A stretch of 64,000 nucleotides of DNA from an uncultured delta proteobacterium (GTDB lineage Bacteria; Desulfobacterota; Syntrophobacteria; Syntrophobacterales; Syntrophobacteraceae). The notes under the pieces are model-generated. The model searched no databases and had not been told where the DNA came from. It saw nothing but the letters and a program-made list of their open reading frames with translations. Made by a program: the position numbers and the translations under genes. Below are positions 1 through 64,000 of the stretch, one piece after another. The stretch covers positions 2,080,865-2,144,864 of the forward strand of contig CAVYEB010000002.1 in the NCBI GenBank assembly GCA_963767585.1. Reading direction: 5' to 3'. Position 1 is the stretch's first letter. Each line of letters starts with the position of its first letter.

Positions 1-599
<599 letters not shown>

Positions 600-805
600 C
601 TAAAGGGGAGAATAGGCGAAACAATGAACTTAAACGATTCTTCCGGGTGTTTCAACGATTTTTCTGAAGGCCCCGGGGCGCGATGAAAAGATGGAGGCCG
701 AAAGGATGGTGAAAAACGATGCGAACATGCGCGTGAAAGCGAGTCTTGACCGGTACGCTCATCTCCGGATCATTCCGGTTATGCTGCCGGCTCAAAAGAT
801 ATTGA

Positions 806-826
806 CTCCTCAGTCCTCAGTCCTGT
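806..826 (-). repeat. GGACTGA heptamer array just downstream of the arsS-like gene
   Basis: ctcctcagtcctcagtcctg. Confidence 0.9.
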
Positions 827-835
827 CTTTTACGG

Positions 836-1789
836 TCACGCCGCAACAATGCTCCCGCCTCAAGTGAAGCCCGAGCCTGCGGTGCAGGCGTAGCAATGAT
901 CGCCTGTTACGATGGGCCTACCCTCTAAGGACATTTCGCGGATTTCAGAGATGTGTCTTTTACGGCCGCCATGGTGAAGTCCGGCCGCAAGGTTGAAATC
1001 ACAGTCGTAGAGAAATCCCTGCCAATCAACCGAAAGGGTGGTCCTGCACATCAATTGATCGATGGTACAGGGATTGAAGCTGTCTTCGAGTCTTTTTAGA
1101 TAGGCGGAGAGATTTCCGGAGACTTCCAGCCAGTTGCGGAATCGCCCGAGAGGCACATTGGCGAAGGTGAACAGGTTGGTGAAACTTACACCGTGTTTGC
1201 TTTCGAGTTCACGCCTGAACATGCGTTCCGCCTGCGCCTGCGCGGGCGGAAAGAAAGCCCCGGTCGGATTGGCTACAAGATCCAAGTTCAGCCCGGCGCC
1301 TTCCATCGCGTATCCATTGGCGTTCAGCAACTTGAGTGTCGAGATGCTCTTCCCCCACACTCCGGCCCCTCGCTGCGAATCTGTCCGGGGAGCGCTGGTC
1401 GATGGCAGAGAAGCCACTATCGTTACGCGGTGGCGCTTGTAAAGGTCGATCAGATATATAAATTCGGGGCGGGAGAGGGCGACCAGATTGGTGCGCACTA
1501 TCAGCTTGGGCGAAAGGGGTGCAAGTTCGGAAACAAGCCTTGGAAGGCTGGGCAGGAACTCAGGCGCGCCGCCCGTTATATCGAAGGAGGCGAACGAAAA
1601 ACGGCGGGCGCATGCGATGACTGCTTCGAGCGTCCGATCGTCCATCATCTCAGGCCGTGAAGGCCCGGCCTCCAGATGACAGTGGCGGCAGGCCAGATTG
1701 CATCTGAACCCCACGTTTATCTGCAAAACGGCCGCATTAACCCGCCGCAATTCCAGTCCGTGATTGTCAAGCTTTTCCCTGAAAGTCAT
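836..1789 (-). CDS. arsS: radical SAM/Cys-rich domain protein (ArsS-like); predicted selenoprotein with UGA 860-862 read as Sec and true stop at 836-838
   Basis: ORF 860..1789 has the CNLACRHCH radical-SAM box. It ends HCYACTAGSGFT-TGA-GGSIVAA-TGA, and the Cys forms of this family have Cys at that C-terminal position (recalled motif CTAGxGSSCGG). Confidence 0.75.
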
Positions 1790-1792
1790 CTC

Positions 1793-2125
1793 TCACATCG
1801 AAAGCTTTTCGGCTATCTTTCGCATCTGCACGCCATGCGCCAGTGACGCGCCTCCACGTATGGCGTTCGTAACGTGGATCGCTTCGGTCATTTCATCGAG
1901 GTTCGATCCCTTCTCCAGGCACGCCACAGTGTAGGCATCGATACAATAAGGACACTGAACCGCATGCGCCACTGCCAGGGCGATGAGCGCCTTTTCCCGT
2001 TCCGTCAGCGCCCCGTCTGCGAAGACCGCTCCGTAATAGTCGAAAAACTTCTTAGCCAACTCGGGAGCGCTTTTGCCGATTTCTTCGAATTTTGCCAGGT
2101 CTTGCGGGTCGTAATAGGTTTCCAC
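1793..2125 (-). CDS. AhpD-like / carboxymuconolactone decarboxylase family protein (peroxidase-like partner of ArsS-type genes)
   Basis: CPYC motif within ALIALAVAHAVQCPYCIDAY. GTG at 2123-2125 lies 7 nt after AAGGAGGA. The stop is 3 nt from the arsS-like ATG. Confidence 0.8.
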   Translation of the reverse strand: METYYDPQDLAKFEEIGKSAPELAKKFFDYYGAVFADGALTEREKALIALAVAHAVQCPYCIDAYTVACLEKGSNLDEMTEAIHVTNAIRGGASLAHGVQMRKIAEKLSM

Positions 2126-2350
2126 TAGTCTATCCTCCTTTTGACGGCCGGGTCCCATTTTACCACAAATTCTCTGCCCGGCGACAGAGTGTTTTGTATT
2201 CTCTCTGCAGGCTCCGGGACCGGGAACAGGGGTTTACCGAACCGGATCGGCCAAGTCATCGAACCCAATAGAAAAGCCCGCGTCAAACGGCGCGGGCATT
2301 GCTAACGCTACGAGCATTTACATGAGCAAAACTCTCATGCTCAACGCATC

Positions 2351-2432
2351 ATTCATCAGAAATTATTTGCTAATCACTATTTATTAATCGCTACTTGATA
2401 TCACTATTCATTAATCACTAATTACTATTCTT
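2351..2432 (-). repeat. AT-rich TAATCACTA-type word array immediately after the dsrP stop
   Basis: ttgctaatcactatttattaatcgctacttgatatcactattcattaatcactaattactattc. Confidence 0.85.
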
Positions 2433-3590
2433 CTATGCTTTCAGTTCTTCTTTGACCGAAACGGCAATCTTGTAAAGCACGGTCAGGACGAAGAATCCGG
2501 TTGCCCAGATCCCGAGTGCTATCATGATCTCAAGCAACCTGGGCGAGTATTCGCGAACCTGGTCGAGCGGGTTTGGGATGAAGCCGGCCACGATGAGACC
2601 GACGCCTTTTTCAATATACATGGAAAAGAAGACGCAGACGGAGGCGGCGAGGAGCATCCTGTCATTTTTGCGAATGTCCGGGTGCAGGAGCAGCACTACC
2701 CCGGCTATTGCAAGTATGGCAAACAGCCACGAAAGCGGGACAAGTTTGTGATGGCCCTCAAGTCCTACAAACAGGTACTTGAGCGCGTTCATATGGTCCG
2801 GAATATTGCTGTAAAAAGCCGTAAAGAACTCCAGACCCACGAAGAAAACACTTATCAGCATGGCGTATGTCATGATCATCGACAGCTTGTCGATGGCTTC
2901 CTTACCCGGATCGAATTTGGTGTACTTTTTCACCAGGAAGGAAAGCATAATGAGCAGCGCCGGACCGGAGCAGAAAGCTGAAGCGAGAAAGCGCGCAGCC
3001 ATGATGGCGGTAAGCCAGTAATCTCTTGCCGGAAGACCGGCGTAGAGGAATGCCGTGACCGTGTGAATGCTGACCGCCCAGGGGATCGAGATGTAGATGA
3101 GCGGCTTTACCCATTTCGGGTAATGGGTCCCCTTGCGCTCGGCCTCCAGCACGTTCCAGCCAATTAGAATGTTCAGCAGAAGGTATCCGTTCAAAACGAT
3201 CATGTCCCAGAAAAGGATCGAATTGGGCGTGGGATAAATCAAGACGTTGAGCAGGCGCATCGGCTTGCCAAGGTCCACCACGATGAACATGAGACACATG
3301 GTGACGGCAGCTATGGCGAGAAATTCGCCCAAAATGGTAATTTTGCCAAATGCCTTCACGTCGTGCAGGTAATAAGGCAGCACGACCATGACCGCCGAGG
3401 CGGCCACACCGACCAGAAAGGTGAACTGGGCGATGTAGATCCCCCAGGAAACGTCCCTGCTAAGGCCGGTGATCGTAAGACCCCTGTTCCACTGGCTGAG
3501 GTAGGCGATAAAACCGAGCCCCATGAAGACGAGCAGGACCCCAAGCAGTTTTTTGTATCTTGTGCCTCCAGTAAGTGCTCTTTCAAGCAT
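2433..3590 (-). CDS. dsrP: DsrP, NrfD/PsrC-type integral membrane subunit
   Basis: 385-aa polytopic membrane ORF, last gene of the dsrM-K-J-O-P order. Confidence 0.85.
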   Translation of the reverse strand: MLERALTGGTRYKKLLGVLLVFMGLGFIAYLSQWNRGLTITGLSRDVSWGIYIAQFTFLVGVAASAVMVVLPYYLHDVKAFGKITILGEFLAIAAVTMCLMFIVVDLGKPMRLLNVLIYPTPNSILFWDMIVLNGYLLLNILIGWNVLEAERKGTHYPKWVKPLIYISIPWAVSIHTVTAFLYAGLPARDYWLTAIMAARFLASAFCSGPALLIMLSFLVKKYTKFDPGKEAIDKLSMIMTYAMLISVFFVGLEFFTAFYSNIPDHMNALKYLFVGLEGHHKLVPLSWLFAILAIAGVVLLLHPDIRKNDRMLLAASVCVFFSMYIEKGVGLIVAGFIPNPLDQVREYSPRLLEIMIALGIWATGFFVLTVLYKIAVSVKEELKA

Positions 3591-3610
3591 ATCCCTGTCT
3601 CCTTTGGAGA

Positions 3611-3693
3611 AGGCAAAAGTAAAAAGTAAAACGGCAAAATAGAAAAACTGATGATCTCTCCACTTTTACCTTTTACCTTTTGCCTTTTTACTT
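3611..3693. repeat. GGCAAAAGTAAAA word-hairpin in the dsrO / dsrP spacer
   Basis: aggcaaaagtaaaaagtaaaacggcaaaa - 23 nt - cttttaccttttaccttttgcctttttactt. Confidence 0.9.
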
Positions 3694-4474
3694 AAATGAT
3701 GTAATAGACGCCGGGCTCGGTTCCCAGCTCGGGTTTGCGCCTTATTGAAAACTGTGAAGCAAGGGCTTTTCTAACATCGGAATTCGGGTCTTCCAGGTCG
3801 CCGAATGAAAGCGCCTTGCATTTGCACGCCTCGACACACGCGGGAATCTTTCCAACCGCAAGCCTCTCTTCACAGAAGCTGCACTTCTCGACAACCCCCC
3901 GGTCCCTGGTTGGGAAGGTGGGGTTGAGCTCAGTTTTGATATATGGACGCGGGTCTCTGAAATTGAAGCTCCTGGCGCCGTAAGGGCAGGCGGCCATGCA
4001 ATACCTGCATCCGATGCAGCGGTGGAAATCCATCATCGTGATCCCGTCGGCCCTCTTGAATGTGGCCTTGGTGGGACAAACCCGCGTGCAAGGGGCATGA
4101 GTGCAGTGATTGCAAAGCAGGATGAAGGGTTTCTCTCTTATGGATTCGGGTTCCATGCCGCTTTCCTGCCCGGGGAAGACGTTCTCATACTTCGCCTCCC
4201 AGATCCACTTGATCTCTTCCTTCTCGGTGCCGATATCCGGAACGTTGTGGGTCGAATGGCAAACGAGCAAACAGTCCTGGCAACCCGCAGGTCCTTTTTC
4301 CCAGCACTTCTTCATGTCAATAGCCATCGCCCATCGCTTGGCGGTAAGGCCCTGGACATTCAATACGAACTTTGGCGCTTCGGTTTTGCCGAATGCATCG
4401 GCTGCCTTCAAAGATCCCAGTCCAAGCGCGCAAACGCCGCCGATTTTCAGAAAGGTCCTTCTACTGGTTTCCAT
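3692..4474 (-). CDS. dsrO: DsrO, periplasmic 4Fe-4S ferredoxin-like subunit with Tat signal
   Basis: Start trimmed to METSRRTFLKIGGVCALGLG (twin-arginine). Multiple CxxCxxCxxxCP clusters. The ATG overlaps the dsrJ TAA (TAATG). Confidence 0.85.
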   Translation of the reverse strand: METSRRTFLKIGGVCALGLGSLKAADAFGKTEAPKFVLNVQGLTAKRWAMAIDMKKCWEKGPAGCQDCLLVCHSTHNVPDIGTEKEEIKWIWEAKYENVFPGQESGMEPESIREKPFILLCNHCTHAPCTRVCPTKATFKRADGITMMDFHRCIGCRYCMAACPYGARSFNFRDPRPYIKTELNPTFPTRDRGVVEKCSFCEERLAVGKIPACVEACKCKALSFGDLEDPNSDVRKALASQFSIRRKPELGTEPGVYYII

Positions 4475-4977
4475 TACTTGTTCTCCTTTCCAAAAGTGGC
4501 GAAAAGCGACGAATGGGAAGCCGGAAAAGAACGGTTTTCGACCGTTGCTTTCTGCTCCGCGCTCCCTGGTTTTTCGCTCGGAGCTATATGGCAATTCCAG
4601 CAGTAAGGATCGGCTCCCTTTTCGAGGCCGGCGTAGTTATGGCACTGGTCGCAGAATTGAGACTTGTTGGAGTGACACTTCATGCACTCGTTCTGAAGAC
4701 TCATTTCATAGGTTTTGCCGTCGCCTGCCACATACATTCTCTTGCCGTTCCGGACAACCTGTGTTCTCCAGTCGTTCAGAACCTTCATATGTTCGGTGAT
4801 CATCTGGTCTTTTGGCAGCACGCACTGCTTGTTGATCATCTTGCTGATCACCGGAGTATCGATCTTGGGGTCCGGCGGCGGAGCGGCCTTGCCGTGAGTG
4901 AACCATACCGGGAAAGTTGCCAGCACGATGAAAACGATCAGGCCGACAAGGATATATTTTCCGTCATATATCTTCAT
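4474..4977 (-). CDS. dsrJ: DsrJ, membrane-anchored triheme cytochrome c
   Basis: Three CxxCH motifs (CMKCH, CDQCH, CWNCH). Start MKIYDGKY follows GGAGGA. N-terminal anchor helix. Confidence 0.85.
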   Translation of the reverse strand: MKIYDGKYILVGLIVFIVLATFPVWFTHGKAAPPPDPKIDTPVISKMINKQCVLPKDQMITEHMKVLNDWRTQVVRNGKRMYVAGDGKTYEMSLQNECMKCHSNKSQFCDQCHNYAGLEKGADPYCWNCHIAPSEKPGSAEQKATVENRSFPASHSSLFATFGKENK

Positions 4978-6583
4978 TCTCACTATCCTCCATTCCTGGC
5001 AAAGGCTCACCGCGCAGGTCGGTGGTCCTCTCGGTTTCGCCTTCCATCACCATGGCGTTGGCCACCAGTTCGTGAACTCCGTAGACGGTTACACCCGGGA
5101 CCCAGTAATCCATCGAGGCGGTAAGCACTGCACGGTCGATTGCGCAAATGGTCGCAAGCGCGTTCACGCCGTGCTGCTCACGAACGTGGCGTACTGCATT
5201 GGCCCGGGGCAATCCGCCCCGCATTCTCATTTCCATGAACTCGTCGTTGTTCAAGCCCGACCCCGAACCGCAACAGAAAGTCTGTTCCCGGATCGTGTTG
5301 GGCGGCATCTCGTGGAAGTTGTTGCAAACGTTATTGATCACGTAACGCGGTTCTTCAAGAAAGCCCATGCCGCGCGCAGTGTTGCAGGAATCATGGTAAG
5401 TCACTACCAAATTATCGTTGCGGCTCGCGTCGAGTTTTAACTTGCCGTTTTTTATCAGATCGGCCGTAAACTCCACGATGTGAATCATTTTGGTGGACGT
5501 GGCGTTGTCGAACCTGGTGCCGGTAATGGGAGATACGGGCACTTCGAGAAAATCCGCAGGTCCGTTCATCGTATCCATATACTGGTTTATTACACGCCAC
5601 ATGTGGCCGCATTCACCGCCGATGATGTATTTTACGCCCAGCCTTTTCGCTTCGGCGTACATCTTGGCGTTGAGGCGCTTCATCATCTCGTGAGAGGTAA
5701 AAAGGCCGAAATTTCCGCCCTCGGACGCATAGGTGCTCCAGGTGTAATCGAGCCCCATCTCGTGGAAAAGCATCAGGTATCCCATAAGAGTATAAGTGCC
5801 GGGATCTGCGAAAACGTCACCCGAGGGAGTGACGAACAGGATCTCGGCCCCCTTGCGGTTGAAAGTCGGCTCGCACCGTATTCCGTTGACCGCCTCGATT
5901 TCATCTACGAAAAACTCGATCATGTCCTTGAATGCGTGAGGCTGAATGCCGAGGTGGTTGCCGTTTTGATAGCAATTGGCCACCGGGCCCACGACCCAGT
6001 CGATGTTCAGGCCTAAAAGGTTCAAAAGTTCCCGGCCGATAATCGTAACCTCCGCCGTATCGATTCCGTAGGGACAGAAAAGCGAGCAACGGCGGCATTC
6101 CGTGCATTGGAAAAAGTACATGAACCATTCTTTGATCACGTCTTCGGTAAGCTCGCGGGCGCCAACCATTTGGCCCATGATCTTCCCGGCAAGAGAGAAA
6201 TTCTTGCGGTAGACCGACCTCAGAAGCTCAGCCCTGAGCACGGGCATGTTCTTCGGGTCGCCCGAACCAAGGTAGAAGTGGCACTTGTCGGAGCAGGCGC
6301 CGCATCGCACGCATATGTCCATGAAAAGTTTCAGCGAGCGGTATTTGTCCAGCCGTTCCCTCAGGCCTTCCAGAATGATTTGTTTCCAGTTGGCAGGCAG
6401 TTTCCAGTCTTCATCGAGCGGAGACCATTCCCTGGGGTTTGGAAGTCCGACGACTTCCAGGTTCTTCGCTTTTCCGGGATAGCTGAAATTTCCAGGCCGG
6501 AACACGGCCGGAGTGTCCATCCATCCGCTTTGGGGAAATGGATGTTCTATTGGTAGTTCGGTTGCTTTGGGGATCTTGGCCAT
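4964..6583 (-). CDS. dsrK: DsrK, HdrD-like iron-sulfur (CCG domain) catalytic subunit
   Basis: 539 aa with CxxCxxCxxxC clusters and C-terminal CCG-type Cys motifs, positioned between dsrM and dsrJ. Confidence 0.88.
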   Translation of the reverse strand: MAKIPKATELPIEHPFPQSGWMDTPAVFRPGNFSYPGKAKNLEVVGLPNPREWSPLDEDWKLPANWKQIILEGLRERLDKYRSLKLFMDICVRCGACSDKCHFYLGSGDPKNMPVLRAELLRSVYRKNFSLAGKIMGQMVGARELTEDVIKEWFMYFFQCTECRRCSLFCPYGIDTAEVTIIGRELLNLLGLNIDWVVGPVANCYQNGNHLGIQPHAFKDMIEFFVDEIEAVNGIRCEPTFNRKGAEILFVTPSGDVFADPGTYTLMGYLMLFHEMGLDYTWSTYASEGGNFGLFTSHEMMKRLNAKMYAEAKRLGVKYIIGGECGHMWRVINQYMDTMNGPADFLEVPVSPITGTRFDNATSTKMIHIVEFTADLIKNGKLKLDASRNDNLVVTYHDSCNTARGMGFLEEPRYVINNVCNNFHEMPPNTIREQTFCCGSGSGLNNDEFMEMRMRGGLPRANAVRHVREQHGVNALATICAIDRAVLTASMDYWVPGVTVYGVHELVANAMVMEGETERTTDLRGEPLPGMEDSENEDI

Positions 6584-6610
6584 TGTGGTTGTAACTCCTC
6601 ATTCAGGGGG

Positions 6611-6674
6611 CAGCGGTCAGTCTTCAGTGGTCAGGGTTTTTCCTGTCCACCGGCCACAGTCCACTGGCGGCTGA
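6611..6674. repeat. GGTCAG/CAGTGG word-hairpin in the dsrM / dsrK spacer
   Basis: cagcggtcagtcttcagtggtcagg gttttt cctgtccaccggccacagtccactggcggctg. Confidence 0.8.
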
Positions 6675-6676
6675 TT

Positions 6677-7696
6677 TCAATTTTTTGCTGTAGCCTGAGA
6701 TTCGTCCAATTCCTTTTCAACGGGCAGTCCGGCCTCGACCATCTTTTCCCTGAAATGGTCTTCGTACTCAGCGTATGTATGGACTTTGACCGGGTAGTTC
6801 CAAGGATTTATGTGACGCCTCATGCGGGTGTCATTTGGAAGATTGCGCGTGGGACTGAGAAAGACCCCTCCCGCGTGCATCAGCTTGCTGAAAGGAAAGT
6901 AGGCAAACAGAGCGCTCACCAGGAAAAGATGGATGAAAAAAACCACTCCGATCCCCTGCGGGACCACCGGATTGAGTGTAACGATCCCCATGGCAAGCTG
7001 CTTCACCTTGATCAGGTCGACCTTGGTAAAATAGCGGGTAAGAATCCCCGTCGTTCCGATTGCAAGGAGCAGGAAGAGGGGAAAATAATCCTGCGGGAGC
7101 GATATGTAGCGCACCTGCGGAATGATCAACCTTCTGACCAGAAGATAAGTTACCGCTGCAATAAAGATCGCGTCGGTGATGTAGATGCCTGGCAGCCCAA
7201 CCTGCAAAATGCCGTCAAGCCTTTCGATACCATGAACGAAAAAGGGCACGGGCTCGGTGAAAAAGCGCAGATGCCTGATCAGGATCACAAGGAAACAGTA
7301 ATGGAAGGCAAGCCCAGCCAGCCAGAGCCATTTTTCCCACTGGTAGTAGAATTTGGGTCCTTTTTCCATCTCGAACTTTGTGTTTCTAAAAAGCGAGCGG
7401 AATAAGAGCACCTCCAGGAGCATTCTGCCTACGACCTGCCCCTTGGTGGAAGGGTTGTCAAATTTGCTGTAGGGTATCCAGGGCAGAGACTTCTGCTGGC
7501 CGGCCGTTGTGGGGATCCCGAATGGAACAGGTGATCTTGCCCACTTGAGGACCCTGTAGACTATGCCGAAGAGGAAAAGTGAAATGGCAATGCACGGCAT
7601 GGTCACACCGAAAAAGTGCTGTTGGCCGACCTTGACTCCGAAAAAAGCAGCCAAAACGAGCGCAACGACTACAGCTAGAGAAAATCTTATGCCCAT
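6677..7696 (-). CDS. dsrM: DsrM, NarI-like dihaem cytochrome b membrane subunit
   Basis: 339-aa membrane ORF, first gene of the dsrMKJOP order. Confidence 0.85.
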   Translation of the reverse strand: MGIRFSLAVVVALVLAAFFGVKVGQQHFFGVTMPCIAISLFLFGIVYRVLKWARSPVPFGIPTTAGQQKSLPWIPYSKFDNPSTKGQVVGRMLLEVLLFRSLFRNTKFEMEKGPKFYYQWEKWLWLAGLAFHYCFLVILIRHLRFFTEPVPFFVHGIERLDGILQVGLPGIYITDAIFIAAVTYLLVRRLIIPQVRYISLPQDYFPLFLLLAIGTTGILTRYFTKVDLIKVKQLAMGIVTLNPVVPQGIGVVFFIHLFLVSALFAYFPFSKLMHAGGVFLSPTRNLPNDTRMRRHINPWNYPVKVHTYAEYEDHFREKMVEAGLPVEKELDESQATAKN

Positions 7697-7717
7697 TTAC
7701 GAAACCTCCTGTAGAGA

Positions 7718-7810
7718 CAGTGAAGGGTGATGAGTGACGGGTGAAAAGGCACATCTAAGGACATGTCATATTCTGCTCACCCCTCACGGTTAACTCCTCA
7801 CTCTTCGCCA
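7718..7810. repeat. GTGAGG/GTGAAG word-hairpin between the small helical gene and dsrM
   Basis: cagtgaagggtgatgagtgacgggtgaaaagg ... ctgctcacccctcacggttaactcctcactcttcgcc. Confidence 0.85.
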
Positions 7811-8310
7811 GCAATCATCCCGGCCCTTTTGAGAAGCCTGTTCGTCCTGTTTTTCAGCTCATTCATTCTTACTTCGAAAAGATTTTCACGACAGCGCGAA
7901 TACACGTCGAACGCAAGCAGAGCCAATCCGTCGACTTTGTGGTCGAAACCGGACAACTCTTCCCGGCTCACCGTGCCGGCCGCCGTCTCCTTTTCGAGCA
8001 GGTCCCTGGCTATTTTTTTCAGATGGAAAATGAACGCCAGGGAACTCGATGGAGAAAAATCCTGTACCGCCCTGATCCTGATCACCTTATCGAGCAGGGG
8101 CGTTAATGCCTGCAAGCTGTTTTGACCCAAAAATTCATCAAGTATTTCGTCGATCGCCACAAGGAAAGTGTGTCCAACCGGATTGGCGAATTGGTTGGTC
8201 TCTTTTTTGAGCAATCGGACCGTTTCAAGGGGATAACTTGCAGTCAGCAGATCAAACCATTGCCTGGCAAGTTGCTTTTTGTGTCCCAGAAGGTGTTGTT
8301 CTATAGCCAT
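7798..8310 (-). CDS. small cytoplasmic helical protein, RsbRD N-terminal-domain-like, upstream of dsrM
   Basis: Start trimmed to MAIEQHLLGHKK, preceded by AAGGAAAG. The domain assignment is from memory of proteins found upstream of dsrMKJOP. Confidence 0.5.
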   Translation of the reverse strand: MAIEQHLLGHKKQLARQWFDLLTASYPLETVRLLKKETNQFANPVGHTFLVAIDEILDEFLGQNSLQALTPLLDKVIRIRAVQDFSPSSSLAFIFHLKKIARDLLEKETAAGTVSREELSGFDHKVDGLALLAFDVYSRCRENLFEVRMNELKNRTNRLLKRAGMIAGEE

Positions 8311-8740
8311 GCTTTCCTTGGGCCTCCCGCATCGGCATGCAATCGGCCCATTCTCATTACGGTCCCGCAAATAGCGCGAATTGCAAGGATATCACTTCGT
8401 TCGAAGAGCGAAGGCTTAACCCCGCCACCCCGAAAGGTCAACGGGAAAGATAAATCATCTTGTTAGGATTGCCAGTGCATGCCTGAAGAGGAGCGGCGGG
8501 GGATATGGAACTTTCACTCAGCAGCGTGGAAACTAATTAACGGCCGACACCCTGACCAGCAATTACACGAGGAGGTCAAATAACACGAACCAACAGGCAT
8601 TTCAACAACTAATCGCACGGCAAGCCGCGTGAGAGTTTGGGGAAAAATGGCCGCTGAAAACCCAAAGGCGCCCACGAAACGACGCTTTCTTTTAAAGGCG
8701 GAAAGTTATGTGGCGGAAATTGTGAACTTTTATCATCCTA

Positions 8741-8768
8741 TTGCGCTCAATGTCTGTAGTGCTATAAT
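8741..8768 (+). promoter_or_regulatory. sigma70-like promoter (TTGCGC-16 nt-TATAAT)
   Basis: Read directly: ttgcgc 8741-8746 and tataat 8763-8768. Confidence 0.4.
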
Positions 8769-8854
8769 CTCTCGAAACAGGTCTTCTAGATATGCGCCTA
8801 TGAGGTCGGGCCGTTATCCGCGACTGTCAAAAAGATGATAAAGGAGTTGGGCTG

Positions 8855-8980
8855 ATGGCCCTGCATAAAGACTTTCCCGGCTCTCCCCGTGCAATTCTCG
8901 ATCCTTCCGTCCATTTGTTTCCAGCGGAGTCGCTACCAACATCAAACTTTAACCCAACGCGCCCACGAAACGACGTTTGA
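8855..8980 (+). pseudogene. 41-codon relic resembling the N-terminus of type III restriction Res / DEAD-box helicase proteins
   Basis: AAGGAG-N9-ATG, then MALHKDFPGSPRAILDPSVHLFPAES..., which resembles the recalled N-terminal pattern MALHxxFPxSPxxILDPxxRWFPA. It stops after 41 codons. Confidence 0.3.
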
Positions 8981-9026
8981 CAGGCTCAAAAATTTCAAAT
9001 TCTTAACCATCTTAGAGGACCGGCCG

Positions 9027-9626
9027 TTGATCAAACTAAAAGGAATTCACCACCTGGCCATGGCAACCAGGGACATCGAAGGCACCATTCGCTTCTGGCG
9101 CGATCTGCTGGGCATGAGGCTGGTGGGGGGACTCGGGAAAAAGGGCTACAAACTTTATTTCTTTGAAATCTGCCCTCAAAATTATGTGGTTTTTTTCGAA
9201 TGGCCCGACGTTGAGCCACTACCGGAAAAAGATCACGGCTTCCCGGTTTCAGGTCCAATGGTCTTTGACCATGTGTCATTCGCTGTAGAAGACGATGACT
9301 CTCTTTGCTCGTTGCGTGAAACTCTCGCCGCTGCCGGCTTCTGGGTCTCGGACCTGATCGACCACGGCATTATCCATTCGATTTATTCCTTTGATCCAAA
9401 CGGGATCGCAATAGAATTCAGCTCGCCGGTGGAAGGGATCGATCTGGGGGTGGTTCCTACTCTTGTCGACAGTTCGCCGGCTCCGGCCGCGCTGGAGGGT
9501 CCGGAGCCGGTGGCTGGAGTTTGGCCTGAACCATCGGGGGAGAGCGTCCCGGACGCCGACTGCCGGCTGTACCCCGGTGAAGGGGAAGACCTGGTGAGCG
9601 GCTCGAAAAAGAACTGGTTCACATGA
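9027..9626 (+). CDS. VOC (glyoxalase/bleomycin-resistance/dioxygenase) family protein
   Basis: KGIHHLAMATRDIEGTIRFWRDLLGM is the typical VOC beta-alpha start. No ATG lies upstream, so TTG at 9027 (after AGAGGA) was chosen. Confidence 0.7.
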   Translation: MIKLKGIHHLAMATRDIEGTIRFWRDLLGMRLVGGLGKKGYKLYFFEICPQNYVVFFEWPDVEPLPEKDHGFPVSGPMVFDHVSFAVEDDDSLCSLRETLAAAGFWVSDLIDHGIIHSIYSFDPNGIAIEFSSPVEGIDLGVVPTLVDSSPAPAALEGPEPVAGVWPEPSGESVPDADCRLYPGEGEDLVSGSKKNWFT

Positions 9627-9954
9627 TGGGACAGGTCGGGCAGCCGTATTCGCGCTCCCAGGCACAGCCCCACAGATCGCAGTGAAATCCGCTGACATAA
9701 GGGCCGCGCGTACAGGAATCGCAGTCGCGCACCGCGCAGGAATTGCAGCCGCCAGGTTCCGACCGGTCATATCCAGGGTCCCGGGTTTGTGCGCCATTGT
9801 ATGCGGTCGAACTATACAGCGGCCGGGCGGCCGACGAATTATAAGTCCATCCGGGTGCTGTCGTGACCGTACCGGCGAAGGTCGCCGGGGTGGGCAGAGT
9901 TGCACCGGCAAAAAGTATGATAAGGGCGATAAATATGAATTTTGTGCCGTTCAT
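9619..9954 (-). CDS. small secreted Cys-rich protein (family member P1)
   Basis: AAGGAG-N8-ATG. Signal peptide MNGTKFIFIALIILFAGATLPTPATFA. The mature part has 10 Cys, including AVRDCDSC and CDLWGC. Confidence 0.6.
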   Translation of the reverse strand: MNGTKFIFIALIILFAGATLPTPATFAGTVTTAPGWTYNSSAARPLYSSTAYNGAQTRDPGYDRSEPGGCNSCAVRDCDSCTRGPYVSGFHCDLWGCAWEREYGCPTCPIM

Positions 9955-10025
9955 GGGAAAGGCTCCTTTCCGGACTGGCGGTCGCCGGGTGTAAAAAACA
10001 CAAGGGACGTTTTGCGCAAATGGGT

Positions 10026-10319
10026 TCACCTCACCTGTGGCATCCCGCAAGTGTTCCTAAGGTCGCAGCGATAATCGCAGGTGTTGGGGTTTATTCCACA
10101 ATAATGTGTCTGCATGTCGGTATCGAAGCGAGGGTCCCAGTCTCCCATCCATCTGTAGTCTGAAGGGCTGTCGAACAACCTCGCCACAATCAGGCAGTTC
10201 TGCCAGGTACATCCGCATTTGTACTCAGCCGATGCGCTACCGGTCAGAACAACCGGCATGATGACCGCCGTCGTTATAATAAAAATCAGAGCAAAGGCGC
10301 CGAGTTTTTCGCCATTCAT
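10026..10319 (-). CDS. small secreted Cys-rich protein (family member P2)
   Basis: AAGGAG-N7-ATG. Signal peptide MNGEKLGAFALIFIITTAVIMPVVLTGSASA. The mature part has 8 Cys and ends in a CDLRNTC tail. Confidence 0.6.
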   Translation of the reverse strand: MNGEKLGAFALIFIITTAVIMPVVLTGSASAEYKCGCTWQNCLIVARLFDSPSDYRWMGDWDPRFDTDMQTHYCGINPNTCDYRCDLRNTCGMPQVR

Positions 10320-10360
10320 GAAAATACTCCTTATGGACAGGAACATCGGAAGGGTACTCC

Positions 10361-10456
10361 GGCGGACCCTTACTTCCTTTCGGGTCTCCCGCTATAAGCG
10401 TGACCTGATGCGACGCGTATAGTCCGCGCCCGATCCTTTGTGAGGGCGGACCCTCT
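10361..10456 (-). repeat. REP/MITE-like dispersed element, family A
   Basis: The reverse complement matches 61735-61830 (gatcgggcg.ggactatacgc.tcgcatcaggtcacgcttatagcgggagacccg), with gagggcggaccctc-type ends. Confidence 0.85.
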
Positions 10457-10594
10457 TTGGTAAAAAGCTAAAGATATTTTTCTTTTTGAAAAGAGGGGTT
10501 ACCGAAAATATAATGGATAATCCTTTTACGTATTTAATATCTTTCGATTTATTTTCTTAAATATTTTCCTCCTGCCCTGTGTCCTCGCGACATA

Positions 10595-10624
10595 CTCAGT
10601 CCTCAGTCCTCAGTCCTCAGTCCT
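10595..10624 (-). repeat. GGACTGA heptamer array (about 4.3 copies)
   Basis: ctcagtc x4, read directly. Confidence 0.95.
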
Positions 10625-10786
10625 GGTGCTTCGCACACTCGGGCCTTGACTTCCAATCGGGAGATTAATACAAGCGGTCTGGAAACATGAAGTTTGCGTG
10701 TGGAGAGAAGAGCAGGGGAAATATTTAAATTCCTTTGCCCGTTTTCAATGCCTGTTTTTTTTCAGTATAGATCGAAAGGATTAGTG

Positions 10787-11704
10787 ATGAAAAACTGGGC
10801 TTTCCTTTTTCCTGGGCAGGGATCGCAATACGTTGGAATGGGGCGTGAATTCCATGACAACTACAGCGAAGTGCGGGAGTTATTCCGGAACGCAAGCGAT
10901 ATCCTGAAAATGGATATTGCCAAGCTATGCTTCGAAGGCCCTGACGATGTGCTGGTGTTGACGGAAAACGTCCAGCCGGCCATTACCGTCGTGAACCTGG
11001 CGTGTCTGACCGTGCTTCGGCTCCATGAAATCTTCCCGGCCGCCGCCGCCGGGCACAGCCTGGGGGAGTACAGCGCGCTCTATGCGGCTGGGGCGACGAA
11101 CCTGGAAGATACGCTCAAGCTGGTTCGACACAGGGGGAAATTCATGCAGGAGGCGGCCATAATGGAGCCGGGAGGCATGGCCGCAATAATAGACCTGCAA
11201 GAGGAAAAAATCCGCGAGATCTGCAAGGAGTCGGGAGCCGAAGTCGCAAACATAAATTGCGTTGAGCAGATCATAATTACCGGGCCTGAAGTCGAGGTAA
11301 ACAGCGCGGCTGTGATGTGCGAAAAGGCCGGCGCCAAAATGTGCGTGAAGCTCAATGTGAGCGGACCGTGGCACAGTCGGTGTATGGAATATGCGCGCGA
11401 GAAGTTCAAACCGGTCCTTCGGGAATGTGCTTTCAAAGATCCCCAAATTCCGGTCGTAAATAACGTAGACGCACAAATCCCCGGGGGAGGCTCGGAACTC
11501 CAGGACAAACTGAGCCGCCAGATATGCAGCCCGGTCATGTGGAAGCAATCCATGGAGCATCTGATTGAGCGTGGCTTCGATCAATTTGTCGAAGTTGGGC
11601 CGAAGAAAGTATTGCGAGGGCTCATGCGCAGAATCGATCGAAAGGTAAAAGTGTTGGGCGTTGAGGACAACGCAAGCCTTGCAGCTTTTCTGCAGGCTAA
11701 CTGA
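10787..11704 (+). CDS. fabD: malonyl-CoA:ACP transacylase
   Basis: MKNWAFLFPGQGSQYVGMG and GHSLGEYSAL motifs. Confidence 0.9.
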   Translation: MKNWAFLFPGQGSQYVGMGREFHDNYSEVRELFRNASDILKMDIAKLCFEGPDDVLVLTENVQPAITVVNLACLTVLRLHEIFPAAAAGHSLGEYSALYAAGATNLEDTLKLVRHRGKFMQEAAIMEPGGMAAIIDLQEEKIREICKESGAEVANINCVEQIIITGPEVEVNSAAVMCEKAGAKMCVKLNVSGPWHSRCMEYAREKFKPVLRECAFKDPQIPVVNNVDAQIPGGGSELQDKLSRQICSPVMWKQSMEHLIERGFDQFVEVGPKKVLRGLMRRIDRKVKVLGVEDNASLAAFLQAN

Positions 11705-11706
11705 AA

Positions 11707-11748
11707 GGCAATTAGGAATGAGCAATGAGCAATTAGGAATGAAGGAAT
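11707..11748 (+). repeat. AATTAGGAATG-family word array
   Basis: ggcaattaggaatgagcaatgagcaattaggaatgaagg, directly after the fabD stop. Confidence 0.9.
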
Positions 11749-11760
11749 AAGATTGAATCC

Positions 11761-12624
11761 GTGAACTGCGCCATTGAAATACAAGGGCTCCGTAAAATCT
11801 ATAGAGATTTTTCTTTAAACGACATCTCTTTTTGTTTGCCGACTGGCCATATCATGGGATTTGTCGGCCAGAACGGCGCGGGTAAAACAACTACAATTCG
11901 CCTCATCTTAAACATGACCTCCCGGGACCGCGGGAATATAAAAATACTCGGAATGGACAATATTCTCGACGAACAAAAAGTAAAACAGAACATTGGCGCT
12001 GTTTTTGATGAATCTTTTTTCGCGGAAACCTGGAAAGTTTCCGATGTTGAAAAAGCAATTAAGAGTTTTTACACAAATTGGAATAGTACCTTGTACCTTC
12101 AGCATGTGAAATATTTTAACCTGTCCTTAAATAAAAAGGTAAAAGAGTTATCCCGTGGAATGAAAATGAAGTTGATGCTTGCCGTTGCCATGTCTTATAA
12201 CGCCAAGCTTCTAATTCTTGACGAACCTACAAGCGGAATAGATCCAGTAGCCCGTAATGAACTTCTTGAAATATTAAGTGCGTATGTTTCCGACGGACAA
12301 AAAAGTATATTTTTTTCGACTCATATAACTACAGACCTGGAAAAAATAGCGGATTACATAGCACTGATAGATAACGGCGATATCTTTTACTCAGGAACGA
12401 TAGACGACATTTTGAAGAAGTTTTACTTAATCAAAGGTGATCTGAATGAACTAACAAAGGAATTGCGTGAGAGGGTAATCGGGCTTTCTACCTACAGAAC
12501 TGAATTTCAAGGGCTGATACCAGTTGACGAGGTAAAAGGACGCTTGCCTGAAAACATCATTTTGACAACGCCTGCCATAGATGAACTTTTAGTTCACATA
12601 AGTAACCGAAATAAACATGAATAA
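11761..12624 (+). CDS. ABC transporter ATP-binding protein (AT-rich insert)
   Basis: Walker A GQNGAGKTT, signature LSRGMKMKL, Walker B LLILDEP. GTG start. Confidence 0.85.
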   Translation: MNCAIEIQGLRKIYRDFSLNDISFCLPTGHIMGFVGQNGAGKTTTIRLILNMTSRDRGNIKILGMDNILDEQKVKQNIGAVFDESFFAETWKVSDVEKAIKSFYTNWNSTLYLQHVKYFNLSLNKKVKELSRGMKMKLMLAVAMSYNAKLLILDEPTSGIDPVARNELLEILSAYVSDGQKSIFFSTHITTDLEKIADYIALIDNGDIFYSGTIDDILKKFYLIKGDLNELTKELRERVIGLSTYRTEFQGLIPVDEVKGRLPENIILTTPAIDELLVHISNRNKHE

Positions 12625-13273
12625 TATCTTAAATTCAATAAAACTGGATTATTATATTGTGAGATCGACCTCACTTAGGATTTTAGTATTCGTTATCGGT
12701 ATTGCGACACTTGCAGGGGTTATTTCATCAAATCCGCCGCTGATAATTTTTATCATATCGATGACATCGGGTTTTTTCATGGGCGGTGTTTTTGCCGTAG
12801 TCGAAAAAAATAATCTGGATAAATTATACGGGATTCTGCCTGTAGAAAAACAACAGATTGTAATAGGCCGCTATGCATTCACACTAATTATCGGCATTTT
12901 GAGTGAGGTGCTGGCAGCAGTTCTGGCATTTTTCGTCTCATTCATCTTGGGTCTTAAGTTTAGCTGCCTGACGTTCTTGGCATGGGCCTGCGGTTCGTTT
13001 TTCCTTTTTTGCCTGCTTGCTTCCATGCAATTTCCAATTTATTTTAGATATGATTTTTCAAAAGTATCCGCAATAGCAAATATGCCAATTATCATATTGT
13101 TTATAAGTTGCAGTGCTTTAATAAAACACCGTCCCGAATTGTTCGGTCAAACTGTTAATTTTTTCACTCATCGTCAATATATGATCTGGCTGATCGGGAT
13201 AGTCGGCGGCCTATTATTGCTCGGCATCTCGATGTTTCTGTCATCTATTCTCTATAAGAATCATGATTTATGA
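12617..13273 (+). CDS. ABC-2-type membrane permease partner
   Basis: 218-aa ORF with about 6 TM helices, overlapping the ATPase stop by 8 nt. Very AT-rich. Confidence 0.65.
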   Translation: MNNILNSIKLDYYIVRSTSLRILVFVIGIATLAGVISSNPPLIIFIISMTSGFFMGGVFAVVEKNNLDKLYGILPVEKQQIVIGRYAFTLIIGILSEVLAAVLAFFVSFILGLKFSCLTFLAWACGSFFLFCLLASMQFPIYFRYDFSKVSAIANMPIIILFISCSALIKHRPELFGQTVNFFTHRQYMIWLIGIVGGLLLLGISMFLSSILYKNHDL

Positions 13274-13292
13274 ATAATCCCGAGGCCGAAAC

Positions 13293-13312
13293 TCCTCAGT
13301 CCTCAGTCCTCA
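13293..13312 (-). repeat. GGACTGA heptamer array supplying the DUF169 stop codon
   Basis: tcctcagtcctcagtcctca. The minus strand reads AAA GAA TGA GGA CTG AGG ACT GAG. Confidence 0.9.
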
Positions 13313-14152
13313 TTCTTTGGGCGGCTTCCACATCAGGTACGGGCAGAGCTTGCACATATTGAATCCGGGGTAGGTCTCACCTGTTCGGGGTAAAGAGACC
13401 CCTCCGTCGCGCACAGTCCTCTGGAGCATCCATCTGATGGTGGGTTCAAGGTGATCGCCCGGCCATATCCAATTTATTTCGCCCTGCTCGGTTTTTCCTG
13501 CCGTGTAGCTGCCGCTGCACATCGTGGTTATATTCGGCTTTCCAGTCACGTGCACGGCCGTCACGCCGTGGCAGGCTGAACTGCCCATGGTCATTACCGT
13601 TTCTAAGGGATGTATATCCATCGCTGCACACCAGTCGGTTCCGAGGTGATATGCCTGGAGCACGTCGCTGATCCCGTGGATTACATCAGGGGCAAAAGGG
13701 GCTTTGTGTATCGGAGCGGTGGCGAAGGCAAGCAACCCCTTGGGAAGCCTCTTCTTGGTCTTGACAAACCGCTCGGCCTGGGCCGGGTCTTTAGTGTACT
13801 TGAGATGGCTTTTCACTTCTCCTTCATCGAACTCCTTCCACCCGAAAACATAACGGGCATTCGTGCAGCCCAGACCTGCCGGTTCGGCAAGCACGACGTC
13901 CCCGCGTTGCCGTGAGGTCGCCAGGGAGTGGCAAAAGGTGAACCCGTGCTTTGGGGCCACATAATCGCCCCGGGCTTTGAAAGCAGCAAGCTCGTCGGAA
14001 TTGAAGAAAAATTTTACCCCGACGGGATAATATTTCATGCGAAGGAGATTCCTGAGGACAAGGGTGATATCGGCCCCATCAAGCTTCTCCTTTTCCAGCA
14101 TGGCTTTTGCGAATTCCACATCGTTCAGGAAAAGGGAGGAATTAATTGCCAT
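13310..14152 (-). CDS. DUF169 family protein
   Basis: 280-aa ORF. The YPVGVKFF...FCH... pattern is recalled for DUF169. Confidence 0.6.
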   Translation of the reverse strand: MAINSSLFLNDVEFAKAMLEKEKLDGADITLVLRNLLRMKYYPVGVKFFFNSDELAAFKARGDYVAPKHGFTFCHSLATSRQRGDVVLAEPAGLGCTNARYVFGWKEFDEGEVKSHLKYTKDPAQAERFVKTKKRLPKGLLAFATAPIHKAPFAPDVIHGISDVLQAYHLGTDWCAAMDIHPLETVMTMGSSACHGVTAVHVTGKPNITTMCSGSYTAGKTEQGEINWIWPGDHLEPTIRWMLQRTVRDGGVSLPRTGETYPGFNMCKLCPYLMWKPPKE

Positions 14153-14254
14153 TTCGTACTCCTTCCGCCTATTGAGTCTGCAAAAAGTGTTTTTCTATTT
14201 TAGCTGACTGGAATTTCCGGGCAACAAATATTACTAAAACGCAGTGGAGGGGCT

Positions 14255-14974
14255 GTGAAAGAAGACCGGAAAATCTCCAGGCGCTCCTTCCTGGCCGCAG
14301 CAGGAGGCGCCATAATAAGCATCGGGCTGCCTGGAGTTTTCAGGAAGCTCTCGAACGCTGAGCAATGCGCTCTGGCTGCCGACATCAGACCGGACGGCAG
14401 GCATCGTCTCCCCCCCGGCCAGCAGGCAATCGAAAAGATCGAGGATATGGGCGGCACGCCTGGAACTGCTACTGTTGCTGACTGGAGCATGCGCGTCTAC
14501 GGTGAGGTGGAAAAACCAGCCGTTTTCTCCTATCAGGAGCTGCTCAGCTTTGACCAGGCGCATATCACCTGCGACATACACTGTGTCACCGGCTGGACTC
14601 TTCTGGATTCCGAATGGAGCGGCGTTCGTCTGGCGACAATCATGGATATGGTTAAGCCTCGCGGGAGTGGGGCGTTTGTCATTTTCGAGGCCGCCGCAGG
14701 CTTCACGAGCAATGTACCCATTGGGGACACCCTAAAGGAGAACGCAATCCTTGCCCACAGTTTTTTTGGCGCGAGACTGCCGAAAGAGCACGGCGCGCCT
14801 GTGCGTGTAGTGATCCCCGATCGGTACTTCTACAAAAGCGCCAAGTGGTTGGAAGCTGTCAGGGTCGCATCCCGCGATGAACCCGGATTCTGGGAAAGGC
14901 AAGGCTACAGCAATTCCGCCGATCCATGGAAAGAAGAACGATACCGCAGAGAGGGTCAACATCCGATCACCTGA
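14255..14974 (+). CDS. molybdopterin-dependent oxidoreductase (sulfite oxidase / YedY-like fold) with Tat signal
   Basis: SRRSFLAAAGGA twin-arginine leader. HCVTGWTLLDSEWSGVRL is typical of the Mo-cofactor-binding domain. Confidence 0.7.
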   Translation: MKEDRKISRRSFLAAAGGAIISIGLPGVFRKLSNAEQCALAADIRPDGRHRLPPGQQAIEKIEDMGGTPGTATVADWSMRVYGEVEKPAVFSYQELLSFDQAHITCDIHCVTGWTLLDSEWSGVRLATIMDMVKPRGSGAFVIFEAAAGFTSNVPIGDTLKENAILAHSFFGARLPKEHGAPVRVVIPDRYFYKSAKWLEAVRVASRDEPGFWERQGYSNSADPWKEERYRREGQHPIT

Positions 14975-15417
14975 AAAGGAATATTCGGATTATGCTGGAT
15001 TGCTGTGCAGAACTTCGAGAGCATATCAGTTAAGTCTTCAAACACTTCAGGTTTGGAGAGAAAGGAGGAAGCCCCTGCCTGCTCGCTCAATTCTATGTCT
15101 CGCTTCTCTCTGGATGTGGTGAGGATAAGTATGGGGATGTTCTTTAGTTTCGGATCGGATTTGATTTTTACCAGGGCTTTACGGCCATCTATTCGCGGCA
15201 TATTTAGATCGAGAAGGATCAGGTTGGGCATGGGATATTTTTCATGGTCCGTAAAATCGCCTTCATTGTACAGGTAGTCCAGGAGTTCCTGCCCATCCCC
15301 TACAAAGCGCAAATCATGGGCAAGACTCATCTCTTGAAACGCTGCTTCGACGAGAAGGCAATCGTCCTCGTCATCATCCGCCATAAGAACTACGAATGCA
15401 GGATCTTGCCTCTCCAT
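14956..15417 (-). CDS. single-domain response regulator
   Basis: DDDEDD...LILLDLNMP...TTS...SFLSKP receiver motifs. Confidence 0.85.
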   Translation of the reverse strand: MERQDPAFVVLMADDDEDDCLLVEAAFQEMSLAHDLRFVGDGQELLDYLYNEGDFTDHEKYPMPNLILLDLNMPRIDGRKALVKIKSDPKLKNIPILILTTSREKRDIELSEQAGASSFLSKPEVFEDLTDMLSKFCTAIQHNPNIPFQVIGC

Positions 15418-16910
15418 TAAGCGCCCTTTTCTTGCCCGGTCGGGATGGTCACAACGAAGGTTGTGCCTTGCTCCGGGATACTCCTTACGGTAATTTCACC
15501 ACCATGCCGGTTCACGATCTTTTTGCAAATGGCGAGTCCCATGCCGATTCCACTGCAAGGGGAATTTTTACCATGCAGCCGCTGAAAAGGCTTAAAAATC
15601 TGTTGGCAATAACATTCATCAAAACCTATACCGTTGTCCTCGATCATAACCTGGCAGGTTCCATCGACAATGCTCCCGTAAATTTTCACGACGGGTGGTT
15701 CCGATTCCCTCCGGTACTTCATTGAATTTCCTATGAAGTTCTGAAAGAGCTGGCGCATGAGCGTAGCGTCTGCATCCACGGTTGGCAGCTCGCAAATCTC
15801 CACACTCCCTTTGGTCTTCTTGATCAAAAATTCCAGATCGCTGGCTGCGTCTTTGGCAACTTCGGTTAGGGATATAAGCTTGTAATTTAGCTGGCTCGTG
15901 CCGGACCTGGAGTAATCGAGCAGGGAGCGCAGCAATTCCGACATGCGGTTTGCCGCTTTTATCATACGCCCCATGTGGTCTTGGGCTTCGGGATTAAGGG
16001 TTTCGTTGTGTTTTCTTACGAGGATGTTCCCGAAAGTTTGTATCTTGCGGAGTGGTTCCTGGAGATCGTGAGCGGCGATAAAAGCGAATTCTTGTAATTC
16101 ATCGTTGAGCTGTTCCAGTTTAAGCATGTTTGATCTCAGGGCTTCCTCCGCGAGCTTTTTCGCCGTAATATCCCGGTTTACTTCGAGGAATCCCGTTGGT
16201 TCGCCGTCCTTTCCCTGCCTTAAAGCCCACCGGCTCTCCACAACTAATTCTTTCCCCACGGAAGTAGTCTGCCGCAATTCTCCCTCCCACCGTCCCGATT
16301 CGAGCACCTGGTCCACGATCTGATCTATAGGCTCCGGAAACCTCGTATGCAAAAGGTCTTGAGTAACCTTGCCGAGAGCCTCTTCCCTGGTGAACCCGTA
16401 CAGTTCCACTGCACCGTCATTCCAGAATTGTACAGTGTGATCCAATCCCCGGACAAACATGGCATCATGCGCCAAATTGAGAAGCGCAGCCTGCTTCTGC
16501 AAATCCTTCTCCGTCCGCTTTCTTTCAATGGCATAGAGGATGGAACGGGACAGCAGGGGGCCATCCACCTGCCCCTTTACGAGGTAGTCCTGTGCTCCTT
16601 CTTGAACTGCTCTGGTGGCGACCGTCTCGTCATCGATTCCCGTCAGAACAATAATGGGCAAATCGGATGCTTCGGTCAGTAATCTTAAAAAGGTATCGAA
16701 ACCCTGGCTGTCGGGCAGTGAGAGATCCAACAGAATGGCGTCTACAGGCCGTTCGCTTTCTTTTAGGTACTGCAATCCGTCACGCAGTCTCGATTTATGA
16801 ATGAGATCAAACCTCGAAGCATGGCGCCCGGTTCGTATGATTTCCGCTATGAACCTGGCGTCCGCAGGGTTATCCTCTATCAACAGCACCTTGATGCTTC
16901 CATGTTCCAT
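15417..16910 (-). CDS. hybrid REC-PAS-HisKA-HATPase sensor histidine kinase
   Basis: N-terminal receiver (LLIEDNPADA...LLDLSLPD), a PAS domain, an [11 protein letters not shown]-box and an ATPase G-boxes region. Confidence 0.88.
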   Translation of the reverse strand: MEHGSIKVLLIEDNPADARFIAEIIRTGRHASRFDLIHKSRLRDGLQYLKESERPVDAILLDLSLPDSQGFDTFLRLLTEASDLPIIVLTGIDDETVATRAVQEGAQDYLVKGQVDGPLLSRSILYAIERKRTEKDLQKQAALLNLAHDAMFVRGLDHTVQFWNDGAVELYGFTREEALGKVTQDLLHTRFPEPIDQIVDQVLESGRWEGELRQTTSVGKELVVESRWALRQGKDGEPTGFLEVNRDITAKKLAEEALRSNMLKLEQLNDELQEFAFIAAHDLQEPLRKIQTFGNILVRKHNETLNPEAQDHMGRMIKAANRMSELLRSLLDYSRSGTSQLNYKLISLTEVAKDAASDLEFLIKKTKGSVEICELPTVDADATLMRQLFQNFIGNSMKYRRESEPPVVKIYGSIVDGTCQVMIEDNGIGFDECYCQQIFKPFQRLHGKNSPCSGIGMGLAICKKIVNRHGGEITVRSIPEQGTTFVVTIPTGQEKGA

Positions 16911-16940
16911 ATCTGCACTCCGGAGACATACCTGCTGAAA

Positions 16941-17396
16941 TTACCTGCTTGAATCGGGAGGTAATTTGACGATCGTGAGCCAAAAGCTCTCGATAGCCTT
17001 TACCACTATCATGAACTGCTCCAGGTTGATGGGTTTGGTGATATAGCAGTTCGCGTGCAGATTGTAGGATTTCAGAATATCTTCATCGGACTTCGATGTT
17101 GTGATGACAACCACGGGGATTACCTTTAGATTTTCATCCTGCTTTATTTCCCTGAGCACCTCCCGACCATCTTTCTTGGGCAGGTTGAGGTCGAGGAGGA
17201 TAAGGTCGGGACGGGGACAGTCGGCATATTTACCCACCTTTTTCAGGAACGCAAGGGCCTCGACGCCATCCGTCGCCACGCTAAGATGGTTGCGCACTTT
17301 AGCATCCTTTAGGGCCTCGACTGTGAGCCTGACGTCACTCGGGCTGTCCTCGACCAGGAGTATTTCAATTGGCTTGCCGGTTTCCATTATATCCAT
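16941..17396 (-). CDS. single-domain response regulator (Rcp1-like)
   Basis: Start trimmed to [35 protein letters not shown] and ITKP motifs. Confidence 0.85.
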
Positions 17397-17403
17397 GATG
17401 ATT

Positions 17404-19146
17404 CTATCCTCTGATGACGGGTATGGTGAAGTAGAAGGTCGCCCCCGTGCCTGGCGCTGAATCCACCCAGATCCTTCCACCATGTTTTTCGACTATTTTC
17501 TTACATATTGCCAGCCCAATACCTGTTCCAGAATATTCGTCTCTGCCGTGCAGACGCTGGAAGACCTGGAATATACGCTGAAAATACTGCTCCTCTATGC
17601 CTAAGCCATTGTCTCGAACTGAAAACAGCCACTCACGCTTCCTCTTCTCGACCCCGATGTGAATGATCGGGGAGCACTGGCCCCGGAATTTTATAGCATT
17701 ACTGAGCAGGTTTTGTAATAACTGCATCAATTGAAGGCGATCTGCCGATACGGTGGGCAGCGGATCGTGGCTTACCCTGGCGCCGCTGTCCTCGATGGCA
17801 AGCTGAAGGTTTAAGAGGGTCTCCTTGAAAACGGCCTCACAGTCGATTGGCTCAAAGGGGTCCTTACGGGTCCCCACACGCGAGTAAGCCAGAAGGTCTT
17901 CGATCAACCTTTGCATTCTGGATGCACCATCCTGGGCATAGAAGATGAAATCATCGGCATCCTGGTCGAGTCTGCCCTTATAACGCTGCGCCAGCAGTTG
18001 CACGTACGAGGATACCGCACGTAAAGGTTCCTGGAGATCGTGAGAGGCGACATAGGCAAACTCACGAAGCTCCGCATTTACCAGTTCCAGGCTTGCCATG
18101 TTAGATCTCAGGGCTTCCTCCGCGAGCTTTTTCGCCGTAATGTCCCGGTTTACTTCGAGGAATCCCGTTGGCTTTCCGTCCTCTCCCCGCCGCAGAGCCC
18201 ACCGGCTCCCGACAACTAATTCTTTCCCACCGGAAGTAGTTTGTCTCAACTCTCCGGCCCACTGCCCCTTATCGATAACCTCGTTCACGACTTGTTCGAG
18301 AGATTCCGGGAACTTTGTCTGAATTAATTCATAAGCAACATTTCCGATAGCTTGCTCGCTGGTGAACCCATACAGGTCTTCCGCCCCTTTGTTCCAGAAA
18401 CTAACTACGTCGGCGGAATCCACTACGAAAATAGCATCGTGAGACAAATCGAGCAGTGCGGCCTGCTTTTGTAAATCCTCGTTGGCGCTGATAAGTCGGT
18501 CTTGCGCCCTCTTGCGGTCTAATATCTCTTGGAAAACCAGGTATCCTGATAAAAGAATAAGCAGGGCAATGAGACAGCAAATAGCAATAAAACCGTACGA
18601 TAAATTATTGAATATAGCTGTGGCCTTAGTATTTCTGACAGAGAGTAATTGTCGCTCCTCCGTTTTCATATCGGAAACGAGCACCCGCATTTCATCCATT
18701 GTTGCCTTACCCGTGTTTGTCAGGATAATTCCCTTTGCCGCCTCAAAACCACTGTCTCGACGGGCTTTTATGGCTTCCTCCAATTCATTTATCTTTTGCG
18801 ATATCAAGGGTTCCAGCAAATCAAAATTTATTTGCTGCCTTTCATTATCCACCGTCATAGCACGAGATGCTCTGGTCATCGCATCTATCTTTTTTGATGC
18901 ATCATTATAAGGTTCAAGATAATCAGGTAAGCCCGTGATGAGATACCCTCGCTGCCCGGTTTCAGCATCCTTCAGTGTAGAAAGCAGTTCATCGAGATTA
19001 TTTATCACCTCGTGCGTATGTATTATCCATTTATTACTTTCTACAAATGAAGCGCCAGTATAAAACCGGAATATAACCAGGCTCATTAAGGATACTATAA
19101 TAAATATCAGCGATAATGACACTGTCCATCTCGTCCATCTCGTCAT
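17404..19146 (-). CDS. CHASE3-PAS-HisKA-HATPase sensor histidine kinase
   Basis: TM helix followed by [30 protein letters not shown] (CHASE3), PAS, and a [10 protein letters not shown]-box. ATG 19146 is preferred over the upstream TTG at 19182. Confidence 0.85.
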
Positions 19147-19642
19147 TTTGAACTCATTCCAGTTTTGAGGCTGCCAAGGCAAAAATCTGCCGATTTACGA
19201 AGGAAGTATAATTGTAAGTGTTGATCCCTTACCAGGAATGCGAATCTTGCCCGGGAAGCTTTTCGGTCAGGTGTGGCGTTCATGAAGGATTTCCTTGGAT
19301 GCGGCGTACATTCTTAAATGCTCTCGGACACCACTCTGGATCAGTCTATTACCTATTTCGACATAGAAAGAAAGGAAAAAGAGGAGGTGTAGGCCTCACC
19401 GAGACCGCGTGGAGATTTCGGTTGAGCAGCGTGGATATGGAGGCTGCGAAACCAATTTTTGCGGTCCTCGGAAGAGCACTGTCAGCTATTCAACTATCTC
19501 TCCTCGGCCTTGACTTTTGGACTGCCTAAATCTTTGCTGTTTCCGAATCTCACTTTGATACTCTTATTCAGCGGAAGATCTGGCGGGCAGCTCATCAGCT
19601 ATTTCAAATGCGGCGCTGCGGTAACAGCGTCGTTCACGACGA

Positions 19643-19684
19643 GGACTGAGGACTGAGGACTGAGGACTGAGGACTGAGGACTGA
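19643..19684 (+). repeat. GGACTGA heptamer array, 6 perfect copies
   Basis: ggactga x6, read directly. Confidence 0.97.
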
Positions 19685-19782
19685 ATATAGAGGCTTGCCA
19701 TCTGAGGATCCGCCCTCACAAAAGATCAGGCGCATGCATCAGCATGTCGGCGATTCCAAAACACGCGGTCCGGATGTCACGA

Positions 19783-19812
19783 TTGACATGGCAGCTTGGT
19801 CTTGATTAGAAT
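19783..19812 (+). promoter_or_regulatory. sigma70-like promoter (TTGACA-18 nt-TAGAAT) upstream of the zinc-ribbon gene
   Basis: ttgaca 19783-19788 and tagaat 19807-19812. Confidence 0.4.
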
Positions 19813-19899
19813 TCCATCTCAACGATCGCTTATTCTGGAGATCCATCCTCCGGGGTGGGGGATGTCTCCACATCTTTGGAGAAATCAAGGGAGAAGAAA

Positions 19900-20154
19900 T
19901 TGCCTATTTACGAATTTCGGTGTGCGGGTTGCGGCAATGTCGAGGAATTCATCCTGACGGGTAGCCGGGAAATCGAGATGAAGTGCAGCGCGTGCGGAGG
20001 GGAAGGCCTGGAGCGCGTCATCAGCCGAACAAACTATGTGATGGGTTCATCGGGTTCGTCGAAGGGAGCCGATATTTCTGCCACATCGCGCTCATGCGGA
20101 CCCGGGCAATCGTGCACGTCCATAGAACTGCCGGGACATAAAAGAGAGGACTGA
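19900..20154 (+). CDS. FmdB-family putative regulatory zinc-ribbon protein
   Basis: TTG start after AAGGGAGAAG gives (M)PIYEFRCAGCG...KCSACGG, the classic FmdB N-terminus. Confidence 0.7.
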   Translation: MPIYEFRCAGCGNVEEFILTGSREIEMKCSACGGEGLERVISRTNYVMGSSGSSKGADISATSRSCGPGQSCTSIELPGHKRED

Positions 20155-20176
20155 GGACTAAGGACTGAGGACTGAG
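20146..20176 (+). repeat. GGACTGA-type array supplying the zinc-ribbon gene stop (a copy at 20530-20560 lies inside the duplication)
   Basis: gaggactgaggactaaggactgaggactgagg. Confidence 0.95.
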
Positions 20177-20188
20177 GGGGGGACGAGT

Positions 20189-20509
20189 GTGGCCAAGGTC
20201 GACAGATTCGAAGATTTGATTGCCTGGCAGAAAGCGCGGGAGCTGATACGGGCTGTCTATGAGGTTACGCGGCTCGGGGTCTTTGCCAAGGACTATAACC
20301 TAAGCGGGCAGATTCAGCGGGCCGCCGTTTCGATCATGTCGAATATCGCCGAGGGGTTTGAGCGCGGTGGTCGTGGCGAATTTCACCAGTTCCTTTCCAC
20401 TGCCAAGGCGTCATGCGCGGAAGTGCGTTCCCAACTATACGTCGCCAGGGAGCCGATATTTCTGCCACATCGCGCTCATGCGGACCCGGGCAATCGTGCA
20501 CGTCCATAG
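20189..20509 (+). pseudogene. truncated/chimeric four-helix-bundle (23S rRNA IVS-type) gene created by the duplication
   Basis: Identical to the intact copy through ...RSQLYVA, then reads out of frame into the duplicated 3' end of the zinc-ribbon gene. Confidence 0.8.
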
Positions 20510-20572
20510 AACTGCCGGGACATAAAAGAGAGGACTGAGGACTAAGGACTGAGGACTGAGGGGGGGACGAGT

Positions 20573-20905
20573 GTGGCCAAGGTCGACAGATTCGAAGATT
20601 TGATTGCCTGGCAGAAAGCGCGGGAGCTGATACGGGCCGTCTATGAGGTTGCGCGGCTCGGGGCCTTTGCCAAGGACTATAACCTAAGCGGGCAGATTCA
20701 GCGGGCCGCCGTTTCGATCATGTCGAATATCGCCGAGGGGTTTGAGCGCGGTGGTCGTGGCGAATTTCACCAGTTCCTTTCCACTGCCAAGGCGTCATGC
20801 GCGGAAGTGCGTTCCCAACTATACGTCGCCCTGGATATAGGTTATCTGGACAAGGCGTCATTCGACGCACTCATGCAGCAAGCTGAGGAAGTGCTCGAAT
20901 TGTAG
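20573..20905 (+). CDS. four-helix-bundle protein (23S rRNA intervening-sequence protein family)
   Basis: [26 protein letters not shown]...[10 protein letters not shown]...[25 protein letters not shown] is typical of this family. Confidence 0.85.
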
Positions 20906-20980
20906 GCGGCTTGCGTGCCTCTATACACAGACAGAAAGAATACGGAGGCAAATGAACAACATTGTTCCAGTTTACTTCCA

Positions 20981-21010
20981 CTCAGTCCCCAGTCCCCAGT
21001 CCTCAGTCCT
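20981..21010 (-). repeat. GGACTGA/GGGACTG array supplying the DUF1992 stop
   Basis: ctcagtccccagtccccagtcctcagtcct. Confidence 0.9.
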
Positions 21011-21413
21011 CGCGCTTCGCGCAGTCCTTTTCCTTGCTTCCCATTTTTTCTACGATCCTGTCGTAATATACCTGGTTTGTTTCGAGATCCAGCGAGCTGC
21101 GGCGGGACATGTTGAGTTTCATGATGAGGTAATTCAGCTTCTTTATCTGCCTGTATTTTTCCTTCGTATCCTTGACTCCGTCCAGCAATTCTTCGATAGA
21201 AAAGATTTCTTTTCTAAGCTCGAGCTCAGGAGGGAGACAGTCGGCATTTTTTAAAATCTTGTACGCCAGCCGGATATCCTGGGGAATATGCCTGTCGTCC
21301 TCCAACTGGAGGGGTTTCCCCTTACCGGCAAGATTATCGAATTCGCCGTTGTCCATTGCTTCACGGATTTTTTTCTCCGCGATTTTCTCGAATGCTTCGA
21401 ATATATTACCCAT
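21003..21413 (-). CDS. DUF1992 (DnaJC28-like) domain protein
   Basis: AMDNGEFDNLAGKGKPLQLEDD...AYKILKNADCLPPELELRKEI. Confidence 0.8.
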   Translation of the reverse strand: MGNIFEAFEKIAEKKIREAMDNGEFDNLAGKGKPLQLEDDRHIPQDIRLAYKILKNADCLPPELELRKEIFSIEELLDGVKDTKEKYRQIKKLNYLIMKLNMSRRSSLDLETNQVYYDRIVEKMGSKEKDCAKRED

Positions 21414-21434
21414 GGTTTCAATATTACCACATAA

Positions 21435-22145
21435 ATGGGCAAACGAAAGATGTCATCAGAAGATTTAGCTTCAAACCCACTGCGGGATCTATTCCCGCCC
21501 CGGCGAATAAGAGTTCTCGGCGCAGGCCGGTTTGGCAGGCTTGCAGCCGAGAGGCTCAAGCGCCGTTTTCCGGACGCGTCCCTGACAATAACCGACCGTG
21601 AGAAGGCCAGGGTCGAAGAAATTGCCGCGGACTTGGGAATTAAGGGAGAGGTGGAGGAGTGCCTGCGCAGCATCAGCCGTTTGGAGCTCGACGATGACTT
21701 ATGGGTGGTTCCGGCAGTGCCGGTGCATGTGGGATTCGAGTGGGTGGTAAATGAACTGACCAGGGGCGCAGAGGTTATAAGGCTTCCGGTTCCACGGGAG
21801 GTCGACTCAATGGTGCCCAATCCGATTCGCGCTCCAAATGGGACCCTTTACTCGAGCTTTGCCACTTTCATATGTCCCGATTATTGCAGCGAACCCGAAG
21901 AGATTTGCACTCACACCGGCAAGGAGCGGCCCGGAAACCTGTACGAAGTATTCGGCGAAGTTCCTGCGCCCGGATTCGATGTCGAAGTGCTAAGAAGCTG
22001 GCAGCTTGCGCCGGGGGTCGGGGGCTACCCTGGACGGAGCCTCAAAGATCTGCTTGCCGGGATTGTTTTAAAGCCTGGCGGATATCTGATCGCGACAAGT
22101 TGCCGCTGCCACGGGGTTATGAATGCGCTGGAATGGAAAAATTAG
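21435..22145 (+). CDS. hypothetical Rossmann-like protein with C-terminal Cys motifs
   Basis: RVLGAGRFGRLAAERL dinucleotide-binding-like motif, then CPDYCSEPEEICTH and SCRCHG. Function unknown. Confidence 0.5.
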   Translation: MGKRKMSSEDLASNPLRDLFPPRRIRVLGAGRFGRLAAERLKRRFPDASLTITDREKARVEEIAADLGIKGEVEECLRSISRLELDDDLWVVPAVPVHVGFEWVVNELTRGAEVIRLPVPREVDSMVPNPIRAPNGTLYSSFATFICPDYCSEPEEICTHTGKERPGNLYEVFGEVPAPGFDVEVLRSWQLAPGVGGYPGRSLKDLLAGIVLKPGGYLIATSCRCHGVMNALEWKN

Positions 22146-23168
22146 TTAATCGATTCCGGCTTCCCGGAGTTTTTTACCGAACTCGATGATCACACCCCGG
22201 TCATACCTGCCGCTCATTTCTTCGCCAACAACCGTAAGCGCCTGCCTTACCGAGAGCGGGTCTCCATAGAAGTATCTATCTGAGGTGAGCGTGTCGAAAG
22301 CATCGGCCACGCCGATTATACGCGTGTGGAGCGGGATGCCTGATCCCTGAAGCCCTGCCGGGTACCCGCTCCCGTCCATTTTTTCATGATGGAAAAGCAG
22401 GCAATGAATAACTGTCTGCCCGATGAAGATCGGCGCACACATCCCGACGCCCCTGACCGGATGCGTCTGCATCAGGTCCCGTTCCTCCTTATTGAGCTTG
22501 CCGTGCTTATTTACGATGGCTTTGGGTATGGTCGCCTTCCCGATATCGTGCAGGAGTGCTCCCAGGGCTGTCTTGAGTTTTTCTTCCAATGATATTTTAT
22601 AGCAATCCACAATAGCTGTGCAGTAGATGAATACGTTTGCAGAGTGCGTATGGACGCCATACCCGTGGGACAGCATCGGCACCATGGATCGGAAAGCGTC
22701 GCCGGTGGAGAGAAATTCCAGGCTGGATCGAACTATGTTTTTCAGCTTGTCCAGAGAGCCGGAACTCAAGCTGTGCCTGTCTGTTTCAAAGACTTCCCCC
22801 AGGATTGAAGTCGTCAGGTGATAAAGGACGCTCGAACGGACGGCCACAGGAATGGAATCATCGGCAAGGATCGTGCCCAAGTGTCCCTCGAGGTACCGGT
22901 CGTATTCGGGTCTTTGAAATGATTGGATAAAGAGTTCGGGTACGCCTTTTTCCTCGAGGATGGCTTTGTGCTCTTTGGTGAACTTTTCCCCCTCGCGCGT
23001 AAAGAGAATGAGGTCTTTTCCCTTCCTGGTATAGACTGCAAATTCAGCGTAAGCTTCAGGGAAGATCATGAAAGGAGATATTGGGAAATAGAGAGAGAGA
23101 CCTTCATCATCGGAACCGCCTTTAGTCGCGGCAGGATGATCATCAAATATGTTCCTGTATGTCTGCAT
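22146..23168 (-). CDS. HD-GYP domain phosphodiesterase-like protein
   Basis: HDIGKATIP and HHEKMDGSGYPAGL motifs. Confidence 0.85.
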   Translation of the reverse strand: MQTYRNIFDDHPAATKGGSDDEGLSLYFPISPFMIFPEAYAEFAVYTRKGKDLILFTREGEKFTKEHKAILEEKGVPELFIQSFQRPEYDRYLEGHLGTILADDSIPVAVRSSVLYHLTTSILGEVFETDRHSLSSGSLDKLKNIVRSSLEFLSTGDAFRSMVPMLSHGYGVHTHSANVFIYCTAIVDCYKISLEEKLKTALGALLHDIGKATIPKAIVNKHGKLNKEERDLMQTHPVRGVGMCAPIFIGQTVIHCLLFHHEKMDGSGYPAGLQGSGIPLHTRIIGVADAFDTLTSDRYFYGDPLSVRQALTVVGEEMSGRYDRGVIIEFGKKLREAGID

Positions 23169-23838
23169 TCTTCATATACCTTGCCAGAGCGCGTTCCAGT
23201 TCCCAGCCCGCAAGAAGTTGTTCTCCCACCCGCTGTAGGATCATAAGGAGTGTTTCCTCTCCCAGAGAATTCTTGAGGTCAGGGCAGAAGTAGTTCAGGC
23301 AGAAATATTGCCGGGCCTGGAGCTTGCAACCTCTGTCCCCCACAAAATGACAGCTCCCTGACAAATCTGTCTTTTTAGGGAGATCAGATCCGAGCAGCAG
23401 ATTAACAAAAAGCCCCATGAATCCATAACTCTCGCCCATCTCCCCGAAACAGCAACCGCCTTTATGACTCACGGCGCATCCGGTGCACGCCGATACGACC
23501 CCCGATCGGAGCATAGCCCGGTCCGTCCTGCTAATCAGGTCGCGAAGGTCCCGGAGCAACCGGCCCAATTCAGGGTCGTTCAGGCAGACAAAACCAAAGC
23601 GCTCGTAAAGTCGGGACGCCTTTTCGATCTCTTTTCTCAACTGTCTGCTCGGCCTATCCATATATTCGTCCCGACCGTGTAAAACATTTAACTGAAACAG
23701 CCGAATTTCTTTAAAAAGTACGAATAATTCCGCAGGGTCTTTGCATTTGATCCGGCTAATGCCTAGACTAAACTGAAGTTGACCCGCAAACCCGGTAAAG
23801 CTTCGTCCCGATCTCTTGACGAGCTTACGGATGGACAT
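23143..23838 (-). CDS. hypothetical Cys-rich protein (start uncertain)
   Basis: CTGCAVSHKGGCCFGE...CHFVGDRGCKLQ...YFCLNYFCPD. No good RBS at any candidate start. Confidence 0.4.
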   Translation of the reverse strand: MSIRKLVKRSGRSFTGFAGQLQFSLGISRIKCKDPAELFVLFKEIRLFQLNVLHGRDEYMDRPSRQLRKEIEKASRLYERFGFVCLNDPELGRLLRDLRDLISRTDRAMLRSGVVSACTGCAVSHKGGCCFGEMGESYGFMGLFVNLLLGSDLPKKTDLSGSCHFVGDRGCKLQARQYFCLNYFCPDLKNSLGEETLLMILQRVGEQLLAGWELERALARYMKNADIQEHI

Positions 23839-23850
23839 TGACTGAAGTCT

Positions 23851-23872
23851 CAAAACTAAAAACTAAAAACTC
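23851..23872 (+). repeat. AAAACTA tandem words directly upstream of the ligD ATG
   Basis: caaaactaaaaactaaaaactc ATG. Confidence 0.9.
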
Positions 23873-26455
23873 ATGCCACTTGAATCATATCATGAAAAAC
23901 GCCGCTTCCAACGCACCCCTGAGCCGCAGGGGAAGGTTGAAGCGACCCCGGGAGGCAATCTCTATATAATCCAGAAACACGCAGCAAGCCACCTTCATTA
24001 CGACCTTCGACTCGAGCTTGACGGGGTCCTCAAGAGCTGGGCGGTGCCTAAAGGCCCAAGCCTTAAGCCGACCGAGAAAAGGCTTGCCGTCCATGTAGAA
24101 GACCACCCGATAGAATACGGTTCTTTTGAGGGAATGATCCCGGAGGGAGAATACGGGGCGGGAACGGTCATGCTCTGGGATCGCGGAACGTGGGAGCCTG
24201 GGGGTGACCCTCATGCGGGATACGCCAAAGGTGACTTCAAGTTCAAACTGCACGGCGAGAAGCTGAAAGGGAGCTGGGTGCTTGCAAGAATGAAAGGAAA
24301 AGCGGGGGGAGACGAGGGCAAGAACTGGCTGCTTATAAAAAAACGCGACGATGCGGCTATCTCCGGATCTGAACCGGAACCCGTCGAAGTTTTGGACCGG
24401 AGTGTGGCGAGCGGGCGCACAATGCAGGAAATTTCGTCTCAGAGTGATAAATTCTGGATCGTCCCATCCGACCTGCCCGGCGTTCGTCAGGCAGATCAGC
24501 CGGAATTTATGCAATTACAGCTCGCAACGCCGGGCGATAAACCTCCAAAGGGTGAAAACTGGCTGCATGAAATTAAATACGACGGCTACCGGATATTGTG
24601 CAGACTCCGCGAAGGACAGGCGCGGCTTTTTTCACGGAATGAAAAGGAATGGACGAACCGGTTTCCTCAGATAGCTGAAGCTGCCGCCAGGATTCCAATC
24701 GAAAGCGCATTTTTGGACGGAGAGGTGGCGGTCATTGACGAGCATGGAAAGACCGACTTTCAGGCGCTTCAGAATATCCTCCAGGGAACACATACGGGCA
24801 AGCTCGTCTACTTCGTTTTCGATATACCGTTTTGCGCCGGCTACGATCTCACGCAAACACCGCTTATTAAGCGCAAGGAGCTTCTGCTAAAGAAACTATT
24901 GTCGCTCAAACATTCGAACGGCGAATCCCAGGTCCTCTACGCAGATCACATTGTCGGGCAGGGAGAGTCCGTCTTTCAATCAGCGTGCAGGCTCGGGCTC
25001 GAGGGCATTGTTTCCAAGCGTGCCGACAGCAGCTATGAAAAGGGGAGGGGCAGGAACTGGATCAAGGTGAAATGCTCCATGAGGCAGGAGTTTGTAGTTG
25101 GGGGATTCACCGATCCGGGTGGTTCCCGGATAGGTTTTGGCGCGCTGTTGCTCGGATACTATAGCCCGCAGGGCCGGCTGGTTTATGCAGGTAGAACTGG
25201 AACTGGATTCGACGACCAGACCCTTGAAACTCTCTCAAAGCGACTGGTGCGGATGGAAACCGACACGCCGACGTTCAGCAATCCTCCTGCAGGCTATGAG
25301 GCCAAGGGGGTCCATTGGATCAGGCCGGAACTGGTGGCTGAGGTGGTATTCAGCGCCTGGACCGATGATGGAGTTCTTCGCCACCCCGCTTTCAAAGGAT
25401 TAAGGGAGGATAAGGACCCAAAAGATGTTGTCCGGGAGGACAACGGAGGACGGAAGAAAGAGGAATTAGGAGTGGCGCCTACTTCTTGGCGCAAGGCTGG
25501 AGTGAGATTGGCCGGCGCCGAACCGGAGGTTAGGGAAGAGGGCGGAGAACAGAGGACACAGGACGGAAGGCGGAAGACAGGAGGCAAAATGACGGCTCTT
25601 ACGAACCCGAATCGGGTTTTCTACCCCGAAATTGGGGTGACCAAACGCGCCCTTGCCGAATATTACACCGAAATCGCCGACTGGATTATGCCGCATCTTG
25701 CGGGGCGTCCGCTTACCCTCGTGCGCTGTCCGGAAGGACGGGAGAAGGAGTGCTTCTTTCAGAAACATCTCCGGGATGGGGCCCCTGAGATCCTCAGGTC
25801 TATCCCGGTAATGGAAAAAAACGAGAAAGTATACTACAGCGTCGCCGACAATATCGAAGGCGTCATAGCGCTGGTTCAGATGGGAGCTTTGGAAATACAT
25901 GTATGGGGGAGCCGGGAAGATAAGCTGGAGCAGCCGGACATGATGATATTCGATCTCGATCCCGCGCCTGAGGTCGACTGGGGTGAAATGGTCAAGGCCG
26001 CCAGGCTCATGCGCGAGCGGCTCTCAAACCTGGGACTGGAGAGCTTTGTGAAGACGACCGGAGGAAAAGGGCTGCACATAGTAGTCCCTCTTACTCCCAA
26101 TGCGGACTGGGAAACGGTCAAGGCGTTTTCCAAAGCGGTGGCGGACAGCATAGTCCGGGAGTACCCCGGAAAATATATCGCCACTATGTCCAAAGAAAAG
26201 CGCAAGGGTAAGATTTTTATCGATTATCTTAGAAACGGGCGTGGGGCGACAAGCGTAGCGGCTTATTCCACAAGAAGCCGGCATGGCGCTCCCATATCAA
26301 CACCCGTCGCATGGGATGAGCTTACCACCGACCTCAAACCGGACAGCTACAACATCCAAAATATCCGTGGCAGATTGTCCCACCTCCAGGGCGACCCCTG
26401 GGCAGGATATTTTTCGCTCCGGCAGGAAATAGACATAGATGCAATTAGAAATTAG
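23873..26455 (+). CDS. ligD: DNA ligase D (3'-phosphoesterase - ATP-dependent ligase - polymerase/primase domains)
   Basis: N-terminus YHEKRRFQRTPEP...HYDLRLE (PE domain); ligase KYDGYR motif; C-terminal LTNPNRVFYPE...DLDP... polymerase domain. Confidence 0.9.
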   Translation: MPLESYHEKRRFQRTPEPQGKVEATPGGNLYIIQKHAASHLHYDLRLELDGVLKSWAVPKGPSLKPTEKRLAVHVEDHPIEYGSFEGMIPEGEYGAGTVMLWDRGTWEPGGDPHAGYAKGDFKFKLHGEKLKGSWVLARMKGKAGGDEGKNWLLIKKRDDAAISGSEPEPVEVLDRSVASGRTMQEISSQSDKFWIVPSDLPGVRQADQPEFMQLQLATPGDKPPKGENWLHEIKYDGYRILCRLREGQARLFSRNEKEWTNRFPQIAEAAARIPIESAFLDGEVAVIDEHGKTDFQALQNILQGTHTGKLVYFVFDIPFCAGYDLTQTPLIKRKELLLKKLLSLKHSNGESQVLYADHIVGQGESVFQSACRLGLEGIVSKRADSSYEKGRGRNWIKVKCSMRQEFVVGGFTDPGGSRIGFGALLLGYYSPQGRLVYAGRTGTGFDDQTLETLSKRLVRMETDTPTFSNPPAGYEAKGVHWIRPELVAEVVFSAWTDDGVLRHPAFKGLREDKDPKDVVREDNGGRKKEELGVAPTSWRKAGVRLAGAEPEVREEGGEQRTQDGRRKTGGKMTALTNPNRVFYPEIGVTKRALAEYYTEIADWIMPHLAGRPLTLVRCPEGREKECFFQKHLRDGAPEILRSIPVMEKNEKVYYSVADNIEGVIALVQMGALEIHVWGSREDKLEQPDMMIFDLDPAPEVDWGEMVKAARLMRERLSNLGLESFVKTTGGKGLHIVVPLTPNADWETVKAFSKAVADSIVREYPGKYIATMSKEKRKGKIFIDYLRNGRGATSVAAYSTRSRHGAPISTPVAWDELTTDLKPDSYNIQNIRGRLSHLQGDPWAGYFSLRQEIDIDAIRN

Positions 26456-26460
26456 GAATG
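26441..26460 (+). repeat. AATTAGGAATG-family array (left arm), containing the ligD stop
   Basis: gcaattagaaattaggaatg. Confidence 0.9.
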
Positions 26461-26504
26461 ACTCTTCGAAAAGTTCTCACGCGAAGGGGCGATGAAGATG
26501 ACCC

Positions 26505-26670
26505 TTTTCATGGTTTCCGGGTGTCCCCAAAGGACGTGAAAAGCTGCTTCGAAAAGTTTATCGCGGGCAAGGCCCTGGGAGCGCAGCGCGGTCTCAGCCC
26601 TACCAAAATGTCTCGTCTTTTCGTGGTTTCAGGGTGTCCCGAAGGGACGTGCAAAACTGTTACGAAAAGG
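26505..26670 (+). repeat. two REP-like units, family B, nested between the arms of the word-hairpin
   Basis: ttttcatggtttccgggtgtccc...ctgcttcgaaaag..atcgcgggcaaggccc and a second degenerate unit. They match 59027-59150. Confidence 0.8.
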
Positions 26671-26680
26671 AACCTTCTCC

Positions 26681-26706
26681 ATAATTCCTAATTGCTTCAT
26701 TGCTTC
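26681..26706 (-). repeat. AATTAGGAATG-family array (right arm, inverted)
   Basis: ataattcctaattgcttcattgcttc. Confidence 0.85.
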
Positions 26707-26907
26707 TCCAAAATGTAACTTGATTCTGTAACGCGAACTCGCTTAGCATTCAGAACTTTGACGGTTCCCTGAATTTTTCCCGTTACGGATTGACTTTTAT
26801 TCGAGAATATCGTTAAATTCACCGCTTTGGTTGAGATTGGGAAAGCGGCATTGGCTGCAAGGAAGAAGGCAGCAGCCTCAAAGATATTAAAATCGTGGAG
26901 GATACCG

Positions 26908-27297
26908 ATGATTTTTGCTGGATTGGCGTACGCCGCCGAAGCGTTTGCGCAGGATGCCGGAGGCGGGGGTGGGGCCGGAGGATTGGGTGGACTGTTCAAT
27001 TTGGGCAATCCCATGTTTCTTATGATTGCAATGCTGGCAATCTTTTACTTTCTACTGATTCGTCCGCAGCAGAAACGCCAGAAAGAACATAAAGATATGC
27101 TGGCAAACCTTCAAAAGGGCGATACAATTTTCACTGCCGGTGGGCTCCGTGGCAGGATCACCGGTATCGACGAAAATGTCATAACTTTGGAGATCGCCGA
27201 AAGAGTTCGCGTGAAAGTCAACCGAAGCTCGGTCGGAGGGTTGGTCTCAAAGGGCGGTGAAGCGGCCCAGGAAAAAGAGCCGGCGAAAGAGTCGTGA
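26908..27297 (+). CDS. yajC: preprotein translocase subunit YajC
   Basis: GGAGGA-N6-ATG. FLMIAMLAIFYFLLIRPQQKRQKEHKDML core. Confidence 0.85.
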   Translation: MIFAGLAYAAEAFAQDAGGGGGAGGLGGLFNLGNPMFLMIAMLAIFYFLLIRPQQKRQKEHKDMLANLQKGDTIFTAGGLRGRITGIDENVITLEIAERVRVKVNRSSVGGLVSKGGEAAQEKEPAKES

Positions 27298-27388
27298 ACA
27301 GTGAGCGGTGAACCGTGAACAGAGAGTGGCCTTGAATCAGTGCGTTTTTTTTCTGTTCACCCTTCACTCTTCACGTTTCACTCTGCAC
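27294..27388. repeat. GTGAAC-word array / loop / inverted array between yajC and secD
   Basis: gtgaacagtgagcggtgaaccgtgaacag ... ctgttcacccttcactcttcacgtttcac. Confidence 0.9.
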
Positions 27389-27407
27389 GGTTTTGTTGGA
27401 GGCATAA

Positions 27408-28997
27408 TTGAAAAGCATAGGGTTTCGAGCGCTTTTAGTCGCTGTAATTCTCGTTATCGGTATCTTCTGCGTCGTACCGACTTTTGTATCCACCTCTTTG
27501 CCCGGACTGTCGAATGCAATGCCGGATAAGATCCACCTTGGGTTGGATCTCCAGGGTGGTATCTACCTGGTGCTGGAGGTCGAAGCGGACAAGGCTGTCG
27601 AATTGCGGGCGGAGAGGTTTGCCGAGGAGATAAAGGACGCTCTGCGAGCGAAGAAAATCGGGTTCACCAAGGTTGCCAAAACCGGCGCCTGGGACGTCGA
27701 AGTCGTCCTGCCGTCGACTGAACAGTTGAATGAATTCAACGAAACTTTGAAAACTGATTTCCCAAAATTAAAGCCCTCCACAACTGAAACCACGGCTGAA
27801 GGCACAAAGGTGCTTCTCACCATGGACCAGAAGGAGGTCAACGATCTTCGGACCAACGCAGTAACCCAGGGCCTGGAAACTATCCGAAACAGGATCGACC
27901 AATTTGGGGTGAGCGAGCCTGATATCAGGCCCGAGCATGGTGACCGGATAATGGTTCAACTGCCCGGAATAAAGAACCCCCAGGAAGCCATTGAGCTTAT
28001 CGGGAAAATGGCAGTCCTCGAGTTCAAGTTCGTAGCGCAAAACGTCACACCCCAGGAGATTCAAGACAACAAGCTGCCGCCCGGAGTGAAGCTCTATCCG
28101 CGAAGGCCGTCGGATCGAAACGCGCAGGAAACCAAATTGCCGCTGGAAGAAAAAACTGTGCTTACCGGACAACATATTACCGACGCCAAAGTCGAGATAG
28201 GTCAGCGCTCGTTTGGCGAGGCGCAGATCTCACTCAATTTCGATGCTGAAGGGGCAAAGATTTTCGAGCGGCTGACAAGAGACAATGTTGGACGCAATCT
28301 TGCGATTGTTCTCGACGGAATTGTTTATTCGGACCCGGTCATAAAGGAACCCATTCCTAACGGCAGGGCCATAATCAGCGGCTCGTTCAGTGATGAAGAG
28401 GCCAAGGCCGTTGCGATCGCCCTGCGCACGGGCAGGCTGCCGGCGCCGGTCAAGATTCTCGAGCAGCGCACGGTGGGGCCTGCGCTGGGCGCCGACTCCA
28501 TCAGGAGTGGAGTCCTGGCCTCAGCTATCGGCGGATTGGGCATCGTCCTGTTTATGATCGTTTACTACAAATTTTCCGGAGCGATCGCTGATTTGGCGCT
28601 GGTCATGAATATCTTGTTGATACTGGCTCTGATGGCCCTCATCAGAGCTACTCTTACCTTGCCGGGTATCGCCGGTATCGCGCTCACTATTGGGATCGCC
28701 GTTGACGCGAACGTTTTGATATACGAACGAATACGAGAGGAACTTCGGTTGGGCAAAACACCCCGTGCTGCGATCGACACCGGATACCAGCGGGCAACCA
28801 TAACGATCATGGACGCAAACGTCACAAGCGCTATCGCGGCGTTGGTTCTCTACGGGTTCGGGACCGGTCCCGTGAAAGGTTTTGCTGTTACTCTCTTTTT
28901 TGGTCTGGCTGCAAACATGTTTACTGCCATCTTTGTAACCAGGATCATTTTCGACTATCTCCTGACCGAGCGGCGGGTGAAAGAGTTGAGCATTTAG
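27408..28997 (+). CDS. secD: protein translocase subunit SecD
   Basis: 529 aa with the LGLDLQGG motif and a C-terminal 6-TM domain. TTG start. Confidence 0.9.
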   Translation: MKSIGFRALLVAVILVIGIFCVVPTFVSTSLPGLSNAMPDKIHLGLDLQGGIYLVLEVEADKAVELRAERFAEEIKDALRAKKIGFTKVAKTGAWDVEVVLPSTEQLNEFNETLKTDFPKLKPSTTETTAEGTKVLLTMDQKEVNDLRTNAVTQGLETIRNRIDQFGVSEPDIRPEHGDRIMVQLPGIKNPQEAIELIGKMAVLEFKFVAQNVTPQEIQDNKLPPGVKLYPRRPSDRNAQETKLPLEEKTVLTGQHITDAKVEIGQRSFGEAQISLNFDAEGAKIFERLTRDNVGRNLAIVLDGIVYSDPVIKEPIPNGRAIISGSFSDEEAKAVAIALRTGRLPAPVKILEQRTVGPALGADSIRSGVLASAIGGLGIVLFMIVYYKFSGAIADLALVMNILLILALMALIRATLTLPGIAGIALTIGIAVDANVLIYERIREELRLGKTPRAAIDTGYQRATITIMDANVTSAIAALVLYGFGTGPVKGFAVTLFFGLAANMFTAIFVTRIIFDYLLTERRVKELSI

Positions 28998-29017
28998 TGC
29001 AGACATAAGGAAGACGA

Positions 29018-30175
29018 ATGCAACTTATAAGACCGGATATCAATATCAACTTCGTCGGAGTGCGCTACAAAGCTTTCATGCTTTCAGGCGCGATCATACT
29101 CCTTGGATTGCTTACCCTTTTCATGCGAGGCGGGCTCAGGATGGGCGTCGATTTTGCCGGGGGGACGCTGATCCAGGCTAAATTCAGCAGACCGACCACT
29201 CCGGACGAAATCCGCAATTCACTCCAGGGGATAGTTAAAAACGCTTTCATACAGCAGGTTGGCGCCAAGGGCGACAATGAATATCTCGTCCGTACCGACG
29301 CCATTCACGAAGAACTGGGGAGCCTGTCGAATAAGATCGAGGACCAACTCGACAAAGTCTATGGCCCCGGACAACAGGTACTGCGCGTTGAGATGGTGGG
29401 TCCCAAAGTCGGCCATGACCTTCGGCAAAAGGCGCTGCACGCCATCTTTTACGCTTTTCTATTCATCGCCGTCTATATTTCCTGGCGGTTTGAATTCAAA
29501 CTTTCAGCCGGCCTCATAATGCTGTTCGTCATGGGGCTGGGAATTTATCTGCTCGACGCCTTGGGCCTAAACGCGGCGTACCTTATCGGGGCAGCCCTTG
29601 TAGTAACTTTTGTGCTTTGCTGGTATCTCAAGCTGCCGTACGCCCTCGGGGCGCTGCTATCACTGGTTCATGACATTTTGATAACGGTCGGCATTTTCGC
29701 GTTTTTCAACAAGGAATTCAGCCTGGAGGTCTTTGCCGCCCTGTTGACCCTCTCCGGTTATTCGCTGAACGATACGATCATCGTCTACGACCGGATCCGT
29801 GAAAACCGCAACAAGGACAAAAAAATCAAATTCAGCGACATGATAAACGGGGCGATTAATCAGACCCTGAGCCGAACTGTGCTGACATCAATGACGGTGT
29901 TTTTCGTGATATTGTGCCTTTTCCTTCTCGGCGGCAGCGTAATCCACGATTTTAGTTTTGCCATGTTGATAGGAGTGGTGACCGGAAGTTACTCATCGGT
30001 GTTTGTGGCGAGTCCAATCCTAATTGCCTACGAAGACCTGACGAAAAAGAAGCCAGTGGCAGCCTCAAAACGCACGGTGGTTGAGGCTGGAGGGTCTAAA
30101 CCCGCCAAGAGTCCGAAGAAGGCGAAGAAACAATCCCCCGGGCAGGCAGATGTGAGCAGGAGCGCGCGCGGGTAA
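29018..30175 (+). CDS. secF: protein translocase subunit SecF (with a basic, low-complexity C-terminal tail)
   Basis: GVDFAGGT motif, 6 TM helices, and a position directly after secD. Confidence 0.9.
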   Translation: MQLIRPDININFVGVRYKAFMLSGAIILLGLLTLFMRGGLRMGVDFAGGTLIQAKFSRPTTPDEIRNSLQGIVKNAFIQQVGAKGDNEYLVRTDAIHEELGSLSNKIEDQLDKVYGPGQQVLRVEMVGPKVGHDLRQKALHAIFYAFLFIAVYISWRFEFKLSAGLIMLFVMGLGIYLLDALGLNAAYLIGAALVVTFVLCWYLKLPYALGALLSLVHDILITVGIFAFFNKEFSLEVFAALLTLSGYSLNDTIIVYDRIRENRNKDKKIKFSDMINGAINQTLSRTVLTSMTVFFVILCLFLLGGSVIHDFSFAMLIGVVTGSYSSVFVASPILIAYEDLTKKKPVAASKRTVVEAGGSKPAKSPKKAKKQSPGQADVSRSARG

Positions 30176-30179
30176 AATT

Positions 30180-30241
30180 AAGGCAAAAGTAAAAAGGCAA
30201 AAGTAAAAATGTGGACAAGTGATTTTTGCCTTTTGCCTTTC
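30180..30241. terminator. GGCAAAAGTAAAA word-hairpin between convergent secF and usp
   Basis: aaggcaaaagtaaaaaggcaaaagtaaaaa - 13 nt - tttttgccttttgcctttc. Confidence 0.7.
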
Positions 30242-30707
30242 ATTGCGCTACCCATACGGCCACATTCTTGAAATCGACAAGGATTTTCCGGGTAACCGAG
30301 GTTTTCAGAAAACTCCATACCCCCTGCGGTTGAGAATGCCCGAGCCCTATTATTCCGATTCCATTATTGGCGCACCAGGAAAGGATTTCATGGGCGGTAT
30401 CGCCTCTATCGGGAATCAGCGTTATGCGAATGCGGCTAACATCGAAGCCATAATCTATCAGTATTTCGGATGCTTTTAAGAGGTATGATACCTCTTCTCG
30501 TCTCACAGGATTATCGGCATAATGTTGTAACTTCTTCGGCGCTTCTGAAGGCAGGCATGAAATCGGATGCGACAGTTTTTTTGCCGCGTGCAGAAGAGTA
30601 ACGCCGGAACCGGTTCTGGACAGCATGAAGCCTGCGTGGTCCGCAACCCGCAATGATGCGTCGTCGTTTACTATGCATATTGCGGGCGCTCTTCGGGTCG
30701 ATTTCAC
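30240..30707 (-). CDS. universal stress protein domain (second half of a probable tandem-USP gene)
   Basis: ICIVNDDASLRVADHAG...GIGIIGLGHS...TRKILVDFKNVAVWVAQ. Confidence 0.6.
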   Translation of the reverse strand: MKSTRRAPAICIVNDDASLRVADHAGFMLSRTGSGVTLLHAAKKLSHPISCLPSEAPKKLQHYADNPVRREEVSYLLKASEILIDYGFDVSRIRITLIPDRGDTAHEILSWCANNGIGIIGLGHSQPQGVWSFLKTSVTRKILVDFKNVAVWVAQ

Positions 30708-31179
30708 CCTCAGTGAACCAAACCGGACTTGTCAGGCATCGCTCGAGAAGGGCTGACGCTAAATCTCCCCTGATGAAGCCCTCCAAGCTGCTTGTAACCT
30801 GCTTATGGACGACAACGGCGTCGACTTTTTTAATGTCCGCAAGAAGGCACGCCTGTTTTGCGACGCTTATTTGTCTTTGCTCTATGTGTTCCTGTATCAA
30901 TTCCTCAGCGAAACCAGCCTTTAAAAGGACCTGTCTGGCATGGCTGAAGAGGCGGCGCACATCCTGTTGACGGGCCTGAAAGAATTCATCCCTTTTTTTT
31001 GACAGTTCGGGGGACTGTGCTACTGCTCCGGAGTAAGCCGGAGGAAGCGGCGGAGAGAAGTAGCAAAGGATCAGGCTGACTTCCGAAGTGGGATAGAGAC
31101 GACTGATGAACGTAACAGGCCGAAGCGACTCGTCTGTCCCGTCTATTGGAAGCAGAATGCACTTGGTAAGGATTTGCAT
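30511..31179 (-). CDS. universal stress protein domain (first half); its last ~65 codons look out of frame
   Basis: ILLPIDGTDESLRP...VDAVVVHK...CLTSPVWF is USP-like. Past residue ~160 the frame gives an Arg-rich nonsense-like tail that overlaps the next ORF by 197 nt. Confidence 0.55.
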   Translation of the reverse strand: MQILTKCILLPIDGTDESLRPVTFISRLYPTSEVSLILCYFSPPLPPAYSGAVAQSPELSKKRDEFFQARQQDVRRLFSHARQVLLKAGFAEELIQEHIEQRQISVAKQACLLADIKKVDAVVVHKQVTSSLEGFIRGDLASALLERCLTSPVWFTEGEIDPKSARNMHSKRRRIIAGCGPRRLHAVQNRFRRYSSARGKKTVASDFMPAFRSAEEVTTLCR

Positions 31180-31348
31180 CGGGATTTTTCCTCTTTGGCT
31201 TATCGCCAATTAACAGTTAATCTGCTCAGGTTACATTGACAGCATGGAGCGGATATAAAATAATACATGCTCGTTGGTTATTGCATAGATGGAAACTAAT
31301 TAGCGAGCCGCCATCCTGGCGGGACAAGGTCCGATACGAGGAGAAAAG

Positions 31349-32242
31349 ATGCTCGAGACACCTATCTTCGAAACAAATTTTCCGGGGTTGAATCTCCTGT
31401 CACGAGGTAAAGTGCGAGACATTTATGATCTTGGCGATTCTTTGCTCATAGTGGCGACAGACCGGATTTCGGCTTTCGACGTCGTAATGCCTGACCCGAT
31501 TCCCGATAAGGGCACGATATTGACCCAACTGTCTGAATTCTGGCTCCGCTACCTCAACGACGTCATTGACAACCACCTGATAAGCACCGATTGCAGCCAT
31601 TTTCCCGAAGTCTGCCGACCGTATTCCTCGCAGCTCAAGGGGCGTACAATGTTGGTGAAAAAGGCAAAAGTGCTGCCTGTTGAATGCATAGTCAGAGGAT
31701 ATCTCGCAGGTTCGGGCTGGGAAGACTACCGGAGCAGCGGCCAACTTAGTGGAATATCTCTTCCTTCGGGGCTTATCGAAGCCCAAAAATTGCCGGAGCC
31801 TTTATTTACTCCATCGACCAAGGCAAAGCAGGGCGATCATGATGAAAATATTTCTTTTCAGGCGATGGGCGAGGCCATTGGGCGAAGTCTTGCTCAGGAT
31901 GTAAAGGATGCTGCTATTGCCCTTTACTTGAAGGCCTCGAGATATGCCGGGGAGCGTGGAATTATTCTCGCCGATACGAAATTCGAATTCGGAACCGTCG
32001 GCACAAAACTGATACTTGTCGATGAAGTGCTTACTCCCGACTCGAGCCGTTTCTGGCCGGCAGACCGCTATCGCCCGGGAAGCAGCCCCGAGAGCTTTGA
32101 TAAGCAGTTTCTGCGCGACTACCTGAAATCGAGCGGGTGGAAAAAGACCGACCCTGCTCCTAAACTCCCTGAAGATGTTGTGGTGAATACGCGCGCCAGG
32201 TACCTCGAGGCGCTTAGACGGCTTTCCGGAAGGAACGTCTAA
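31349..32242 (+). CDS. purC: phosphoribosylaminoimidazole-succinocarboxamide (SAICAR) synthase
   Basis: GKVRDIYDLGDSLLIVATDRISAFD and LADTKFEFG motifs. Confidence 0.92.
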   Translation: MLETPIFETNFPGLNLLSRGKVRDIYDLGDSLLIVATDRISAFDVVMPDPIPDKGTILTQLSEFWLRYLNDVIDNHLISTDCSHFPEVCRPYSSQLKGRTMLVKKAKVLPVECIVRGYLAGSGWEDYRSSGQLSGISLPSGLIEAQKLPEPLFTPSTKAKQGDHDENISFQAMGEAIGRSLAQDVKDAAIALYLKASRYAGERGIILADTKFEFGTVGTKLILVDEVLTPDSSRFWPADRYRPGSSPESFDKQFLRDYLKSSGWKKTDPAPKLPEDVVVNTRARYLEALRRLSGRNV

Positions 32243-32300
32243 TTGAGGGAATTAGGAATGAGGAATTAGGAATGGAGGAATTCTCCTGGGGAATTAGGGA
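32240..32300 (+). repeat. AATTAGGAATG-family array filling the purC / ParB-like spacer
   Basis: taattgagggaattaggaatgaggaattaggaatggaggaattctcctggggaattagggattg ATGATG. Confidence 0.95.
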
Positions 32301-33266
32301 TTGATGGACTTACGCTTTGTAATCTTGCCCGAGATCGACCTGGATAACGGGACCTTCGAGATAAGAGAATTCGCAGGCACGACCCGTCTGCGGGAATCGC
32401 TTGCACGCTTGGGAATTCTTGACCCGCCCTGGCTCCAAAAAAAGGGCGGCGAATACATCGTCATTGATGGTTTCAAAAGACTGTGCTGGGCAAAAGAAAA
32501 TGGGGTGCGGGGGGCGGAGTGCCGGATTTTCCCTGAGCATTACGAAACCAGCGAACTTTGGAAGCGAAGGCTGGAAAAAAAAATCTTCGAACGCGAAATC
32601 AATCCTGCAGAAAAGACGCAAATAGTGTCTACGCTGCTCGAATTGTTTCAACCTTTTGAAATTCCTAGATTTTTTCTCACCGAGTTGGATATTTCAAACC
32701 GCCCCGAGGTCCTGCAGAATTGGGCCCTGCTTTCAACCTGGGGACCGGAAAGCCTCCAAATTATCGCCTCGGGGGCTGTGGCTGAGCGTGCGGCTCTTGA
32801 GATAGCGGGCTGGGACAGGGGCAGCAGAGATTCGATTTTGCGGGTGCTCCTGGTTCTGCGGTGCAGCGCGAGCATCCAGGTGGAGATAGTTGAGCGCATA
32901 AACGAAATAGCTATTCGCGAAGGAAAGGTGGGCGTCGACATTATCGACACTCCACGTGTGCGCGAAATCCTCGAGACAACGGGACTGAACCACCGGCAAA
33001 AAACACAGGCGCTGAGAGAGTTGTTGTCTGAACTGCGGTACCCCAGGCTCAGTTCGAGACAGAGACGGTTCAAGAGGCAGAGCGAAGCTGTTGGGCTCCC
33101 GACAGGAACGAGAATCATTCCCCCGGCGGCATTCGAAGGGAACAATTGGAGGATGGAACTGAGTTTTACTGACGTTCAAGAGCTTCTAAAGATGCTCGAC
33201 CTAACCATGTCTATCGTACAATCAGGTCGCCTGGATGCCATATTGGGAGTTAAGGGTGAAGGGTGA
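32301..33266 (+). CDS. ParB N-terminal (ParB/Srx nuclease-like) domain protein
   Basis: EYIVIDGFKRLCWAKENG resembles the ParB-box DGxxR region. The rest is helical with no obvious motif. Confidence 0.55.
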   Translation: MMDLRFVILPEIDLDNGTFEIREFAGTTRLRESLARLGILDPPWLQKKGGEYIVIDGFKRLCWAKENGVRGAECRIFPEHYETSELWKRRLEKKIFEREINPAEKTQIVSTLLELFQPFEIPRFFLTELDISNRPEVLQNWALLSTWGPESLQIIASGAVAERAALEIAGWDRGSRDSILRVLLVLRCSASIQVEIVERINEIAIREGKVGVDIIDTPRVREILETTGLNHRQKTQALRELLSELRYPRLSSRQRRFKRQSEAVGLPTGTRIIPPAAFEGNNWRMELSFTDVQELLKMLDLTMSIVQSGRLDAILGVKGEG

Positions 33267-33298
33267 AGACCTGACCGCAACCCCATCGCCTGGCTGAA

Positions 33299-34432
33299 GT
33301 GAGGTCGATGAAAATTCGCGCTCCCAAAAAAGTAATGGTGGAATCGGCCGTCGCGGACAGCGTCCTCGCGGATTCTCTCCGTAAAAATCTGCCCGGCGCT
33401 AATTTTGAGATCGTGGACAGAATTCCCGATGCCGGTTGTCGCGATCCTGAAATTCTCGAGGTAGTGGATTTTCGCGGCAGGTTTCTAAAATCATGTCCGG
33501 GAACGCGCCATTACCATTGCTGCGGATACAGGATTCTTCATTTTGGGACCCAGTGTTCGCTCGACTGCTCCTATTGCATCCTTCAGGCCTACCTTAACCA
33601 GCCTAATCTCAGGCTCTTTGGCAACATCGATGAAATGTTCAGCGAACTCTCGGACGTTCTGGTTCAAAATCGGCAATGTCTGCACAGGATTGGGACCGGA
33701 GAATTCACGGATTCCCTTCTGCTGGATCCGTTCACAGAGTTGTCTCGATTGCTGGTCCCTTTTTTTGGCGGGACCCCGAACGCGGTCCTGGAACTGAAAA
33801 CTAAAACCAACTTTGTCGAAAATCTTGGCGAACTCGATCACAAAGGCCGCACAATCGTAGCCTGGTCGCTGAATTCGGGAGAGGTCCGAAAGCGCGAAGA
33901 ACCTTTTGCAGCAACCATCACAGAGAGGCTGCAGGCGGCACGTTCCTGCGTCGGAAACGGTTATTTTCCGGCCTTCCATTTCGACCCGATCATAGACTAC
34001 CCTGGATGGAAATCGGGGTATGCCCGGACCCTCGATCGACTCTTCGCCGCAGTTGACCCGTCTCGAATCGTTTGGATCAGCCTTGGGGCTTTTCGGTTTA
34101 TGCCCGAACTCAAGCATATAATCAGGTTACGCCACCCATCGAGCCGGATTGCCTGCGGTGAATTTATTCGTGGACTGGACGGCAAAATGCGTTATTTCCG
34201 GGACATAAGGGTCGAATTCTATTCCTTTATGGTCGAAAGGATTCGGCAGGCTAACCCTGACCTGTGTGTTTACCTTTGCATGGAAAGCGACGACGTCTGG
34301 AAGGAATCCTTCGGATTTTCCCCTGCAGAACGACGCGGGCTGAGCTGCATGCTCGACTGCGCCGTGGAAAAGGTGATGAAAATCGGGCCGTTTGACAAGG
34401 ATAAGAGACAACTAACTCCAATTAATTGCTAA
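33299..34432 (+). CDS. radical SAM protein, spore-photoproduct-lyase (SPL/SplB-like, COG1533-type) family
   Basis: CSLDCSYCILQAY CxxxCxxC box, with size and pattern typical of SPL-family proteins. Confidence 0.65.
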   Translation: MRSMKIRAPKKVMVESAVADSVLADSLRKNLPGANFEIVDRIPDAGCRDPEILEVVDFRGRFLKSCPGTRHYHCCGYRILHFGTQCSLDCSYCILQAYLNQPNLRLFGNIDEMFSELSDVLVQNRQCLHRIGTGEFTDSLLLDPFTELSRLLVPFFGGTPNAVLELKTKTNFVENLGELDHKGRTIVAWSLNSGEVRKREEPFAATITERLQAARSCVGNGYFPAFHFDPIIDYPGWKSGYARTLDRLFAAVDPSRIVWISLGAFRFMPELKHIIRLRHPSSRIACGEFIRGLDGKMRYFRDIRVEFYSFMVERIRQANPDLCVYLCMESDDVWKESFGFSPAERRGLSCMLDCAVEKVMKIGPFDKDKRQLTPINC

Positions 34433-34466
34433 AGAACGGCTGTTTCTGTTAAAAGTAAGCCTTAAA

Positions 34467-34490
34467 GGCAATTAGGAATGAGGAATTATG
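34467..34490 (+). repeat. AATTAGGAATG-family array
   Basis: aggcaattaggaatgaggaattatg. Confidence 0.9.
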
Positions 34491-34532
34491 TGCTGGGAAT
34501 CAACGGAAATAACTTCTGAAAAGGAGCTTATC

Positions 34533-34676
34533 ATGGAACCGCCCGAAGCTTACGGTGATGATGGAGTGGACGTGACCATTATACGTTGGATGCTCTCCAC
34601 ACCCCCCTGCGAGCGAGTGCAGGTATTGCAAGATGCGGTTCGATCCATCATGAGACTGAGACTGCGCGAGAGGTAA
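34533..34676 (+). CDS. small hypothetical protein (47 aa)
   Basis: AAGGAG-N6-ATG. The stop is 4 nt before the next gene. Confidence 0.45.
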   Translation: MEPPEAYGDDGVDVTIIRWMLSTPPCERVQVLQDAVRSIMRLRLRER

Positions 34677-34680
34677 TCAA

Positions 34681-35829
34681 ATGTTTCACGGGTTGAGGCA
34701 GTACGAGACGCTGCACAGAATCTGGTGGTTCGTCTTTTTTTTATTGTGCCTGGTGTTCGCAAGGTATTCACTCAGCTTTACTACTGGTCCCCGGCAAGGT
34801 CCGGAGCTTAAGGACATTGGAAAGGCCGGTTTCTGGACCGGTCTTCAGGGCATAGGCATGACCACCACAGGCCTCGATTATTCCAGGGGAAATCAGGGCC
34901 AGTCCGACAAAGGCGCGAGGCCGCAGTCCGGGAAACCATCCAGTCCGGACAGGCTCAAACAGCCATCGGAACCTTCATCGGGACAAAGCGATCACAGGGA
35001 CAATATTGAATTGATCAGCCATATGCTCCTTTTTTTTATCCGGGCGGGGATAATTTTTCTTGAGTTGCGCCTGCTCTGGCTTCTGATTCAGTATGCCGGG
35101 AGACTCCTGCTACAGTTGTTCATGTCGGAGATCAAGCAACCGGGTGTACTCAAGCGAGAACAAGCCCGAACAGGATCAGACCCGCTTTTCCCGATACAGG
35201 TCTTGGCTGCCAGGATCAGACGCAATCCCATGAGCTTCATACTGCATCCATTTATCCGGCTGCGCCTGATGTTTTCAGGTTCTAACAACAACCTTTCATC
35301 GGAAGAATTGTTTGAGAAAGAACGCCGGGTGGTCGAGGCTGACTGGCGCATTTTGGACGGTTCATGGGGACCCTACAGGTGCCTTTTCTGGATTTTGCCT
35401 ATACTCGGGCTTGCTCAGACAGTCATGCTCCTCGTAGCTCAGTTCAGCGCCGCCTCTTCCGGTCTTGCCGGCGTTCCTCCCAGGGAAGCCCTCGAATCAG
35501 CCAAACCACTGCTCAACCTTAGCGCGCAAAAGGAAATACTCGATTCCATCAAGCCCACTTTCAATCTTTTACTTCCACTGATCCAGGCGGCAGGTATGGC
35601 TGTATTTTTTCAACTGGCTTCGAGCCTGCTGCGGAATTTTGAAGACCTTTACCTTTCCAGTCTGGATGCGTTTATGTACGACCAGGTGCTCTCCAAGCTG
35701 CCGTTGCGGAGTAACGATACTGTGCTCATTTTGGAGATGCTGCAGCAGCAGTTCCGGGAAGTCAACGCCGCGATTAAGAGGCTGGAGAGCAAGGTTTTTT
35801 CGCCATCGGAAGTTGAGAAACGGACATGA
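34681..35829 (+). CDS. hypothetical 4-TM membrane protein, weakly MotA/ExbB/TolQ-like in its C-terminal half
   Basis: LPILGLAQTVMLLVAQF followed by a second helix resembles the PxLGLLGTV channel motif. The similarity is weak. Confidence 0.4.
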   Translation: MFHGLRQYETLHRIWWFVFFLLCLVFARYSLSFTTGPRQGPELKDIGKAGFWTGLQGIGMTTTGLDYSRGNQGQSDKGARPQSGKPSSPDRLKQPSEPSSGQSDHRDNIELISHMLLFFIRAGIIFLELRLLWLLIQYAGRLLLQLFMSEIKQPGVLKREQARTGSDPLFPIQVLAARIRRNPMSFILHPFIRLRLMFSGSNNNLSSEELFEKERRVVEADWRILDGSWGPYRCLFWILPILGLAQTVMLLVAQFSAASSGLAGVPPREALESAKPLLNLSAQKEILDSIKPTFNLLLPLIQAAGMAVFFQLASSLLRNFEDLYLSSLDAFMYDQVLSKLPLRSNDTVLILEMLQQQFREVNAAIKRLESKVFSPSEVEKRT

Positions 35830-36323
35830 AACGCGCTGGATCGAACATCAAGGTGGGAAAGCTGCTGAAAGATTTCCTGGAACAGCATCCCGCTTTTACA
35901 GCCAATCCGATTGGAGACTGGCAAGAGCTGGTAGGCGAACAGGTTGCACGCTACACTGTCCCGAAATCGTTGAAGAACAAGGTGCTGGTAATCCTTCCCC
36001 ACGATTCGGTCTGGAAGCACCATCTGGAGCAGTTGAAAGAAGTCTTGACGGAGAAGATAAACTGCAGGCGCCGTGAGTGCCTGGTGGAACAGATAGTCAT
36101 CAAAGTCGCTGAAATGCCGGAATCGGTCCCGATATTGAATCCGGCTCACAAGAAGCTCGAGAAAATCAAGGGAACAAAGATCCCCGGCCGCAGAAAGTCC
36201 AAAGCCCCGCCCAGGAAGCTGACCCCGGAAGAACAGTCCCTCATAAAGAGCCTGGCCGATTCCGACCTGCAGAAAATCGGCGCAAAGCTTCTAAAGCGAA
36301 TTCCGGCCTCCGAAGCGGAATGA
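35826..36323 (+). CDS. DUF721 (DciA-like) domain protein
   Basis: IGDWQELVGEQVARYTVPKSLKNKVLVILPHDSVWKHHL pattern. Overlaps the previous gene by 4 nt. Confidence 0.6.
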   Translation: MKRAGSNIKVGKLLKDFLEQHPAFTANPIGDWQELVGEQVARYTVPKSLKNKVLVILPHDSVWKHHLEQLKEVLTEKINCRRRECLVEQIVIKVAEMPESVPILNPAHKKLEKIKGTKIPGRRKSKAPPRKLTPEEQSLIKSLADSDLQKIGAKLLKRIPASEAE

Positions 36324-36474
36324 GAGCAGGTCAACGCCTGAGAGACATCCGTAATCAGTTATTTCAAGAAGTCTTCCTGCCACAAATCCCCGCCAGACTC
36401 TCCGCGATGCGTCACTAAGCGGAAAACATCCATTGTACCTTATAATTAAGGCGCGTTGGCGTCAGGGGTGTAAA

Positions 36475-37047
36475 TCAGCCCTCCGGTCCCATCCAGGGCT
36501 GTGTCAGGTTATGTTCGATCCCGAGCTGATCCAGGATTCTGGCGACCACAAAGTCAATCATGTCTGAAATGCTGCAGGGTTTGTGATAAAAACCGGGCAT
36601 GGCAGGAAGGATTATCGCGCCTGCTTCCGCTGCCTTCAACATGTTTGTAAGGTGAATGCGATTCAGCGGAGTTTCGCGGGGGACTAGAATTAGGGGTCGG
36701 CGCTCCTTCATGCAGACGTCGGCCGCCCGGTGGATGAGATTTTGGGACAGCCCGGAGGCAATCGCCCCAAGGGTGCCCATCGTGCAGGGGACAATCACCA
36801 TGCCGGCGCAGGGAAACGAACCGCTCGCCAGCGCGGCCCCCATGTCAGTTTCAACGTGCGTATGGACCCCGGGTGGAAGGTCCTCAGCGAGCGCCACCCC
36901 TGTCTCCAGTTCGTATACGAGCCTTCCGGCCTCAGACGATACGAGGTGAAGGTCGTACTTGTCACCGGGAATGGAGCGGAGCAGTTTTTGGGCGTATGCG
37001 GAGCCGCTCGCGCCGGTGATTGCAATAGCCAGGTTTTGTTTTTCCAC
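36475..37047 (-). CDS. ubiX: UbiX-type flavin prenyltransferase (probably the futalosine-pathway paralogue)
   Basis: IAITGASGSAYAQKLL...VPCTMGTLGAIA...RPLILVPRETPL. Confidence 0.85.
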   Translation of the reverse strand: MEKQNLAIAITGASGSAYAQKLLRSIPGDKYDLHLVSSEAGRLVYELETGVALAEDLPPGVHTHVETDMGAALASGSFPCAGMVIVPCTMGTLGAIASGLSQNLIHRAADVCMKERRPLILVPRETPLNRIHLTNMLKAAEAGAIILPAMPGFYHKPCSISDMIDFVVARILDQLGIEHNLTQPWMGPEG

Positions 37048-37081
37048 TGTTCACTGCTCACTGTTCGCGGTTCACTGCACC
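37044..37081 (-). repeat. GTGAAC-word array between mqnA and ubiX, containing the ubiX GTG start
   Basis: The minus strand reads GGTGCAGTGAACCGCGAACAGTGAGCAGTGAACAGTGGAAAAA. Confidence 0.9.
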
Positions 37082-37942
37082 TTAAGCAACGAAAGCAAGG
37101 GGCGTGTAGGTTTCCAAACGGGGTACCTCTTTGAGTTCACCTGCCTGGAAAAGAGATGAGTAGAACAGCTCGAGTCCCTTGCGCTCCCGCTCATTTAAAT
37201 CAAATCTCAGGCAACTGTAATACTCCTCGAGCTCCGGGACTTCCAGCAGCCCTGTCCTGGCTGCCTGCCTGCAAATTATGCCAATATTGGCGCGGCCCCA
37301 TCTTTTCGATGAAATCAGGGCATCCATCGCATCCTGAAGCAGGCCGGATTTTTCAGTAACCGTCTCCTTGCGCACTACCCAGACGGCAAAAACGAACGGG
37401 AGCCCGGTCCATTCAAACCATGCTGTCCCAAGGTCAAGGACGTATGGGAAATGACCGCTTCGGCCGAGCCGCAAGGCTTCGTCTCCAATTGTAAGGCAAG
37501 CATCCGGAAGCACGGGTCCCGCCGCATAATTCGAGCAAACTCCGGTTTTGAACCGCAAATCCACTCCGTACCGCAATTTGCACAGGACTTTCAGAAGCCC
37601 GACCGAGGTATGCGAATTCGAACTGGCCAGAACGGTCTTTCCGGAGAGCTGCTCAATGGGCGCCCGGCTCAGTAGAAGCACACTCTTTACCTCGCCTGTG
37701 GAGCTGATGGAGAGGTCCGGCACGATGTAATAGAGGCCTGCCCGCCGAGCGTATTCGATTGATGAGACAGGGCTTATGTCCAAACTCCCGGCCGCACAAA
37801 GCTCGTTCAACTCGGAAGGCACTCCGGAAACGATTTCGAAAGGATTGGATACTATGCCCGCTTCCAACGGATAATAGATGGGAAGTACGTTCAGAAAATC
37901 GATCCTGCCGAGCCTCAGTTTTGACAATTCACCCATTTCCAT
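37082..37942 (-). CDS. mqnA: chorismate dehydratase MqnA (futalosine pathway)
   Basis: LRLGRIDFLNVLPIYYPL N-terminus and a periplasmic-binding-protein-like fold. Confidence 0.75.
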   Translation of the reverse strand: MEMGELSKLRLGRIDFLNVLPIYYPLEAGIVSNPFEIVSGVPSELNELCAAGSLDISPVSSIEYARRAGLYYIVPDLSISSTGEVKSVLLLSRAPIEQLSGKTVLASSNSHTSVGLLKVLCKLRYGVDLRFKTGVCSNYAAGPVLPDACLTIGDEALRLGRSGHFPYVLDLGTAWFEWTGLPFVFAVWVVRKETVTEKSGLLQDAMDALISSKRWGRANIGIICRQAARTGLLEVPELEEYYSCLRFDLNERERKGLELFYSSLFQAGELKEVPRLETYTPLAFVA

Positions 37943-39252
37943 GCCCCTCCTTTCCCTGATTGAATAAGAGCTTCCGCCATGTTCGATTCTTTGACATCAT
38001 GTCCGATTTCAATTGCCAGTATATGGGCTTTCCTGCCGGGTTCGATGCTGCCGTAATCGCTTTGGCGCCCGAGCGATCGGGCTGGATTGGCCGTGATCAT
38101 CTCCAGCACTCGTTTAGGGTCGATCGAGGGGTGCTCATCAAGAGTGAATCCAGCTTCGGAGAAAAGATTCAGGTCCGTATTGCTGGCAAGGCTGTCGGTT
38201 CCGAGGGCGCAACTCATGCCCAGTGAAATAGCTTTTTCGATCCATGGGCGTCCCGAACCCAAGTTCCGGTTGCTCCTGGGGCAGAAAACCACTTTGCATT
38301 GTCTTTTCGCTGCAAGCGCCCAATCCGCTTCGGTCATATGCACGGCGTGCACAAGGAGCGTGCGGAAATCAAGCGCGCCCAGGCCGTCGAGGTATTCGGC
38401 AGGGGTCTTGCCGGGAGGCTTCCAAGACCGGTCCCAGCGACCCACCCTGTGGAGTAGTTCGCGGCAAAATCCGGTCCCGCTCCTGAGAAACTCGATTTCA
38501 TCCAAATGTTCGGCCACGTGTATGGAGAAAGGCAGCCGGCGGGCCCGTGTCCATTCTTTGGACTCGGATATGATTGCGGGGGAAACCGAATAGGCCGAGT
38601 GGGGGACCGGGATGGCGGTAGGACCGTACGCCGGGTTTACCGTTGCGGTCTCATGAGTGCTCAGCCAGGGCGGCATAGCGGCCGCAATCGAGTTGAGATT
38701 GAAGCCCAGCAACTCAAGGAAGACCAGTCGTTCGGAAGCCGCAAAGCTGTCGCAGCTTTCACCAAAGCCTGCCTGGGAGGCTGATCGTAGAGCTGGATCG
38801 GCGAGATTGGCAGGCGGTCCAGGTTCCCGGGCAGCACTCCCGTTGGTTATGTCTGCACAAAGGGCCGTCCCGCAGCTTATAAGCTCCGCCATACCAATCC
38901 TGAGGCTTTCATCGATGCAGGTCGGGGGGGCTGGAGTTGGGCGTGCTGCAAGAAGAAATTCGATCCATTCGCGGAAACCTGGTTGCGGAAAGGGTATTTT
39001 GTCTCTAAGGGCGGAAAGTTCCAGATGCGTATGAGCGTTGACCAGTGCAGGAAAAAGTGCGGTTTGGCCGTGGTCCACCAACCTGGCGCCGGCTGGAGAG
39101 TTCCTCCGCATCGAGGTATAGGGTCCCACGTCGACAACCCGGCCTGCGTGGGTCAGCACAGCGCCATTGCAAAGGGGCGGGGTGGAAACCGGCACAACCC
39201 ATTCGGCCCGGTGAATCTCGGGAGGTCCAGGGACTCGCGAAAGTTCTTTCAT
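37915..39252 (-). CDS. amidohydrolase family protein, candidate aminofutalosine deaminase
   Basis: LVNAHTHLELS metal-binding motif, and a position inside the mqn operon. Confidence 0.6.
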   Translation of the reverse strand: MKELSRVPGPPEIHRAEWVVPVSTPPLCNGAVLTHAGRVVDVGPYTSMRRNSPAGARLVDHGQTALFPALVNAHTHLELSALRDKIPFPQPGFREWIEFLLAARPTPAPPTCIDESLRIGMAELISCGTALCADITNGSAAREPGPPANLADPALRSASQAGFGESCDSFAASERLVFLELLGFNLNSIAAAMPPWLSTHETATVNPAYGPTAIPVPHSAYSVSPAIISESKEWTRARRLPFSIHVAEHLDEIEFLRSGTGFCRELLHRVGRWDRSWKPPGKTPAEYLDGLGALDFRTLLVHAVHMTEADWALAAKRQCKVVFCPRSNRNLGSGRPWIEKAISLGMSCALGTDSLASNTDLNLFSEAGFTLDEHPSIDPKRVLEMITANPARSLGRQSDYGSIEPGRKAHILAIEIGHDVKESNMAEALIQSGKGGAWKWVNCQN

Positions 39253-40277
39253 ACCAACTCGTAAGCCATCGTGCGCCGTCGAGGCTCGAAACCGGCGGAT
39301 CGGATTATCCGGCAGATCTCTTCAGCCGAAAGGCAGAAATGTACCCCCGCTGCGGCGACCACGTTTTCCTCGATCATCGTGGACCCGAAGTCGTTCGCCC
39401 CGAAAAAGAGGGACAATTGAGCCACTTTCGGCCCCATCGTCACCCAGGACGACTGAACGTTGTCAAAGTTGTCCAAAACGAGCCGGGAGATTGCCAGGAG
39501 CCGCAGATAGGAGACTGCGGTTTCAGGTTCCCGAGGTATGGCGGTATTTTGAGGCTGGAAGGCCCATGGAATGAAAGCTGTAAAACCTCCTGTGCGATCT
39601 TGAAGATCGCGAAGCGCGAAAAGATGCTGAAGCCTTTCCCCCGGCGTCTCCTCATGGCCGAACATCATGGTGGCGGTAGTCCGCAGACCCTGAGCATGCG
39701 CCTCCTCCATGACGGCCAGCCATTCGGTAGCCGAACATTTGCGGGGCGACACACGCCGCCTGACCGAGTCGACCAGAATTTCCGCGCCCCCGCCGGGGAT
39801 CGAATCCAACCCCGCTGCTCTGAGCCGCGAGATCACCTCGCCTATGGCGATCCCTTCCAGTTGGCTGAAAAAGACGATTTCCGGAGGCGAGAAGGCATGC
39901 ATGTGAATCGGGTACTTTGACTTTATGAAGCTCAGCATCTCTTCGTAAAAGGAAAGCGGCAGATCGGGGTGGTACCCTCCCTGCAGTAGAATCTGCGTGC
40001 CGCCAAGTTCCAGGGTCTCCTCGATTTTCCGGGAAAGTTCCTCCCTGCTGAGGACAAAAGATTCTTCGTGGCCAGGAGGCCGGAAATAAGCGCAAAAACG
40101 GCAGCCGCACACACAAACATTGGAGTAATTGATGTTTCGGTCAACAATATAAGTAACTATAGGTTGGGTATGCTTTTCCGTGCGCACCTGGTGGGCCATT
40201 CTGCCCAGCGTGTGAAAATCCGCGTTCTGGTAAAGCCCCAGGGCCTGATCGAAATTTAGCCTGCCATTTTCAATCAT
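39249..40277 (-). CDS. mqnC: cyclic dehypoxanthinyl futalosine synthase (MqnC-type radical SAM)
   Basis: VTYIVDRNINYSNVCVCGCRFCAYFR. The C versus E assignment is from the recalled N-terminal pattern. Confidence 0.65.
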   Translation of the reverse strand: MIENGRLNFDQALGLYQNADFHTLGRMAHQVRTEKHTQPIVTYIVDRNINYSNVCVCGCRFCAYFRPPGHEESFVLSREELSRKIEETLELGGTQILLQGGYHPDLPLSFYEEMLSFIKSKYPIHMHAFSPPEIVFFSQLEGIAIGEVISRLRAAGLDSIPGGGAEILVDSVRRRVSPRKCSATEWLAVMEEAHAQGLRTTATMMFGHEETPGERLQHLFALRDLQDRTGGFTAFIPWAFQPQNTAIPREPETAVSYLRLLAISRLVLDNFDNVQSSWVTMGPKVAQLSLFFGANDFGSTMIEENVVAAAGVHFCLSAEEICRIIRSAGFEPRRRTMAYELV

Positions 40278-41397
40278 GAGTCAATTCCTTATGCCGACAT
40301 CCGGCATCCGGCTTTCGTCTAAACAGGCTGTCCCTTTCCACAGGTTCGAGGCCCGCTTCCCGGATGATCCACTCTATCTCTTCCCGGGTCATTTCCTGTT
40401 TGGACTCAGCCCCCGCCATGTGCCCTATCTTCTCTTCGACAACCGTGCCGTCAAAGTCATCGGCTCCGAAATAAAGAGCTGTCTGTGCAAGCTTAACCGT
40501 AAGCATCACCCAATAGGCTTTTATATGTGCAATGTTGTCGAGCATCAGCCGGCTGACGGCAATCGTTTTCAGATCGTCGACCCCGGTGGTAGGCGGAAGA
40601 TGGCTCAGGCCGTTGTTTGCCGGCTGGAACGTGAGGGGAATAAAACAGACGAACCCGCCTGTGTGGTCTTGAAGCTCGCGAAGCGCCGCCATGTGCTCGA
40701 CCCGTTCTCTTACGGTCTCAATATGCCCGTAGAGCATCGTAGCATTGGTCTTTATTCCCATTTCATGCGCCTGTCGCATTACATCCAGCCACCCTTTCGC
40801 GTCCAGTTTCTCAGGGCAAAGGGCCTCTCTTACGCGCGCACTGAAGACCTCGGCCCCGCCGCCTGGAAGCATTTGAAGCCCGGCCGATTTCAGGCGGGCA
40901 AGAACATGTTCGACGGATGTACCCTCGTTTTTTGCAAAATGGGCGATTTCAATGGCTGTAAACGCTTTGATAAAGGCGTTCGGTTTTATTTCACGGATTC
41001 TTCGAAGCAGGTTCTCAAAAAATGACAGAGGCAAGTCCGGATGGCAGCCCCCCACTACGTGTATCTCGGTAAGATTGTTTCCGTTAGAGCGGATTTTATC
41101 GAGGATTTCCTCCTCGGAGAGTTCAAACGACAGCGGGTCGCCTTTTTTTCTGCTGAAGGCGCAGAAACGGCAGCCGTTCACGCAAATGTTCGAATAGTTT
41201 ATATGCCGGTTTACGACATAGTAGGCGGCGTTTCCGTGGAGCTTCGTCCTGGCCTGATGGGCGAGCGAGCCGACGGCGTTCAGGTCCGGGCAGGCGAAAA
41301 GCCTCTCACCCTCTGAAATAGTGAGCCTTTCACCCGCCTTGACTTTGTGAGCAATCTCTTCCAGGCCGAGTTTCTTATAATATTCAAGTTCGAACAT
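40270..41397 (-). CDS. mqnE: aminofutalosine synthase (MqnE-type radical SAM)
   Basis: AAYYVVNRHINYSNICVNGCRFCAFSR. Start trimmed to MFELEYYKK after GAGGAA. Confidence 0.65.
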   Translation of the reverse strand: MFELEYYKKLGLEEIAHKVKAGERLTISEGERLFACPDLNAVGSLAHQARTKLHGNAAYYVVNRHINYSNICVNGCRFCAFSRKKGDPLSFELSEEEILDKIRSNGNNLTEIHVVGGCHPDLPLSFFENLLRRIREIKPNAFIKAFTAIEIAHFAKNEGTSVEHVLARLKSAGLQMLPGGGAEVFSARVREALCPEKLDAKGWLDVMRQAHEMGIKTNATMLYGHIETVRERVEHMAALRELQDHTGGFVCFIPLTFQPANNGLSHLPPTTGVDDLKTIAVSRLMLDNIAHIKAYWVMLTVKLAQTALYFGADDFDGTVVEEKIGHMAGAESKQEMTREEIEWIIREAGLEPVERDSLFRRKPDAGCRHKELTHD

Positions 41398-41414
41398 ATT
41401 TCCGTTCCTCATAT

Positions 41415-42128
41415 TCAACGCTGTGCGAGGCATTTAATGTCTCGCAGGGCCTGTTCTTTTTCCGTGTCCGGCGAACTACCGCGTGATGGGGCGCCCATCC
41501 CGATCCCGAGCAGCTTTATAAACTCATCCACCTTGCGCTCCAGTTCATCCCTTGGGACCTGATAAATGCCGGTCCCCGCATCCAGGAAGGGGACGCAGTA
41601 GGCTTGGAGGAACCGGTCCATCAACGCGTCCAGCATGAAAACCGCCATTTCGACGTCCGTATCGACCCTCAGATCGCCTCCGGCGATCCCCGCCTCTACC
41701 ACCGGACGAAGGTATTCCGCAGAAAAAAGGTGCACCTGCTGCAAAAACTCCGTTCTAAGAGGGAAGTCTTCCTGGAAAATCATCTTGAGGTAGATTCTAT
41801 AGACCCTGGGATGCCGATCGATGAAACCGATTCCCGCAAGTGTGCTCTTTCTTATTCGCTCGAAAAAGTCCGCCCCCGAAGTCTCTTTTTTCACCTGCCG
41901 CAACGATTGCCTTACGAGTTCAACGGCATAATTGAAAATAACCTTGAAAAGGCCTTCCTTGCTGCCGAAATACTGAAAAATAGATCCCTTGGCTATTCCG
42001 ATCTGCTCTACCATGCGATTGACGCTCGCCTGCCGGAACCCGTGACGCGAAAACTCATCCACCGCCGCATCCAGGATCTTGGTTTTCTTGGCTTCGTCAA
42101 GCTTGTCGAAAGTATTGCGCGGAAACAT
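41415..42128 (-). CDS. TetR/AcrR family transcriptional regulator, first gene of the mqn operon
   Basis: ILDAAVDEFSRHGFRQASVNRMVEQIGIAKGSIFQYF helix-turn-helix. Confidence 0.85.
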   Translation of the reverse strand: MFPRNTFDKLDEAKKTKILDAAVDEFSRHGFRQASVNRMVEQIGIAKGSIFQYFGSKEGLFKVIFNYAVELVRQSLRQVKKETSGADFFERIRKSTLAGIGFIDRHPRVYRIYLKMIFQEDFPLRTEFLQQVHLFSAEYLRPVVEAGIAGGDLRVDTDVEMAVFMLDALMDRFLQAYCVPFLDAGTGIYQVPRDELERKVDEFIKLLGIGMGAPSRGSSPDTEKEQALRDIKCLAQR

Positions 42129-42152
42129 AGAGCGATCCTCCAGGACAAAAAA

Positions 42153-42166
42153 TGACCACCTGGTCA
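42153..42166. promoter_or_regulatory. palindromic operator candidate TGACCA-CC-TGGTCA
   Basis: Perfect 6+6 inverted repeat, 25 nt upstream of the tetR ATG. Confidence 0.45.
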
Positions 42167-42208
42167 CATAATTATAGGTTCCGGAAATGTTTTGTCAAAC
42201 TGTTAAAG

Positions 42209-42222
42209 TGACCGTGTGGTCA
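42209..42222. promoter_or_regulatory. palindromic operator candidate TGACC-GTGT-GGTCA
   Basis: Second copy of the same half-sites, 56 bp from the first. Confidence 0.45.
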
Positions 42223-42267
42223 TTTTTGAAATGACGGATCAGTTGGGCTAAAGGCGGGATAAACTTA

Positions 42268-42477
42268 TTATTCGGATCGCTCGAAGAACACGTATTCGCG
42301 GCTGCATTCGGGGCACTTCATAGTAACCTTGTCATTGCCTTCAACGTGGATGCTGATCCTCGTTCCGCAGATATCGCATCTCCTGCACAGCAGCAATCCT
42401 CGGAACCAGGTGGGAGTTTTGCCATGCTCGTCCAGAAGCGGTGCGCCCTCGTCGTCTTTACTTTCCGGAGAACGCAT
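42268..42477 (-). CDS. small zinc-ribbon protein (start uncertain)
   Basis: CRRCDICG...KCPECS double CxxC. Confidence 0.4.
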   Translation of the reverse strand: MRSPESKDDEGAPLLDEHGKTPTWFRGLLLCRRCDICGTRISIHVEGNDKVTMKCPECSREYVFFERSE

Positions 42478-42766
42478 CTTAAAGGAAACTGCATCCCGTT
42501 TACCGGTCAAACCCTTTTGCCCCTTTACTGAAATGAAATCAGTTGCTTTATGGCCCAAAACCGGGAAGAAGTAAAGAGAAAGCTGCCGCGGATTCAGGCG
42601 GACCACGTACAGTCAATGGACCATTTAAGGTTTAAATTAAAGACGTGAGGAATTTCATTTTAGTTGACGCGGCAGCGCCGAAATCTGAGAACCAAGGCTG
42701 AGGACTGAGTGCTGAAGGTAGAAGATCAGGATTCAGCGCCGGGGTGACGAGGAGGAATGAAACCAG

Positions 42767-43342
42767 GTGCAGCTACAGTTTAAACCTACCAGGGAGCAGG
42801 TCCGGGCAGCCAGGGGCAAAACGATCCCAGACGTAATCGCGCCGGGGCTGAAGGTGCTCTTTTGCGGAATAAATCCAGGCTTGTTCACGGCAGCGGTAGG
42901 GCATCACTTTGCAAGACCCGGCAATCGTTTCTGGCCGGCGCTTCACCATGCAGGCTTCACCCCGAGGCAACTTTCCCCCTTTGAGGAAGAAGAACTTCTC
43001 AACTACGGATATGGGGTTGCGAATATCGTGAGATATGCTACCGCCCGGGCCGACGAACTCACGACCGAAGAACTGATCGAGGGTGGAAATGTCCTCACAG
43101 AGAAACTGAGAACTTTCAAGCCCTGTTTTTGCGCGATCCTGGGACTGGGGGCCTTCCGGCAGGCATTCAGGCATCCCAGGGCCATGCCGGGGCTTCATCC
43201 GGAAAAACTCGGCGGTATATGTTCCGCCTGGGTATTGCCTAACCCAAGCGGTCTCAACGCAAACTACCAGATGGACGACCTCGTGCGCATGCTGAAAGAA
43301 CTAAAGGCGGCAGTTGATGAAGAATGCAGGCATGAGAGGTGA
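42767..43342 (+). CDS. mug: G/U mismatch-specific uracil-DNA glycosylase
   Basis: KVLFCGINPGLFTAAVGHHFARPGNRFW and LPNPSGLN motifs. Confidence 0.85.
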   Translation: MQLQFKPTREQVRAARGKTIPDVIAPGLKVLFCGINPGLFTAAVGHHFARPGNRFWPALHHAGFTPRQLSPFEEEELLNYGYGVANIVRYATARADELTTEELIEGGNVLTEKLRTFKPCFCAILGLGAFRQAFRHPRAMPGLHPEKLGGICSAWVLPNPSGLNANYQMDDLVRMLKELKAAVDEECRHER

Positions 43343-43349
43343 GATCTCA

Positions 43350-44765
43350 TTAGTGAACCAATGGCTCGGGCGGCTTGTGGCCGCTCATCACGGCGCCTGC
43401 GTCAGGGGTTAATCTTCTTAATGGAAATATGGAAAGTATCGCGATGACCCCGATGATAGCAAAGGCCGGCCAGAAATCATCGGCCTTCAAAGAAGTCTGG
43501 TGATGCCAGTTGAGCGTGAGGCTGAGCAAAAGGGCCCCCGTTCCCACGCCCAGACTCAAAAACAATTGTTGCAACGTACTGAACAATGTCGTGGCGCGGC
43601 TCATCGACACGCTGGGAACGTCGGCAAACACGAGAGTGTTAAACCCCATGAACTGTAGCGAACGGAAGAAGCTGCCGACCAGCAAAACCGCCACGATCAC
43701 GATATGCGATGTGTTCGGACGAAATAGACCGCAAGCGCTTATGGAGACTGCACAAATGAATGCATTCCAGATCAGCATACGACGAAAACCCAGACTGCCG
43801 ATTATAAACCGGGCAAACATCTTGACAAGAAGGGCGCCAATGGCAAGAGAAACGGTCAAAAATCCTGACATCAGCGGGCTCAGGCCAAAGCCGATTTGAA
43901 GCATGAGCGGCAACAAAAAAGGCATGGCGCCGATTCCGATGCGAAACAAAGAGCCGGCTTCAATACAGGCGCGAAAAGTTGATAGCCGGAACAGGCTCAG
44001 GTCGACAATGGGCGAAGGCGCACGCCGCGCGTGCATGAGATAAAGTGCAAAGCAAAGAAGGCCTCCGATCAGGAGTGTAGCAATCGCTCCTTTTGTCAAC
44101 ATGCCCCGGCCTACGGTCTCAAAACTGGCTACCAGGCCGGCCAGGGCTGCGGCCATCAGAAGGAACCCGCGAACATCCAGCGGCCCGACCTTTTCCTCGC
44201 GAATATTGTCGATGAACAGGGTGACCAAAATTATGCCCAGAAGCCCGATCGGCAGATTGATGAAAAATATCCACCGCCATGAAAAATACGTAACGATCAC
44301 GCCTCCCACCGGGGGCCCCACAACCGGCCCGAGCATTGCTGGCGTCGTCAACCAGGTCATGGCGGTCACCAATTTATGTTTGGGGACCATCTTCAGCACC
44401 ACAAGCCGTCCGACAGGCATCATCATAGCGCCGCCCAGTCCCTGTACCAGACGCGCACATACAAGTTGCAAAAGGCTTTGCGACAATCCGCAAAGTGCCG
44501 ATGCCAACGTGAAAATAACGATAGCGGCTCGGAACACCGTGCGCGCGCCAAATCGATCTGCCGCCCAACCGCTGAGTGGGATGAACAGCGCAAGGCTGAA
44601 TAGATAGCCCGTAATGGCGAGATTAAGGTGAATAGGGTCCGTGTGCAATGACCGTGCGATGACCGGCAGGGCCGTCGCGATGATCGACCCGTCAAGAAGT
44701 TCCATGAAAAGAGCGCTGGCGACGATAAGGGAAACGAGCGAGGTGCGCGGCAATAGGGAAGACAT
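43350..44765 (-). CDS. MFS transporter, 14-TM DHA2/EmrB-like
   Basis: Start trimmed to MSSLLPRTSLVSL. GWAADRFGAR motif. About 14 predicted helices. Confidence 0.8.
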   Translation of the reverse strand: MSSLLPRTSLVSLIVASALFMELLDGSIIATALPVIARSLHTDPIHLNLAITGYLFSLALFIPLSGWAADRFGARTVFRAAIVIFTLASALCGLSQSLLQLVCARLVQGLGGAMMMPVGRLVVLKMVPKHKLVTAMTWLTTPAMLGPVVGPPVGGVIVTYFSWRWIFFINLPIGLLGIILVTLFIDNIREEKVGPLDVRGFLLMAAALAGLVASFETVGRGMLTKGAIATLLIGGLLCFALYLMHARRAPSPIVDLSLFRLSTFRACIEAGSLFRIGIGAMPFLLPLMLQIGFGLSPLMSGFLTVSLAIGALLVKMFARFIIGSLGFRRMLIWNAFICAVSISACGLFRPNTSHIVIVAVLLVGSFFRSLQFMGFNTLVFADVPSVSMSRATTLFSTLQQLFLSLGVGTGALLLSLTLNWHHQTSLKADDFWPAFAIIGVIAILSIFPLRRLTPDAGAVMSGHKPPEPLVH

Positions 44766-44860
44766 ATGACTGGACCCGGGTCTGGGGGTGTTCTGACGAG
44801 ATATCGACAAGTTTTTGTGCAACTGCGATCCTTTGGCCCTTGAAGATCTCAAAAACCTTC

Positions 44861-44914
44861 TGCGAAGAAAATAGAATACGCGGATTGCGAAGAAAAATCA
44901 GTCCTATTTCGCAA
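44861..44914. promoter_or_regulatory. repeated TGCGAAGAAAA boxes plus a TTGCGAA-N16-TTCGCAA inverted repeat upstream of the MFS gene
   Basis: tgcgaagaaaat at 44861 and tgcgaagaaaaat at 44886; inverted 7-mers at 44885-44891 and 44908-44914. Confidence 0.35.
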
Positions 44915-45128
44915 CGCGCCTTTTCAGATTGTGATTTTATCAGGTCAGGAAAGGAATGTGAAAGGGATGGTGTTTAGTCAAAAAGTGATGGGGGCGCAGG
45001 AATACCCCACATAACATCCCTGCTCGCATCCCTACGGCGGAGGTACGCCTCAAGGCCTGTTTCGTTCCTTGCTTTTACGCCGCAGATCAGCAGCCTGCGC
45101 CCCTTTAACCGGCGTCTTTGGCCGGGTC

Positions 45129-45875
45129 TCACCTGTTTTCCTCCTGGTAAGGGGAATCCATTTTGTCGAACCGATCGGGGACCTTCATACAGGATGTGAA
45201 GTCCATCGCTTGTGCGCCGGTGGACGTTTCGGCCAGGCATTTCAGGACCTTGATGGTATCGGCCGGTTCAGGCCTTACGGTGTAGTCTGCGTTGACGTCG
45301 GCGGAGCGAATTATCCCCGACCGATCGATTACGAAGCGTCCAGGCATAGGCAGTGTCCAGGATTCATCTCCGTTAAACTTTTCAAGGTCAACCCCGAAGC
45401 TGAGGTAGACTTTGCGCAAATCTTCCGGGAGTTGATAAACCAGGTTGAACTTGCGTGCCACCCGATTGCCGGGATCGCTCAACAACTGCAGATTCAACCC
45501 CTTTTCGTTGGCAAACCTGCGATTGAATTCTTCGAGTTGAGGCGAAACGGCTACAAGGGACGCACCAAATGATGCCATCTCGGGAAGGGCCTTTTCAAGA
45601 GCTGCCAGCTCCAGATTGCAGTATGGTCACCATCCTCCCCTGTAAAAGCTCAAGACAACCGGGCCTCGTTCCAACAGTGAGCCAAGGCTGACGAGAGAGT
45701 CTTGTGTATCCTTAAGAGAAAAATCGGGGGCCCTGTCCCCGACTTTTAGGACCTTCTCTTTAAGGCCGGACTTTTCGAGTTCTTCGGTCGCCTGGTGCAT
45801 GATCGCCCGTTTTTCCTCAGGAATCCTTGCTTCCGACCTTGCCTTCAGCGCATTTAATTCTTCTTGAAGTGTCAT
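45129..45875 (-). CDS. peroxiredoxin-like (PRX_like2 / AhpC-TSA fold) thiol-disulfide oxidoreductase; predicted selenoprotein with UGA 45627-45629 read as Sec
   Basis: Track ORFs 45627..45917 and 45129..45578 share one frame. Hand translation across the gap gives SFYRGGW-TGA-PYCNLELAALEKALPEMASFG, where Cys forms have WCPYC. Start MTLQEEL follows GAGAGGAG. Confidence 0.8.
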
Positions 45876-45910
45876 CTCAATTCTCCTCTCACTCATAATA
45901 TATACATGAA

Positions 45911-45950
45911 AAGGCAATTTGGAGTTGGGAATGAGGAATTAGGAATTGAG
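45911..45950 (+). repeat. AATTAGGAATG-family array
   Basis: aaggcaatttggagttgggaatgaggaattaggaattgag. Confidence 0.9.
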
Positions 45951-46137
45951 ACGGCATGCCGCAGAGGCCGCAGAGATTTTGAAACGATTGAACAAAGAAG
46001 AAAATGTCAAAAGGCAAATAAATTAGGTGTGCGAATTCGTGGGCGAGACCCCGCTGCACTCCCGGGGTCTTGCCCGCGATTGGCTATCTGTTTAGGATTG
46101 TCATTCGCGCGCTTGGAGCGCTCCTACACCGGATCGA

Positions 46138-47418
46138 TCAGGCGTTGCCGCCGCCGTTGGAACGCGTACCTGAAGGCTTCGAATGCCTCTTGAAGCGGTG
46201 GTTCGAGGGGCGGCCGGTTTTTTCATTACTCTGCAGTTTGTCGCCCTTGCGTGGGGCCGCTTTTGATTTTTTCGAGCTGATGAACGCTTGAGAAGGTTCC
46301 AGGCCGGGAATAACATGAACGGCAAGATTATGCCCCGTATAGCGTTGAATGCGATCCAGGTAAGGGAAGTCAGGACGCGAAGCAAGCGAGATTGCAATCC
46401 CCGACTCCGATGCACGCCCGGTTCGCCCGATGCGGTTTACGTAGTCTTCAGCCGATCGGGGCAGGTCAAAGTTTATAACGTGGCTTATGCCTGTTATATC
46501 TATTCCGCGCGCGGCTACATCGGTTGCCACCAGGACCCTGATCTTACCCCGTCGCATGTTCTCCATTGTATGATTTCTGGCGGACTGGGTCATGTCGCCA
46601 TGAAGCGCGGCGACCCCTAAGCCTTCAGTCCGGAGTTCTCCCGCCAGGTTTTCAGCGTCTCTTTTGGTTGCGGTAAACACGATGGCTTTCGTCAGTTCGC
46701 TGTCTGAACACAGATGCCGCAGTAGGCGGTTCTTGTGCTGGAGTCCGTCTGCAATATGGAGACGCTGCTCGATTTTATCGTGTGTAATCTTGACCTGCGC
46801 CAATTCAACACGGTCAGGGTCTTTCATGAATTTTCCCCCTAGTCTGCTCGCCGCCTCATCCATCGTAGCCGCGAACAGGAGGGTCTGGCAGCCCTCCGGC
46901 ATGGCATCCGTTACAAATTCCACGTCATTTATAAAGCCCATGTCCAGCATGCGGTCGGCTTCGTCGAGGACCAGCAGTTCAACATTTGACAGATTTATCC
47001 GGCCGCGCCAGATGTGGTCGATCAGCCTTCCGGGGGTTGCGATGATCATATCCGGCGATTGGGCCAGTGCTCTTATCTGGTCTCCAAAGGGCATTCCGCC
47101 GTATATTGCCACGCTGTGTACCTTGAGGTATCTTGCGTAGGTGCGCGTCGCCCTGGCGATCTGTTCAGCCAGTTCGCGGGTTGGTGTAAGAACCAGGACA
47201 CGCAATCCCTTCTTGGCTGGATTGTCAAATAATCTCTGGAGGGCGGGCAGAACGAACGCCGCCGTTTTGCCGGTACCGGTCTTGGCAGAAGCGATCAGGT
47301 CCCGGCCGGAAAGTGCCCTGGGAATAGCTTGTTGCTGGATGGGTGTTGGATTTTCATGGCCGCATCGGGCCAAAGCTTTGAGAATTGGCGGAGCAAGTTG
47401 CATTTGTTCAAACGACAT
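46138..47418 (-). CDS. DEAD-box ATP-dependent RNA helicase (RhlE-like) with basic C-terminal tail
   Basis: Q-motif PTPIQQQAIP, AKTGTGKT, DEAD, SAT and HRIGRTGR motifs. Confidence 0.9.
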   Translation of the reverse strand: MSFEQMQLAPPILKALARCGHENPTPIQQQAIPRALSGRDLIASAKTGTGKTAAFVLPALQRLFDNPAKKGLRVLVLTPTRELAEQIARATRTYARYLKVHSVAIYGGMPFGDQIRALAQSPDMIIATPGRLIDHIWRGRINLSNVELLVLDEADRMLDMGFINDVEFVTDAMPEGCQTLLFAATMDEAASRLGGKFMKDPDRVELAQVKITHDKIEQRLHIADGLQHKNRLLRHLCSDSELTKAIVFTATKRDAENLAGELRTEGLGVAALHGDMTQSARNHTMENMRRGKIRVLVATDVAARGIDITGISHVINFDLPRSAEDYVNRIGRTGRASESGIAISLASRPDFPYLDRIQRYTGHNLAVHVIPGLEPSQAFISSKKSKAAPRKGDKLQSNEKTGRPSNHRFKRHSKPSGTRSNGGGNA

Positions 47419-47987
47419 AAAGTTTTCGATCCTTGACTGTTCCTGACTCGAATATAGTTCGGCGGCAGGGCTGTAGAAGTGGCTTCCAGCCACGACAGAT
47501 TTGTATTCGTCGCGCCTGAAACCGGGGTTTTAATCGTAGAGGCCGACTAAGTTCAGGCCTCGCAGCAGCACACACATGTGGCCGACACAAAATCATCGTC
47601 GCCAACCGGTATGCTGTGCAAAGAGAAAATATGCCCGTGAGCAAGGAGGCCAGTGATCGATGGGGCTTGACGGCAGGCCGGAAAGAACTGAATTTCCAGG
47701 TCGCAGACGTCAAAAGCTAATTGGACGTATGATACACTATAAATTGCAAATAGCAAGTCACAAGTCTACAATATTCACTGCTTTACAACAGGGAATTGTA
47801 AAATAATTGAGTGTCGAGTGTTCTTTTCCGGATTACTGCGGTTATCGCAGGATGTTAATAATACGTCCATGACAATCAATATTCCACCCATTACTTGGAA
47901 GATATCCATGGAGAGAAAGGACTATTTTCCCGAGGCTCTCCCGATGGAGTATTCCGGATGAACAGGGATACAGGAGGAAAATCCATA

Positions 47988-48935
47988 ATGAAAAAAACTT
48001 TTCTCGTCGCGTTATTAGCATTTGCGACAATAGCGACAATGACACCATATGTGCATGCCGCAGCAGAAGACCTGTTCGACGCTGCTAAAGAAGGAGACAT
48101 TGCTGCAACCCGCCGGTTGCTGGAATGCGGCGCGAACGTAAATGTCAGAAATGAAAACCTGGAGACGCCTTTGCATTGGGCCGCTTATTGGGGCAAGACC
48201 GATGTCGCTGCATTTCTCATTCAGAAATGCGCAAAAGTGAATGCCAGGGATTACTACCAAAAGACGCCGTTGCATGATGCCGCTTCCCGGGGCAGGAACG
48301 ATGTTGCGGCATTGCTCACTCAGAACGGCGCAAAAATAAACGCCGGGGATTATTACCGGGAGACGCCATTGCATCATGCGGCCTATTTTGACAGGACCGA
48401 AATTGCGGCATTTCTCATCGATAAAGGTGCAAAGGTAAATGCCAGGGACGAGAATCAACAGACGCCGTTGCATTGGGCTGCAGAGGACCAGATTGAAGTG
48501 GTTGCATTGCTCATCGATAAGGGCGCAAAAGTAGATGCCAGGGACAATTACCAGGAGACGCCGTTGCACCATAACGCCTCCCGGGGCAAGACGGAGGTTG
48601 CCGCGTTCCTGATCGATAAAGGCGCAGACGTAAATGCCAGGAATGAGGACCAATGGACGCCTTTGCATAATGCTGCCTTTGCGGGCAACACCGAGGTTGC
48701 GGCATTGCTTATTGATAAAGGCGCAGACGTAAATGCCAGGGGCGTGAACCAAAAAACACCGTTGCACTGGGCTGCTTTTGCGGGCAGTACCGGTGTTGCG
48801 GCATTGCTTATTGACAAAGGCGCAGACGTAAATGCCAGAGACGTGAACCAGAAAACGCCGCTGTATTGGGCTGATCTTGTGGGCAACACCGAGGTTGTGG
48901 CACTGCTTAAAAGGCAATTAGGAACTAGGAATTAG
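47988..48935 (+). CDS. secreted ankyrin-repeat protein (about 9 repeats)
   Basis: AGGAGG-N8-ATG. Signal peptide MKKTFLVALLAFATIATMTPYVHA. Repeated TPLHWAA..G...VAALLIDKGADVNAR units. Confidence 0.85.
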   Translation: MKKTFLVALLAFATIATMTPYVHAAAEDLFDAAKEGDIAATRRLLECGANVNVRNENLETPLHWAAYWGKTDVAAFLIQKCAKVNARDYYQKTPLHDAASRGRNDVAALLTQNGAKINAGDYYRETPLHHAAYFDRTEIAAFLIDKGAKVNARDENQQTPLHWAAEDQIEVVALLIDKGAKVDARDNYQETPLHHNASRGKTEVAAFLIDKGADVNARNEDQWTPLHNAAFAGNTEVAALLIDKGADVNARGVNQKTPLHWAAFAGSTGVAALLIDKGADVNARDVNQKTPLYWADLVGNTEVVALLKRQLGTRN

Positions 48936-48936
48936 T
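48909..48936 (+). repeat. AATTAGGAA-family array encoding the last residues and stop of the ankyrin gene
   Basis: aaaggcaattaggaactaggaattag. Confidence 0.9.
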
Positions 48937-48954
48937 ACGGACGGAGGTCTTCGA

Positions 48955-50154
48955 GTGCGAATCCCCAAAAGAAATTTCTTGTCGCTGGGCCTGATTTTTC
49001 TCATTTGTTCGGTCTTTCTTTTTTCTTCATATACTTTTTCCCGGGCGGAGTCCGAGAACTATGAAAATGCGCAACCGGCCGCGGAGCTTTTAAGGCCTCA
49101 GGCGTCTTACGACCAATACGCCGCGCTTATTGCGGGCATTCGCACACCAAAGTGTGTCCTGGCGCCTTTTGAAAACATGCCCGTCTGGACTGAATATGCC
49201 AAGGCCTCCGACAACAACTGGGAGAAGTACGGGAAGATGCAGTTGGCGCCAATGAGGAAGTGGGCAGCCACGGAACTGGACAAATCAATATCTTCGGGGT
49301 CCACCGTATTCTATCCATTCAGCGGACCGGATTTTATCAGTGCTTTCACCCTTTTCCCCGGTGCACAGACCTTTATCCTGATGGCCCTGGAACCAATCGG
49401 CGATATGCCTGATTTTCAGGCAATGAGCCAAAATGACTTCGATTCATTTTTTACCGATATCCGGAAGTCGCTCCACGATATACTGGACATTAACTATTTC
49501 ATAAGCTCACACATGGACACAGCCATGGAAAGCAAGGAACTCAACGGCGTGATTCCTTTTCTTCTTTTTTTCCTGGCGAGGGAAAAGACCCGCATACTCG
49601 ACGTCGAATATTGGTTTATGGAGCCGAACGGAACCATTCGGCAAGTCCCGGCGTTGAACGGTGGCAAGCCCGGTCCGGCAGACGTCATTCCGGGAGTGCG
49701 GATTGTGTTTGAAAGCGCAGACTCGCCGGGCAACAAGCCGCAGACACTCTACTACTTTCGGCTGAACCTTTATAACCCCAGCTTCGGGCGCAACAGGCAT
49801 TTCATTACTTTTTTGCAGAATTTTGGGCCGCTCATTACCTTCATGAAATCGGCGGCCTATGTAATGTTCGATCGACAGGCGTCGCTGGCGAGGCAGTTCG
49901 TTCTCAATCAAAGCCGCTATATTCTCCAGGAAGATTCCGGAATCCCCTTGAGGTACTTCGACCCTTCAATCTGGGCTCTGCAATTTTACGGCACTTACAG
50001 CGGGCCGATATCGGCTTTCAAAGAAGACTACCAGGCACGACTTGCGAAAATATACAGAAACGGCGGGAACATCAAACCTCTGCCCTTCGGAATAGGCTAT
50101 CACTTCCAGATTGAAACGGCCAACCTTATGCTGGCAACCAGGAAGGGCAATTAG
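48955..50154 (+). CDS. hypothetical secreted/anchored protein
   Basis: GGAGG-N8-GTG, an N-terminal hydrophobic helix, and no motif I recognise. Confidence 0.5.
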   Translation: MRIPKRNFLSLGLIFLICSVFLFSSYTFSRAESENYENAQPAAELLRPQASYDQYAALIAGIRTPKCVLAPFENMPVWTEYAKASDNNWEKYGKMQLAPMRKWAATELDKSISSGSTVFYPFSGPDFISAFTLFPGAQTFILMALEPIGDMPDFQAMSQNDFDSFFTDIRKSLHDILDINYFISSHMDTAMESKELNGVIPFLLFFLAREKTRILDVEYWFMEPNGTIRQVPALNGGKPGPADVIPGVRIVFESADSPGNKPQTLYYFRLNLYNPSFGRNRHFITFLQNFGPLITFMKSAAYVMFDRQASLARQFVLNQSRYILQEDSGIPLRYFDPSIWALQFYGTYSGPISAFKEDYQARLAKIYRNGGNIKPLPFGIGYHFQIETANLMLATRKGN

Positions 50155-50182
50155 GGATGAGGAATTAGGAATTAGGAATGGG
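50146..50182 (+). repeat. AATTAGGAATG-family array containing the stop of the 399-aa ORF
   Basis: ggcaattagggatgaggaattaggaattaggaatggg. Confidence 0.95.
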
Positions 50183-50310
50183 AAGCATCTTTAGAATATG
50201 AAAGTTTACCATTATTGGCAACATCTTCCCAAAAGGCACTAATGCGTCATGGATCAACAACTTAATACGAGACTTTCGCCTGACGGTGGTATTTGATACA
50301 TGCCGCGATT

Positions 50311-50721
50311 CTAGTAAACGGGCACCCAATAGCAGCCGTAGATGTCGCAACCGTACCTGATGGGGTAATAGTCGCAGTCACGGACGGAGCTACGGTCATA
50401 GTCACGGACGGCGCTGCGGTCGTAATCACATACAGAGGTACGGTTGTAATCTATGGCGTTGCAGCGATAGCCGTTACGAGCAACCGGACGGTCATAGTCC
50501 CGGTCATCGCAAGTGACGCAGTCACGGACGTTGCAGCGCTCGCAATCACGGACAGCGGAGTTGTCGCAACTGAGCAGGTCACTGCCCGAAGAGCCGCGGT
50601 CGTAGTCACGGACATGAGCACCGCAGTCTGCCGTAGCAATAGCGGGCAAGAGCACCGGAACCAGGATTGTTGCGCCAAAAAGAAAAATCAGGGTAAAGAG
50701 CCTGAGTTTTGGGCCATTCAT
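50311..50721 (-). CDS. small secreted Cys-rich repeat protein (family member P3)
   Basis: AAGGAG-N8-ATG. Signal peptide MNGPKLRLFTLIFLFGATILVPVLLPAIATA. The mature part has 14 Cys, repeated VRD(Y/C)(D/E)R units and a CDIYGC tail. Confidence 0.6.
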   Translation of the reverse strand: MNGPKLRLFTLIFLFGATILVPVLLPAIATADCGAHVRDYDRGSSGSDLLSCDNSAVRDCERCNVRDCVTCDDRDYDRPVARNGYRCNAIDYNRTSVCDYDRSAVRDYDRSSVRDCDYYPIRYGCDIYGCYWVPVY

Positions 50722-51194
50722 CGAAAAGACTCCTTTTAGGACCGCGGAACAATTAGATCATATCGCCTCACGGAGTCTTGGTATGGACTGAAGCAGAGAG
50801 GGTTTTGCATTCCGTCACTGCGTCCGCATGTTAGAGTGTCGTGCGGTCTCTATTGACACCAAGCCTCGACTCTGCGAAACGCTCACTGTTTTATCTTTAT
50901 TTCCGTAAGATAATCACTACCTTATCGTATCCATTCGTCTGGCAATCGGGGAGCGTTGCTTTCTTGCGGAAAGTTGACCTCGGGGCAGGCCCAGGGCTCA
51001 GGCCCAGGGCTATGAAATTGAGTGCGGGGGCATCAGGGCGGGCACTATACGCGTGCTACGCGGAGGCTTTGGACGGCAATTACTTGCTGCCTTTGATAAT
51101 AAAAAAGGAGATACCCACCCCTGTCGATGAGTTCCCCTCGTACCCCTTAGATAAATTGTCACCAACCTCGTCAGCCGGCATTCTTCGAATTGAG

Positions 51195-51269
51195 TCGGGA
51201 CGAGCCGATTTGAACGGCCGACCTCTTGCACCCCAAGCAAGCGCGCTAACCAGGCTGCGCCACGTCCCG
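51195..51269 (-). tRNA. tRNA-Pro (anticodon GGG), CCA not encoded
   Basis: Hand-folded: CGGGACG TG GCGC AGCCTGGTTA GCGC G CTTGC TTGGGGT GCAAG AGGTC GGCCG TTCAAAT CGGCT CGTCCCG A. Confidence 0.9.
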
Positions 51270-51493
51270 ATAAGCCCCCAGACTAACACCGAGCCACTGG
51301 GGAGTCAAGTTGAAAGCTGACGCCGAGGGGTTGCAACAAAGGGAGGCTATCGTTACCGGCGAGCCGGTCAGTCGTCGCTTCCAAACCGGGTATAATACGA
51401 AGTCCCATTCAAACGCGTCGCGGCTGGAGGCAGTCGCGGCTGGAAGCCGCTCCTACAGGGATTGAAGCCTGCGTCGCCTCCTCCTCGCCGTGA

Positions 51494-53703
<2,210 letters not shown>

Positions 53704-53714
<11 letters not shown>

Positions 53715-53904
53715 TCTTGCGGCCCAGATAGACGAGGACGAGTCCGACCAGCATCAAAGCAGCCCCCATTATTCTGAGGGAAGGGGCGGGGACTGAAAGA
53801 AGCCAATTCAGCCATTTTCTTACCTGTTGGGGGGTCGCCAGGTAGGGAAGGCCTTCCACGAAACATATGAGGCCCAATACGGTAAGGAGGTAACCTTGCA
53901 TCAT
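53704..53904 (-). CDS. DUF2065 small membrane protein
   Basis: 66 aa. The LICFVEGLPYLATPQQVRKWL pattern is recalled for DUF2065. Confidence 0.6.
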
Positions 53905-54208
53905 TTATCTTCGCGCAATTTTTCTTTTTATCGTCCAACCCGAATTGCCCCGCAGGGAGGCGGATTCAGGGTCGCGATCGGGCAAGTATAACGTATAGGA
54001 TCACCGAGGTAAGCAAGAATTGCCGCTCCCGGTTGAAATTCTCCTGTTCAAACTTTGTAATCTGTCGATTTTGTAGACGAAAAAGGTCGTCCGCGCATCA
54101 TATGGGTGTAAGATTAATGTATGAATTTCACAGAGCAGCAGATGCTCTGAATGCTTATATTCCTGGGGGAAGTCCGCTATCGGGCGTCCCGTCGGAAGGA
54201 GTATCGAA

Positions 54209-55387
54209 ATGAGAAGATTGCTTGTGATAATTGTTGCCGCAAGCCTGATTCTCTGGCCATTTGCCACGTTGGTGAATGCTGAGAACTCACCGTCCAAGCC
54301 TCCCATTGAACAACCTCTTGTAAGTGAAGGCGAATTTGCCGTGGAGCTGGCAACCGCCCTTAAATTGACCTCCTCACACGATGAAGCGGCAGCGGAAAAT
54401 TCTCTGTCCAAAATCAACATTGCACCCAAAAACGGATGGATTTCCAACTATCCGGTGACGCCCGATATCGTTGCCGAGGTCAGGGACAGCACCGCAAGAT
54501 CGGCATCCGCGAAGACCCTGAAGATGCCGGAGGCCGAGGCGACCCGGATAGTGGACAGCGTAAGCGTAGCCATGAATCTTCCGGTTAAAGCGGGCAATGA
54601 CCAATATAGTTACGAGTCAGGTCCCGATTCAAGTTACAGTTCAGATTACAGTTCCGGATACCAGGCAAATTCCTCCCCTCCGGAAGTTTATCCATATGAG
54701 GAACCCTCTGAAGTCGAAGGATACTTTGACGACTACGGACCTCCCGTGGTGACCTATTATCCGCCCCCCTGGGACTACGGCTATCTGTATGACTGGGTCC
54801 CGTATCCGTTTTGGTGGGGAGGATGGGGGTTCGGCGGTTTCTTCGTCCTCGGAGATTTCGACAGGCACGACCATTTCCATGGCCACCACCATGAGATTAC
54901 CAACCATGTGACCACGGCGAACGGCAGTGTCACCAGGGTCGATCCGGTAACCCGTGCAGCGACTGGAACGGCAAATGCGCGTTCTTCCACTCTAGCCGGG
55001 GCAAACAGGTCGTCGCAGGTGACGCGGCTAAATTCGGCAAACGCCCAGGCAGGCGCCAGGGCGATTTTAAACCGGCAAAATGCTGTTTCAGTAACGCGCG
55101 ACCTTGACAGGGCTGCGTCCGGCAGCCGCGTGGGGGCAACGAGCCGGGGTTCTGGTCCGATGTCTTCGTCCTTTAACGGCGGGCGGTCTGTCGGCAGGGT
55201 TGCGACGGCCCCTTCTTTTAGCGGCGGCTCGCGCAGCTATGGCGGGATGAGTGGCTTCCGCGGCAGCGGCGGGTATGGCGGCGGATTTAGCGGCTTCCAT
55301 GGAGGAGGAGGCGGATTTGGCGGCTTCCATGGAGGCGGCGGCGGATTTGGCGGCGGTGGTTTCCACGGCGGCGGTGGACGCCGTTAG
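54209..55387 (+). CDS. secreted protein with aromatic/His-rich core and a Gly-Phe-His low-complexity tail
   Basis: Signal peptide MRRLLVIIVAASLILWPFATLVNA. ...WWGGWGFGGFF...HDHFHGHHHE... ends GGFSGFHGGGGGFGGFHGGGGGFGGGGFHGGGGRR. Confidence 0.6.
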   Translation: MRRLLVIIVAASLILWPFATLVNAENSPSKPPIEQPLVSEGEFAVELATALKLTSSHDEAAAENSLSKINIAPKNGWISNYPVTPDIVAEVRDSTARSASAKTLKMPEAEATRIVDSVSVAMNLPVKAGNDQYSYESGPDSSYSSDYSSGYQANSSPPEVYPYEEPSEVEGYFDDYGPPVVTYYPPPWDYGYLYDWVPYPFWWGGWGFGGFFVLGDFDRHDHFHGHHHEITNHVTTANGSVTRVDPVTRAATGTANARSSTLAGANRSSQVTRLNSANAQAGARAILNRQNAVSVTRDLDRAASGSRVGATSRGSGPMSSSFNGGRSVGRVATAPSFSGGSRSYGGMSGFRGSGGYGGGFSGFHGGGGGFGGFHGGGGGFGGGGFHGGGGRR

Positions 55388-55426
55388 CCGGCAGCATATG
55401 ACAAGCGGCGGTAGTCAATTACCCGA

Positions 55427-56140
55427 CTACCGCTTTGCCGCCAGCTCCGTATTGAATAGACCGTAAAAATTCTTGTATTCTTTCATCGCGCGGGCGAAGA
55501 GTACCTTCGCCTTGTCAAGGTCCTCGATGTTCAAGACCAGATTTACTCCCATTCTGAACGCCAGTTTCGCGTCCAAAGTAGGCTTGTCATCAGAAAGAAG
55601 GCAAAGGTAGAATTGCCTTCTCAAGTGCATTGGAAGCACTTGCACGTGGTGAAGGACCAGGTTTTCGGATTCCTTTTCGGAATTAAATTTCTCCTCCAGA
55701 ACCAGAAGGTCATAGTTGTTGTTATGCAGCTTTCCCAGGGCGAAAGCGGGGCGCAGCGCGTGAACGACCCAGAAGTCCAGTTCCTGGAGGGCTTGTGCAA
55801 TCTTTTCGGCGCGTTTAACATTAGTGTCGCAGAGCAGAGCGGTTTTGACACCCTCGTCGACCACGTCGATTGCATTTGCGTAATCCAAAAGGGCGTCTGA
55901 ACGCATTTCGGAGTCAGGGTCCTCGGACAGATAGGGGACATGTTTGTCAAATTCAGTGGGGCCGGTTCTTTCACTGATTTCCGTCGGCTCTTTGCACTTT
56001 GGACAGAAAATTTTTACTGTCTTACCTTCGGGAATTTTATCTGCCGGTACGTTGAATCCGATCCGGCATCTTTTGCATTGGACTCTCAATGTAGGTCTCC
56101 CAGGTTCAAAATCGAAATCAAGGTATCCTATTCCTGACAC
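55427..56140 (-). CDS. MJ0042-type zinc-ribbon protein with a receiver-like C-terminal domain
   Basis: VQCKRCRIGFNVP...IFCPKCKEP, then a CheY-like alternating beta/alpha pattern that lacks a clear phospho-Asp context. Confidence 0.5.
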   Translation of the reverse strand: MSGIGYLDFDFEPGRPTLRVQCKRCRIGFNVPADKIPEGKTVKIFCPKCKEPTEISERTGPTEFDKHVPYLSEDPDSEMRSDALLDYANAIDVVDEGVKTALLCDTNVKRAEKIAQALQELDFWVVHALRPAFALGKLHNNNYDLLVLEEKFNSEKESENLVLHHVQVLPMHLRRQFYLCLLSDDKPTLDAKLAFRMGVNLVLNIEDLDKAKVLFARAMKEYKNFYGLFNTELAAKR

Positions 56141-56247
56141 GGCGATTTTCAGCTATATAATCAAATCGGCAGAAAACCAAAACCAGGCCATAAAATATGC
56201 AAATTTCGGGCCTTCGGTGCTTAATTTCACGTCGAAAGGGAAACACT

Positions 56248-57048
56248 ATGGACTACTTGAAACCCGAGGCTTTTTTCGATCTGGCCTCATTCGCTCACCG
56301 CGACCTGTTTGCCGGCCGTAAATATGTCTGGGATAGCCTGAGCGAAATTAGCGGCTATCTGGAACAGCACCTCAAACCTAATGTGGCCCATCTGAAGTGT
56401 TTCAAACGTCCGCTGCCGAAGACGGTTGTAATGTGGAGGGGACAGACCCTGGATGCCGGCTTCGAGGTCCTTGGCGGAGATGTCACCAAGGGCAGGTTTC
56501 GCGTGAGAATCGGAGGTGAGGAAACCGATGAGGCGGCAGTACTGTGGGAGGGAAGTGTTCTGTGGGACGAAGCAATTTTTATCGGCCCGGGGGCAGTCGT
56601 TGAACCGGGGGCGCTGATAAAAGGTCCGTGCATAATAGGGCCGCAAGCCGAAGTGCGCCAGGGGGCGTACATGCGGGGCAAGTGTATAGTGGGCGCCAGA
56701 TGTATAGTCGGCCACACCACCGAGATGAAATCAAGCATCATGCTGGACGGCGCAAAGGCCGGGCATTTTGCCTACATCGGCGACAGCATTATTGGACATG
56801 AAGCAAACCTGGGGGCCGGCACGAAGCTCGCCAACCTGAAAATGGGGGAGCAGACCATCCGGGTGATAGCTCACGGCACGCAGATTATCACGAACCTGCG
56901 AAAGTTCGGGGCCATTCTCGGCGACCATGCGGAGACAGGCTGCAACTCTGTCACCAACCCAGGGACCGTTATAGGTAAAAGCTGCCGGGTTTTCCCTCTC
57001 ACATCCGTTCGGGCCGGCTACTATGAACCCAACTCAGTCATTAGATAA
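56248..57048 (+). CDS. left-handed beta-helix (hexapeptide repeat) protein, GlmU C-terminal-like
   Basis: Repeated [LIV]G-x4 hexapeptides: IGPGAVVEPGALIKGPCIIGPQAEVRQGAYMRGKCIVGARCIVG. Confidence 0.6.
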   Translation: MDYLKPEAFFDLASFAHRDLFAGRKYVWDSLSEISGYLEQHLKPNVAHLKCFKRPLPKTVVMWRGQTLDAGFEVLGGDVTKGRFRVRIGGEETDEAAVLWEGSVLWDEAIFIGPGAVVEPGALIKGPCIIGPQAEVRQGAYMRGKCIVGARCIVGHTTEMKSSIMLDGAKAGHFAYIGDSIIGHEANLGAGTKLANLKMGEQTIRVIAHGTQIITNLRKFGAILGDHAETGCNSVTNPGTVIGKSCRVFPLTSVRAGYYEPNSVIR

Positions 57049-57634
57049 TAGGACTGGGACAGGACTCTCAGTCCTCAGTCCTCAGTCCTCAGTCCTCAGT
57101 AAGGGGGAGGACGAGGTCATAAAGTATTTCCGAAAACTCCACGGCGCGGCGGAAGGAGGGGGAGAGGCACTTCCCTACCGATTGACCGCCTCAGGCGCCT
57201 GGGCTGCCTCGCGGCCTGGTTACCTGTTCAATTTTTTTAAAAAAATAAACCTATCATCGTTCGGCCTCTTTGTAGACCTTGGCAGCGGAGACGGAGTTGT
57301 CTGCTGCGTCGCAAGCCTGTTCACCACGGCGGTCGGAATAGAATCCGATCCTTTTCTGATATCGCGTGCTGCACAAGCCGCGCGGGAACTGAAACTCGAG
57401 GGCCGCGCGGGGTTCATTCGCGCCGATTTCCTTACTCAACGCATTCAGGCGGCAGACTGTCTGTTCATCTATCCGGACAAGCCCGTCTATCCACTGGAGA
57501 AGGTCCTGAATGGCTGGGGTGGGACCCTTTTAATCTCAGGCCCTCATTTTCCCCCAAAGCAGTTTTCGCTGAAAGAAAAGCTCCAGTGCGACACGGAGAC
57601 GCTGTCGGTGTATGTCGGAAGCCGTGAAGCATGA
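57023..57634 (+). CDS. SAM-dependent methyltransferase-like protein (start unresolved)
   Basis: VDLGSGDGVV motif I. The only in-frame ATG is at 57023, which makes the heptamer array translated ([12 protein letters not shown]). There is no ATG/GTG/TTG between the array and residue ~50 except TTG at 57182. Confidence 0.45.
   Translation: MNPTQSLDNRTGTGLSVLSPQSSVLSKGEDEVIKYFRKLHGAAEGGGEALPYRLTASGAWAASRPGYLFNFFKKINLSSFGLFVDLGSGDGVVCCVASLFTTAVGIESDPFLISRAAQAARELKLEGRAGFIRADFLTQRIQAADCLFIYPDKPVYPLEKVLNGWGGTLLISGPHFPPKQFSLKEKLQCDTETLSVYVGSREA
57051..57100. terminator. GGACTGG/GGACT words followed by an inverted CTCAGTC x5 array (hairpin) after the beta-helix gene
   Basis: ggactgggacaggact | ctcagtcctcagtcctcagtcctcagtcctcagt. 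Confidence 0.6.
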
Positions 57635-57723
57635 AGCAAAAAGCAAGAAGCAAGAAGCGTGAAGCGAGAAGCAAGGGTTTTCTGCTCCGTTTTTCCTGCT
57701 CCCTGCTCCCAGCTTCCTGCTCC
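57625..57723. terminator. GAAGCAA-word array / loop / CTGCTCC-word array between convergent genes
   Basis: gaagcatgaagcaaaaagcaagaagcaagaagcgtgaagcgagaagcaagg gtttt ctgctccgtttttcctgctccctgctcccagcttcctgctcc. Confidence 0.7.
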
Positions 57724-57728
57724 GGCAT

Positions 57729-58742
57729 TTAGAATAGTCCGGCCAGGTTTCGACGTTTCCTTTGTTTCCAGTTTCCCTGGTGATATGCGTAACTGGCGAG
57801 AATAGGTACGGCGATTGTGCCTTCGCAAAATACCATCTGGTCGTTCCCGGAATCGACCTTACCCCAGGACCTCGCTTCCTTGAGTGTGGAACTCGAGCAT
57901 GCCCCGTCTCTTGCATCGGCAACCGTGATCTGAACGGCGTATTTGTGCATAGGGACATCCCTGCCAAGCACCTCGGCACAGATGACCACGTCCTGTATGA
58001 AATTCTTCGGCACGCCGCCGCCTATAATCAAAAGGCCCGTGTCGGCCGCATTGATTTTTATTTCGGTCAACTCCCTGAAATCTTTTACACTGTCAATCGA
58101 CACATGACTTGAAGGCCTCTCCTTCTGGTGCTTCACCAAGCCAAAACCGGCGCTGGAATCTGAAAAGGCGGGGCAGAAAACAGGGACTTCATTTTCGTAG
58201 GCACACTGAACCAGGGAGTTTTTCTTTTTTGCATTCGAAACGAGATGCCTGCCCATTTCTTTTATGAACTGACGCGATGAATAAGCACCCGGAGGAAGTT
58301 GGTCCGCGATCTCTTTTACCGTGCTGTCGCATTCCTGGAGCTGATTTTCGTCTATGAACGTATCGTAGATGCGATCTACATAAGCATTCCTCAAGACGGT
58401 ATCATCTATTTCAGAACTGCCCCTGTAATGCCTGAAGCCAAGGGCCTCAAAAAAATCCATATCTACTATACTCGCCCCGGTAGCCACAACGACATCGATC
58501 ATATTATAGCGAATCATGTCGCTATAGACCGCCATACACCCGCCTGCGCTCGTGCTTCCGGCAAGGGCCAGAACAACCGTACACGATTCATCGCTTATCA
58601 TTCGGTCGAAAATCATAGACGCCGCAGCAAGTTCCCTGGCGCTAAACGACATTTTGCTCATCGATTCGACCAGTCCAATGGCGTTAAAGCCGGTTATATC
58701 GATGTGCTCTATGGGCTCAGTCAAAAGGTCTTTTTTCAGCAT
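57729..58742 (-). CDS. deoxyhypusine synthase family protein (homospermidine-synthase-like)
   Basis: VVLALAGSTSAGGCMAVY...VVATGASIVDMDFFEALG...IIGGGVPKNF. Start trimmed to MLKKDLL after GAAGGAG. Confidence 0.8.
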   Translation of the reverse strand: MLKKDLLTEPIEHIDITGFNAIGLVESMSKMSFSARELAAASMIFDRMISDESCTVVLALAGSTSAGGCMAVYSDMIRYNMIDVVVATGASIVDMDFFEALGFRHYRGSSEIDDTVLRNAYVDRIYDTFIDENQLQECDSTVKEIADQLPPGAYSSRQFIKEMGRHLVSNAKKKNSLVQCAYENEVPVFCPAFSDSSAGFGLVKHQKERPSSHVSIDSVKDFRELTEIKINAADTGLLIIGGGVPKNFIQDVVICAEVLGRDVPMHKYAVQITVADARDGACSSSTLKEARSWGKVDSGNDQMVFCEGTIAVPILASYAYHQGNWKQRKRRNLAGLF

Positions 58743-58837
58743 CGGATGTAAAATACTCCTTCTTCGTTTTGGTCTTGGGTAATCGTTGAAGTCTTCGGCC
58801 CACACGAACCTCTTGCGCTTCGCGCCCGGATAACGAG

Positions 58838-59010
58838 TGCGCCCTCACAAACGATCGGCGCCGGACTGCGCCCTCAGAAACCATCGAGCGCCGGACTAGA
58901 CGCGTTACATCACAGGCCATGCGTCAAGCGCGGGACCCAAGATCAGCGAGGGTCCGCATCACAGCACATAATGCGTATAGCGCAGACCCGTAACGCAGTG
59001 AGGGTCCGGG
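58838..59010 (+). repeat. REP/MITE-like family A, about 1.5-2 tandem copies
   Basis: gcgccctcacaaacgatcggcgccggact / gcgccctcagaaaccatcgagcgccggactagacgc ... gagggtccg ... gagggtccg. Confidence 0.8.
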
Positions 59011-59026
59011 CCACCCGGGGACTGTA

Positions 59027-59150
59027 GTTTTCATGGTTTCCGGGTGTCCCATGAGGGCATGAGCAACTGTTTCGAAAAGCTCATCGCGGGCATGGCCCGC
59101 TCCTACAGAGGTGTCGCGTGTTTTCATGGTTTCCGGGTACCCTATGGCAC
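59027..59150 (+). repeat. REP-like family B, two units
   Basis: ttttcatggtttccgggtgtccc..ctgtttcgaaaagctcatcgcgggcatggcccgctcctacag, then ttttcatggtttccgggtaccc. Confidence 0.8.
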
Positions 59151-59315
59151 ATGGAGAACAGTCTGAGTCTCTGGTTTCTCTCCGGGCAAGGATTGTCCGA
59201 ACTCCGAAAAAGGCAAAATATTACCATGTTGCAGTCAGAATAACTACTGTCTGTTTTACTCCCACTCTGCCGTCCCCATCGGTGTTTAGGCTGAGCGCAA
59301 TTCTATTTTCGCGAG

Positions 59316-60787
59316 TTAATCCCAATACTGTTCACTTAAGATAAATAATGTGGTATTCTGTCTCAACTTTTTGACAGGAGGACCACAATGGCACGTACCG
59401 TTGCAGAGCTTCCAGGTGGCACACGCATTACGGATTACATTAGTTTGGGAGTAATCACCAAAGCCTTTCCGGTAAAGACAATTGATTCGGTTCTCAAAAA
59501 TACCGGAAAGACAAGTAGACGGCAGAGGGATCTTCCGGCGCATGTGGTTGTATACTATGTCATCGCCTTGGCCTTGTACATGCATTCGTCGTATCGTGAA
59601 GTTCTGCGCTGTCTTCTTGAAGGGATAAAGTGGCTTATGGGACCGGGGGCTAGCGTCAAGGTGGCCGGTAAATCCGGTATCTCTCAGGCTCGAAGTCGGT
59701 TGGGGTGGACACCTCTTCGACAACTGCATGATGAGGTTGTAAAGCCGATTGCCGGGGAATCCACCAAAGGCGCTTGGTACAGGAAATGGCATTTGGTAAG
59801 CCTGGACGGCAGCACGCTTGATGTAGCCGATGAGACGGAAAACGAAAAAGTTTTTGGACGGCCTTCCGCCAAGACGGGAACAAGCGCCTTTCCGCAGTTG
59901 CATTTTGTGTCCCTGGTCGAAAACGGGACGCATGTTTTGTTTGGAACCCGGATGGGCGCCGTGAACATAGCAGAGATGGCTCTTGCCAAGGAAGTGGTTC
60001 CTTCTCTGTACAAGGGAATGCTCTGTCTCGCTGACCGCTATTTTTCCGGGTTCGAATTGTGGAACAACGCATGTGGAACTGGCTGTGATCTGCTTTGGAG
60101 AGTGAGAAGAAACCGCCTTCTGCCACGCGAAAAGAGGCTTGCCGACGGTTCTTATTTGAGCAGGATCTATGGTTCCCAGAAGGACCAGGAAAAGGGCGCA
60201 AACGGAGTTGATGTTCGAGTAATCGAATACAGATTGGAGGGCATTGAGGGCGCTGAGCCCATCTACCGGCTGATTACAACGATTCTGGATTATGAAGAAG
60301 CGCCTGCAGCGGAATTGGCGGCCTTGTATCATGAACGGTGGGAAATCGAAACTGCATTTGACGAACTCAAAACCCATCTGCGCGGCTCCAGGATAGTATT
60401 AAGAAGTAAAACGCCAGACTTGGTACGGCAGGAATTTTACGGCCTGCTCATGGCTCATTTTGCTATTCGCGGTTTGATGCATGAGGCTGCCTTGGCGGGA
60501 AACGAAGACCCGGATCGCTTATCATTCCTGCACGCGGTTCGCGTGATTCGTCGTAAAATTATAGCATTTGCCTCTATCCCCCCCTCAGGACAGGAAAGCC
60601 TTTCATGAGGCAGTATTGAGGGAGATTCTTGAAGAACGAGTCGTGTCGAGCCGTTCACGCCGCAATCCGCGAGGCGTGAAAAGAAAAATGAGCGGCTATA
60701 ACCTGCGCCCAAGGACACGGTCTGGCACAATACGCATCAAAGTCGAAGATTACATTGTTGTCATTAAGTGAACAGTATTGGAGTTAA
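59316..60787 (+). mobile_element. IS4-family insertion sequence (about 1.47 kb) with 24-bp imperfect terminal inverted repeats
   Basis: IRL ttaatcccaatactgttcacttaa (59316-59339). The reverse complement of IRR is ttaactccaatactgttcacttaa (60764-60787), matching at 22 of 24 positions. Confidence 0.85.
59388..60608 (+). CDS. IS4-family DDE transposase
   Basis: N-terminus ITDYISLGVITKAFP...RQRDLPAHVVVYYVIALAL is typical of the IS4 N-terminal domain. DGS...D...YHERWEIE DDE/YREK region. Confidence 0.88.
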   Translation: MARTVAELPGGTRITDYISLGVITKAFPVKTIDSVLKNTGKTSRRQRDLPAHVVVYYVIALALYMHSSYREVLRCLLEGIKWLMGPGASVKVAGKSGISQARSRLGWTPLRQLHDEVVKPIAGESTKGAWYRKWHLVSLDGSTLDVADETENEKVFGRPSAKTGTSAFPQLHFVSLVENGTHVLFGTRMGAVNIAEMALAKEVVPSLYKGMLCLADRYFSGFELWNNACGTGCDLLWRVRRNRLLPREKRLADGSYLSRIYGSQKDQEKGANGVDVRVIEYRLEGIEGAEPIYRLITTILDYEEAPAAELAALYHERWEIETAFDELKTHLRGSRIVLRSKTPDLVRQEFYGLLMAHFAIRGLMHEAALAGNEDPDRLSFLHAVRVIRRKIIAFASIPPSGQESLS

Positions 60788-60792
60788 TCCTG

Positions 60793-61698
60793 TCAAAGTC
60801 TTTGGTCTTCCTGCACCAGCAGACAGGGCGAAAGCGGGTCGTGGCGGGCGTAGTTGGCTTTTGCTCGCTCCAGGTTCGAAGTCGCATAGCAATAGCTGCA
60901 CCCGAAAACACAGGTATCATACATGCCGATGTCCCTGCTGGCGGCGCAACCGCATTCCTTTCTCTGGTACGGGTCCTTGGGGGGACTTATCCGGACCCCG
61001 AACAGCTTCGAAATCAGATCTGAATCTATGCACCTTGACGGGTATATGCCGAAATCCGATAAGTCCATTTCCGAGGCGCAGGAGAATATTTCCATACCGT
61101 TTTCGCGGGCTGTTCCCGAAATAGCATTCAAAAGCTCCCGAATCGGCGGGCTGCTGAAATCGACAGGCGCGGCGGCGCCTGGCGCCGCGGCCTCCATTCG
61201 GGCGCGCGCCTTGCGATAAGGCTTGACAAAGCTGATCACACAACGGTCGGTGGCGCCTTTGAGCTCTTCAGCTACCAGCCGGAAATTACTCTCATGAAAC
61301 GCAGTCCCGCTGAGATCGCTCAAAACTATAGGATCGTAGCGCCAAATAGTCCTTTGCCGTCCAACTCGAGCTGAAAGTTCCTGAAAAGTCCCGATAGATG
61401 CGCTCAACGGCGGCGCTCCGGGGTCAATGGCGGACGGGTAGCCAATCAGGGTGAAAAGGAAATAGTACCGACAGCCGAGGTCATCGAGTTCGTCGAGGTA
61501 TTTTATCAGCGGACGTGGATTACGGCTCCAGAAAACAAAAGCGTCGACTTCACCGGGTAAAAGAGCCACCCTCGAGACCTGGTTGGTGTTGAACGGATTG
61601 GGCACCAGGCACCAACCCCGGCGAACCCTGTTCACAAACCATTTCGAATAAAATGCCGGAATATCTGTCCGGCGGCTTGCACTTATAATCATGGCCAT
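60793..61698 (-). CDS. DUF1848 domain protein
   Basis: MIISASRRTDIPAFYSKWFVNRV...FWSRNP... and a C-terminal Cys cluster CGCAASRDIGMYDTCVFGCSYCYA. Confidence 0.7.
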   Translation of the reverse strand: MAMIISASRRTDIPAFYSKWFVNRVRRGWCLVPNPFNTNQVSRVALLPGEVDAFVFWSRNPRPLIKYLDELDDLGCRYYFLFTLIGYPSAIDPGAPPLSASIGTFQELSARVGRQRTIWRYDPIVLSDLSGTAFHESNFRLVAEELKGATDRCVISFVKPYRKARARMEAAAPGAAAPVDFSSPPIRELLNAISGTARENGMEIFSCASEMDLSDFGIYPSRCIDSDLISKLFGVRISPPKDPYQRKECGCAASRDIGMYDTCVFGCSYCYATSNLERAKANYARHDPLSPCLLVQEDQRL

Positions 61699-61734
61699 AT
61701 TGACTTAATTGCTGAAAACCTTAAATCCTTGTAT

Positions 61735-61830
61735 GCGCCCGCCCTCAGAAAAGATCGGGCGGGGACTATACGCATCGCATCAGGTCACGCTTATAGCGGG
61801 AGACCCGAAGCGGAGCGAGGGTCCGCCCCC
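61735..61830 (+). repeat. REP/MITE-like family A
   Basis: gcgcccgccctcagaaaagatcgggcggggactatacgcatcgcatcaggtcacgcttatagcgggagacccgaagcggagcgagggtccgcc. Confidence 0.85.
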
Positions 61831-61899
61831 TAAGGGGTGGATTTTTCGAGATCAAATTTATGGACCGCCGGCTTAAAGTCGGCGTCCGGGGAGATTCCA

Positions 61900-63108
61900 A
61901 TGAAAAGCGGTCTAAAGAAACCTCCTGCTATGCGAAAATCCACCAAAGCCATTCATGCCGGTAGCCTCGATCATAGCATATACGGTGAAGTCTCAGTCCC
62001 CATATTTCAAAGTTCGACTTTTGCTTTCCCCAGCGCTGCCGACGGGGCCGACCGATTTTCCGGGAAACAGTCCGGGTACATTTACAGCAGGCTCGGCAAC
62101 CCGACAGTAAAAGCCCTGGAGGATAGCATAGCAAGCCTGGAAGAGGGGTTTGCCGGGGTGGCGACAGCAACCGGAATGGCGGCAGTGAGTTCGGTTTACC
62201 TGTCATTTCTGGGCGGTGGAGATCATGTCGTTGCCACCAACTGTCTCTACGGCTCCTCGCGCGTGATTCTCGAAAGCGAACTGAGCCGCTATGGGGTGAA
62301 AACCACGTTCGTGGACAGCTCGGAGCTGTCGAACATCGCAAAGGCGGTGAACTCCGCGACCAGAATGATTTTCCTGGAATCACCCATGAATCCCAGCATG
62401 AAAATCACCGACCTGGCCGGGGCGGCGAAAATCGCCAGGGAACACGGCGCTCTTCTGGTAGTAGATAATACTTTTGCAAGCCCATACCTCCAGCGGCCTA
62501 TAGAATTTGGGGCCGATATCGTCATCCACAGCCTGACCAAATTTATCAACGGTCATACTGACGTGATTGGAGGGATGGTGATAACGAAGACCAAAGAGCT
62601 GTATAAACGTGTCAACAAGATAGTCAGCCTCTTCGGTGGAACCATGGACCCGCACCAGGCGTGGCTCATTCTGCGCGGGGTGCGCACTCTGCCCCTGAGG
62701 ATCGAGAAGGCCCAGGAAAACGCCATGAAACTTGCCAGGTTTCTGGAATCTCATCCCAAGGTGACGTGGGTAAGCTATCCAGGTCTTCCTGACCACCCGC
62801 AGCATGAATTGGCAAAACGCCAGATGGACGGATTCGGTTCGATGATTTCGTTTGGAGTGAAAAAGGGTCTCAATGGCGGAATAACCGTAATGAACAGCGT
62901 TCGGCTGATTACCCTGGCTGTATCGCTGGGAGGGGTAGAATCGCTTATAGAACACCCTGCTTCCATGACGCATGCATCCATTTCCCCGGAGGAAAGACGG
63001 GAATCGGGCATTGTGGACGAGCTTGTACGTTTTTCAGTAGGATGCGAGGATTTCGAAGACCTGCGCGAAGACCTCAACCAAGCCCTGAATACAATTAGGA
63101 ATTCCTGA
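61900..63108 (+). CDS. Cys/Met-metabolism PLP-dependent enzyme (methionine gamma-lyase / cystathionine gamma-synthase-like)
   Basis: TKAIHAG...PIFQSSTF...YSRLGNPTV...SLTKFINGH (PLP lysine). Confidence 0.8.
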   Translation: MKSGLKKPPAMRKSTKAIHAGSLDHSIYGEVSVPIFQSSTFAFPSAADGADRFSGKQSGYIYSRLGNPTVKALEDSIASLEEGFAGVATATGMAAVSSVYLSFLGGGDHVVATNCLYGSSRVILESELSRYGVKTTFVDSSELSNIAKAVNSATRMIFLESPMNPSMKITDLAGAAKIAREHGALLVVDNTFASPYLQRPIEFGADIVIHSLTKFINGHTDVIGGMVITKTKELYKRVNKIVSLFGGTMDPHQAWLILRGVRTLPLRIEKAQENAMKLARFLESHPKVTWVSYPGLPDHPQHELAKRQMDGFGSMISFGVKKGLNGGITVMNSVRLITLAVSLGGVESLIEHPASMTHASISPEERRESGIVDELVRFSVGCEDFEDLREDLNQALNTIRNS

Positions 63109-63116
63109 TTGTATTG

Positions 63117-64000
63117 TTACATGCGTTCGATTATCTCCTGTCCGAACTGTGAGCATTTGACCTCTTTTGCTCCCTTCATTTGCCGGGCGAGATCGTATGT
63201 GACAATTCTTTCCCTGATCGTCTGCTCGATGGCCTCCTTTATCATATCGGCCGCTTCGGTCCACCCCATGTACTCGAACATCATAACGCCCGAAAGGATC
63301 AGCGACCCTGGATTTACCTTGTCAAGGCCGGCGTATTTTGGGGCTGTGCCGTGCGTGGCTTCAAAGACCGCCGCGTTGTCCCCCACGTTTGCGCCCGGCG
63401 CCATTCCCAATCCGCCGACCTGCGCGGCAAGCGCATCGGAAAGGTAATCTCCGTTCAGGTTGGACGTCGCAATTACGCTGTATTCCTCAGGTCTAAGAAG
63501 AACCTGTTGGAACATCGAATCTGTAATTCGCTCTTTTATCACTATCCTGCCGCCGGGGATCGCTCCGCCGAATTTGAGCTGGACATCCGCCTCGGTGACG
63601 ATCCGGTCTGCGAATTCTTCCTGTGCCAGCTCAAAGCCCCACTTGCGGAATGCCCCTTCTGTATATTTCATGATATTGCCTTTATGAACCAGGGTAACAG
63701 ATGGAAGCCCTTTTTTGATTGCATACGAGATAGCGCGACGCACGAGCCTCTTGGTCCCAGCCGGACTGATAGGTTTTAAGCCGATCCCGGCGAGGGGGGG
63801 AAGAGAGACCTTGAAATTTTCAAAAAGGAACCGCGCAAGCTTCTCAGCCTCCTCAGATCCCGATTCCCATTCAATTCCGGCATAGACGTCCTCCGTATTT
63901 TCTCTGAATATGATCATGTCGACCCTTTCAGGATGACGGGCCGGCGATGGAAGGCCTGAAAAATATCTAACAGGACGAATGCATGCGTAGAGATCCAGAC
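63117..64000 (-). CDS. icd: NADP-dependent isocitrate dehydrogenase, C-terminal part (gene continues past window end)
   Basis: The frame is open to the edge. Hand translation gives [13 protein letters not shown]...[16 protein letters not shown]...[10 protein letters not shown]...GTAPKYAG. Confidence 0.9.

Follow-up and report, generated by a model that had tools for sequence, protein, structure and literature searches.

What are the short tandem words that fill so many of the intergenic spacers in this 64,000-nt stretch of DNA (hereafter the window), and do they perform a function at the gene boundaries where they lie? The initial annotation described them as words joining a stop codon to a Shine-Dalgarno (SD)-like purine core, often arranged as array, loop and inverted array. 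According to our analysis, this observation as a whole is confirmed: a clear array was present in 18 of 45 spacers under a strict test, the arrays were identical in independent reads, and the seven hairpins that had been listed do fold. We favor, with moderate confidence, the reading that the arrays are slippage-built boundary elements, which provide stops in all frames, often a motif resembling a ribosome-binding site (RBS) and, when paired, 3' or intercistronic RNA hairpins.

Tandem Repeats Finder (TRF) run over the window returned about 35 rows with a period of 7 (or 14/21), spanning positions 807–57723, and an independent scan found 26 period-7 runs and none with periods of 8–13. The strict test covered spacers of at least 10 nt under a cleaned gene list (coding fraction 87%); shuffled spacers with a period-7 array numbered 0.14 on average and 2 at most, and the same test for periods of 4–6 and 8–12 gave 0–1 spacers each. 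With degenerate arrays recognized by TRF or by inspection (2371–2427, 6611–6674, 7718–7810, 26441–26460/26681–26706, 34465–34487, 42696–42718, and 57051–57100), the count rises to about 25 of 45 spacers, close to the earlier estimate of about 25 of roughly 38 gaps. The period had been given as 7–14 nt, but the unit is always 7 nt, and the 13/14-nt words are double units; this uniformity had been overlooked. An assembly artefact is excluded, since short-read contigs from two independent read sets (ERR11596056 and ERR11523654) match the window with 100% identity (99.98% in one case) over eight of the spacers with arrays plus the edge of one more.

The arrays cluster at gene 3' ends. Although the window is 87% coding, 24 of 26 TRF arrays are non-coding; arrays were found in 15 of 30 spacers holding a gene 3' end and in 3 of 15 divergent spacers. 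As had been stated, they lie flush with genes; for eight genes, an array supplies the stop codon. We also agree that they are neither CRISPR (units follow one another every 7 nt, without intervening spacers) nor REP. The arrays and associated features are as follows.

807–824, minus: GGACTGA array, 2.6 copies, 35 nt beyond the stop of gene 860–1789 (minus) (TRF).
2371–2427, minus: degenerate period-7/14 array, sense strand AGTGATTAATGAATAGTGAT, with 13 stop triplets, beginning 5 nt past the stop of gene 2433–3590 (minus) (TRF).
3611–3693, minus: hairpin of GGCAAAAG/GTAAAAG units and their complement between co-directional genes; fold −27.8 kcal/mol (z −5.3), antisense −16.3.
6611–6674, minus: degenerate GGACAGT/GGTCAGT-type hairpin, operon spacer; −24.9 kcal/mol, z −3.8.
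7718–7810, minus: GTGAGG/GTGAAG-type hairpin, operon spacer; −31.1 kcal/mol, z −2.7.
10595–10624, minus: GGACTGA array, 4.3 perfect copies, divergent spacer (TRF).
11708–11742, plus: GCAATGA/AATTAGG array filling the stop-to-start junction 11705–11760 (TRF); identical in two further read sets.
13293–13312, minus: GGACTGA array, 2.9 copies, holding the stop codon of gene 13310–14152 (minus); identical in L205.
19641–19693, plus: GAGGACT array of 6.3 perfect copies with further degenerate units, inside which a 65-aa ORF ends.
20146–20177, plus: GAGGACT array, 5' arm of a gene cassette, supplying the stop of Zn-ribbon gene 19855–20154 and ending 11 nt ahead of the four-helix-bundle ORF.
20189–20905, plus: two copies of a PF05635/TIGR02436 four-helix-bundle gene (Pfam, NCBIfam, TRF, alignment).
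20981–21011, minus: inverted GGACTGA/GGACTGG array, 3' arm of the cassette, holding the stop codon of gene 21003–21413 (minus).
23852–23871, plus: AAAACTA array, 2.9 copies, ending 1 nt before the LigD start codon.
26441–26460, plus: AATTAGR/GGAATGA units with the LigD stop codon inside; left arm of a long-range pair.
26681–26706, minus: inverted AATTAGG/GAAGCAA units, right arm of that pair; the stretch between the two arms contains the 'X' repeat twice.
27293–27389, plus: CGTGAAC-type hairpin in the yajC-secD spacer, with the yajC stop codon within its first unit; −36.1 kcal/mol (z −4.3), antisense −28.5; identical in L001.
30180–30241, plus: AAGGCAAAAGTAAA hairpin, 4 nt past the secF stop codon; −17.2 kcal/mol, z −3.0.
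32248–32282, plus: AATTAGG/AATGAGG array in a 58–61-nt junction (32243–32300) (TRF).
33252–33268, plus: AAGGGTG array holding the stop codon of gene 32301–33266.
34465–34487, plus: AAGGCAATTAGGAATGAGGAATT, immediately followed by the ATG of a 63-aa ORF (sequence).
37045–37077, minus: AACAGTG/GAGCAGTG array filling the entire stop-to-start spacer (TRF).
42696–42718, plus: degenerate GGCTGAGGACTGAGTGCTGAAGG, divergent spacer (sequence).
45916–45947, plus: AATTAGG/AATGAGG array, its pyrimidine version on the sense (minus) strand, the sole orientation exception; probably what is left (the 3' arm) of a pair that has decayed and whose loop holds a partial 'X' repeat.
50149–50179, plus: AATTAGG array holding the TAG stop of gene 48955–50154 (TRF).
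52604–52628, minus: AATTAGG/AATGAGG array that occupies the stop-to-start spacer; its end lies 3 nt ahead of the ATG of gene 51494–52600 (minus).
57051–57100, plus: GGACTGG/GGACAGG units followed by 4.9 copies of CTCAGTC, a hairpin with a 3-nt loop directly past the stop of gene 56197–57048; −23.6 kcal/mol, z −3.2.
57625–57723, minus: long hairpin between convergent genes, arms GAAGCAA-type and, on the opposite strand, GGAGCAG-type; minus-strand fold −50.7 kcal/mol (z −5.6), plus-strand fold −33.9.

Read in the direction of the preceding gene, the words consist of a stop codon and four mostly purine bases (for example, TGAGGAC and TGAGGAA), in agreement with the description of a stop joined to a purine-rich, often SD-like core. 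The reported vocabulary stands with two corrections: "GTGAAC" is CGTGAAC, and TAATCACTA has a period of 7/14. The claim of a stop in every word is true of the sense strand in the window (in the GAAGCAA family TGA occurs only in variant units, and the stop of GGTCAGT is on its complement, the sense strand there) but fails in general: other heptamer words in related metagenome contigs contain a stop in 46–48% of cases, vs. 29% expected. The eight of eight stop-bearing families in the window differ significantly (about 1e-3) from the 41% of random purine-rich-oriented heptamers that carry a stop at this GC content, yet given this null the figure is less striking than it appears. The SD-like cores are real in GGACTGA and AATTAGG/GGAATGA, the two commonest families, and partly in two more; the remaining families lack them.

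A clear strand polarity was revealed. In co-directional spacers, the purine, stop-bearing strand of lone arrays is the sense strand in 10 of 11 cases, and in array pairs of the window the purine arm always comes first. Of 94 (GGACTGA)≥3 arrays in metagenome contigs, 54% coincide with the end of a sense ORF of 100 aa or more, compared with 11% on the antisense strand and 11% at random positions, and GGACTGA pairs are purine-first in 24 cases and pyrimidine-first in 3. No excess of downstream starts was seen in this metagenome sample, for which the control for starts is poor.

Inverted pairs forming hairpins account for about a third of the sites, and most arrays are single. All seven hairpins listed initially fold with z from −2.7 to −5.6. 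Several, as the values above show, are much more stable on the sense RNA because of G-U pairs, and the arms differ by transitions that keep G-U pairing on one strand; the overall advantage is modest, being clear in three of six co-directional hairpins and reversed in one. No enrichment of the U-tract terminator signature was found. The pair 26441–26460/26681–26706 does enclose a repeat insert, namely two copies of the ~100-nt 'X' repeat, which recurs at 59029–59143.

At the corresponding sites, related species have either a word unrelated to that of the window or a conventional GC hairpin, or neither. The yajC-secD spacer forms a hairpin in 21 of 21 aligned relatives, with the sense strand more stable in 16 of 22 sequences (the relatives plus the window), and the hairpin sequences are unrelated, some being built from one of three heptamer words and others from a plain GC stem. 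The junction at 32243–32300 is about 5 nt long in all but one of 16 aligned related species; in the relative L004 it reads TCTGAGGAAGATG, containing the heptamer TGAGGAA, and other relatives have different TGA-plus-purine sequences. At the secF 3' end, the word varies with the species, and some species have none. Such fast turnover between species, combined with a constant purine-arm-first chirality, had escaped the initial annotation.

The arrays had been taken for a possibly undescribed element class. This is refuted, as heptanucleotide arrays have been documented as LSSR, STRR, TAACTGA (PMC4679880) and MTYCTGA (PMC2700814) repeats; heptanucleotide simple-sequence repeats, to which these arrays belong, have been reported in bacteria before, although they are poorly understood. 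Long simple-sequence repeats (LSSR; Mrazek et al., 2007) and STRR share with our arrays head-to-tail 7-nt units far above chance, a mostly intergenic position, few unit families per genome, a sporadic phylogeny and slippage as the proposed origin. Cyanobacterial STRR sequences were reportedly described by Mazel et al. in 1990. Heptamer arrays of the present kind were also seen here in Nostoc and Chthonomonas, both of which are in culture. The sulfate-reducer-related host lineage here, Syntrophobacteraceae (Desulfobacterota), and the words differ, and strand polarity, stop-codon donation and purine-first pair chirality are documented here and, to our knowledge, do not figure in those descriptions. 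The TAACTGA arrays of marine Beggiatoaceae, which also occur in cyanobacteria and Bacteroidetes, lie upstream of start codons (MacGregor, 2015; PMC4679880). Like ours, they have stops in three frames, a "forward" orientation, a CTGA ending, two to six copies, reverse copies readable as ORF, and a place just upstream of starts that often overlaps the upstream ORF end; however, Beggiatoaceae have one dominant word and a single inverted pair, whereas the window has at least eight families, with about a third of sites in inverted pairs and a tie to gene 3' ends. In Geobacter metallireducens, a member of the same broad deltaproteobacterial grouping as the host, inverted pairs of five MTYCTGA heptamers on opposite strands lie inside operons, e.g., proB-proA, and were named "class 3 global regulator binding sites" (Aklujkar, 2009; PMC2700814). 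These pairs share the NNNCTGA-type word, and the related classes 1–2 share variable spacing within the pair, but only eight pairs were reported, read as IHF/HU-type DNA-binding sites, with no link to stop codons, RNA hairpins or gene cassettes.

We propose that the arrays serve as heptanucleotide simple-sequence markers of gene boundaries. Replication slippage would create and resize them, with a tight stop-codon/Shine-Dalgarno junction or an already existing 3' hairpin stem as the seed, and the words that persist would be those placing a stop codon and four mostly purine bases on the strand of the preceding gene. As 7 equals 1 modulo 3, three units put a stop in every frame, which would therefore terminate the upstream ORF at any copy number and keep ribosomes off the downstream sequence. 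A lone array may itself constitute the stop-to-start junction, and lone GGACTGA and GGAATGA/AATTAGG arrays would also offer GGA/GAGG ribosome-binding-like motifs to the next cistron. In the paired form, the purine array and its inverted complement are predicted to give a 20–35-bp transcript hairpin directly after the stop codon, replacing the ordinary GC-rich 3' or intercistronic hairpin of the relatives' same site; it could function in transcript-end formation, RNase III-type processing or exonuclease protection. The roles offered initially (all-frame stops with re-initiation, 3'-end or processing hairpins, slippage) are the very components favored by the evidence, and they stand together with the flush ends, the stop-plus-purine words and the distinction from CRISPR and REP; the new class and the general stop rule do not. 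Several results fit this proposal poorly: copy numbers were identical across the independent read sets, so that no slippage differences were seen; three arrays lie in divergent 5' regions (10595, 19641, and 23852); about half of the heptamer words in other contigs lack a stop codon; and neither the missing U-tract enrichment nor the modest sense-strand stability argues for it. Furthermore, the same small set of words reappears at numerous loci and in taxa far apart, which purely local seeding does not predict and which suggests word-specific selection or copying.

This recurrence could instead reflect candidate sites for sequence-specific nucleic-acid-binding protein(s), forming a post-transcriptional or chromosomal regulon, with a CsrA-like protein (GGA every 7 nt) or the pentameric four-helix-bundle protein on its cognate array as the binder. 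Identical words do occur at many unlinked loci in the window and relatives, three-copy GGACTGA arrays are present in more than 120 unrelated metagenome contigs of 35–72% GC, each four-helix-bundle subfamily has its own flanking word (GGACTGA, GGAGTCA, GTAGGGA, GTAGGGT, AAGGTTC, and others), resembling protein-site co-evolution, and regulator binding was proposed for heptamer arrays by both MacGregor (PMC4679880) and Aklujkar (PMC2700814). We nevertheless consider it unlikely: at least eight different words occur within 64 kb, with GGA in only two families, orthologous spacers swap words or drop the array while the flanking genes are retained, and the four-helix-bundle gene is found at one locus in the window and as a single distant homologue in 674 kb of contigs picked for GGACTGA arrays.

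Rather less probable still is that the arrays are functionless slippage debris in tolerant non-coding spacers, with stops, orientation and hairpins as by-products. The fast turnover, with arrays wholly absent from the same spacers of close relatives, the density of 2.8 arrays per 10 kb here vs. 0 to 1.4 in relatives, and a stop-codon enrichment of only ~1.6-fold over the null outside the window would all agree with it, and heptamers are the commonest prokaryotic long simple-sequence repeats, as Mrazek (2007) is summarized in PMC4679880. However, debris should be strand-symmetric, whereas a five-fold sense bias at ORF ends and the 24:3 pair chirality were observed, and the longer divergent spacers ought to hold no less of it than others, yet arrays are rarer there. 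The transitions that keep one-strand G-U pairing between arms point to selection on RNA structure, and the yajC-secD hairpin in every aligned relative also argues against debris.

The GGACTGA pair at 20146–21011, whose flank duplex reaches −65 kcal/mol, encloses the PF05635 gene, a cassette travelling with the arrays that had been overlooked. Copy 20189–20509 is truncated by a 384-bp tandem duplication (20063–20830), copy 20573–20905 has a 1-nt deletion near 20892, and a second GAGGACT array (20530–20561) lies between them. A PF05635 gene bracketed by a GGACTGA pair and spread across several phyla is new here. Intervening sequences (IVS) of 23S rRNA (Ralph and McClelland, 1993; reviewed in PMC11270868) likewise have a PF05635 ORF within complementary, stem-forming flanks, are sporadic and horizontally spread, and exist in ORF-less versions as hairpins; the present cassette differs in lying between protein-coding genes and in having tandem heptamer arrays as arms. 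Purine-array/inverted-array flanks were found on 12 of 13 four-helix-bundle genes sampled from five phyla, the protein being 81–89% identical across phyla, and the cassette with the same flanks was present in Syntrophobacteraceae species L003, L005, L006, and L209, Chthonomonas and Hydrogenedentes. It sits at different convergent junctions in different species, and cassette-free relatives have at the same junction GTGAAGG hairpins, unlike its GGACTGA flanks. These facts and the ORF-less IVS hairpins would suit arrays derived from a mobile IVS-like element, either as its ends or as remnants lacking the ORF, with the cassette as its autonomous form and solo hairpins related to it as MITEs to transposons, but this is improbable, as neither leader nor tail of the cassette left a trace at solo GGACTGA arrays, most arrays are unpaired, no gene accompanies the other seven word families of the window, a search of viral contigs did not find the cassette, and we know of no transposase-like activity in the PF05635 family. 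If the arrays are slippage-built boundary elements, as we prefer, their architecture may act as a universal adapter for a promoterless four-helix-bundle cassette in the loop of a GGACTGA hairpin, and the inverted arrays would be recombination substrates flipping it; the cassette is inverted between species, with breakpoints within the arrays.

Our analysis shows that the spacers of the window, whose GC content is about 52%, are rich in tandem arrays of heptamers. Genes were called by a greedy choice of long ORFs followed by a self-trained codon-score filter; coding sequence made up 87% of the window, which left 45 spacers with a length of 10 nt or more, adding up to 8.5 kb. A clear period-7 array was present in 18 of these 45 spacers, against a mean of 0.14 in shuffled spacers, and each other period from 4 to 12 was found in 0–1 of them. 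An autocorrelation scan of the window gave 26 runs at period 7 and none at periods 8–13, and Tandem Repeats Finder (TRF), a tool proposed in the initial annotation, returned about 35 rows with period 7, 14 or 21. Of 26 TRF arrays, 24 lie in non-coding sequence. When degenerate arrays recognized by TRF or by eye are added, about 25 spacers carry an array, close to the 25 of roughly 38 counted earlier by inspection. The unit length is constant at 7 nt, and the 13- and 14-mer words listed at that time are double units. The only period-7 array lying wholly within a confidently called gene (40294–40312, ATGCCGG in 2.7 copies, at the 3′ end of 40270–41433) consists of a word with no stop codon on either strand.

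Short-read contigs assembled from two peat-sample runs match the window over eight spacers that hold arrays, and over the edge of a ninth. Over the arrays, identity to the window is 100% for three contigs of ERR11596056 and one of ERR11523654, and 99.98% for a fourth contig of ERR11596056. Because identical arrays, with identical copy numbers, occur in these independent assemblies, the possibility that they are artefacts absent from the raw reads is ruled out. One short-read contig breaks off within the array at 20983–21011 (it stops at 20999), as is typical of repeats in short-read assemblies. The sole diverged copy, on contig L203 (95.5% identity, 33 gaps), resembles a noisy long-read assembly.

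Bacterial arrays of heptanucleotides have been on record since 1990. Among prokaryotic long simple-sequence repeats (LSSR), those with heptanucleotide units are the most frequent (Mrazek 2007, as summarized in PMC4679880). In Beggiatoaceae, about 170 TAACTGA arrays lie in forward orientation just 5′ of start codons, frequently overlap the end of the upstream ORF and supply stops in all frames (PMC4679880), while in Geobacter metallireducens inverted pairs of five MTYCTGA heptamers within operons have been interpreted as regulator sites (PMC2700814). The arrays of the window resemble the former in being forward, in carrying all-frame stops and in overlapping the upstream ORF end and/or lying near a start codon, but they contain no TAACTGA and no single dominant word, using instead GGACTGA, AATTAGG, CGTGAAC and others. 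They resemble the latter in that heptamer arrays on opposite strands, separated by a variable gap, occupy intergenic or operon spacers, and seven such pairs fold; however, GGACTGA has only the ending CTGA in common with MTYCTGA, and copies per array range from 2.4 to 7. As in LSSR and cyanobacterial heptamer repeats (STRR), 7-nt units are repeated head to tail beyond chance, mainly in intergenic sequence, and a few families are reused across loci (about nine loci for GGACTGA and about eight for AATTAGG/GGAATGA). In the light of the documented LSSR, TAACTGA and MTYCTGA arrays, our arrays are a new variant, in a new lineage, of a described kind of element, and the earlier failure to recognize a described class should be revised accordingly. 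The distinction drawn there from REP and CRISPR withstands a comparison of anatomy: the arrays have neither the conserved flanks nor the unit palindrome of REP/BIME (a 20–40-nt imperfect palindrome), and a separate REP-like family is present; CRISPR repeats measure 23–50 nt and alternate with unique spacers of similar length, whereas our units are 7 nt long and contiguous.

When the words are rotated so that the stop triplet comes first, and are read in the sense of the gene preceding the array, they take the general form of a stop codon plus four bases, mostly purine.

Word families in the window, sense strand of the preceding gene
TGAGGAC
TGAGGAA, TTAGGAA
TGAACNG, TGAGCGG, TGAAGGG
TAAAAAG, GCAAAAG
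TAAAAAC
TGAAGCR

Eight genes take their stop codon from an array (at 13310, 20152, 21003, 26453, 27295, 33264, 50152 and 57632), and at 20189, 20573, 23873 and 52600 only 1–11 nt separate the end of an array from a start codon. Of the 30 spacers with a gene 3′ end, 15 hold arrays; of the 15 divergent spacers only three do, although these are longer. The purine strand is the sense strand in 10 of the 11 lone arrays of co-directional spacers; the exception, 45916–45947, resembles the 3′ arm of a pair that has decayed, its loop holding a repeat element. In the inverted pairs of the window the purine arm is 5′ and the pyrimidine arm 3′ without exception, and since this chirality is the same on both strands, each of two convergent genes ends in its own purine arm.

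To see how far these features extend, metagenome contigs were scanned for (GGACTGA)3, which gave at least 120 contigs of 35–72% GC. Among the matches listed, period-7 arrays numbered 286, against 1–29 for other periods. In 54% of the 94 listed arrays with adequate flanks, the array marked the end of a sense ORF of 100 aa or longer, compared with 11% for antisense ORFs and 11% at random positions, and listed pairs were purine-first in 24 cases and of the opposite order in three. On the strength of these two biases, polarity and chirality are general properties of the arrays. The statement that every word carries a stop codon is not: it holds for all eight families of the window, which is significant without being overwhelming, as 41% of purine-oriented random heptamers carry a stop at the window's GC, but elsewhere only 46–48% of the non-GGACTGA words among the matches listed do so, against 29% expected. 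A reading of the arrays as elements tied to gene starts was set aside, no excess of downstream ORF starts having been seen in the metagenome sample, for which the control was poor. The same few words, GGACTGA foremost, turn up repeatedly at loci that are not linked and in taxa that are not related. Near secD, contigs L029 (10935–11009), L037 (11255–11327) and L039 (12514–12560), from the unrelated lineages Desulfobacteraceae, Nitrospirota and Thermodesulfobacteriota, have heptamer arrays of their own (AGCTGAT, AAATGAG, AAAGCTC) and purine-first pairs.

The SecD of the window is 81–87% identical to SecD from peat and wetland Syntrophobacteraceae MAGs, in keeping with a chromosomal origin of the window in an uncultured member of this family (Desulfobacterota). 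Synteny around secD allowed spacers to be compared at 24 Syntrophobacteraceae loci. The yajC–secD spacer forms a hairpin in all 21 relatives aligned, from sequences that are unrelated to one another.

Hairpin types in the yajC–secD spacer
Window, L009, L023: CGTGAAC-type heptamers
L003, L005: GGTCAGT-type heptamers
L011: CATCCGA-type heptamers
Remaining relatives: plain GC stems

Sequence at the secF 3′ site
L011: GGCAAAAGTAAAA family, as in the window
L003, L006: GGACAGT family
L012, L014: GGAAGCG family
L004, L035: nothing

At 32243–32300 the window has an AATGAGG/AATTAGG spacer of 58–61 nt, as against about 5 nt in the 16 relatives aligned there. In L004 the junction reads TCTGAGGAAGATG and contains TGAGGAA, the window's heptamer; the other relatives have different TGA-plus-purine sequences. 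The density of period-7 arrays is 2.8 per 10 kb in the window and 0–1.4 per 10 kb in its closest relatives. Judging from these alignments, the sites behave as conserved positions for a 3′ or intercistronic hairpin, or for a tight junction, whose sequence is rebuilt fast and, in the lineage of the window, chiefly from heptamers. The differences in arrays between species are consistent with slippage, without proving it.

All seven array hairpins that had been listed by eye (3611–3693, 6611–6674, 7718–7810, 27294–27388, 30180–30241, 57051–57100 and 57625–57723) proved to fold; their z-scores, computed against dinucleotide shuffles, range from −2.7 to −5.6. Three are far more stable on one strand: 3611–3693 (−27.8 kcal/mol sense vs. 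−16.3), 27294–27388 (−36.1 vs. −28.5 kcal/mol) and 57625–57723 (−50.7 kcal/mol on the minus strand vs. −33.9 on the plus strand). Others lack a strand bias, and one is biased the opposite way. At yajC–secD the sense strand is the more stable in 16 of 22 cases (the 21 relatives and the window), by a mean difference of −3.2 kcal/mol. In several hairpins one strand owes its greater stability to transitions that distinguish the two arms while preserving G-U pairs. The bias favors selection on transcript structure, though not strongly. Intrinsic terminators combine a GC-rich stem of 5–20 bp and a loop of 3–8 nt with a U-tract. A sigma-70/terminator scan of 19–38 kb for a stem followed by a U-tract found 22 candidates against 23 expected, none of them an array hairpin; U-rich 3′ arms occur only in the GGCAAAA/TTTTGCC hairpins. 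The sole match of the whole window to Rfam at the gathering threshold was a tRNA gene, which the 159-aa ORF at 50841–51320, regarded here as spurious, overlaps.

51195–51269, minus strand: tRNA gene (Rfam, 59.5 bits)

The best-supported reading is that the arrays are boundary elements generated by slippage. They would persist because every unit puts a new stop into the following frame; in the main families, the unit may also supply a motif resembling a ribosome-binding site, which could couple termination to re-initiation. Paired arrays would place RNA hairpins, free of ribosomes, directly after stop codons. A role as a sponge or target for CsrA, suggested by a GGA every 7 nt, accounts poorly for words of which only two families contain GGA, and Rho loading (rut) on a C-rich antisense strand is a poor fit to the T-rich families. 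The window and its relatives provide an unusually clean comparative picture, in which one and the same spacer holds different words, an ordinary hairpin or nothing. The combination of turnover, polarity relative to the upstream gene, stop donation and purine-first pairs turns the question “junk or regulator?” into a testable one, with translation termination, re-initiation and 3′ RNA hairpins as its themes.

A second result, which was unplanned, may outweigh that on the arrays. The gene bracketed by the GGACTGA arrays at 20146–20177/20530–20561 and 20981–21011 encodes a four-helix-bundle protein (PF05635/TIGR02436 in Pfam and NCBIfam), with 2GSC as a relative in the PDB.

20146–21011: cassette (four-helix-bundle gene with its GGACTGA arrays), flanked by a Zn-ribbon gene and a DnaJ-like gene
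20063–20830: 384-bp tandem duplication, 99% identical, extending from the end of the Zn-ribbon gene across the GAGGACT array into the four-helix-bundle gene, of which it takes in the first two-thirds
20189–20509: first, chimeric copy of the four-helix-bundle gene, resulting from the duplication
20573–20905: second copy, with a 1-nt deletion at about 20892 relative to all homologues and a product of 110 aa instead of the usual 127 aa

The duplication rests on the assembly of the window, as the independent short-read contig stops at 20999; the deletion reflects either a pseudogene or a sequencing error. To our knowledge, the PF05635 family, which is huge, is known only from intervening sequences (IVS) of 23S rRNA and as relatives of Avd, the DGR accessory protein. 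Like such an IVS, the cassette encodes a PF05635/TIGR02436 protein within complementary flanks capable of a long stem (duplex energy −65 kcal/mol for the window's own flanks, and between −26 and −73 kcal/mol for those of 11 other cassettes), but it lies between Zn-ribbon and DnaJ-like genes, whereas the IVS is inserted in an rRNA helix and excised by RNase III.

In three other Syntrophobacteraceae species (L003, L005 and L006) the same gene with GGACTGA flanks occupies the adjacent convergent junction, whose spacer in the window is 0 nt. Its strand in L003 is opposite to that in L005 and L006, and in L209–L211 the cassette lies in the window's own junction in reversed orientation. The breakpoints of these inversions fall inside the inverted GGACTGA arrays, which implies recombination between the arrays.

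Inverted cassettes at the two convergent junctions
L003: 4528–5045
L005: 3181–3700
L006: 4360–4960
L209: 1476–2130

Cassette-free relatives have at these junctions a one-unit palindrome (CAGGACTGAcTCAGTCCTG, in L004), a GTGAAGG hairpin or nothing. Proteins 81–89% identical occur in Chthonomonas (Armatimonadota), Hydrogenedentes, an actinobacterial MAG and Desulfomonile; the Chthonomonas (L207) and Hydrogenedentes (L212) copies are flanked by GGACTGA/GGGATGA arrays and their inverse. Plasmid homologues of 35–47% identity (L218–L226; Nostoc, Aulosira, Calothrix, Picosynechococcus and Riemerella) are bracketed alike by other words (GGAGTCA, GTAGGGA, GTAGGGT, GGGAAAA, GGAGATAA and AAGGTTC). Overall, 12 of the 13 PF05635 genes sampled, from five phyla, are preceded by a purine-rich array and followed by its inverted complement; the words are lineage-specific. 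One bracketed gene lies between cmr2 and cmr3, in agreement with an earlier, unexplained report of such genes within cas operons (PMC3936711), and another four-helix-bundle gene lies between the ribonucleotide reductase genes nrdA and nrdB, on the opposite strand. In the literature searched we found neither a link of PF05635 to tandem-repeat flanks nor GGACTGA arrays.

The array architecture is what a promoterless cassette would need behind any gene and in any frame, and this would explain the association with four-helix-bundle genes. If confirmed genome-wide, the bracketing of PF05635 genes, together with the near-identity of one subfamily across phyla and its flips between species, would indicate that gene cassettes of a new mobile type exist, which would explain the presence of these genes inside cmr2–cmr3 or nrdA–nrdB operons. 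A bolder reading, which we consider rather improbable, is that array hairpins and PF05635 genes form one system, an IVS-like, promoterless selfish cassette spreading between phyla. The 5′ purine array would then act as a universal adapter, stopping the host ORF in any frame and offering a ribosome-binding site to the passenger gene, and the 3′ inverted array would base-pair with it at the RNA level, leading to insulation or excision of the insert. The repeat arms might serve as register-tolerant homology for ectopic recombination, allowing the cassette to land in other array hairpins and to flip, and the pentameric protein may recognize its cognate heptamer array. If true, both the STRR-type repeats and a very large protein family would gain a function. 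Most arrays are not adjacent to a four-helix-bundle gene; a general link with GGACTGA arrays was rejected, with one distant homologue among the matches listed in 674 kb around arrays. Solo arrays as cassettes that have lost their ORF were likewise rejected, no remnants of leader or tail being present beside solo GGACTGA arrays in the window or at 120 metagenome loci among the matches listed, as was a phage origin of the cassette, which has no relative in IMG/VR.

Other repeats accompany the arrays. A REP/MITE-like repeat of about 100 nt, here called X, with the core TTTCATGGTTTCCGGGTGTCCC, occurs in pairs; at two loci an AATTAGG array pair holds it in the loop. The hairpin 3′ of secF contains it in L014 but lacks it in the closely related L012. 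X appears to insert into array hairpins. The motif CGCCCTCACAAAAGATCGGGCG lies in divergent or 5′ intergenic regions, twice downstream of a GGACTGA array in the same orientation, and a 29-nt tandem repeat is related to it. Two TRF matches of longer period fall within ORFs.

26470–26680, 59029–59143 and 46040–46100 (partial): X repeat, also found in L014 and L035
10427–10448 (minus), 19711–19732 (plus) and 61740–61761 (plus): motif CGCCCTCACAAAAGATCGGGCG
58838–58897: 29-nt tandem repeat
47895–48935: seven-ankyrin-repeat protein, 99-nt period
55265–55374: Gly-rich repeat in ORF 54209–55387, which has no Pfam match

Follow-up and report, generated by a model that had tools for sequence, protein, structure and literature searches.

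The ahpD-arsS locus

The window, by which we mean the whole 64,000-nucleotide stretch of DNA that was analysed, carries near its start two neighbouring genes on the minus strand, one for an AhpD-like CxxC protein and the other for a radical SAM protein whose reading frame appears to continue through an in-frame UGA. The features discussed below are as follows, the selenocysteine (Sec), stop and SECIS assignments being the predicted ones.

830..846, minus strand: SECIS-like hairpin UUGCGG-CGUGA-CCGUAA, from the minimum-energy fold with the nearest 12 nt excluded
836..838, minus strand: predicted true arsS stop, UGA, in the hairpin's apical loop, from sequence and translation
839..1789, minus strand: arsS, with the UGA taken as a sense codon; the predicted product is a radical SAM / DUF3641 protein of 317 aa whose residue 310 is Sec
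860..862, minus strand: in-frame UGA, predicted Sec codon (U310, motif G-F-T-U), from the orthologue alignment column of TGA versus TGC/TGT
1796..2125, minus strand: AhpD-like / CMD-family partner, 110 aa, CPYC, stop at 1793-1795; matches TIGR04169 and PF02627 (CMD)
2276..2297, minus strand: terminator-like hairpin and T-run after an NrfD/DsrP-like gene, 7 G-C pairs followed by TTTTCTATTG
2433-3590, minus strand: NrfD-like gene
3692-4594, minus strand: Fer4 gene
4474-5010, minus strand: cytochrome-like gene
4964-6583, minus strand: DsrK-like gene

The radical SAM open reading frame that ends at the first TGA (860..1789, minus strand) encodes 309 amino acids with the C-terminus ...GDHCYACTAGSGFT; the TGA that comes next is at 862-860. 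Read on in frame, the sequence is GGC GGG AGC ATT GTT GCG GCG up to a second TGA at 838-836, and translation with TGA as U gives the C-terminus ...CTAGSGFT-U-GGSIVAA-stop. The initial annotation of this DNA had described the 309-aa frame, the TGA at 860-862 and the continuation to the TGA at 836-838, and the sequence and its translation confirm that description.

Assignment of the protein to the ArsS (TIGR04167) type, also proposed at the outset, is borne out by the NCBIfam profile search. TIGR04167 scores 379.5 bits against the 317-aa read-through protein, where the curated cut-off is 300 bits, and aligns ArsS residues 14-314 with profile positions 2-303 of 303, the match crossing the TGA to reach the end of the profile. 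A six-frame search of the genome with the same model scored the arsS locus at 374.5 bits with one TGA inside the match, and PF12345 (DUF3641, a Cys-rich domain) covers residues 181-313 at positions 2-134 of 134 (E = 1.6e-50). The radical SAM CxxxCxxC motif is present near the N-terminus (FRCNLACRHCH), and PF04055 gives 27.8 bits, slightly below its gathering score of 29.5. Four cysteines are conserved in the C-terminal domain (C247, C262, C296 and C299), and near the C-terminus lies a G-x-x-[C/U] site, which is G-F-T-U here and G-F-T-C or G-S-S-C in homologues. A sequence search of the PDB found no solved ArsS-family structure, the sole match being a weak one to a radical SAM protein (E = 3e-4). 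The locus at 839..1789 on the minus strand is an ArsS-family member of the TIGR04167 type.

The partner gene lies upstream of arsS in the same direction, with a GTG start at 2125 preceded by AGGAGG 8 nt upstream, a TGA stop at 1795-1793 and a gap of 3 nt to the arsS ATG at 1789. TIGR04169 gives 193.8 bits for its product (cut-off 120), which upholds the earlier description of an AhpD-like, CPYC-containing partner, since that model is defined by association with this type of radical SAM protein. In a six-frame survey of 96 genomes of the same order, a TIGR04169 gene was found in 39, including 36 of the 40 genomes with ArsS; in 28 of the 39 it is a same-strand neighbour of arsS, on the upstream side in 12 and on the downstream side in 16. 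The 39 copies are all Cys forms free of in-frame stops. In three genomes (G073, G079 and G081) 8-10 kb separates arsS from the AhpD-like partner, both being on one strand.

Because the terminator-like hairpin at 2297-2276 closes the preceding gene, ahpD-arsS looks like a transcription unit of its own. Directly upstream of the pair is a dsrMKJOP-like operon (window 2433-6583, minus strand), and the equal order Fer4-NrfD-(ParE)-CMD-ArsS is seen in one relative (G082, locus L045), where a ParE toxin gene stands between NrfD and CMD. On the other side of the pair, directly 3′ of the arsS hairpin, the GGACTGA array that had been reported after the UGA is real but small, with 2.6 copies at window 807-824. 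It lies outside the SECIS-like element, is absent at this site in relatives and is one of many heptamer arrays in the genome.

The in-frame UGA in orthologues

The survey yielded 41 ArsS genes in 40 of the 96 genomes; 35 of the 41 have one in-frame TGA and the other six have none. A comparison with orthologues had been suggested in the initial annotation. The 3′ ends of 30 of the 41 were aligned, 24 with TGA and six with Cys. The TGA falls in the same single column in every one of the 24 TGA rows, and each of the other six has TGC or TGT there. The position following G-x-x, which the initial annotation had singled out for comparison, is thus occupied by Cys in homologues of the Cys type and by TGA in the others, a pattern that supports its reading of the UGA as Sec in ...CTAGSGFTUGGSIVAA.

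The codons beyond the TGA behave as coding sequence. The first specifies Gly in 24 of 24 rows (GGC 15, GGG 6, GGA 2, GGT 1), as does the second, with four synonymous codons in use; the third is Ser, Ala or Thr, and the fourth is Ile throughout (24/24; ATC 16, ATT 4, ATA 4), after which comes a variable tail of 2-10 residues. Since invariant residues are held while their codons vary synonymously, the stretch after the UGA is under purifying selection at the protein level. Full-length Cys-type ArsS homologues from metagenomes do not stop at the equivalent of ...SGFT, which had been named as the result that would speak against Sec, and instead have the C-terminus ...CTAGAGFTCGGSIAA, near-identical to the window's ...CTAGSGFT-U-GGSIVAA.

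The TGA could also have arisen as an error of sequencing or assembly, or by a recent mutation that inactivated a TGC or TGT Cys codon. The codons are one base apart, and one close pair of genomes differs in exactly this way, with TGC in G052 and TGA in G067. However, the TGA is common to 35 of the 41 orthologues, in independent assemblies, and it comes with a downstream hairpin that the divergent Cys forms do not have, and we attach a negligible probability to this explanation. As to the pair itself, the arsS 3′ ends of the two genomes (loci L038 in G052 and L036 in G067) are nearly identical apart from the Sec/Cys codon, and the Cys form of G052 retains the hairpin AGACC-UAGGGUAU-GGUCU. That this Cys-form 3′ end matches the Sec form, hairpin included, suggests a recent switch from Sec to Cys with a leftover SECIS.

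The UGA might instead be read through without Sec, by near-cognate insertion of Trp or Cys or by a Cys-tRNA(Sec), leaving an ordinary residue at this position. The identity of the inserted residue is not readable from the sequence, and low-level read-through of UGA occurs in bacteria. Against this, the aligned residue in the TGA-free homologues is Cys in six cases out of six, which is the classic signature of a Sec/Cys site, selenoprotein catalogues already include the family, and elsewhere in the genome TGA is an ordinary stop, terminating 1415 long ORFs. Insertion of an ordinary residue is in our view extremely improbable, and Sec remains the favoured assignment for this codon.

Nor is the Sec machinery absent from the genome, the other result that the initial annotation had named as contrary to its reading. 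On the genome's contigs C1 and C2 we found the following genes.

C1:725999-727897: selB, 373 bits, above the curated cut-off
C2:520943-522310: selA, 630.6 bits, above the curated cut-off
C2:2493210-2494130, minus strand: selD with in-frame TGA, 383.1 bits, above the curated cut-off
C2:3616502-3617425, plus strand: selD with in-frame TGA, 363.3 bits, above the curated cut-off
C2:3435444-3435542, minus strand: tRNA-Sec, intact, Rfam 74 bits, 8-bp acceptor stem, UCA anticodon
C2:49309-49406, minus strand: second tRNA-Sec-like gene, 54.5 bits

With selA, selB, selD in two copies and tRNA-Sec all found, the genome is equipped for Sec decoding. The second tRNA-Sec-like gene is identical to the intact copy in its 3′ half, but its 5′ half has lost 1 nt and shows three mismatches in stems; judged by this comparison it is probably a decaying duplicate. 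Both selD genes have a TGA at the GU/CGU position together with a hairpin, and selenophosphate synthetase therefore appears to be a duplicated selenoprotein here. The arsS gene would be one more selenoprotein in a selenoprotein-rich genome, alongside the two Sec-type selD genes, a Prx-like gene and two Sec-type ArsM-like genes.

The hairpin downstream of the UGA

The stem of the hairpin at 830-846 has 6 bp, one of them G.U, and the 5-nt loop is CGUGA, with G-U at loop positions 2-3; the hairpin starts 13 nt past the UGA, and the spacing from UGA to apical loop is 19 nt. It was the minimum-energy fold at every size of folding window once the 12 nt nearest the UGA were excluded, which was done because a ribosome with the UGA in its A site would be expected to cover them. 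The free energy is -5.8 kcal/mol, and -7.7 is attained only with a distant 3-bp closing helix.

The legend to Fig. 2 of PMC13188914 lists as criteria for bSECIS elements a loop of 3-9 nt, an upper stem of 4-16 bp, a G in the first two loop positions, a spacing of 16-37 nt from UGA to loop and a free energy of -7.5 kcal/mol or lower. The hairpin at 830-846 fits in its loop (5 nt), stem (6 bp), loop G (position 2) and spacing (19 nt), and at -5.8 kcal/mol it misses the energy threshold of -7.5, as do 10 of 23 TGA-type ArsS relatives, which are also weaker than that value. Because the Sec would be only seven codons from the end of the protein, an element with bSECIS geometry lies mostly past the last sense codons, with the stop in its loop.

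The comparative evidence comes from a scan anchored on position, in which the loop starts at nt 22-25, counting the U of the UGA as 1. The controls were the 1415 long ORFs of this genome that end in an ordinary TGA. Counting ungapped hairpins only, 18 of the 24 TGA orthologues have 5 bp or more there, as against 14.6% of controls, and 11 of 24 have 6 bp or more, as against 5.3%. The other six TGA rows have bulged or shorter hairpins in the same place. At least six differing stems occupy this position across clades, namely UUGCGG/CCGCAA, CUGCCC/GGGCAG, AUCCUG/CAGGGU, GCCUA/UAGGU, AGACCC/GGGUCU and GGCCC/GGGCC. Among the six Cys-type rows only one, that of G052, has such a hairpin. The hairpins in the two selD genes have loops starting at nt 20 and nt 25 after the UGA, distances like those in arsS. 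A Prx-like gene with ..GGWUPYC.. in the same window (about 45129-45917, minus strand) is followed by a hairpin, GGAGCU-GGC-AGCUCU, whose loop starts at nt 24 after the UGA.

In a free-RNA fold of the 76 nt that follow the UGA, z was +0.68 and the hairpin obtained began 1 nt past the UGA; this alternative is 1.2 kcal/mol more stable than the conserved hairpin, to which the free fold gives only about 10% pair probability. [quoted passage not shown] Among shuffled sequences, 18% gave an equal hairpin score when position was unconstrained. RNAalifold found no consensus pairs in an ungapped 45-nt alignment of the 24 TGA rows, because loop lengths vary from 3 to 9 nt, and an Rfam gathering scan of the window matched no SECIS family and returned one tRNA only. 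A covariance model with the geometry of the window's hairpin (R1) recovered 24 of 24 sites and aligned them without gaps; as that alignment is gapless and structurally no better, it was not used for pair counts. Given the RNAalifold result and the lack of gain from the covariance model, the covariation argument takes the form of the position-anchored scan and not of a formal test.

The initial annotation had reported no convincing SECIS by eye in this stretch. A positionally conserved hairpin is nevertheless present at 830-846, weak as it is at -5.8 kcal/mol; a short and thermodynamically weak element is easily overlooked by eye. Weak when taken alone, the hairpin becomes a credible candidate SECIS through the conservation of its position among orthologues.

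These data also bear on the view that translation really ends at the TGA at 860-862, in which case ArsS would be a 309-aa protein without the last Cys/Sec and the similarity downstream a relic. Gene callers do give this product (P0002, 309 aa), many homologues in public collections have 308-312 aa, and the hairpin is weak by itself. The collection entry for this gene and those of most close relatives, at 308-312 aa with 97% coverage, are cut at the TGA by the gene callers. A relic would not hold Gly-Gly-x-Ile through synonymous changes in 24 lineages, nor would it hold a hairpin at a fixed distance with differing stems; the Cys-type homologues have all preserved both Cys and tail, and the genome has the whole Sec machinery. 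Termination at 860-862 is therefore very unlikely. From the family match, the alignment, the position of the hairpin and the Sec machinery taken together we consider it very probable that the UGA at 860-862 is decoded as Sec, giving a 317-aa ArsS product.

Arsenic chemistry and relation to known systems

As summarised in PMC13598754, ArsS reductively cleaves SAM and the resulting 5′-deoxyadenosyl radical adenosylates dimethylarsenite, DMAs(III); the product is given there, and in bioRxiv 10.1101/2024.02.01.577332, as 5′-deoxy-5′-dimethylarsinoyl-adenosine (DDMAA). An activity of this kind is inferred for the window's ArsS by analogy with the characterised Cys-type member, and its putative role in arsenosugar formation is taken from the family name. 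Three ArsM genes in the genome are relevant here.

C1:260446-261273: Cys-type arsenite methyltransferase ArsM, 359.5 bits with NF008823
C2:4920914-4921741, minus strand: ArsM-like paralogue with TGA at a conserved Cys position (..DSCU..)
C2:3961059-3961733, plus strand: ArsM-like paralogue with TGA at a conserved Cys position (..WAKUQGGAIP..)

The TGA inside the best ArsM match, at C1:260446-261273, was considered and set aside as the ordinary stop codon of that gene. With NF041537, the model for an ArsM/AhpD-domain selenoprotein, the paralogue at C2:3961059-3961733 aligns over no more than the N-terminal 248 of the 345 positions. None of the three ArsM genes of the genome reaches the cut-off of NF038099, the arsenosugar-type ArsM model, and the physiological product of ArsS is for that reason less certain here than in cyanobacteria.

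A scheme for the locus can be proposed as follows. The segment 836-2125 on the minus strand would act as a two-gene unit, in which the TIGR04169 CxxC protein is followed 3 nt on by arsS. The hairpin at 830-846 would recruit SelB and Sec-tRNA(Sec) to the arsS UGA at 860-862, and translation would proceed through seven more codons (GGSIVAA) to the stop at 836-838 in the hairpin loop, yielding the 317-aa product; under selenium shortage a truncated 309-aa ArsS without the Sec residue would be expected. The C-terminal Sec or Cys, on a short flexible tail, probably contacts trivalent arsenic or passes redox equivalents to and from the CxxC partner, and the AhpD-like protein is a plausible redox partner of ArsS. 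The Sec or Cys is a plausible ligand or carrier of arsenic because a thiolate or selenolate could occupy the one free valence of DMAs(III) and because the tail would sit beside four conserved cysteines.

We also entertain, as an unlikely alternative, that the pair may not make arsenosugars, and that the Sec tail is a covalent Se-As (or Se-S) carrier which delivers a trivalent metalloid to the radical SAM site and is recycled by the CxxC partner. This idea arises because no arsenosugar-type ArsM reaches the cut-off and because, in at least two genomes, a dsrMKJOP-like operon directly precedes the pair. If true, it would represent a selenium-dependent step of anaerobic organoarsenic chemistry that is biochemically undescribed.

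That arsS is very probably a selenoprotein gene is an ordinary finding, since catalogues of selenoproteins already contain the family. TIGR04167 (rSAM_SeCys) bears the NCBI product name "arsenosugar biosynthesis radical SAM (seleno)protein ArsS", and two reviews list the "Radical SAM domain protein" of TIGR04167 as a predicted prokaryotic selenoprotein with AAR34688.1 as exemplar and GxxU as motif (PMC13188914 for the motif). PMC9312934 credits the prediction to Zhang and Gladyshev (2005, Bioinformatics 21:2580). The main value of the present analysis is a correction of annotation, as gene calls end ArsS at 309 aa and so lose the residue that is probably the most important for its chemistry. 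It is a further case in which selenium use is tied to the handling of arsenic in anaerobes, and it reveals no new mechanism.

Set against known systems, the window's protein shares with the TIGR04167 family a full-length match, the CxxxCxxC motif, DUF3641, GxxU near the C-terminus and a TIGR04169 partner. Nothing structural sets it apart, although the window's pair follows a dsrMKJOP-like operon. The characterised Cys-type ArsS (PMC13598754) belongs to the same family by profile and the cysteine positions of the C-terminal domain are kept, whereas the last conserved Cys would be Sec in the window's protein; the host of the former is a cyanobacterium, in contrast to the window's host, which seems to be an anaerobe with dsr-type genes. 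The partner resembles TIGR04169 (perox_w_seleSAM), an arsenosugar biosynthesis-associated peroxidase-like protein of the AhpD/CMD fold, in its CPYC and its position beside arsS, and no difference was seen. The hairpin agrees with the bSECIS consensus in its loop, stem, loop G and U, and spacing, and departs from it in its energy of -5.8 kcal/mol and in having the true stop within the loop. Save for the generic SECIS energy threshold, the window's ArsS fits the known selenoprotein family in all the respects tested.

Follow-up and report, generated by a model that had tools for sequence, protein, structure and literature searches.

We found that tandem arrays of the heptamer GGACTGA are a real and well-defined feature of a deltaproteobacterial genome, and that they are a further member of the heptamer microsatellites (LSSR/STRR; GGGAATC, GGGGAYT and TAACTGA repeats), a class already known in bacteria. 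The reading that we favour, with a probability of roughly 0.55, is that these arrays are tied to a family of cassettes in which a PF05635 four-helix-bundle gene lies between heptamer arms, and that the stop codons carried by the repeat are a permissive by-product. The tie to the cassette is supported by several lines of evidence, which fall short of proving that arrays standing alone originated from it. Reports of tandemly repeated heptamers in bacteria date back to 1990; such repeats are over-represented in many genomes, yet they have no accepted function or origin. What is new here is a genome-wide and cross-phylum census that places the purine-rich strand at stop codons, a direct test that speaks against the three-frame-stop idea, and the observation that the arrays share unit, polarity and a junction motif with the arms of a cassette that apparently travels between phyla. 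If the cassette link holds, the heptamer repeats and the PF05635 family become one testable system.

The window analysed here is a 64,000-nucleotide stretch (C2:2080865-2144864) of a 6.38-Mb genome with a G+C content of 52%, assembled in two contigs, whose GC skew is too weak for placing the origin and terminus. Among the sequences fetched, the closest relatives are Syntrophobacteraceae metagenome-assembled genomes (MAGs) from peat, which are collinear with it at 79–80% identity over 7.7 kb; the related genomes used in our comparisons are non-independent samples. Genes were called with our own simple and admittedly crude hexamer model (5,310 genes, 82.5% coding), and checks based only on open reading frames (ORFs), independent of the gene model, agreed with its results. 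Within the window, a two-unit GGACTGA pattern with at most one mismatch had 21 matches, against 0.01 expected, and this 1% of the genome holds 9 of the 79 GGACTGA arrays that have at least two in-phase units. The (GGACTGA)n loci named in an earlier note on this DNA were all confirmed; TRF, which reported period-7 arrays at all of them except the degenerate run at 42690-42715, supplied most of the tandem coordinates given below.

The longest GGACTGA array of the genome, described in the earlier note as six perfect copies at 19643-19684, was returned by TRF as 6.3 perfect copies at 19641..19684 (+ strand). It is a solo array with unstructured RNA (z 0.02) and no credible gene end, as the ORFs that enter it have no Pfam match and appear non-coding. 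Other arrays had been placed directly at five gene 3′ ends, and Pfam identified the flanking genes as radical-SAM/DUF3641 (arsS-like), DUF169, Zn_ribbon_8 (FmdB-like) and DJC28_CD (DUF1992). The placement stood for the DUF169 gene, the FmdB-like gene, its duplicated copy and the DUF1992 gene, but not for the arsS-like gene (860..1789, − strand), where the (GGACTGA)2.6 solo array at 807..824 (− strand, purine strand in sense) lies 36 nt downstream of the stop. The (GGACTGA)2.9 array at 13293..13312 (− strand) includes the stop codon of the DUF169 gene (13310..14152, − strand); no other record of the DUF169 protein was found, and an orthologous comparison showed that synteny is not conserved at this locus. 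The Zn-ribbon (FmdB-like) gene 19855..20154 has its stop inside the GGACTGA/GGACTAA array at 20146..20177 (+ strand), which belongs to a 2 × 384-bp tandem duplication and is followed, 11 nt downstream, by a truncated four-helix-bundle copy (20189..20509). Away from any 3′ end, a (GGACTGA)4.3 solo array occupies a divergent intergenic region at 10595..10624 (− strand). The run at 42690..42715 (+ strand) is degenerate, as had been noted (GGCTGA-GGACTGA-GTGCTGA), and is located about 50 nt upstream of the gene 42767..43342. The array at 57067-57100, previously singled out for its open orientation, exists but is no exception: it is the pyrimidine arm, (CTCAGTC)4.9, of a gene-less hairpin at 57050..57100 (+ strand), and it directly follows a short purine arm at 57050-57066 (AGGACTGGGACAGGACT) that begins 2 nt past the stop of the gene 56197..57048. 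In the RNA fold this hairpin reaches −32 kcal/mol (z −3.4).

Heptamers of other families occupy similar places in the window. An (AAGGGTG)2.4 array at 33252..33268 (+ strand), absent in all relatives examined, provides the TGA stop of the gene 32301..33266; an (AGGAATT)2.9 array at 50160..50179 (+ strand) lies 5 nt past the stop of the gene 48955..50154; and a (TAGGAAT)2.9 array at 52604..52623 (− strand) sits between tandem minus-strand genes with its purine strand in sense. Two hairpins are A-rich: one at 3615..3681 (− strand; AAAAGGT/AAAAGTA against TTTTAC heptamers, z −4.2) downstream of the gene 3692..4594 (− strand), and one of the AAGGCAA/AAGTAAA family at 30180..30240 (+ strand) between convergent stop codons.

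Across the genome, single GGACTGA words occur at chance level (803 against about 809 expected), and tandem arrays with at least 2.5 perfect copies are concentrated at period 7, with 215 arrays compared with 69, 85, 13 and 29 at periods 5, 6, 8 and 9. These 215 arrays form 58 unit families, led by GGACTGA with 31 and followed in size by CTAAAAA, AATTAGG, AAGGGTG, GTAAAAA, AAAAGGC and AACAGTG; TAACTGA is not among the top 45 of the 58 that were listed. Although only 17.5% of the genome is non-coding, 166 of the 215 lie outside called genes. The whole-copy counts of 77 GGACTGA arrays decay monotonically, with 64, 7, 4, 1 and 1 arrays at 2, 3, 4, 5 and 6 copies. Such a distribution, together with the large number of unit families, is what would be expected if the arrays were plain replication-slippage microsatellites with no tie to a cassette. 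Polymerase would then favour period 7, as Mrazek has reportedly proposed, and selection on mRNA would determine on which strand and where the arrays lie, for instance if C-rich Rho-loading tracts or anti-Shine–Dalgarno-like CCUC tracts were purged from transcripts. The excess of heptamers in many bacteria, as cited in PMC4692102 and PMC4679880, fits this explanation as well. The sizes of the families, however, are strongly skewed, with 31 GGACTGA arrays compared with 0–6 in each of its one-mismatch neighbours, and an identical 35-mer of the repeat is found in more than 120 stretches from many phyla. Both observations speak against plain slippage, which we consider unlikely in view of these and of the hairpin and junction data described below.

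To describe position, we oriented each array by its purine-rich strand and counted it as being at a stop when it lay within 30 nt of, or contained, a stop codon. The purine-rich strand was in sense at stop codons in 80 of the 215 arrays and antisense in 20, whereas random intergenic placement gives 15.4 ± 3.7 arrays at stops in sense. Most of these 80 arrays (60) overlap the stop or begin no more than 10 nt from it, and 27 contain the stop of the upstream gene. The ORF-only analysis agreed: ORFs of at least 100 amino acids end at a GGACTGA array 33 times in sense and 9 times antisense in this genome. The same bias extends to other phyla, where 126 arrays of at least five GGACTGA units from approximately 100 genomes showed 73 sense and 13 antisense cases, or 41 and 13 when stops supplied by the array itself were ignored. 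The earlier note had predicted an enrichment at 3′ ends in the stop-bearing orientation, as opposed to random orientation, and this positional prediction is confirmed, whereas its mechanistic reading, in which the stops are the point of the repeat, largely is not. For annotation, the consequence is that such arrays replace the terminal codons of genes (…KRED-stop). They also interrupt assemblies made from short reads, and the one Logan contig that encodes the DJC28 protein stops at the array.

One possible explanation for this position is that the array is kept at gene ends as a frame-independent stop, with UGA in three frames catching read-through or frameshifted ribosomes within 21 nt. Read directly, GGACTGA does have stops in all three frames in the forward direction and none in reverse. 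The enrichment of the stop orientation at 3′ ends, genome-wide and across phyla, accords with such a role, as do the 27 arrays that provide the actual stop codon. Where just one strand of the unit carries a stop, arrays at gene 3′ ends are in the stop-bearing orientation in 53 cases and in the opposite one in 9; for the 11 arrays in which the pyrimidine strand alone has a stop, the purine-strand bias is gone (4:4). Purine-rich heptamers that contain a T often hold TAA, TAG or TGA by composition. We therefore took the expectation from letter permutations of each unit, which match its composition, and found 150 stop-bearing arrays against 109 expected, although the difference by family was marginal (29 against 24, P = 0.04). 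This excess may indicate some selection for stops, but it is as large away from gene ends (87 against 62) as near 3′ ends (63 against 47), approximately 1.3–1.4-fold in both cases.

Other results argue directly against a frame-independent stop. Heptamer families with no stop on either strand have the same bias towards the purine strand in sense (13:0), and the stop-less heptamers of Xanthomonas and Nostoc, GGGAATC and GGGGAYT, show the same preference for position and strand (PMC4692102). Three perfect units are needed to close all frames, a number reached by 13 of the 77 arrays; 83% have fewer, 64 having just two, and the copy-number distribution shows no preference for three or more. The longest array, at 19643-19684, terminates no gene. 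In addition, the stop is the least conserved part of the unit. Counting one-mismatch units inside or beside arrays in other phyla, we found 2, 6, 10, 15, 58, 17 and 20 variants at unit positions 1 to 7, so that positions 5–7 (T, G and A) vary most and GGAC is most conserved. The stop was retained in 30% of the variants in other phyla and in 36% of those in the host genome, compared with 62% if all changes were equally likely; when only internal variants were counted, once per locus, it was retained in 3 of 15. The excess of variants at T, G and A could reflect mutation bias instead of relaxed constraint. Taken together, these data make a frame-independent stop quite improbable as the reason for the repeat, and three-frame stops look largely like a tolerated by-product and not the purpose.

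A general role in transcription termination was also considered and rejected, as array-bearing 3′ regions are no more stable than controls (−25.5 compared with −27.3 kcal/mol). Of the 80 stop-proximal arrays, 20 are mostly paired. Between 10 and 24 kb of the window, no terminator-like site was found at any GGACTGA array, except for a short stem at 13280-13299 that touches the 13293-13312 array, and a search of the window with Rfam returned only a tRNA and no known RNA family at the arrays. Some of the A-rich hairpins (3615-3681 and 30180-30240) are terminator-like.

The evidence that ties the arrays to a cassette begins in the window itself. Pfam identified the ORFs that immediately follow the arrays starting at 20146 and 20530 as PF05635 four-helix-bundle genes, and the second of these belongs to a full cassette at 20530-21011, in which the gene lies between inverted heptamer arrays with the purine-rich arm first. 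The 5′ purine-rich arm (20530..20561, + strand) is at the position expected of a ribosome-binding site, 11 nt upstream of the gene for the PF05635 protein (20573..20905, + strand; 23S rRNA intervening-sequence protein, a four-helix bundle), which lies in the cassette loop. The 3′ arm (20981..21011, − strand), which consists of TCAGTCC/CAGTCCC units on the + strand, contains the − strand stop of the DJC28_CD/DUF1992 gene (21003..21413, − strand). When 20520-21020 is folded as RNA (−203 kcal/mol, z −4.6), the 3′ arm is paired to the 5′ arm, and the two arrays make up the stem that encloses the gene. This arrangement is general in the genome: each of the eight PF05635 genes is preceded, close to its start, by a purine-rich array of heptamer type and followed, 40–110 nt past the stop, by the reverse complement of that array, with an arm unit that varies among the copies and has 7 bases or, once, 8.

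The cassette is found beyond this genome as well. Four other species of the genus carry an orthologous cassette with GGACTGA-type arms that differ in copy number and in variant units, and the difference in copy number between orthologous arms is as slippage would produce, a point in favour of that explanation. Species of the genus that have GGACTGA arrays possess more PF05635 genes than those that do not, although these species are non-independent. In two other genera of the order, most PF05635 copies inspected are flanked by long inverted arrays built on different units (TCCGAGG, GAACATC, TTTCAAG/TCGCAAG, AAGGTTA and AAGGATT). In other phyla, a PF05635 gene lies directly beside the array at 5 of 120 GGACTGA loci. 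A tree of 28 PF05635 domains placed the copies with GGACTGA arms, which come from Acidobacteriota, Gemmatimonadota, Armatimonadota and the host genus, in one clade (support 98/93); the GGACTGA-arm label requires two changes on this tree, which none of 500 shuffles equalled, and monophyly was not rejected (AU 0.44). Because the GGACTGA-armed proteins co-cluster across phyla, the gene and its arms seem to travel together, which plain slippage would not explain. In the literature searched, no published description of a link between PF05635 and heptamers, or of the cassette, was found.

Arrays without a gene share features with the cassette arms. Where an array of the host genome has an inverted partner no more than 600 nt away, the pair is purine-first in 52 cases and pyrimidine-first in 13; in other phyla, the counts are 35 and 4, respectively. 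Approximately one quarter of the host arrays have an inverted copy downstream with the purine arm first, whereas about 75% are solo, as are 88 of the 126 arrays in other phyla. The loops of the hairpins in other phyla cluster at 40–46 nt and at around 390–430 nt, the latter being gene-sized, and in several of the short ones a common GTCAAGC...CTCTTCCAC immediately precedes the pyrimidine arm. An inner junction, CTTCCAC|TCAGTCC, is present in the host cassette, beside some solo arrays of the host and in gene-less hairpins of other phyla. The overwhelmingly purine-first order, the preferred loop sizes and the shared junction motif all weigh against plain slippage, whereas the predominance of solo arrays and the heterogeneity of their flanks favour it. 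Because a purine-first hairpin is identical when read from both strands, both genes of a convergent pair meet the stop-bearing arm, and the same symmetry accounts for the published pattern in which the G-rich strand is coding after genes and non-coding before them.

The evidence on whether solo arrays derive from the cassette points both ways. In favour are the co-clustering across phyla, the matching units, the loop sizes and the junction motif; against are the largely solo occurrence, the ordinary degree of RNA structure in array-bearing 3′ regions and the heterogeneous flanks, on account of which a single dispersed element with conserved flanks was rejected. The matching units are those of the resident cassettes, whose arms correspond to the free-standing array families ranked 1, 5, 6, 12, 14 and 18; for the families ranked 2, 4, 7 and 8, no full cassette was found in the host genome. 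In the reading that we favour, solo arrays and gene-less hairpins would be derivatives of the PF05635 cassette family or would share its propagation, and the gene and its arms would move together between phyla as a cassette. Having UGA in all frames, the purine arm would end any ORF that it abuts, so that its insertion at the final codons of a gene, or its expansion across them, would be tolerable. The stops would thus be a permissive by-product, possibly of mild benefit to the cassette, and not a selected host terminator.

A more far-reaching proposal, which we put forward only tentatively, is that bacterial heptamer repeats all stem from a PF05635 cassette that is horizontally mobile, be it as its arms, as hairpins without the gene or as solo remnants, and that the protein of the cassette, as a trans-acting partner, would recognize or propagate its own 7-nt arms. 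The purine arm would then be part of the design of the cassette, combining three-frame stops with a GGA/GAGG ribosome-binding-like motif, and might both cap the host ORF and start translation of the cassette gene. If true, this proposal would assign a function to both the heptamer repeats and the PF05635 family.

Comparison of four junctions across 10–13 species indicates a recent gain of the arrays there. At all four, the arrays were missing from the relatives examined, except that one relative (G010) also has the 30180-30240 hairpin, and at three of them the arrays abut, supply or replace a gene end. The convergent stops at 30175-30511 are separated by a spacer of 7 nt in six species; the host and G010 carry there a hairpin, about 66 nt long and of the same heptamer family in both, and a further two species carry another insert with heptamer tips. 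A new C terminus and stop came with the array at both 33252 and 26455. The empty orthologous sites show no heptamer seed, and we accordingly rejected the idea that arrays grow locally from a seed already present at the stop; this lack of a seed in relatives also counts against plain slippage. The cassette arms, by contrast, are old and common to five species.

Another old array, in frame and in the open orientation, lies in a beta-lactamase-like gene (C1:653.2k) and is also present in a MAG at 80% identity, where it has six perfect units in place of the decayed units of the host. Arrays of several families contain an in-phase insertion of a 57-nt REP-like element, with no target duplication; similar insertions of small dispersed repeats into the heptamer arrays of Nostoc were reportedly described by Elhai et al. 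in 2008. Y1 transposase genes are present in the genome.

We also weighed the idea that the array is a candidate platform for an RNA- or single-stranded-DNA-binding protein that would recognize some 7 nt per monomer or else GGA motifs, such as a cold-shock protein, S1 or CsrA, and would thereby regulate the translation or stability of neighbouring genes. GGAC is the conserved part of the unit, many unit families begin with GGA or GGG, and arrays are often at the position expected of a ribosome-binding site upstream of the next gene. Moreover, the genome encodes CsrA, and a five-copy array, the second longest, lies 207 nt upstream of csrA. This array is absent upstream of csrA in all 26 relatives, and no promoter for a sponge RNA was found at it, so we treated the proximity as coincidence and rejected a conserved CsrA-titrating GGA-repeat RNA; among the genomes compared, the array near csrA is unique to the host. 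The A-rich families lack GGA, and cyanobacteria with the same heptamer arrays are not known to have CsrA. S1, Csp or CsrA had been proposed for the TAACTGA repeats, for which it was noted that CspB binds one protein per heptamer (MacGregor 2015, PMC4679880). On the host data, a binding platform is very unlikely, and the association with a cassette, with stops as a by-product, is the reading that we retain.

Among known systems, the TAACTGA repeats of marine Beggiatoaceae, Cyanobacteria and Bacteroidetes (MacGregor 2015, PMC4679880) resemble the GGACTGA arrays in several respects. Both have a 7-nt unit ending in CTGA, in tandem sets of 2–6 or more copies, intergenic and in one dominant orientation, and both have a patchy distribution across phyla that suggests horizontal transfer. 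Both also have forward stops in three frames and hence occur at the ends of ORFs, as already stated for TAACTGA, of which 13 sets overlap the stop of the upstream gene (PMC4679880). Here, the unit is GGACTGA and the host is a Syntrophobacteraceae-like deltaproteobacterium; in addition, we scored the distance to the upstream stop, whereas MacGregor 2015 scored that to the downstream start, and PMC4679880 mentions one indirect repeat only, with no inverted pairs or PF05635 genes.

The cassette itself resembles the 23S rRNA intervening sequences of Coxiella and Leptospira (S23p/PF05635; PMC4990558), in which a PF05635 ORF lies inside inverted termini that form a long stem; ORF-bearing intervening sequences are regarded as selfish and mobile (PMC4990558). 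The cassette of the window folds like these sequences but sits between protein-coding genes and not in rRNA, and its arms, unlike theirs, are tandem heptamers of a unit that varies from copy to copy. REP/BIME elements are likewise short hairpins at gene 3′ ends that can be nested, but the host arms are tandem 7-mers of variable register and unit, with no fixed palindrome.

STRR repeats, which reportedly go back to Mazel (1990), belong in the strict sense to heterocystous cyanobacteria. The closest fetched relatives of the host are Syntrophobacteraceae MAGs (about 80% DNA identity) and not heterocystous cyanobacteria, so its arrays are STRR-like and not STRR proper. The G-rich heptamer repeats GGGAATC of Xanthomonas and GGGGA(C/T)T of Nostoc, the latter of the STRR1 family (Rehm 2015, PMC4692102), share with the host arrays an excess in intergenic DNA and a location 0–50 nt from, or overlapping, the stop, with the G-rich strand on the coding strand; in the host, the corresponding counts for the purine-rich strand are 80 against 20. 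Further parallels are that, upstream of genes, the G-rich strand of these repeats is the non-coding one, arrays are depleted between divergent genes, inverted pairs occur, and array length varies between related species at conserved positions (PMC4692102). These units have no stop codon and can form G-quadruplexes, unlike GGACTGA with its stop, and they prefer four copies, whereas the host distribution is monotonic. On the other strand, STRR1 reads GGACTGG, a single change from GGACTGA.

The window is a local hot spot of heptamer repeats: it holds 9 of the 79 GGACTGA arrays of the source genome, G000, in 1% of the genome length, together with about ten arrays of other heptamer families. In a near-perfect tandem duplication (2 x 384 bp, 99% identity; window 20063-20830), the repeated segment runs from the end of an FmdB-like gene through a GGACTGA array into the four-helix-bundle (PF05635) gene, of which it includes the first 85 codons. 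This duplication left a truncated PF05635 copy at window 20189..20509. Elsewhere, G000 carries a pair of identical PF05635 genes at a distance of 665 bp from each other (C2:991271-992250); their arms, AGGTGAAT/GGGTGAAT, have a period of 8 rather than 7.

In the window, (AAAACTA)3 (23852-23871) sits directly 5' of the ATG of a LigD-like gene (23873..26455). Because ten relatives carry a GGAG-containing leader at the same position, (AAAACTA)3 appears to have taken the place of this gene's ribosome-binding site. A five-copy GGACTGA array (1136-1170 of locus L153, G000 C2:2789800-2792300) lies 207 nt upstream of csrA (1377-1652 of the same locus); it is specific to G000 in a comparison with 26 relatives, and the leader and promoter region of csrA is well conserved throughout the genus. 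In the methyltransferase-like ORF at window 57023-57634, which includes a gene-less GGACTGA hairpin, the stretch from the hairpin to the conserved domain contains no ATG, GTG or TTG. The ORF contains GGGGGAGGA, followed 7 nt later by ATA. The candidate start is either this ATA or, with read-through across the hairpin, the ATG at 57023.

An array in the open orientation, TCAGTCC, runs in frame within a conserved beta-lactamase-like gene (G000 C1:653180-653300; L030:2100-2200), where it would encode a predicted linker of the SPQSSVL type. It consists of six perfect units in a related MAG, and of decayed units plus 12 extra nucleotides in G000; in both, its length is a multiple of 3.

Gene-less GGACTGA hairpins with loops of 40-46 nt were also found in other phyla (L024, L048, L051, L072, L114, L119, L125 and L130). 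They have in common the loop motif GGAGCGTG…GTCAAGC…CTCTTCCAC, shared across Gemmatimonadota, Acidobacteriota and Gammaproteobacteria, and have the appearance of a miniature element that has been conserved.

Heptamer arrays of several families contain or adjoin a REP-like element, about 57 nt long and dispersed, with the pattern …GCCTCCGGCCCGGCGCTGGGCAA-N20-GTACGCGCC. Copies include G000 C1:479074-479209 and C2:2790935-2791050, among others, and one 5' of the PF05635 gene in G009, a relative of the same genus (L140). In G009 a GGACTGA array is split by the element exactly in phase and without target duplication, which suggests site-specific insertion into single-stranded DNA. Y1 transposase genes are present in G000, and the entry proposed for the REP-like element resembles the site-specific, single-stranded DNA insertion of IS200/IS605 and RAYT systems.

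Follow-up and report, generated by a model that had tools for sequence, protein, structure and literature searches.

A 64,000-nt stretch of the genome of an uncultured delta proteobacterium (hereafter the window; G000:C2:2080865-2144864) carries short tandem arrays of the heptamers AATTAGG and AATGAGG at its gene junctions, raising the question of what these arrays are and why they lie beside stop codons. The original prediction described them as a translational cassette, composed of a stop, an SD sequence, an ATG and another stop. Our analysis favors a different answer, to which we assign a probability of roughly 60%: the arrays would be gene-less derivatives of selfish PF05635 elements that resemble both intervening sequences (IVSs) and short tandemly repeated repetitive (STRR) sequences, and they would supply a stop and an SD sequence at a few operon junctions. 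The source genome (G000) comprises 6.38 Mb in two contigs with 52% GC, and the closest named relative of its tgt gene product is from 'Desulfarculales bacterium UBA696' (78% amino-acid identity).

The presence of the repeat family was evaluated by a 14-mer search of the window allowing up to two mismatches. This search returned 20 matches compared with 0.62 expected from shuffles, and none of 100 shuffles reached 20. Tandem units were found at all 10 loci for which AATTAGG/AATGAGG copies had been claimed, and the claimed placement at gene junctions was likewise confirmed, since all 10 loci are intergenic or overlap the last codons of a gene. The degenerate trace reported within ligD near 25460 is a single unit compatible with chance; it was given no weight because, by our own arithmetic, about eight lone 7-mers are expected by chance on both strands of 64 kb. 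Apart from one tRNA, no Rfam matches were found in the window.

On the plus strand, a direct AATTAGG/AATGAGC array (11707..11748) begins 2-5 nt past the TGA (11702-11704) of an acyltransferase-domain gene (10694-11704) and is followed about 12 nt downstream by an ABC ATPase gene (11761). The ligD gene runs into the left arm of a hairpin element (GCAATTAGAAATTAGGAATG; 26441..26460, plus strand), its stop being the TAG of the second unit (26453-26455). A 220-nt core (26461..26680), which is taken up by a second repeat family (GGGACACCCGGAAACC type) in two copies and has no PF05635 gene, separates this arm from an inverted right arm of ATAATTCCTAATTGC plus TTCATTGC units (26681..26706, minus strand). 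The junction between purC and a ParB-like gene is filled by a plus-strand array (32240..32300), with the purC TAA (32240-32242) in a degenerate first unit and the ParB-like start ATG (32304) after AATTAGGGATTG. A short plus-strand array with an AATTATG end (34467..34490) lies 35 nt past the stop of an SPL-like gene (34432) and is not stop-adjacent. Between minus-strand ORFs, and antisense to these neighbors, is a degenerate plus-strand array (AAGGCAATTTGGAGTTGGGAATGAGGAATTAGGAATTGAG; 45911..45950). An ankyrin-repeat gene ends within a further plus-strand array (48909..48936), at the TAG of the third unit (48933-48935), and 19 nt on follows a 399-aa ORF, which itself stops at the first-unit TAG (50152-50154) of the plus-strand array at 50146..50182. 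On the minus strand, the queA/tgt junction is occupied by an array (52603..52636) in the order queA TAA (52640-52638), array, AGGAAUGAC-AUG of tgt, the tgt start ATG lying at 52600-52598. Finally, a collapsed hairpin (AATACAATTAGGAATTCCTGATTGTATT; 63088..63117) fits exactly between two convergent stops, with the TGA of a Cys/Met PLP enzyme gene (63106-63108) inside it and the TTA of a minus-strand gene at 63117-63119; the palindrome at 63086-63122 folds strongly (z = -4.65).

Several details of the original prediction changed on this inspection. The proposed direct copy at 63093-63108 is actually the center of the 12-bp-stem hairpin at 63088-63117. Termination on the first unit holds for the 399-aa ORF and fails for ligD and the ankyrin-repeat gene, as their second- and third-unit stops show. 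The start of the ParB-like gene had been read as ATGATG; the sequence reads ...AATTAGGGATTG ATG GAC, and the start at 32304 is assigned by homology with 27 congeners. Similarly, the start of ORF 34488, placed within the last unit of its array, is more probably ATG 34533 inside the frame, with AAGGAG lying 6 nt before it. In annotation, ATGs within arrays should not count as starts.

In the G000 genome, about 84 strict AATTAGG arrays were identified, of which five lie within genes. Tandem Repeats analysis with TRF assigned them period 7 with 2-8 head-to-tail copies. The same analysis yielded 846 period-7 arrays in the genome, versus 124 with period 6 and 256 with period 8, belonging to more than 12 unit families, among which AATTAGG ranks second (ACTGAGG, 78; AATTAGG, 67, plus AATGAGG, 14; AAAAACT, 53; AAGGGTG, 47; AAAAGGC, 42; AACAGTG, 32; and others). 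In the window itself, further period-7 units include GAGGACT, CTCAGTC, AAAAGTA, ATCACTA, GAAGCAA and more. Given these 846 arrays and more than 12 families, AATTAGG is one family inside a genome-wide heptamer system. The unit sub-variants differ by species, with AATTAGG alternating with AATGAGG in G000 and homogeneous AATTAGG in the congener G018, which points to spread or homogenisation inside each genome. The arrays also have a preferred arrangement: inverted pairs read AATTAGG...CCTAATT in 17 cases, and the opposite order occurred three times, only at distances above 1 kb. An inverted partner within 1.5 kb was found for 17 of the 133 longer G000 arrays (three or more units), about 85% having none.

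To compare orthologous junctions, up to 30 species of the same genus were used. The purC/ParB-like junction consists of TGA, 5-8 nt and ATG in 27 of 27 other species, and the array of about 60 nt is present only in G000. At queA/tgt, five congeners (G045, G012, G010, G005 and G020) have an ATGA stop/start overlap, and the AATTAGG array is absent from the congeners; G018 instead carries an AGCAGGG-type heptamer hairpin 1 nt past the stop, and G007 an AAGAGTG array with the stop inside its first unit. Relatives of the 399-aa ORF end ...AGGAAATGA, without an array. At the 3' end of the Cys/Met PLP enzyme gene, many species have heptamer-armed hairpins built from ACGGAGG, AGCGGGG, GAGTTTT and other units, and a C-terminal tail of about 25 aa has been lost in several species. 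Because orthologous junctions in congeners lack them, the arrays are recent lineage-specific insertions. No target-site duplication was visible at the two clean insertion sites (purC/ParB-like and queA/tgt), and neither a transposase, in a non-systematic search, nor defined element ends were found. The pair G016/G018 had been considered near-identical and suited to clean indel mapping; their DNA identity is only 87-88%, and one junction was still informative.

A gene-bearing form is present in the same window, in a sister family. The GAGGACT element (20146..21011, plus strand) has the order arm, PF05635 gene, arm, PF05635 gene, inverted arm: the first gene (20189-20509), truncated by a 384-bp duplication, lies between GAGGACT arms, and the second (20573-20905) is followed by an inverted CTCAGTC arm (20981-21011). 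Each of the eight PF05635 genes in G000 has a hepta- or octamer array no more than about 30-80 bp away; as a background, 14.6% of all genes have an array at most 100 bp from an end (p about 2e-7 for 8/8). Clear period-7 arms accompany about 26 of the 31 PF05635 genes in six genomes (G000 and five congeners); most are inverted, usually with the purine-rich arm upstream of the gene and its complement downstream.

The AATTAGG family follows the same design. Although the copies in the window are all gene-less, AATTAGG-type arms enclose PF05635 genes at G000:C1:698442, G010:C412, G018:C145 and G020:C1:105630 (Pfam E = 1e-26 to 3e-30); two complementary arms around a PF05635 ORF are thus a property of the family and not of every copy. 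At the PLP-enzyme site, AATTAGG arms enclose a complete PF05635 gene in G010 and G020, and AATTACG arms accompany a gene fragment in G016; only a short hairpin is left in G018 and G000. At a junction shared by G018 and G016, a full hairpin in G018 corresponds to a collapsed AATTAGG|AATTACGAATTCC form in G016, which has the same shape as the window feature at 63088-63117. Together, this junction and the PLP-enzyme site show that one position can have a gene-bearing, a hairpin or a collapsed-palindrome form. In addition, past an rRNA-methyltransferase-like gene, a PF05635 gene is found in G018 and a hairpin in G000.

A maximum-likelihood tree of the PF05635 proteins revealed that each clade has its own arm unit (AATTAGG-like, AAAAGGC/AAAAAGT, AGTTTTT, AAGCGGG, xxAGTG, CGGGTT and ACTGAGG). 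The predicted protein of the AATTAGG clade, whose closest solved structure is 2RLD (E = 3e-32), occurs at three or more different junctions and evolves under purifying selection (dN/dS 0.08-0.13). The arm unit is still AATTAGG even with dS above 1 in the gene beside it. In G020, a PF05635 gene flanked by ACGGAGG-type arms lies inside the 23S rRNA (G020:C1:2708645; Rfam LSU match of 2504 bits, exceeding the model span by about 550 nt). Intergenic elements and classical IVSs therefore share architecture and protein family. The AATTAGG copies lie between protein genes and not in 23S rRNA.

Arrays and cognate proteins also co-occur across genomes. Homologues of the AATTAGG-clade protein (at least 66% identity) were found only in G000, G010, G018, G020, G017 and G016 (as a fragment in the last), exactly the six genomes with four or more AATTAGG-array matches. 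The protein was absent from all 22 array-free genomes searched, and also from G001 and G004, which have one or two weak array matches. In a three-protein tree, the six genomes fall into at least four separate lineages; both array and protein are present in G020 and absent from G012 and G005, which are closely related to it. For the GAGGACT family, a cognate protein (at least 80% identity) was found in 11 of 13 array-rich genomes versus 0 of 15 array-free genomes, the exceptions being G014 and G018, two fragmented assemblies in which no cognate gene was seen. The co-occurrence is taken as suggestive only, because related genomes are not independent samples, and it can stem from co-inheritance or co-transfer without functional dependence.

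Based on these comparisons, we propose that a full element would consist of a purine-rich 5' arm array, a gene for a four-helix-bundle PF05635 protein of about 120 aa, and a complementary 3' arm array. Most G000 copies (the approximately 84 strict arrays) are gene-less, in the form of solo 5' arms, hairpins or collapsed palindromes. Such elements would arise or insert in a lineage-specific manner, the 5' arm touching or running over the stop codon that ends the preceding gene. Each 7-nt unit contains TAG or TGA once, and the ORFs terminate in unit 1, 2 or 3. Since each additional copy moves the reading frame by one base, all three frames are stopped within 21 nt, making an insertion at or just inside a gene end self-terminating. 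Where an array landed in a tight operon junction, as at purC/ParB-like and queA/tgt, its unstructured 3' end, rich in AGGA/GAGG, may act as a stand-in SD. We infer that the gene-less arrays derive from the gene-bearing element or are propagated or maintained with its help, and that their stop and SD content is tolerated, or occasionally co-opted, and is not why they exist. Solo arrays in particular may have derived from hairpin elements, as three orthologous sites in all suggest. Counting against this model, neither a transposase, in the non-systematic search, nor a target-site duplication nor defined element ends were found, and we know of no recombinase activity of PF05635.

A more specific proposal is that every heptamer family serves as the recognition repeat for a PF05635 protein of its own, which propagates or maintains the cognate arrays and lays new copies directionally 3' of stops. 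The protein could act alone or with a host enzyme. We regard this idea as tentative and on balance doubtful.

The anchoring of the arrays was quantified with a home-made gene set based on ORF and codon-usage calls (5027 genes, 81% coding), in which stops are exact and starts approximate. Among sense arrays, 32 of 49 start within 10 nt of, or overlap, a same-strand upstream stop, compared with 0 of 34 antisense arrays abutting a gene end (Fisher p = 7e-11). In tandem-gene spacers (n = 33, median 126 nt), the 5' end lies no more than 10 nt from the upstream stop in 24 arrays, against a uniform expectation of 5.8, and the median gap on this 5' side is 4 nt. Stop anchoring is common to at least eight unrelated heptamer families. 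Sense-only anchoring, given as sense versus antisense, was observed for ACTGAGG (34/48 vs. 1/24), AAGGGTG (18/34 vs. 0/17), AACAGTG (13/20 vs. 0/11), AAGAGTG (15/17 vs. 0/11) and AAAAAGT (12/22 vs. 0/14), and the AAAAACT family is anchored in the opposite sense, as AGTTTTT. Altogether, 255 of 5027 predicted genes (about 5%) have a heptamer array abutting or overlapping the 3' end, and in several proteins the final codons are array-encoded; hence some C-termini, stops and apparent ribosome-binding sites are repeat-derived.

The possibility that anchoring is an artefact of ORF calling was rejected, as antisense CCTAATT puts TAA in all three frames, yet none of the 34 antisense arrays abuts a gene end. 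Insertion splitting a TGA (T^GA) to create TAA was suggested by both clean sites, purC/ParB-like and queA/tgt; this idea was dropped because stop usage beside arrays is unskewed (TAA 33% vs. 29% genome-wide). The tight anchoring at stop codons is a feature that an origin from PF05635 elements does not by itself account for.

The same position just 3' of stops would be expected of host-beneficial 3'-end or regulatory elements kept by selection without selfish spread, whether by binding a protein (possibly PF05635) or RNA, or by acting in mRNA 3' stability, RNase III processing or termination. Hairpins that fill a convergent-stop gap exactly, as well as the conservation of the arm unit beside a gene with dS above 1, agree with such a role, and true 23S IVSs, which share this design, are cut by RNase III. 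However, close relatives have other families, or none, at the same junction, and so no particular gene needs a particular array. Moreover, solo arrays are unstructured purine tracts as RNA (z of 0 or above) and have no predicted structure. We therefore consider this explanation unlikely.

A selected translational cassette would stop the upstream gene in any frame and re-load ribosomes through AGGA/GAGGA and an ATG. Stop anchoring in the sense orientation only and the unstructured purine tracts are in line with this proposal, and the stop part of the original prediction was upheld by the 24 anchored arrays among 33. The claim that the arrays provide the sole SD-like sequence was also borne out, with workable spacing, for tgt and for the ParB-like gene: the queA/tgt array replaces the ATGA overlap of five congeners and the purC array a bare short ancestral junction. 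Because an ancestral junction of 0-8 nt has been replaced at both sites, the array supplies the stop together with the only SD-like purines. A general SD/ATG role did not hold, however. In tandem-gene spacers, the array's 3' end comes within 10 nt of the next start in only 2 of 33 cases (uniform expectation, 5.8), the median 3' gap being 87 nt, and 16 of 40 arrays in tandem-gene contexts (about 40%) are antisense. Families with little or no SD character (such as AACAGTG, AAAAAGT and AGTTTTT) keep the stop rule. The purC junction works without an array in 27 congeners, whose encoded gene ends are essentially alike, and queA and tgt overlap directly in five; this comparison, which the original prediction had named as a refuting test, speaks largely against a dedicated cassette. 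Frames opened by AATTATG are short and unconserved. A gene family starting at AATTATG-GAGAACG was also considered and rejected, since ORFs from 24 such sites are short, unrelated and unconserved; the motif belongs to the edge of a second repeat family, itself non-coding. The SD role is thus limited to two or three tight junctions, and a selected cassette is decidedly improbable as a general explanation.

Very unlikely too is that these are ordinary microsatellites, formed in place as replication slips at purine-rich ends of genes and lacking any mobile or protein-linked part, with the PF05635 association as a by-product of both features favoring intergenic DNA: copy number and unit variants do vary across loci and species, period 7 cannot persist in coding DNA and would so be confined to spacers, and the ancestral AGGAAATGA at the end of the 399-aa ORF resembles the unit, but slippage leaves unexplained an identical unit at 84 or more unrelated loci with species-specific sub-variants, a period 3 to 7 times commoner than periods 6 or 8, the fixed chirality of 17 pairs versus three distant reversed ones, the arrays flanking 8/8 PF05635 genes, and the joint occurrence of array family and protein clade in at least four lineages.

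The preferred reading, derivation from selfish PF05635 elements, can be set against several known systems. TAACTGA direct repeats occur in marine Beggiatoaceae, some cyanobacteria and Bacteroidetes, and their possible transmission between lineages has been discussed (MacGregor, 2015; PMC4679880). Like the arrays described here, they provide three-frame stops in the forward orientation, lie almost wholly between genes and can extend over the 3' end of the preceding ORF. In contrast, TAACTGA sets mostly point at a start codon, end 1 nt before it and displace the SD (PMC4679880), whereas AATTAGG is anchored at the upstream stop and rarely reaches the next start. Furthermore, AATTAGG is SD-like and TAACTGA is not, and no PF05635 link is reported for TAACTGA (PMC4679880). 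With REP/BIME sequences and MITEs, the arrays share many gene-less versus few gene-bearing copies, locations just past the ends of genes, bursts specific to a lineage and nesting with a different family of repeats. They differ in that neither a RAYT or other transposase (in the non-systematic search) nor a target-site duplication was found here, and in that their arms are tandem heptamers of variable copy number rather than a fixed palindrome.

STRR heptanucleotides were reportedly described in heterocystous cyanobacteria by Mazel and colleagues in 1990. The likeness extends to 7-nt units, short tandem arrays, several families per genome and many dispersed intergenic sites; the differences are the host, here an uncultured member of the Desulfobacterota, other units, strict stop-codon anchoring and arms around PF05635 genes. 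The record of bacterial heptamer repeats (STRRs and TAACTGA) goes back more than 30 years, and to our knowledge they have no accepted origin or function. In the open-access literature, we found no paper linking heptamer repeats, STRRs included, to PF05635. As a compact test bed, the genus studied here combines a dozen unit families, every one of them with a PF05635 protein clade of its own, with sister species that offer gene-bearing, gene-less and empty versions of one junction, as well as a true rRNA intervening sequence of like design. It presents two testable regularities, namely the start of arrays at stops in one orientation and the co-occurrence of array family and protein clade across independent lineages.

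IVSs of 23S rRNA with a PF05635 ('S23p' / IVP) ORF are known from Leptospira, Coxiella and others. AATTAGG elements differ from them in lying between protein genes and in being mostly gene-less, many as single direct arms from which no stem is possible. The two have in common a long stem of two complementary arms around a gene for a four-helix bundle of about 120 aa. If each heptamer family were the recognition repeat of its PF05635 protein, STRRs, 23S IVSs and stop-anchored arrays would represent one previously unrecognised selfish class, and this class would use a non-transposase factor for mobility or maintenance.

AATTAGG arrays, which are stop-anchored tandem repeats of 7 nt, often form the spacer between two units of a second modular repeat family, giving the arrangement ...GGAAACCTGGAAAGGC-[AATTAGG]n-AATTATGGAGAACG.... 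This second family combines ...CTTTTCGnAACAGnTGCTCACGTCCCnnnGGGACACCCGGAAACCATGAAAAG with recurring spacers some 40 nt long; it has 33 copies across the genome, including those at 26461-26680 and about 59000-59150 of the window, and showed no match in Rfam. In addition, longer multi-copy repeats of the source genome (G000) lie directly 3' of an AATTAGG array and are joined to it at the same point, with the junction forms ...AATTAGT/atcttagttgcgaaattcgtgc... and ...AATTAGG/agtagttgggaatttagtaaatc.... They were located at 353323 on contig C1 and at 1550164, 3783510 and 4394764 on contig C2, with further sites on C2 at 437787, 1201026, 2305914 and 2308163. These repeats are possibly insertion sequences, with the arrays either as their target or as part of what they carry.

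Genes of the PF05635 four-helix-bundle family also occur in duplicated units. A tandem duplication at window 20063-20830 (2 × 384 bp, 99% identity) doubles one arm of the sister heptamer family GAGGACT and one PF05635 gene, the first copy of which is truncated and matches profile positions 1-84 of 106. The duplicated unit at G000:C2:991138-992338 contains two PF05635 genes, 665 bp apart, and its arms are octamers (CCATTCAC, AATCGGTA and TGAGTAGG) rather than heptamers. Moreover, one PF05635 clade in congeners (G016:C119:11583, G018:C1:3642 and G020:C1:2274710) lacks period-7 arms in its flanks, which carry inverted repeats of 9-10 nt of the GGCTGAAGG / CCTTCAGCC type.

Comparison of the Cys/Met PLP enzyme (window 61837-63108) with its orthologues (loci L165-L191) showed that the protein in many congeners ends in a tail of about 25 aa (...AETAATLEAGC type), which is absent wherever a shorter C-terminus is now followed by a heptamer hairpin. 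The ankyrin-repeat gene contains an internal repeat with a 99-bp period (window 48163-48860; 7 copies, 73% matches), which is the ordinary periodicity of ankyrin modules.
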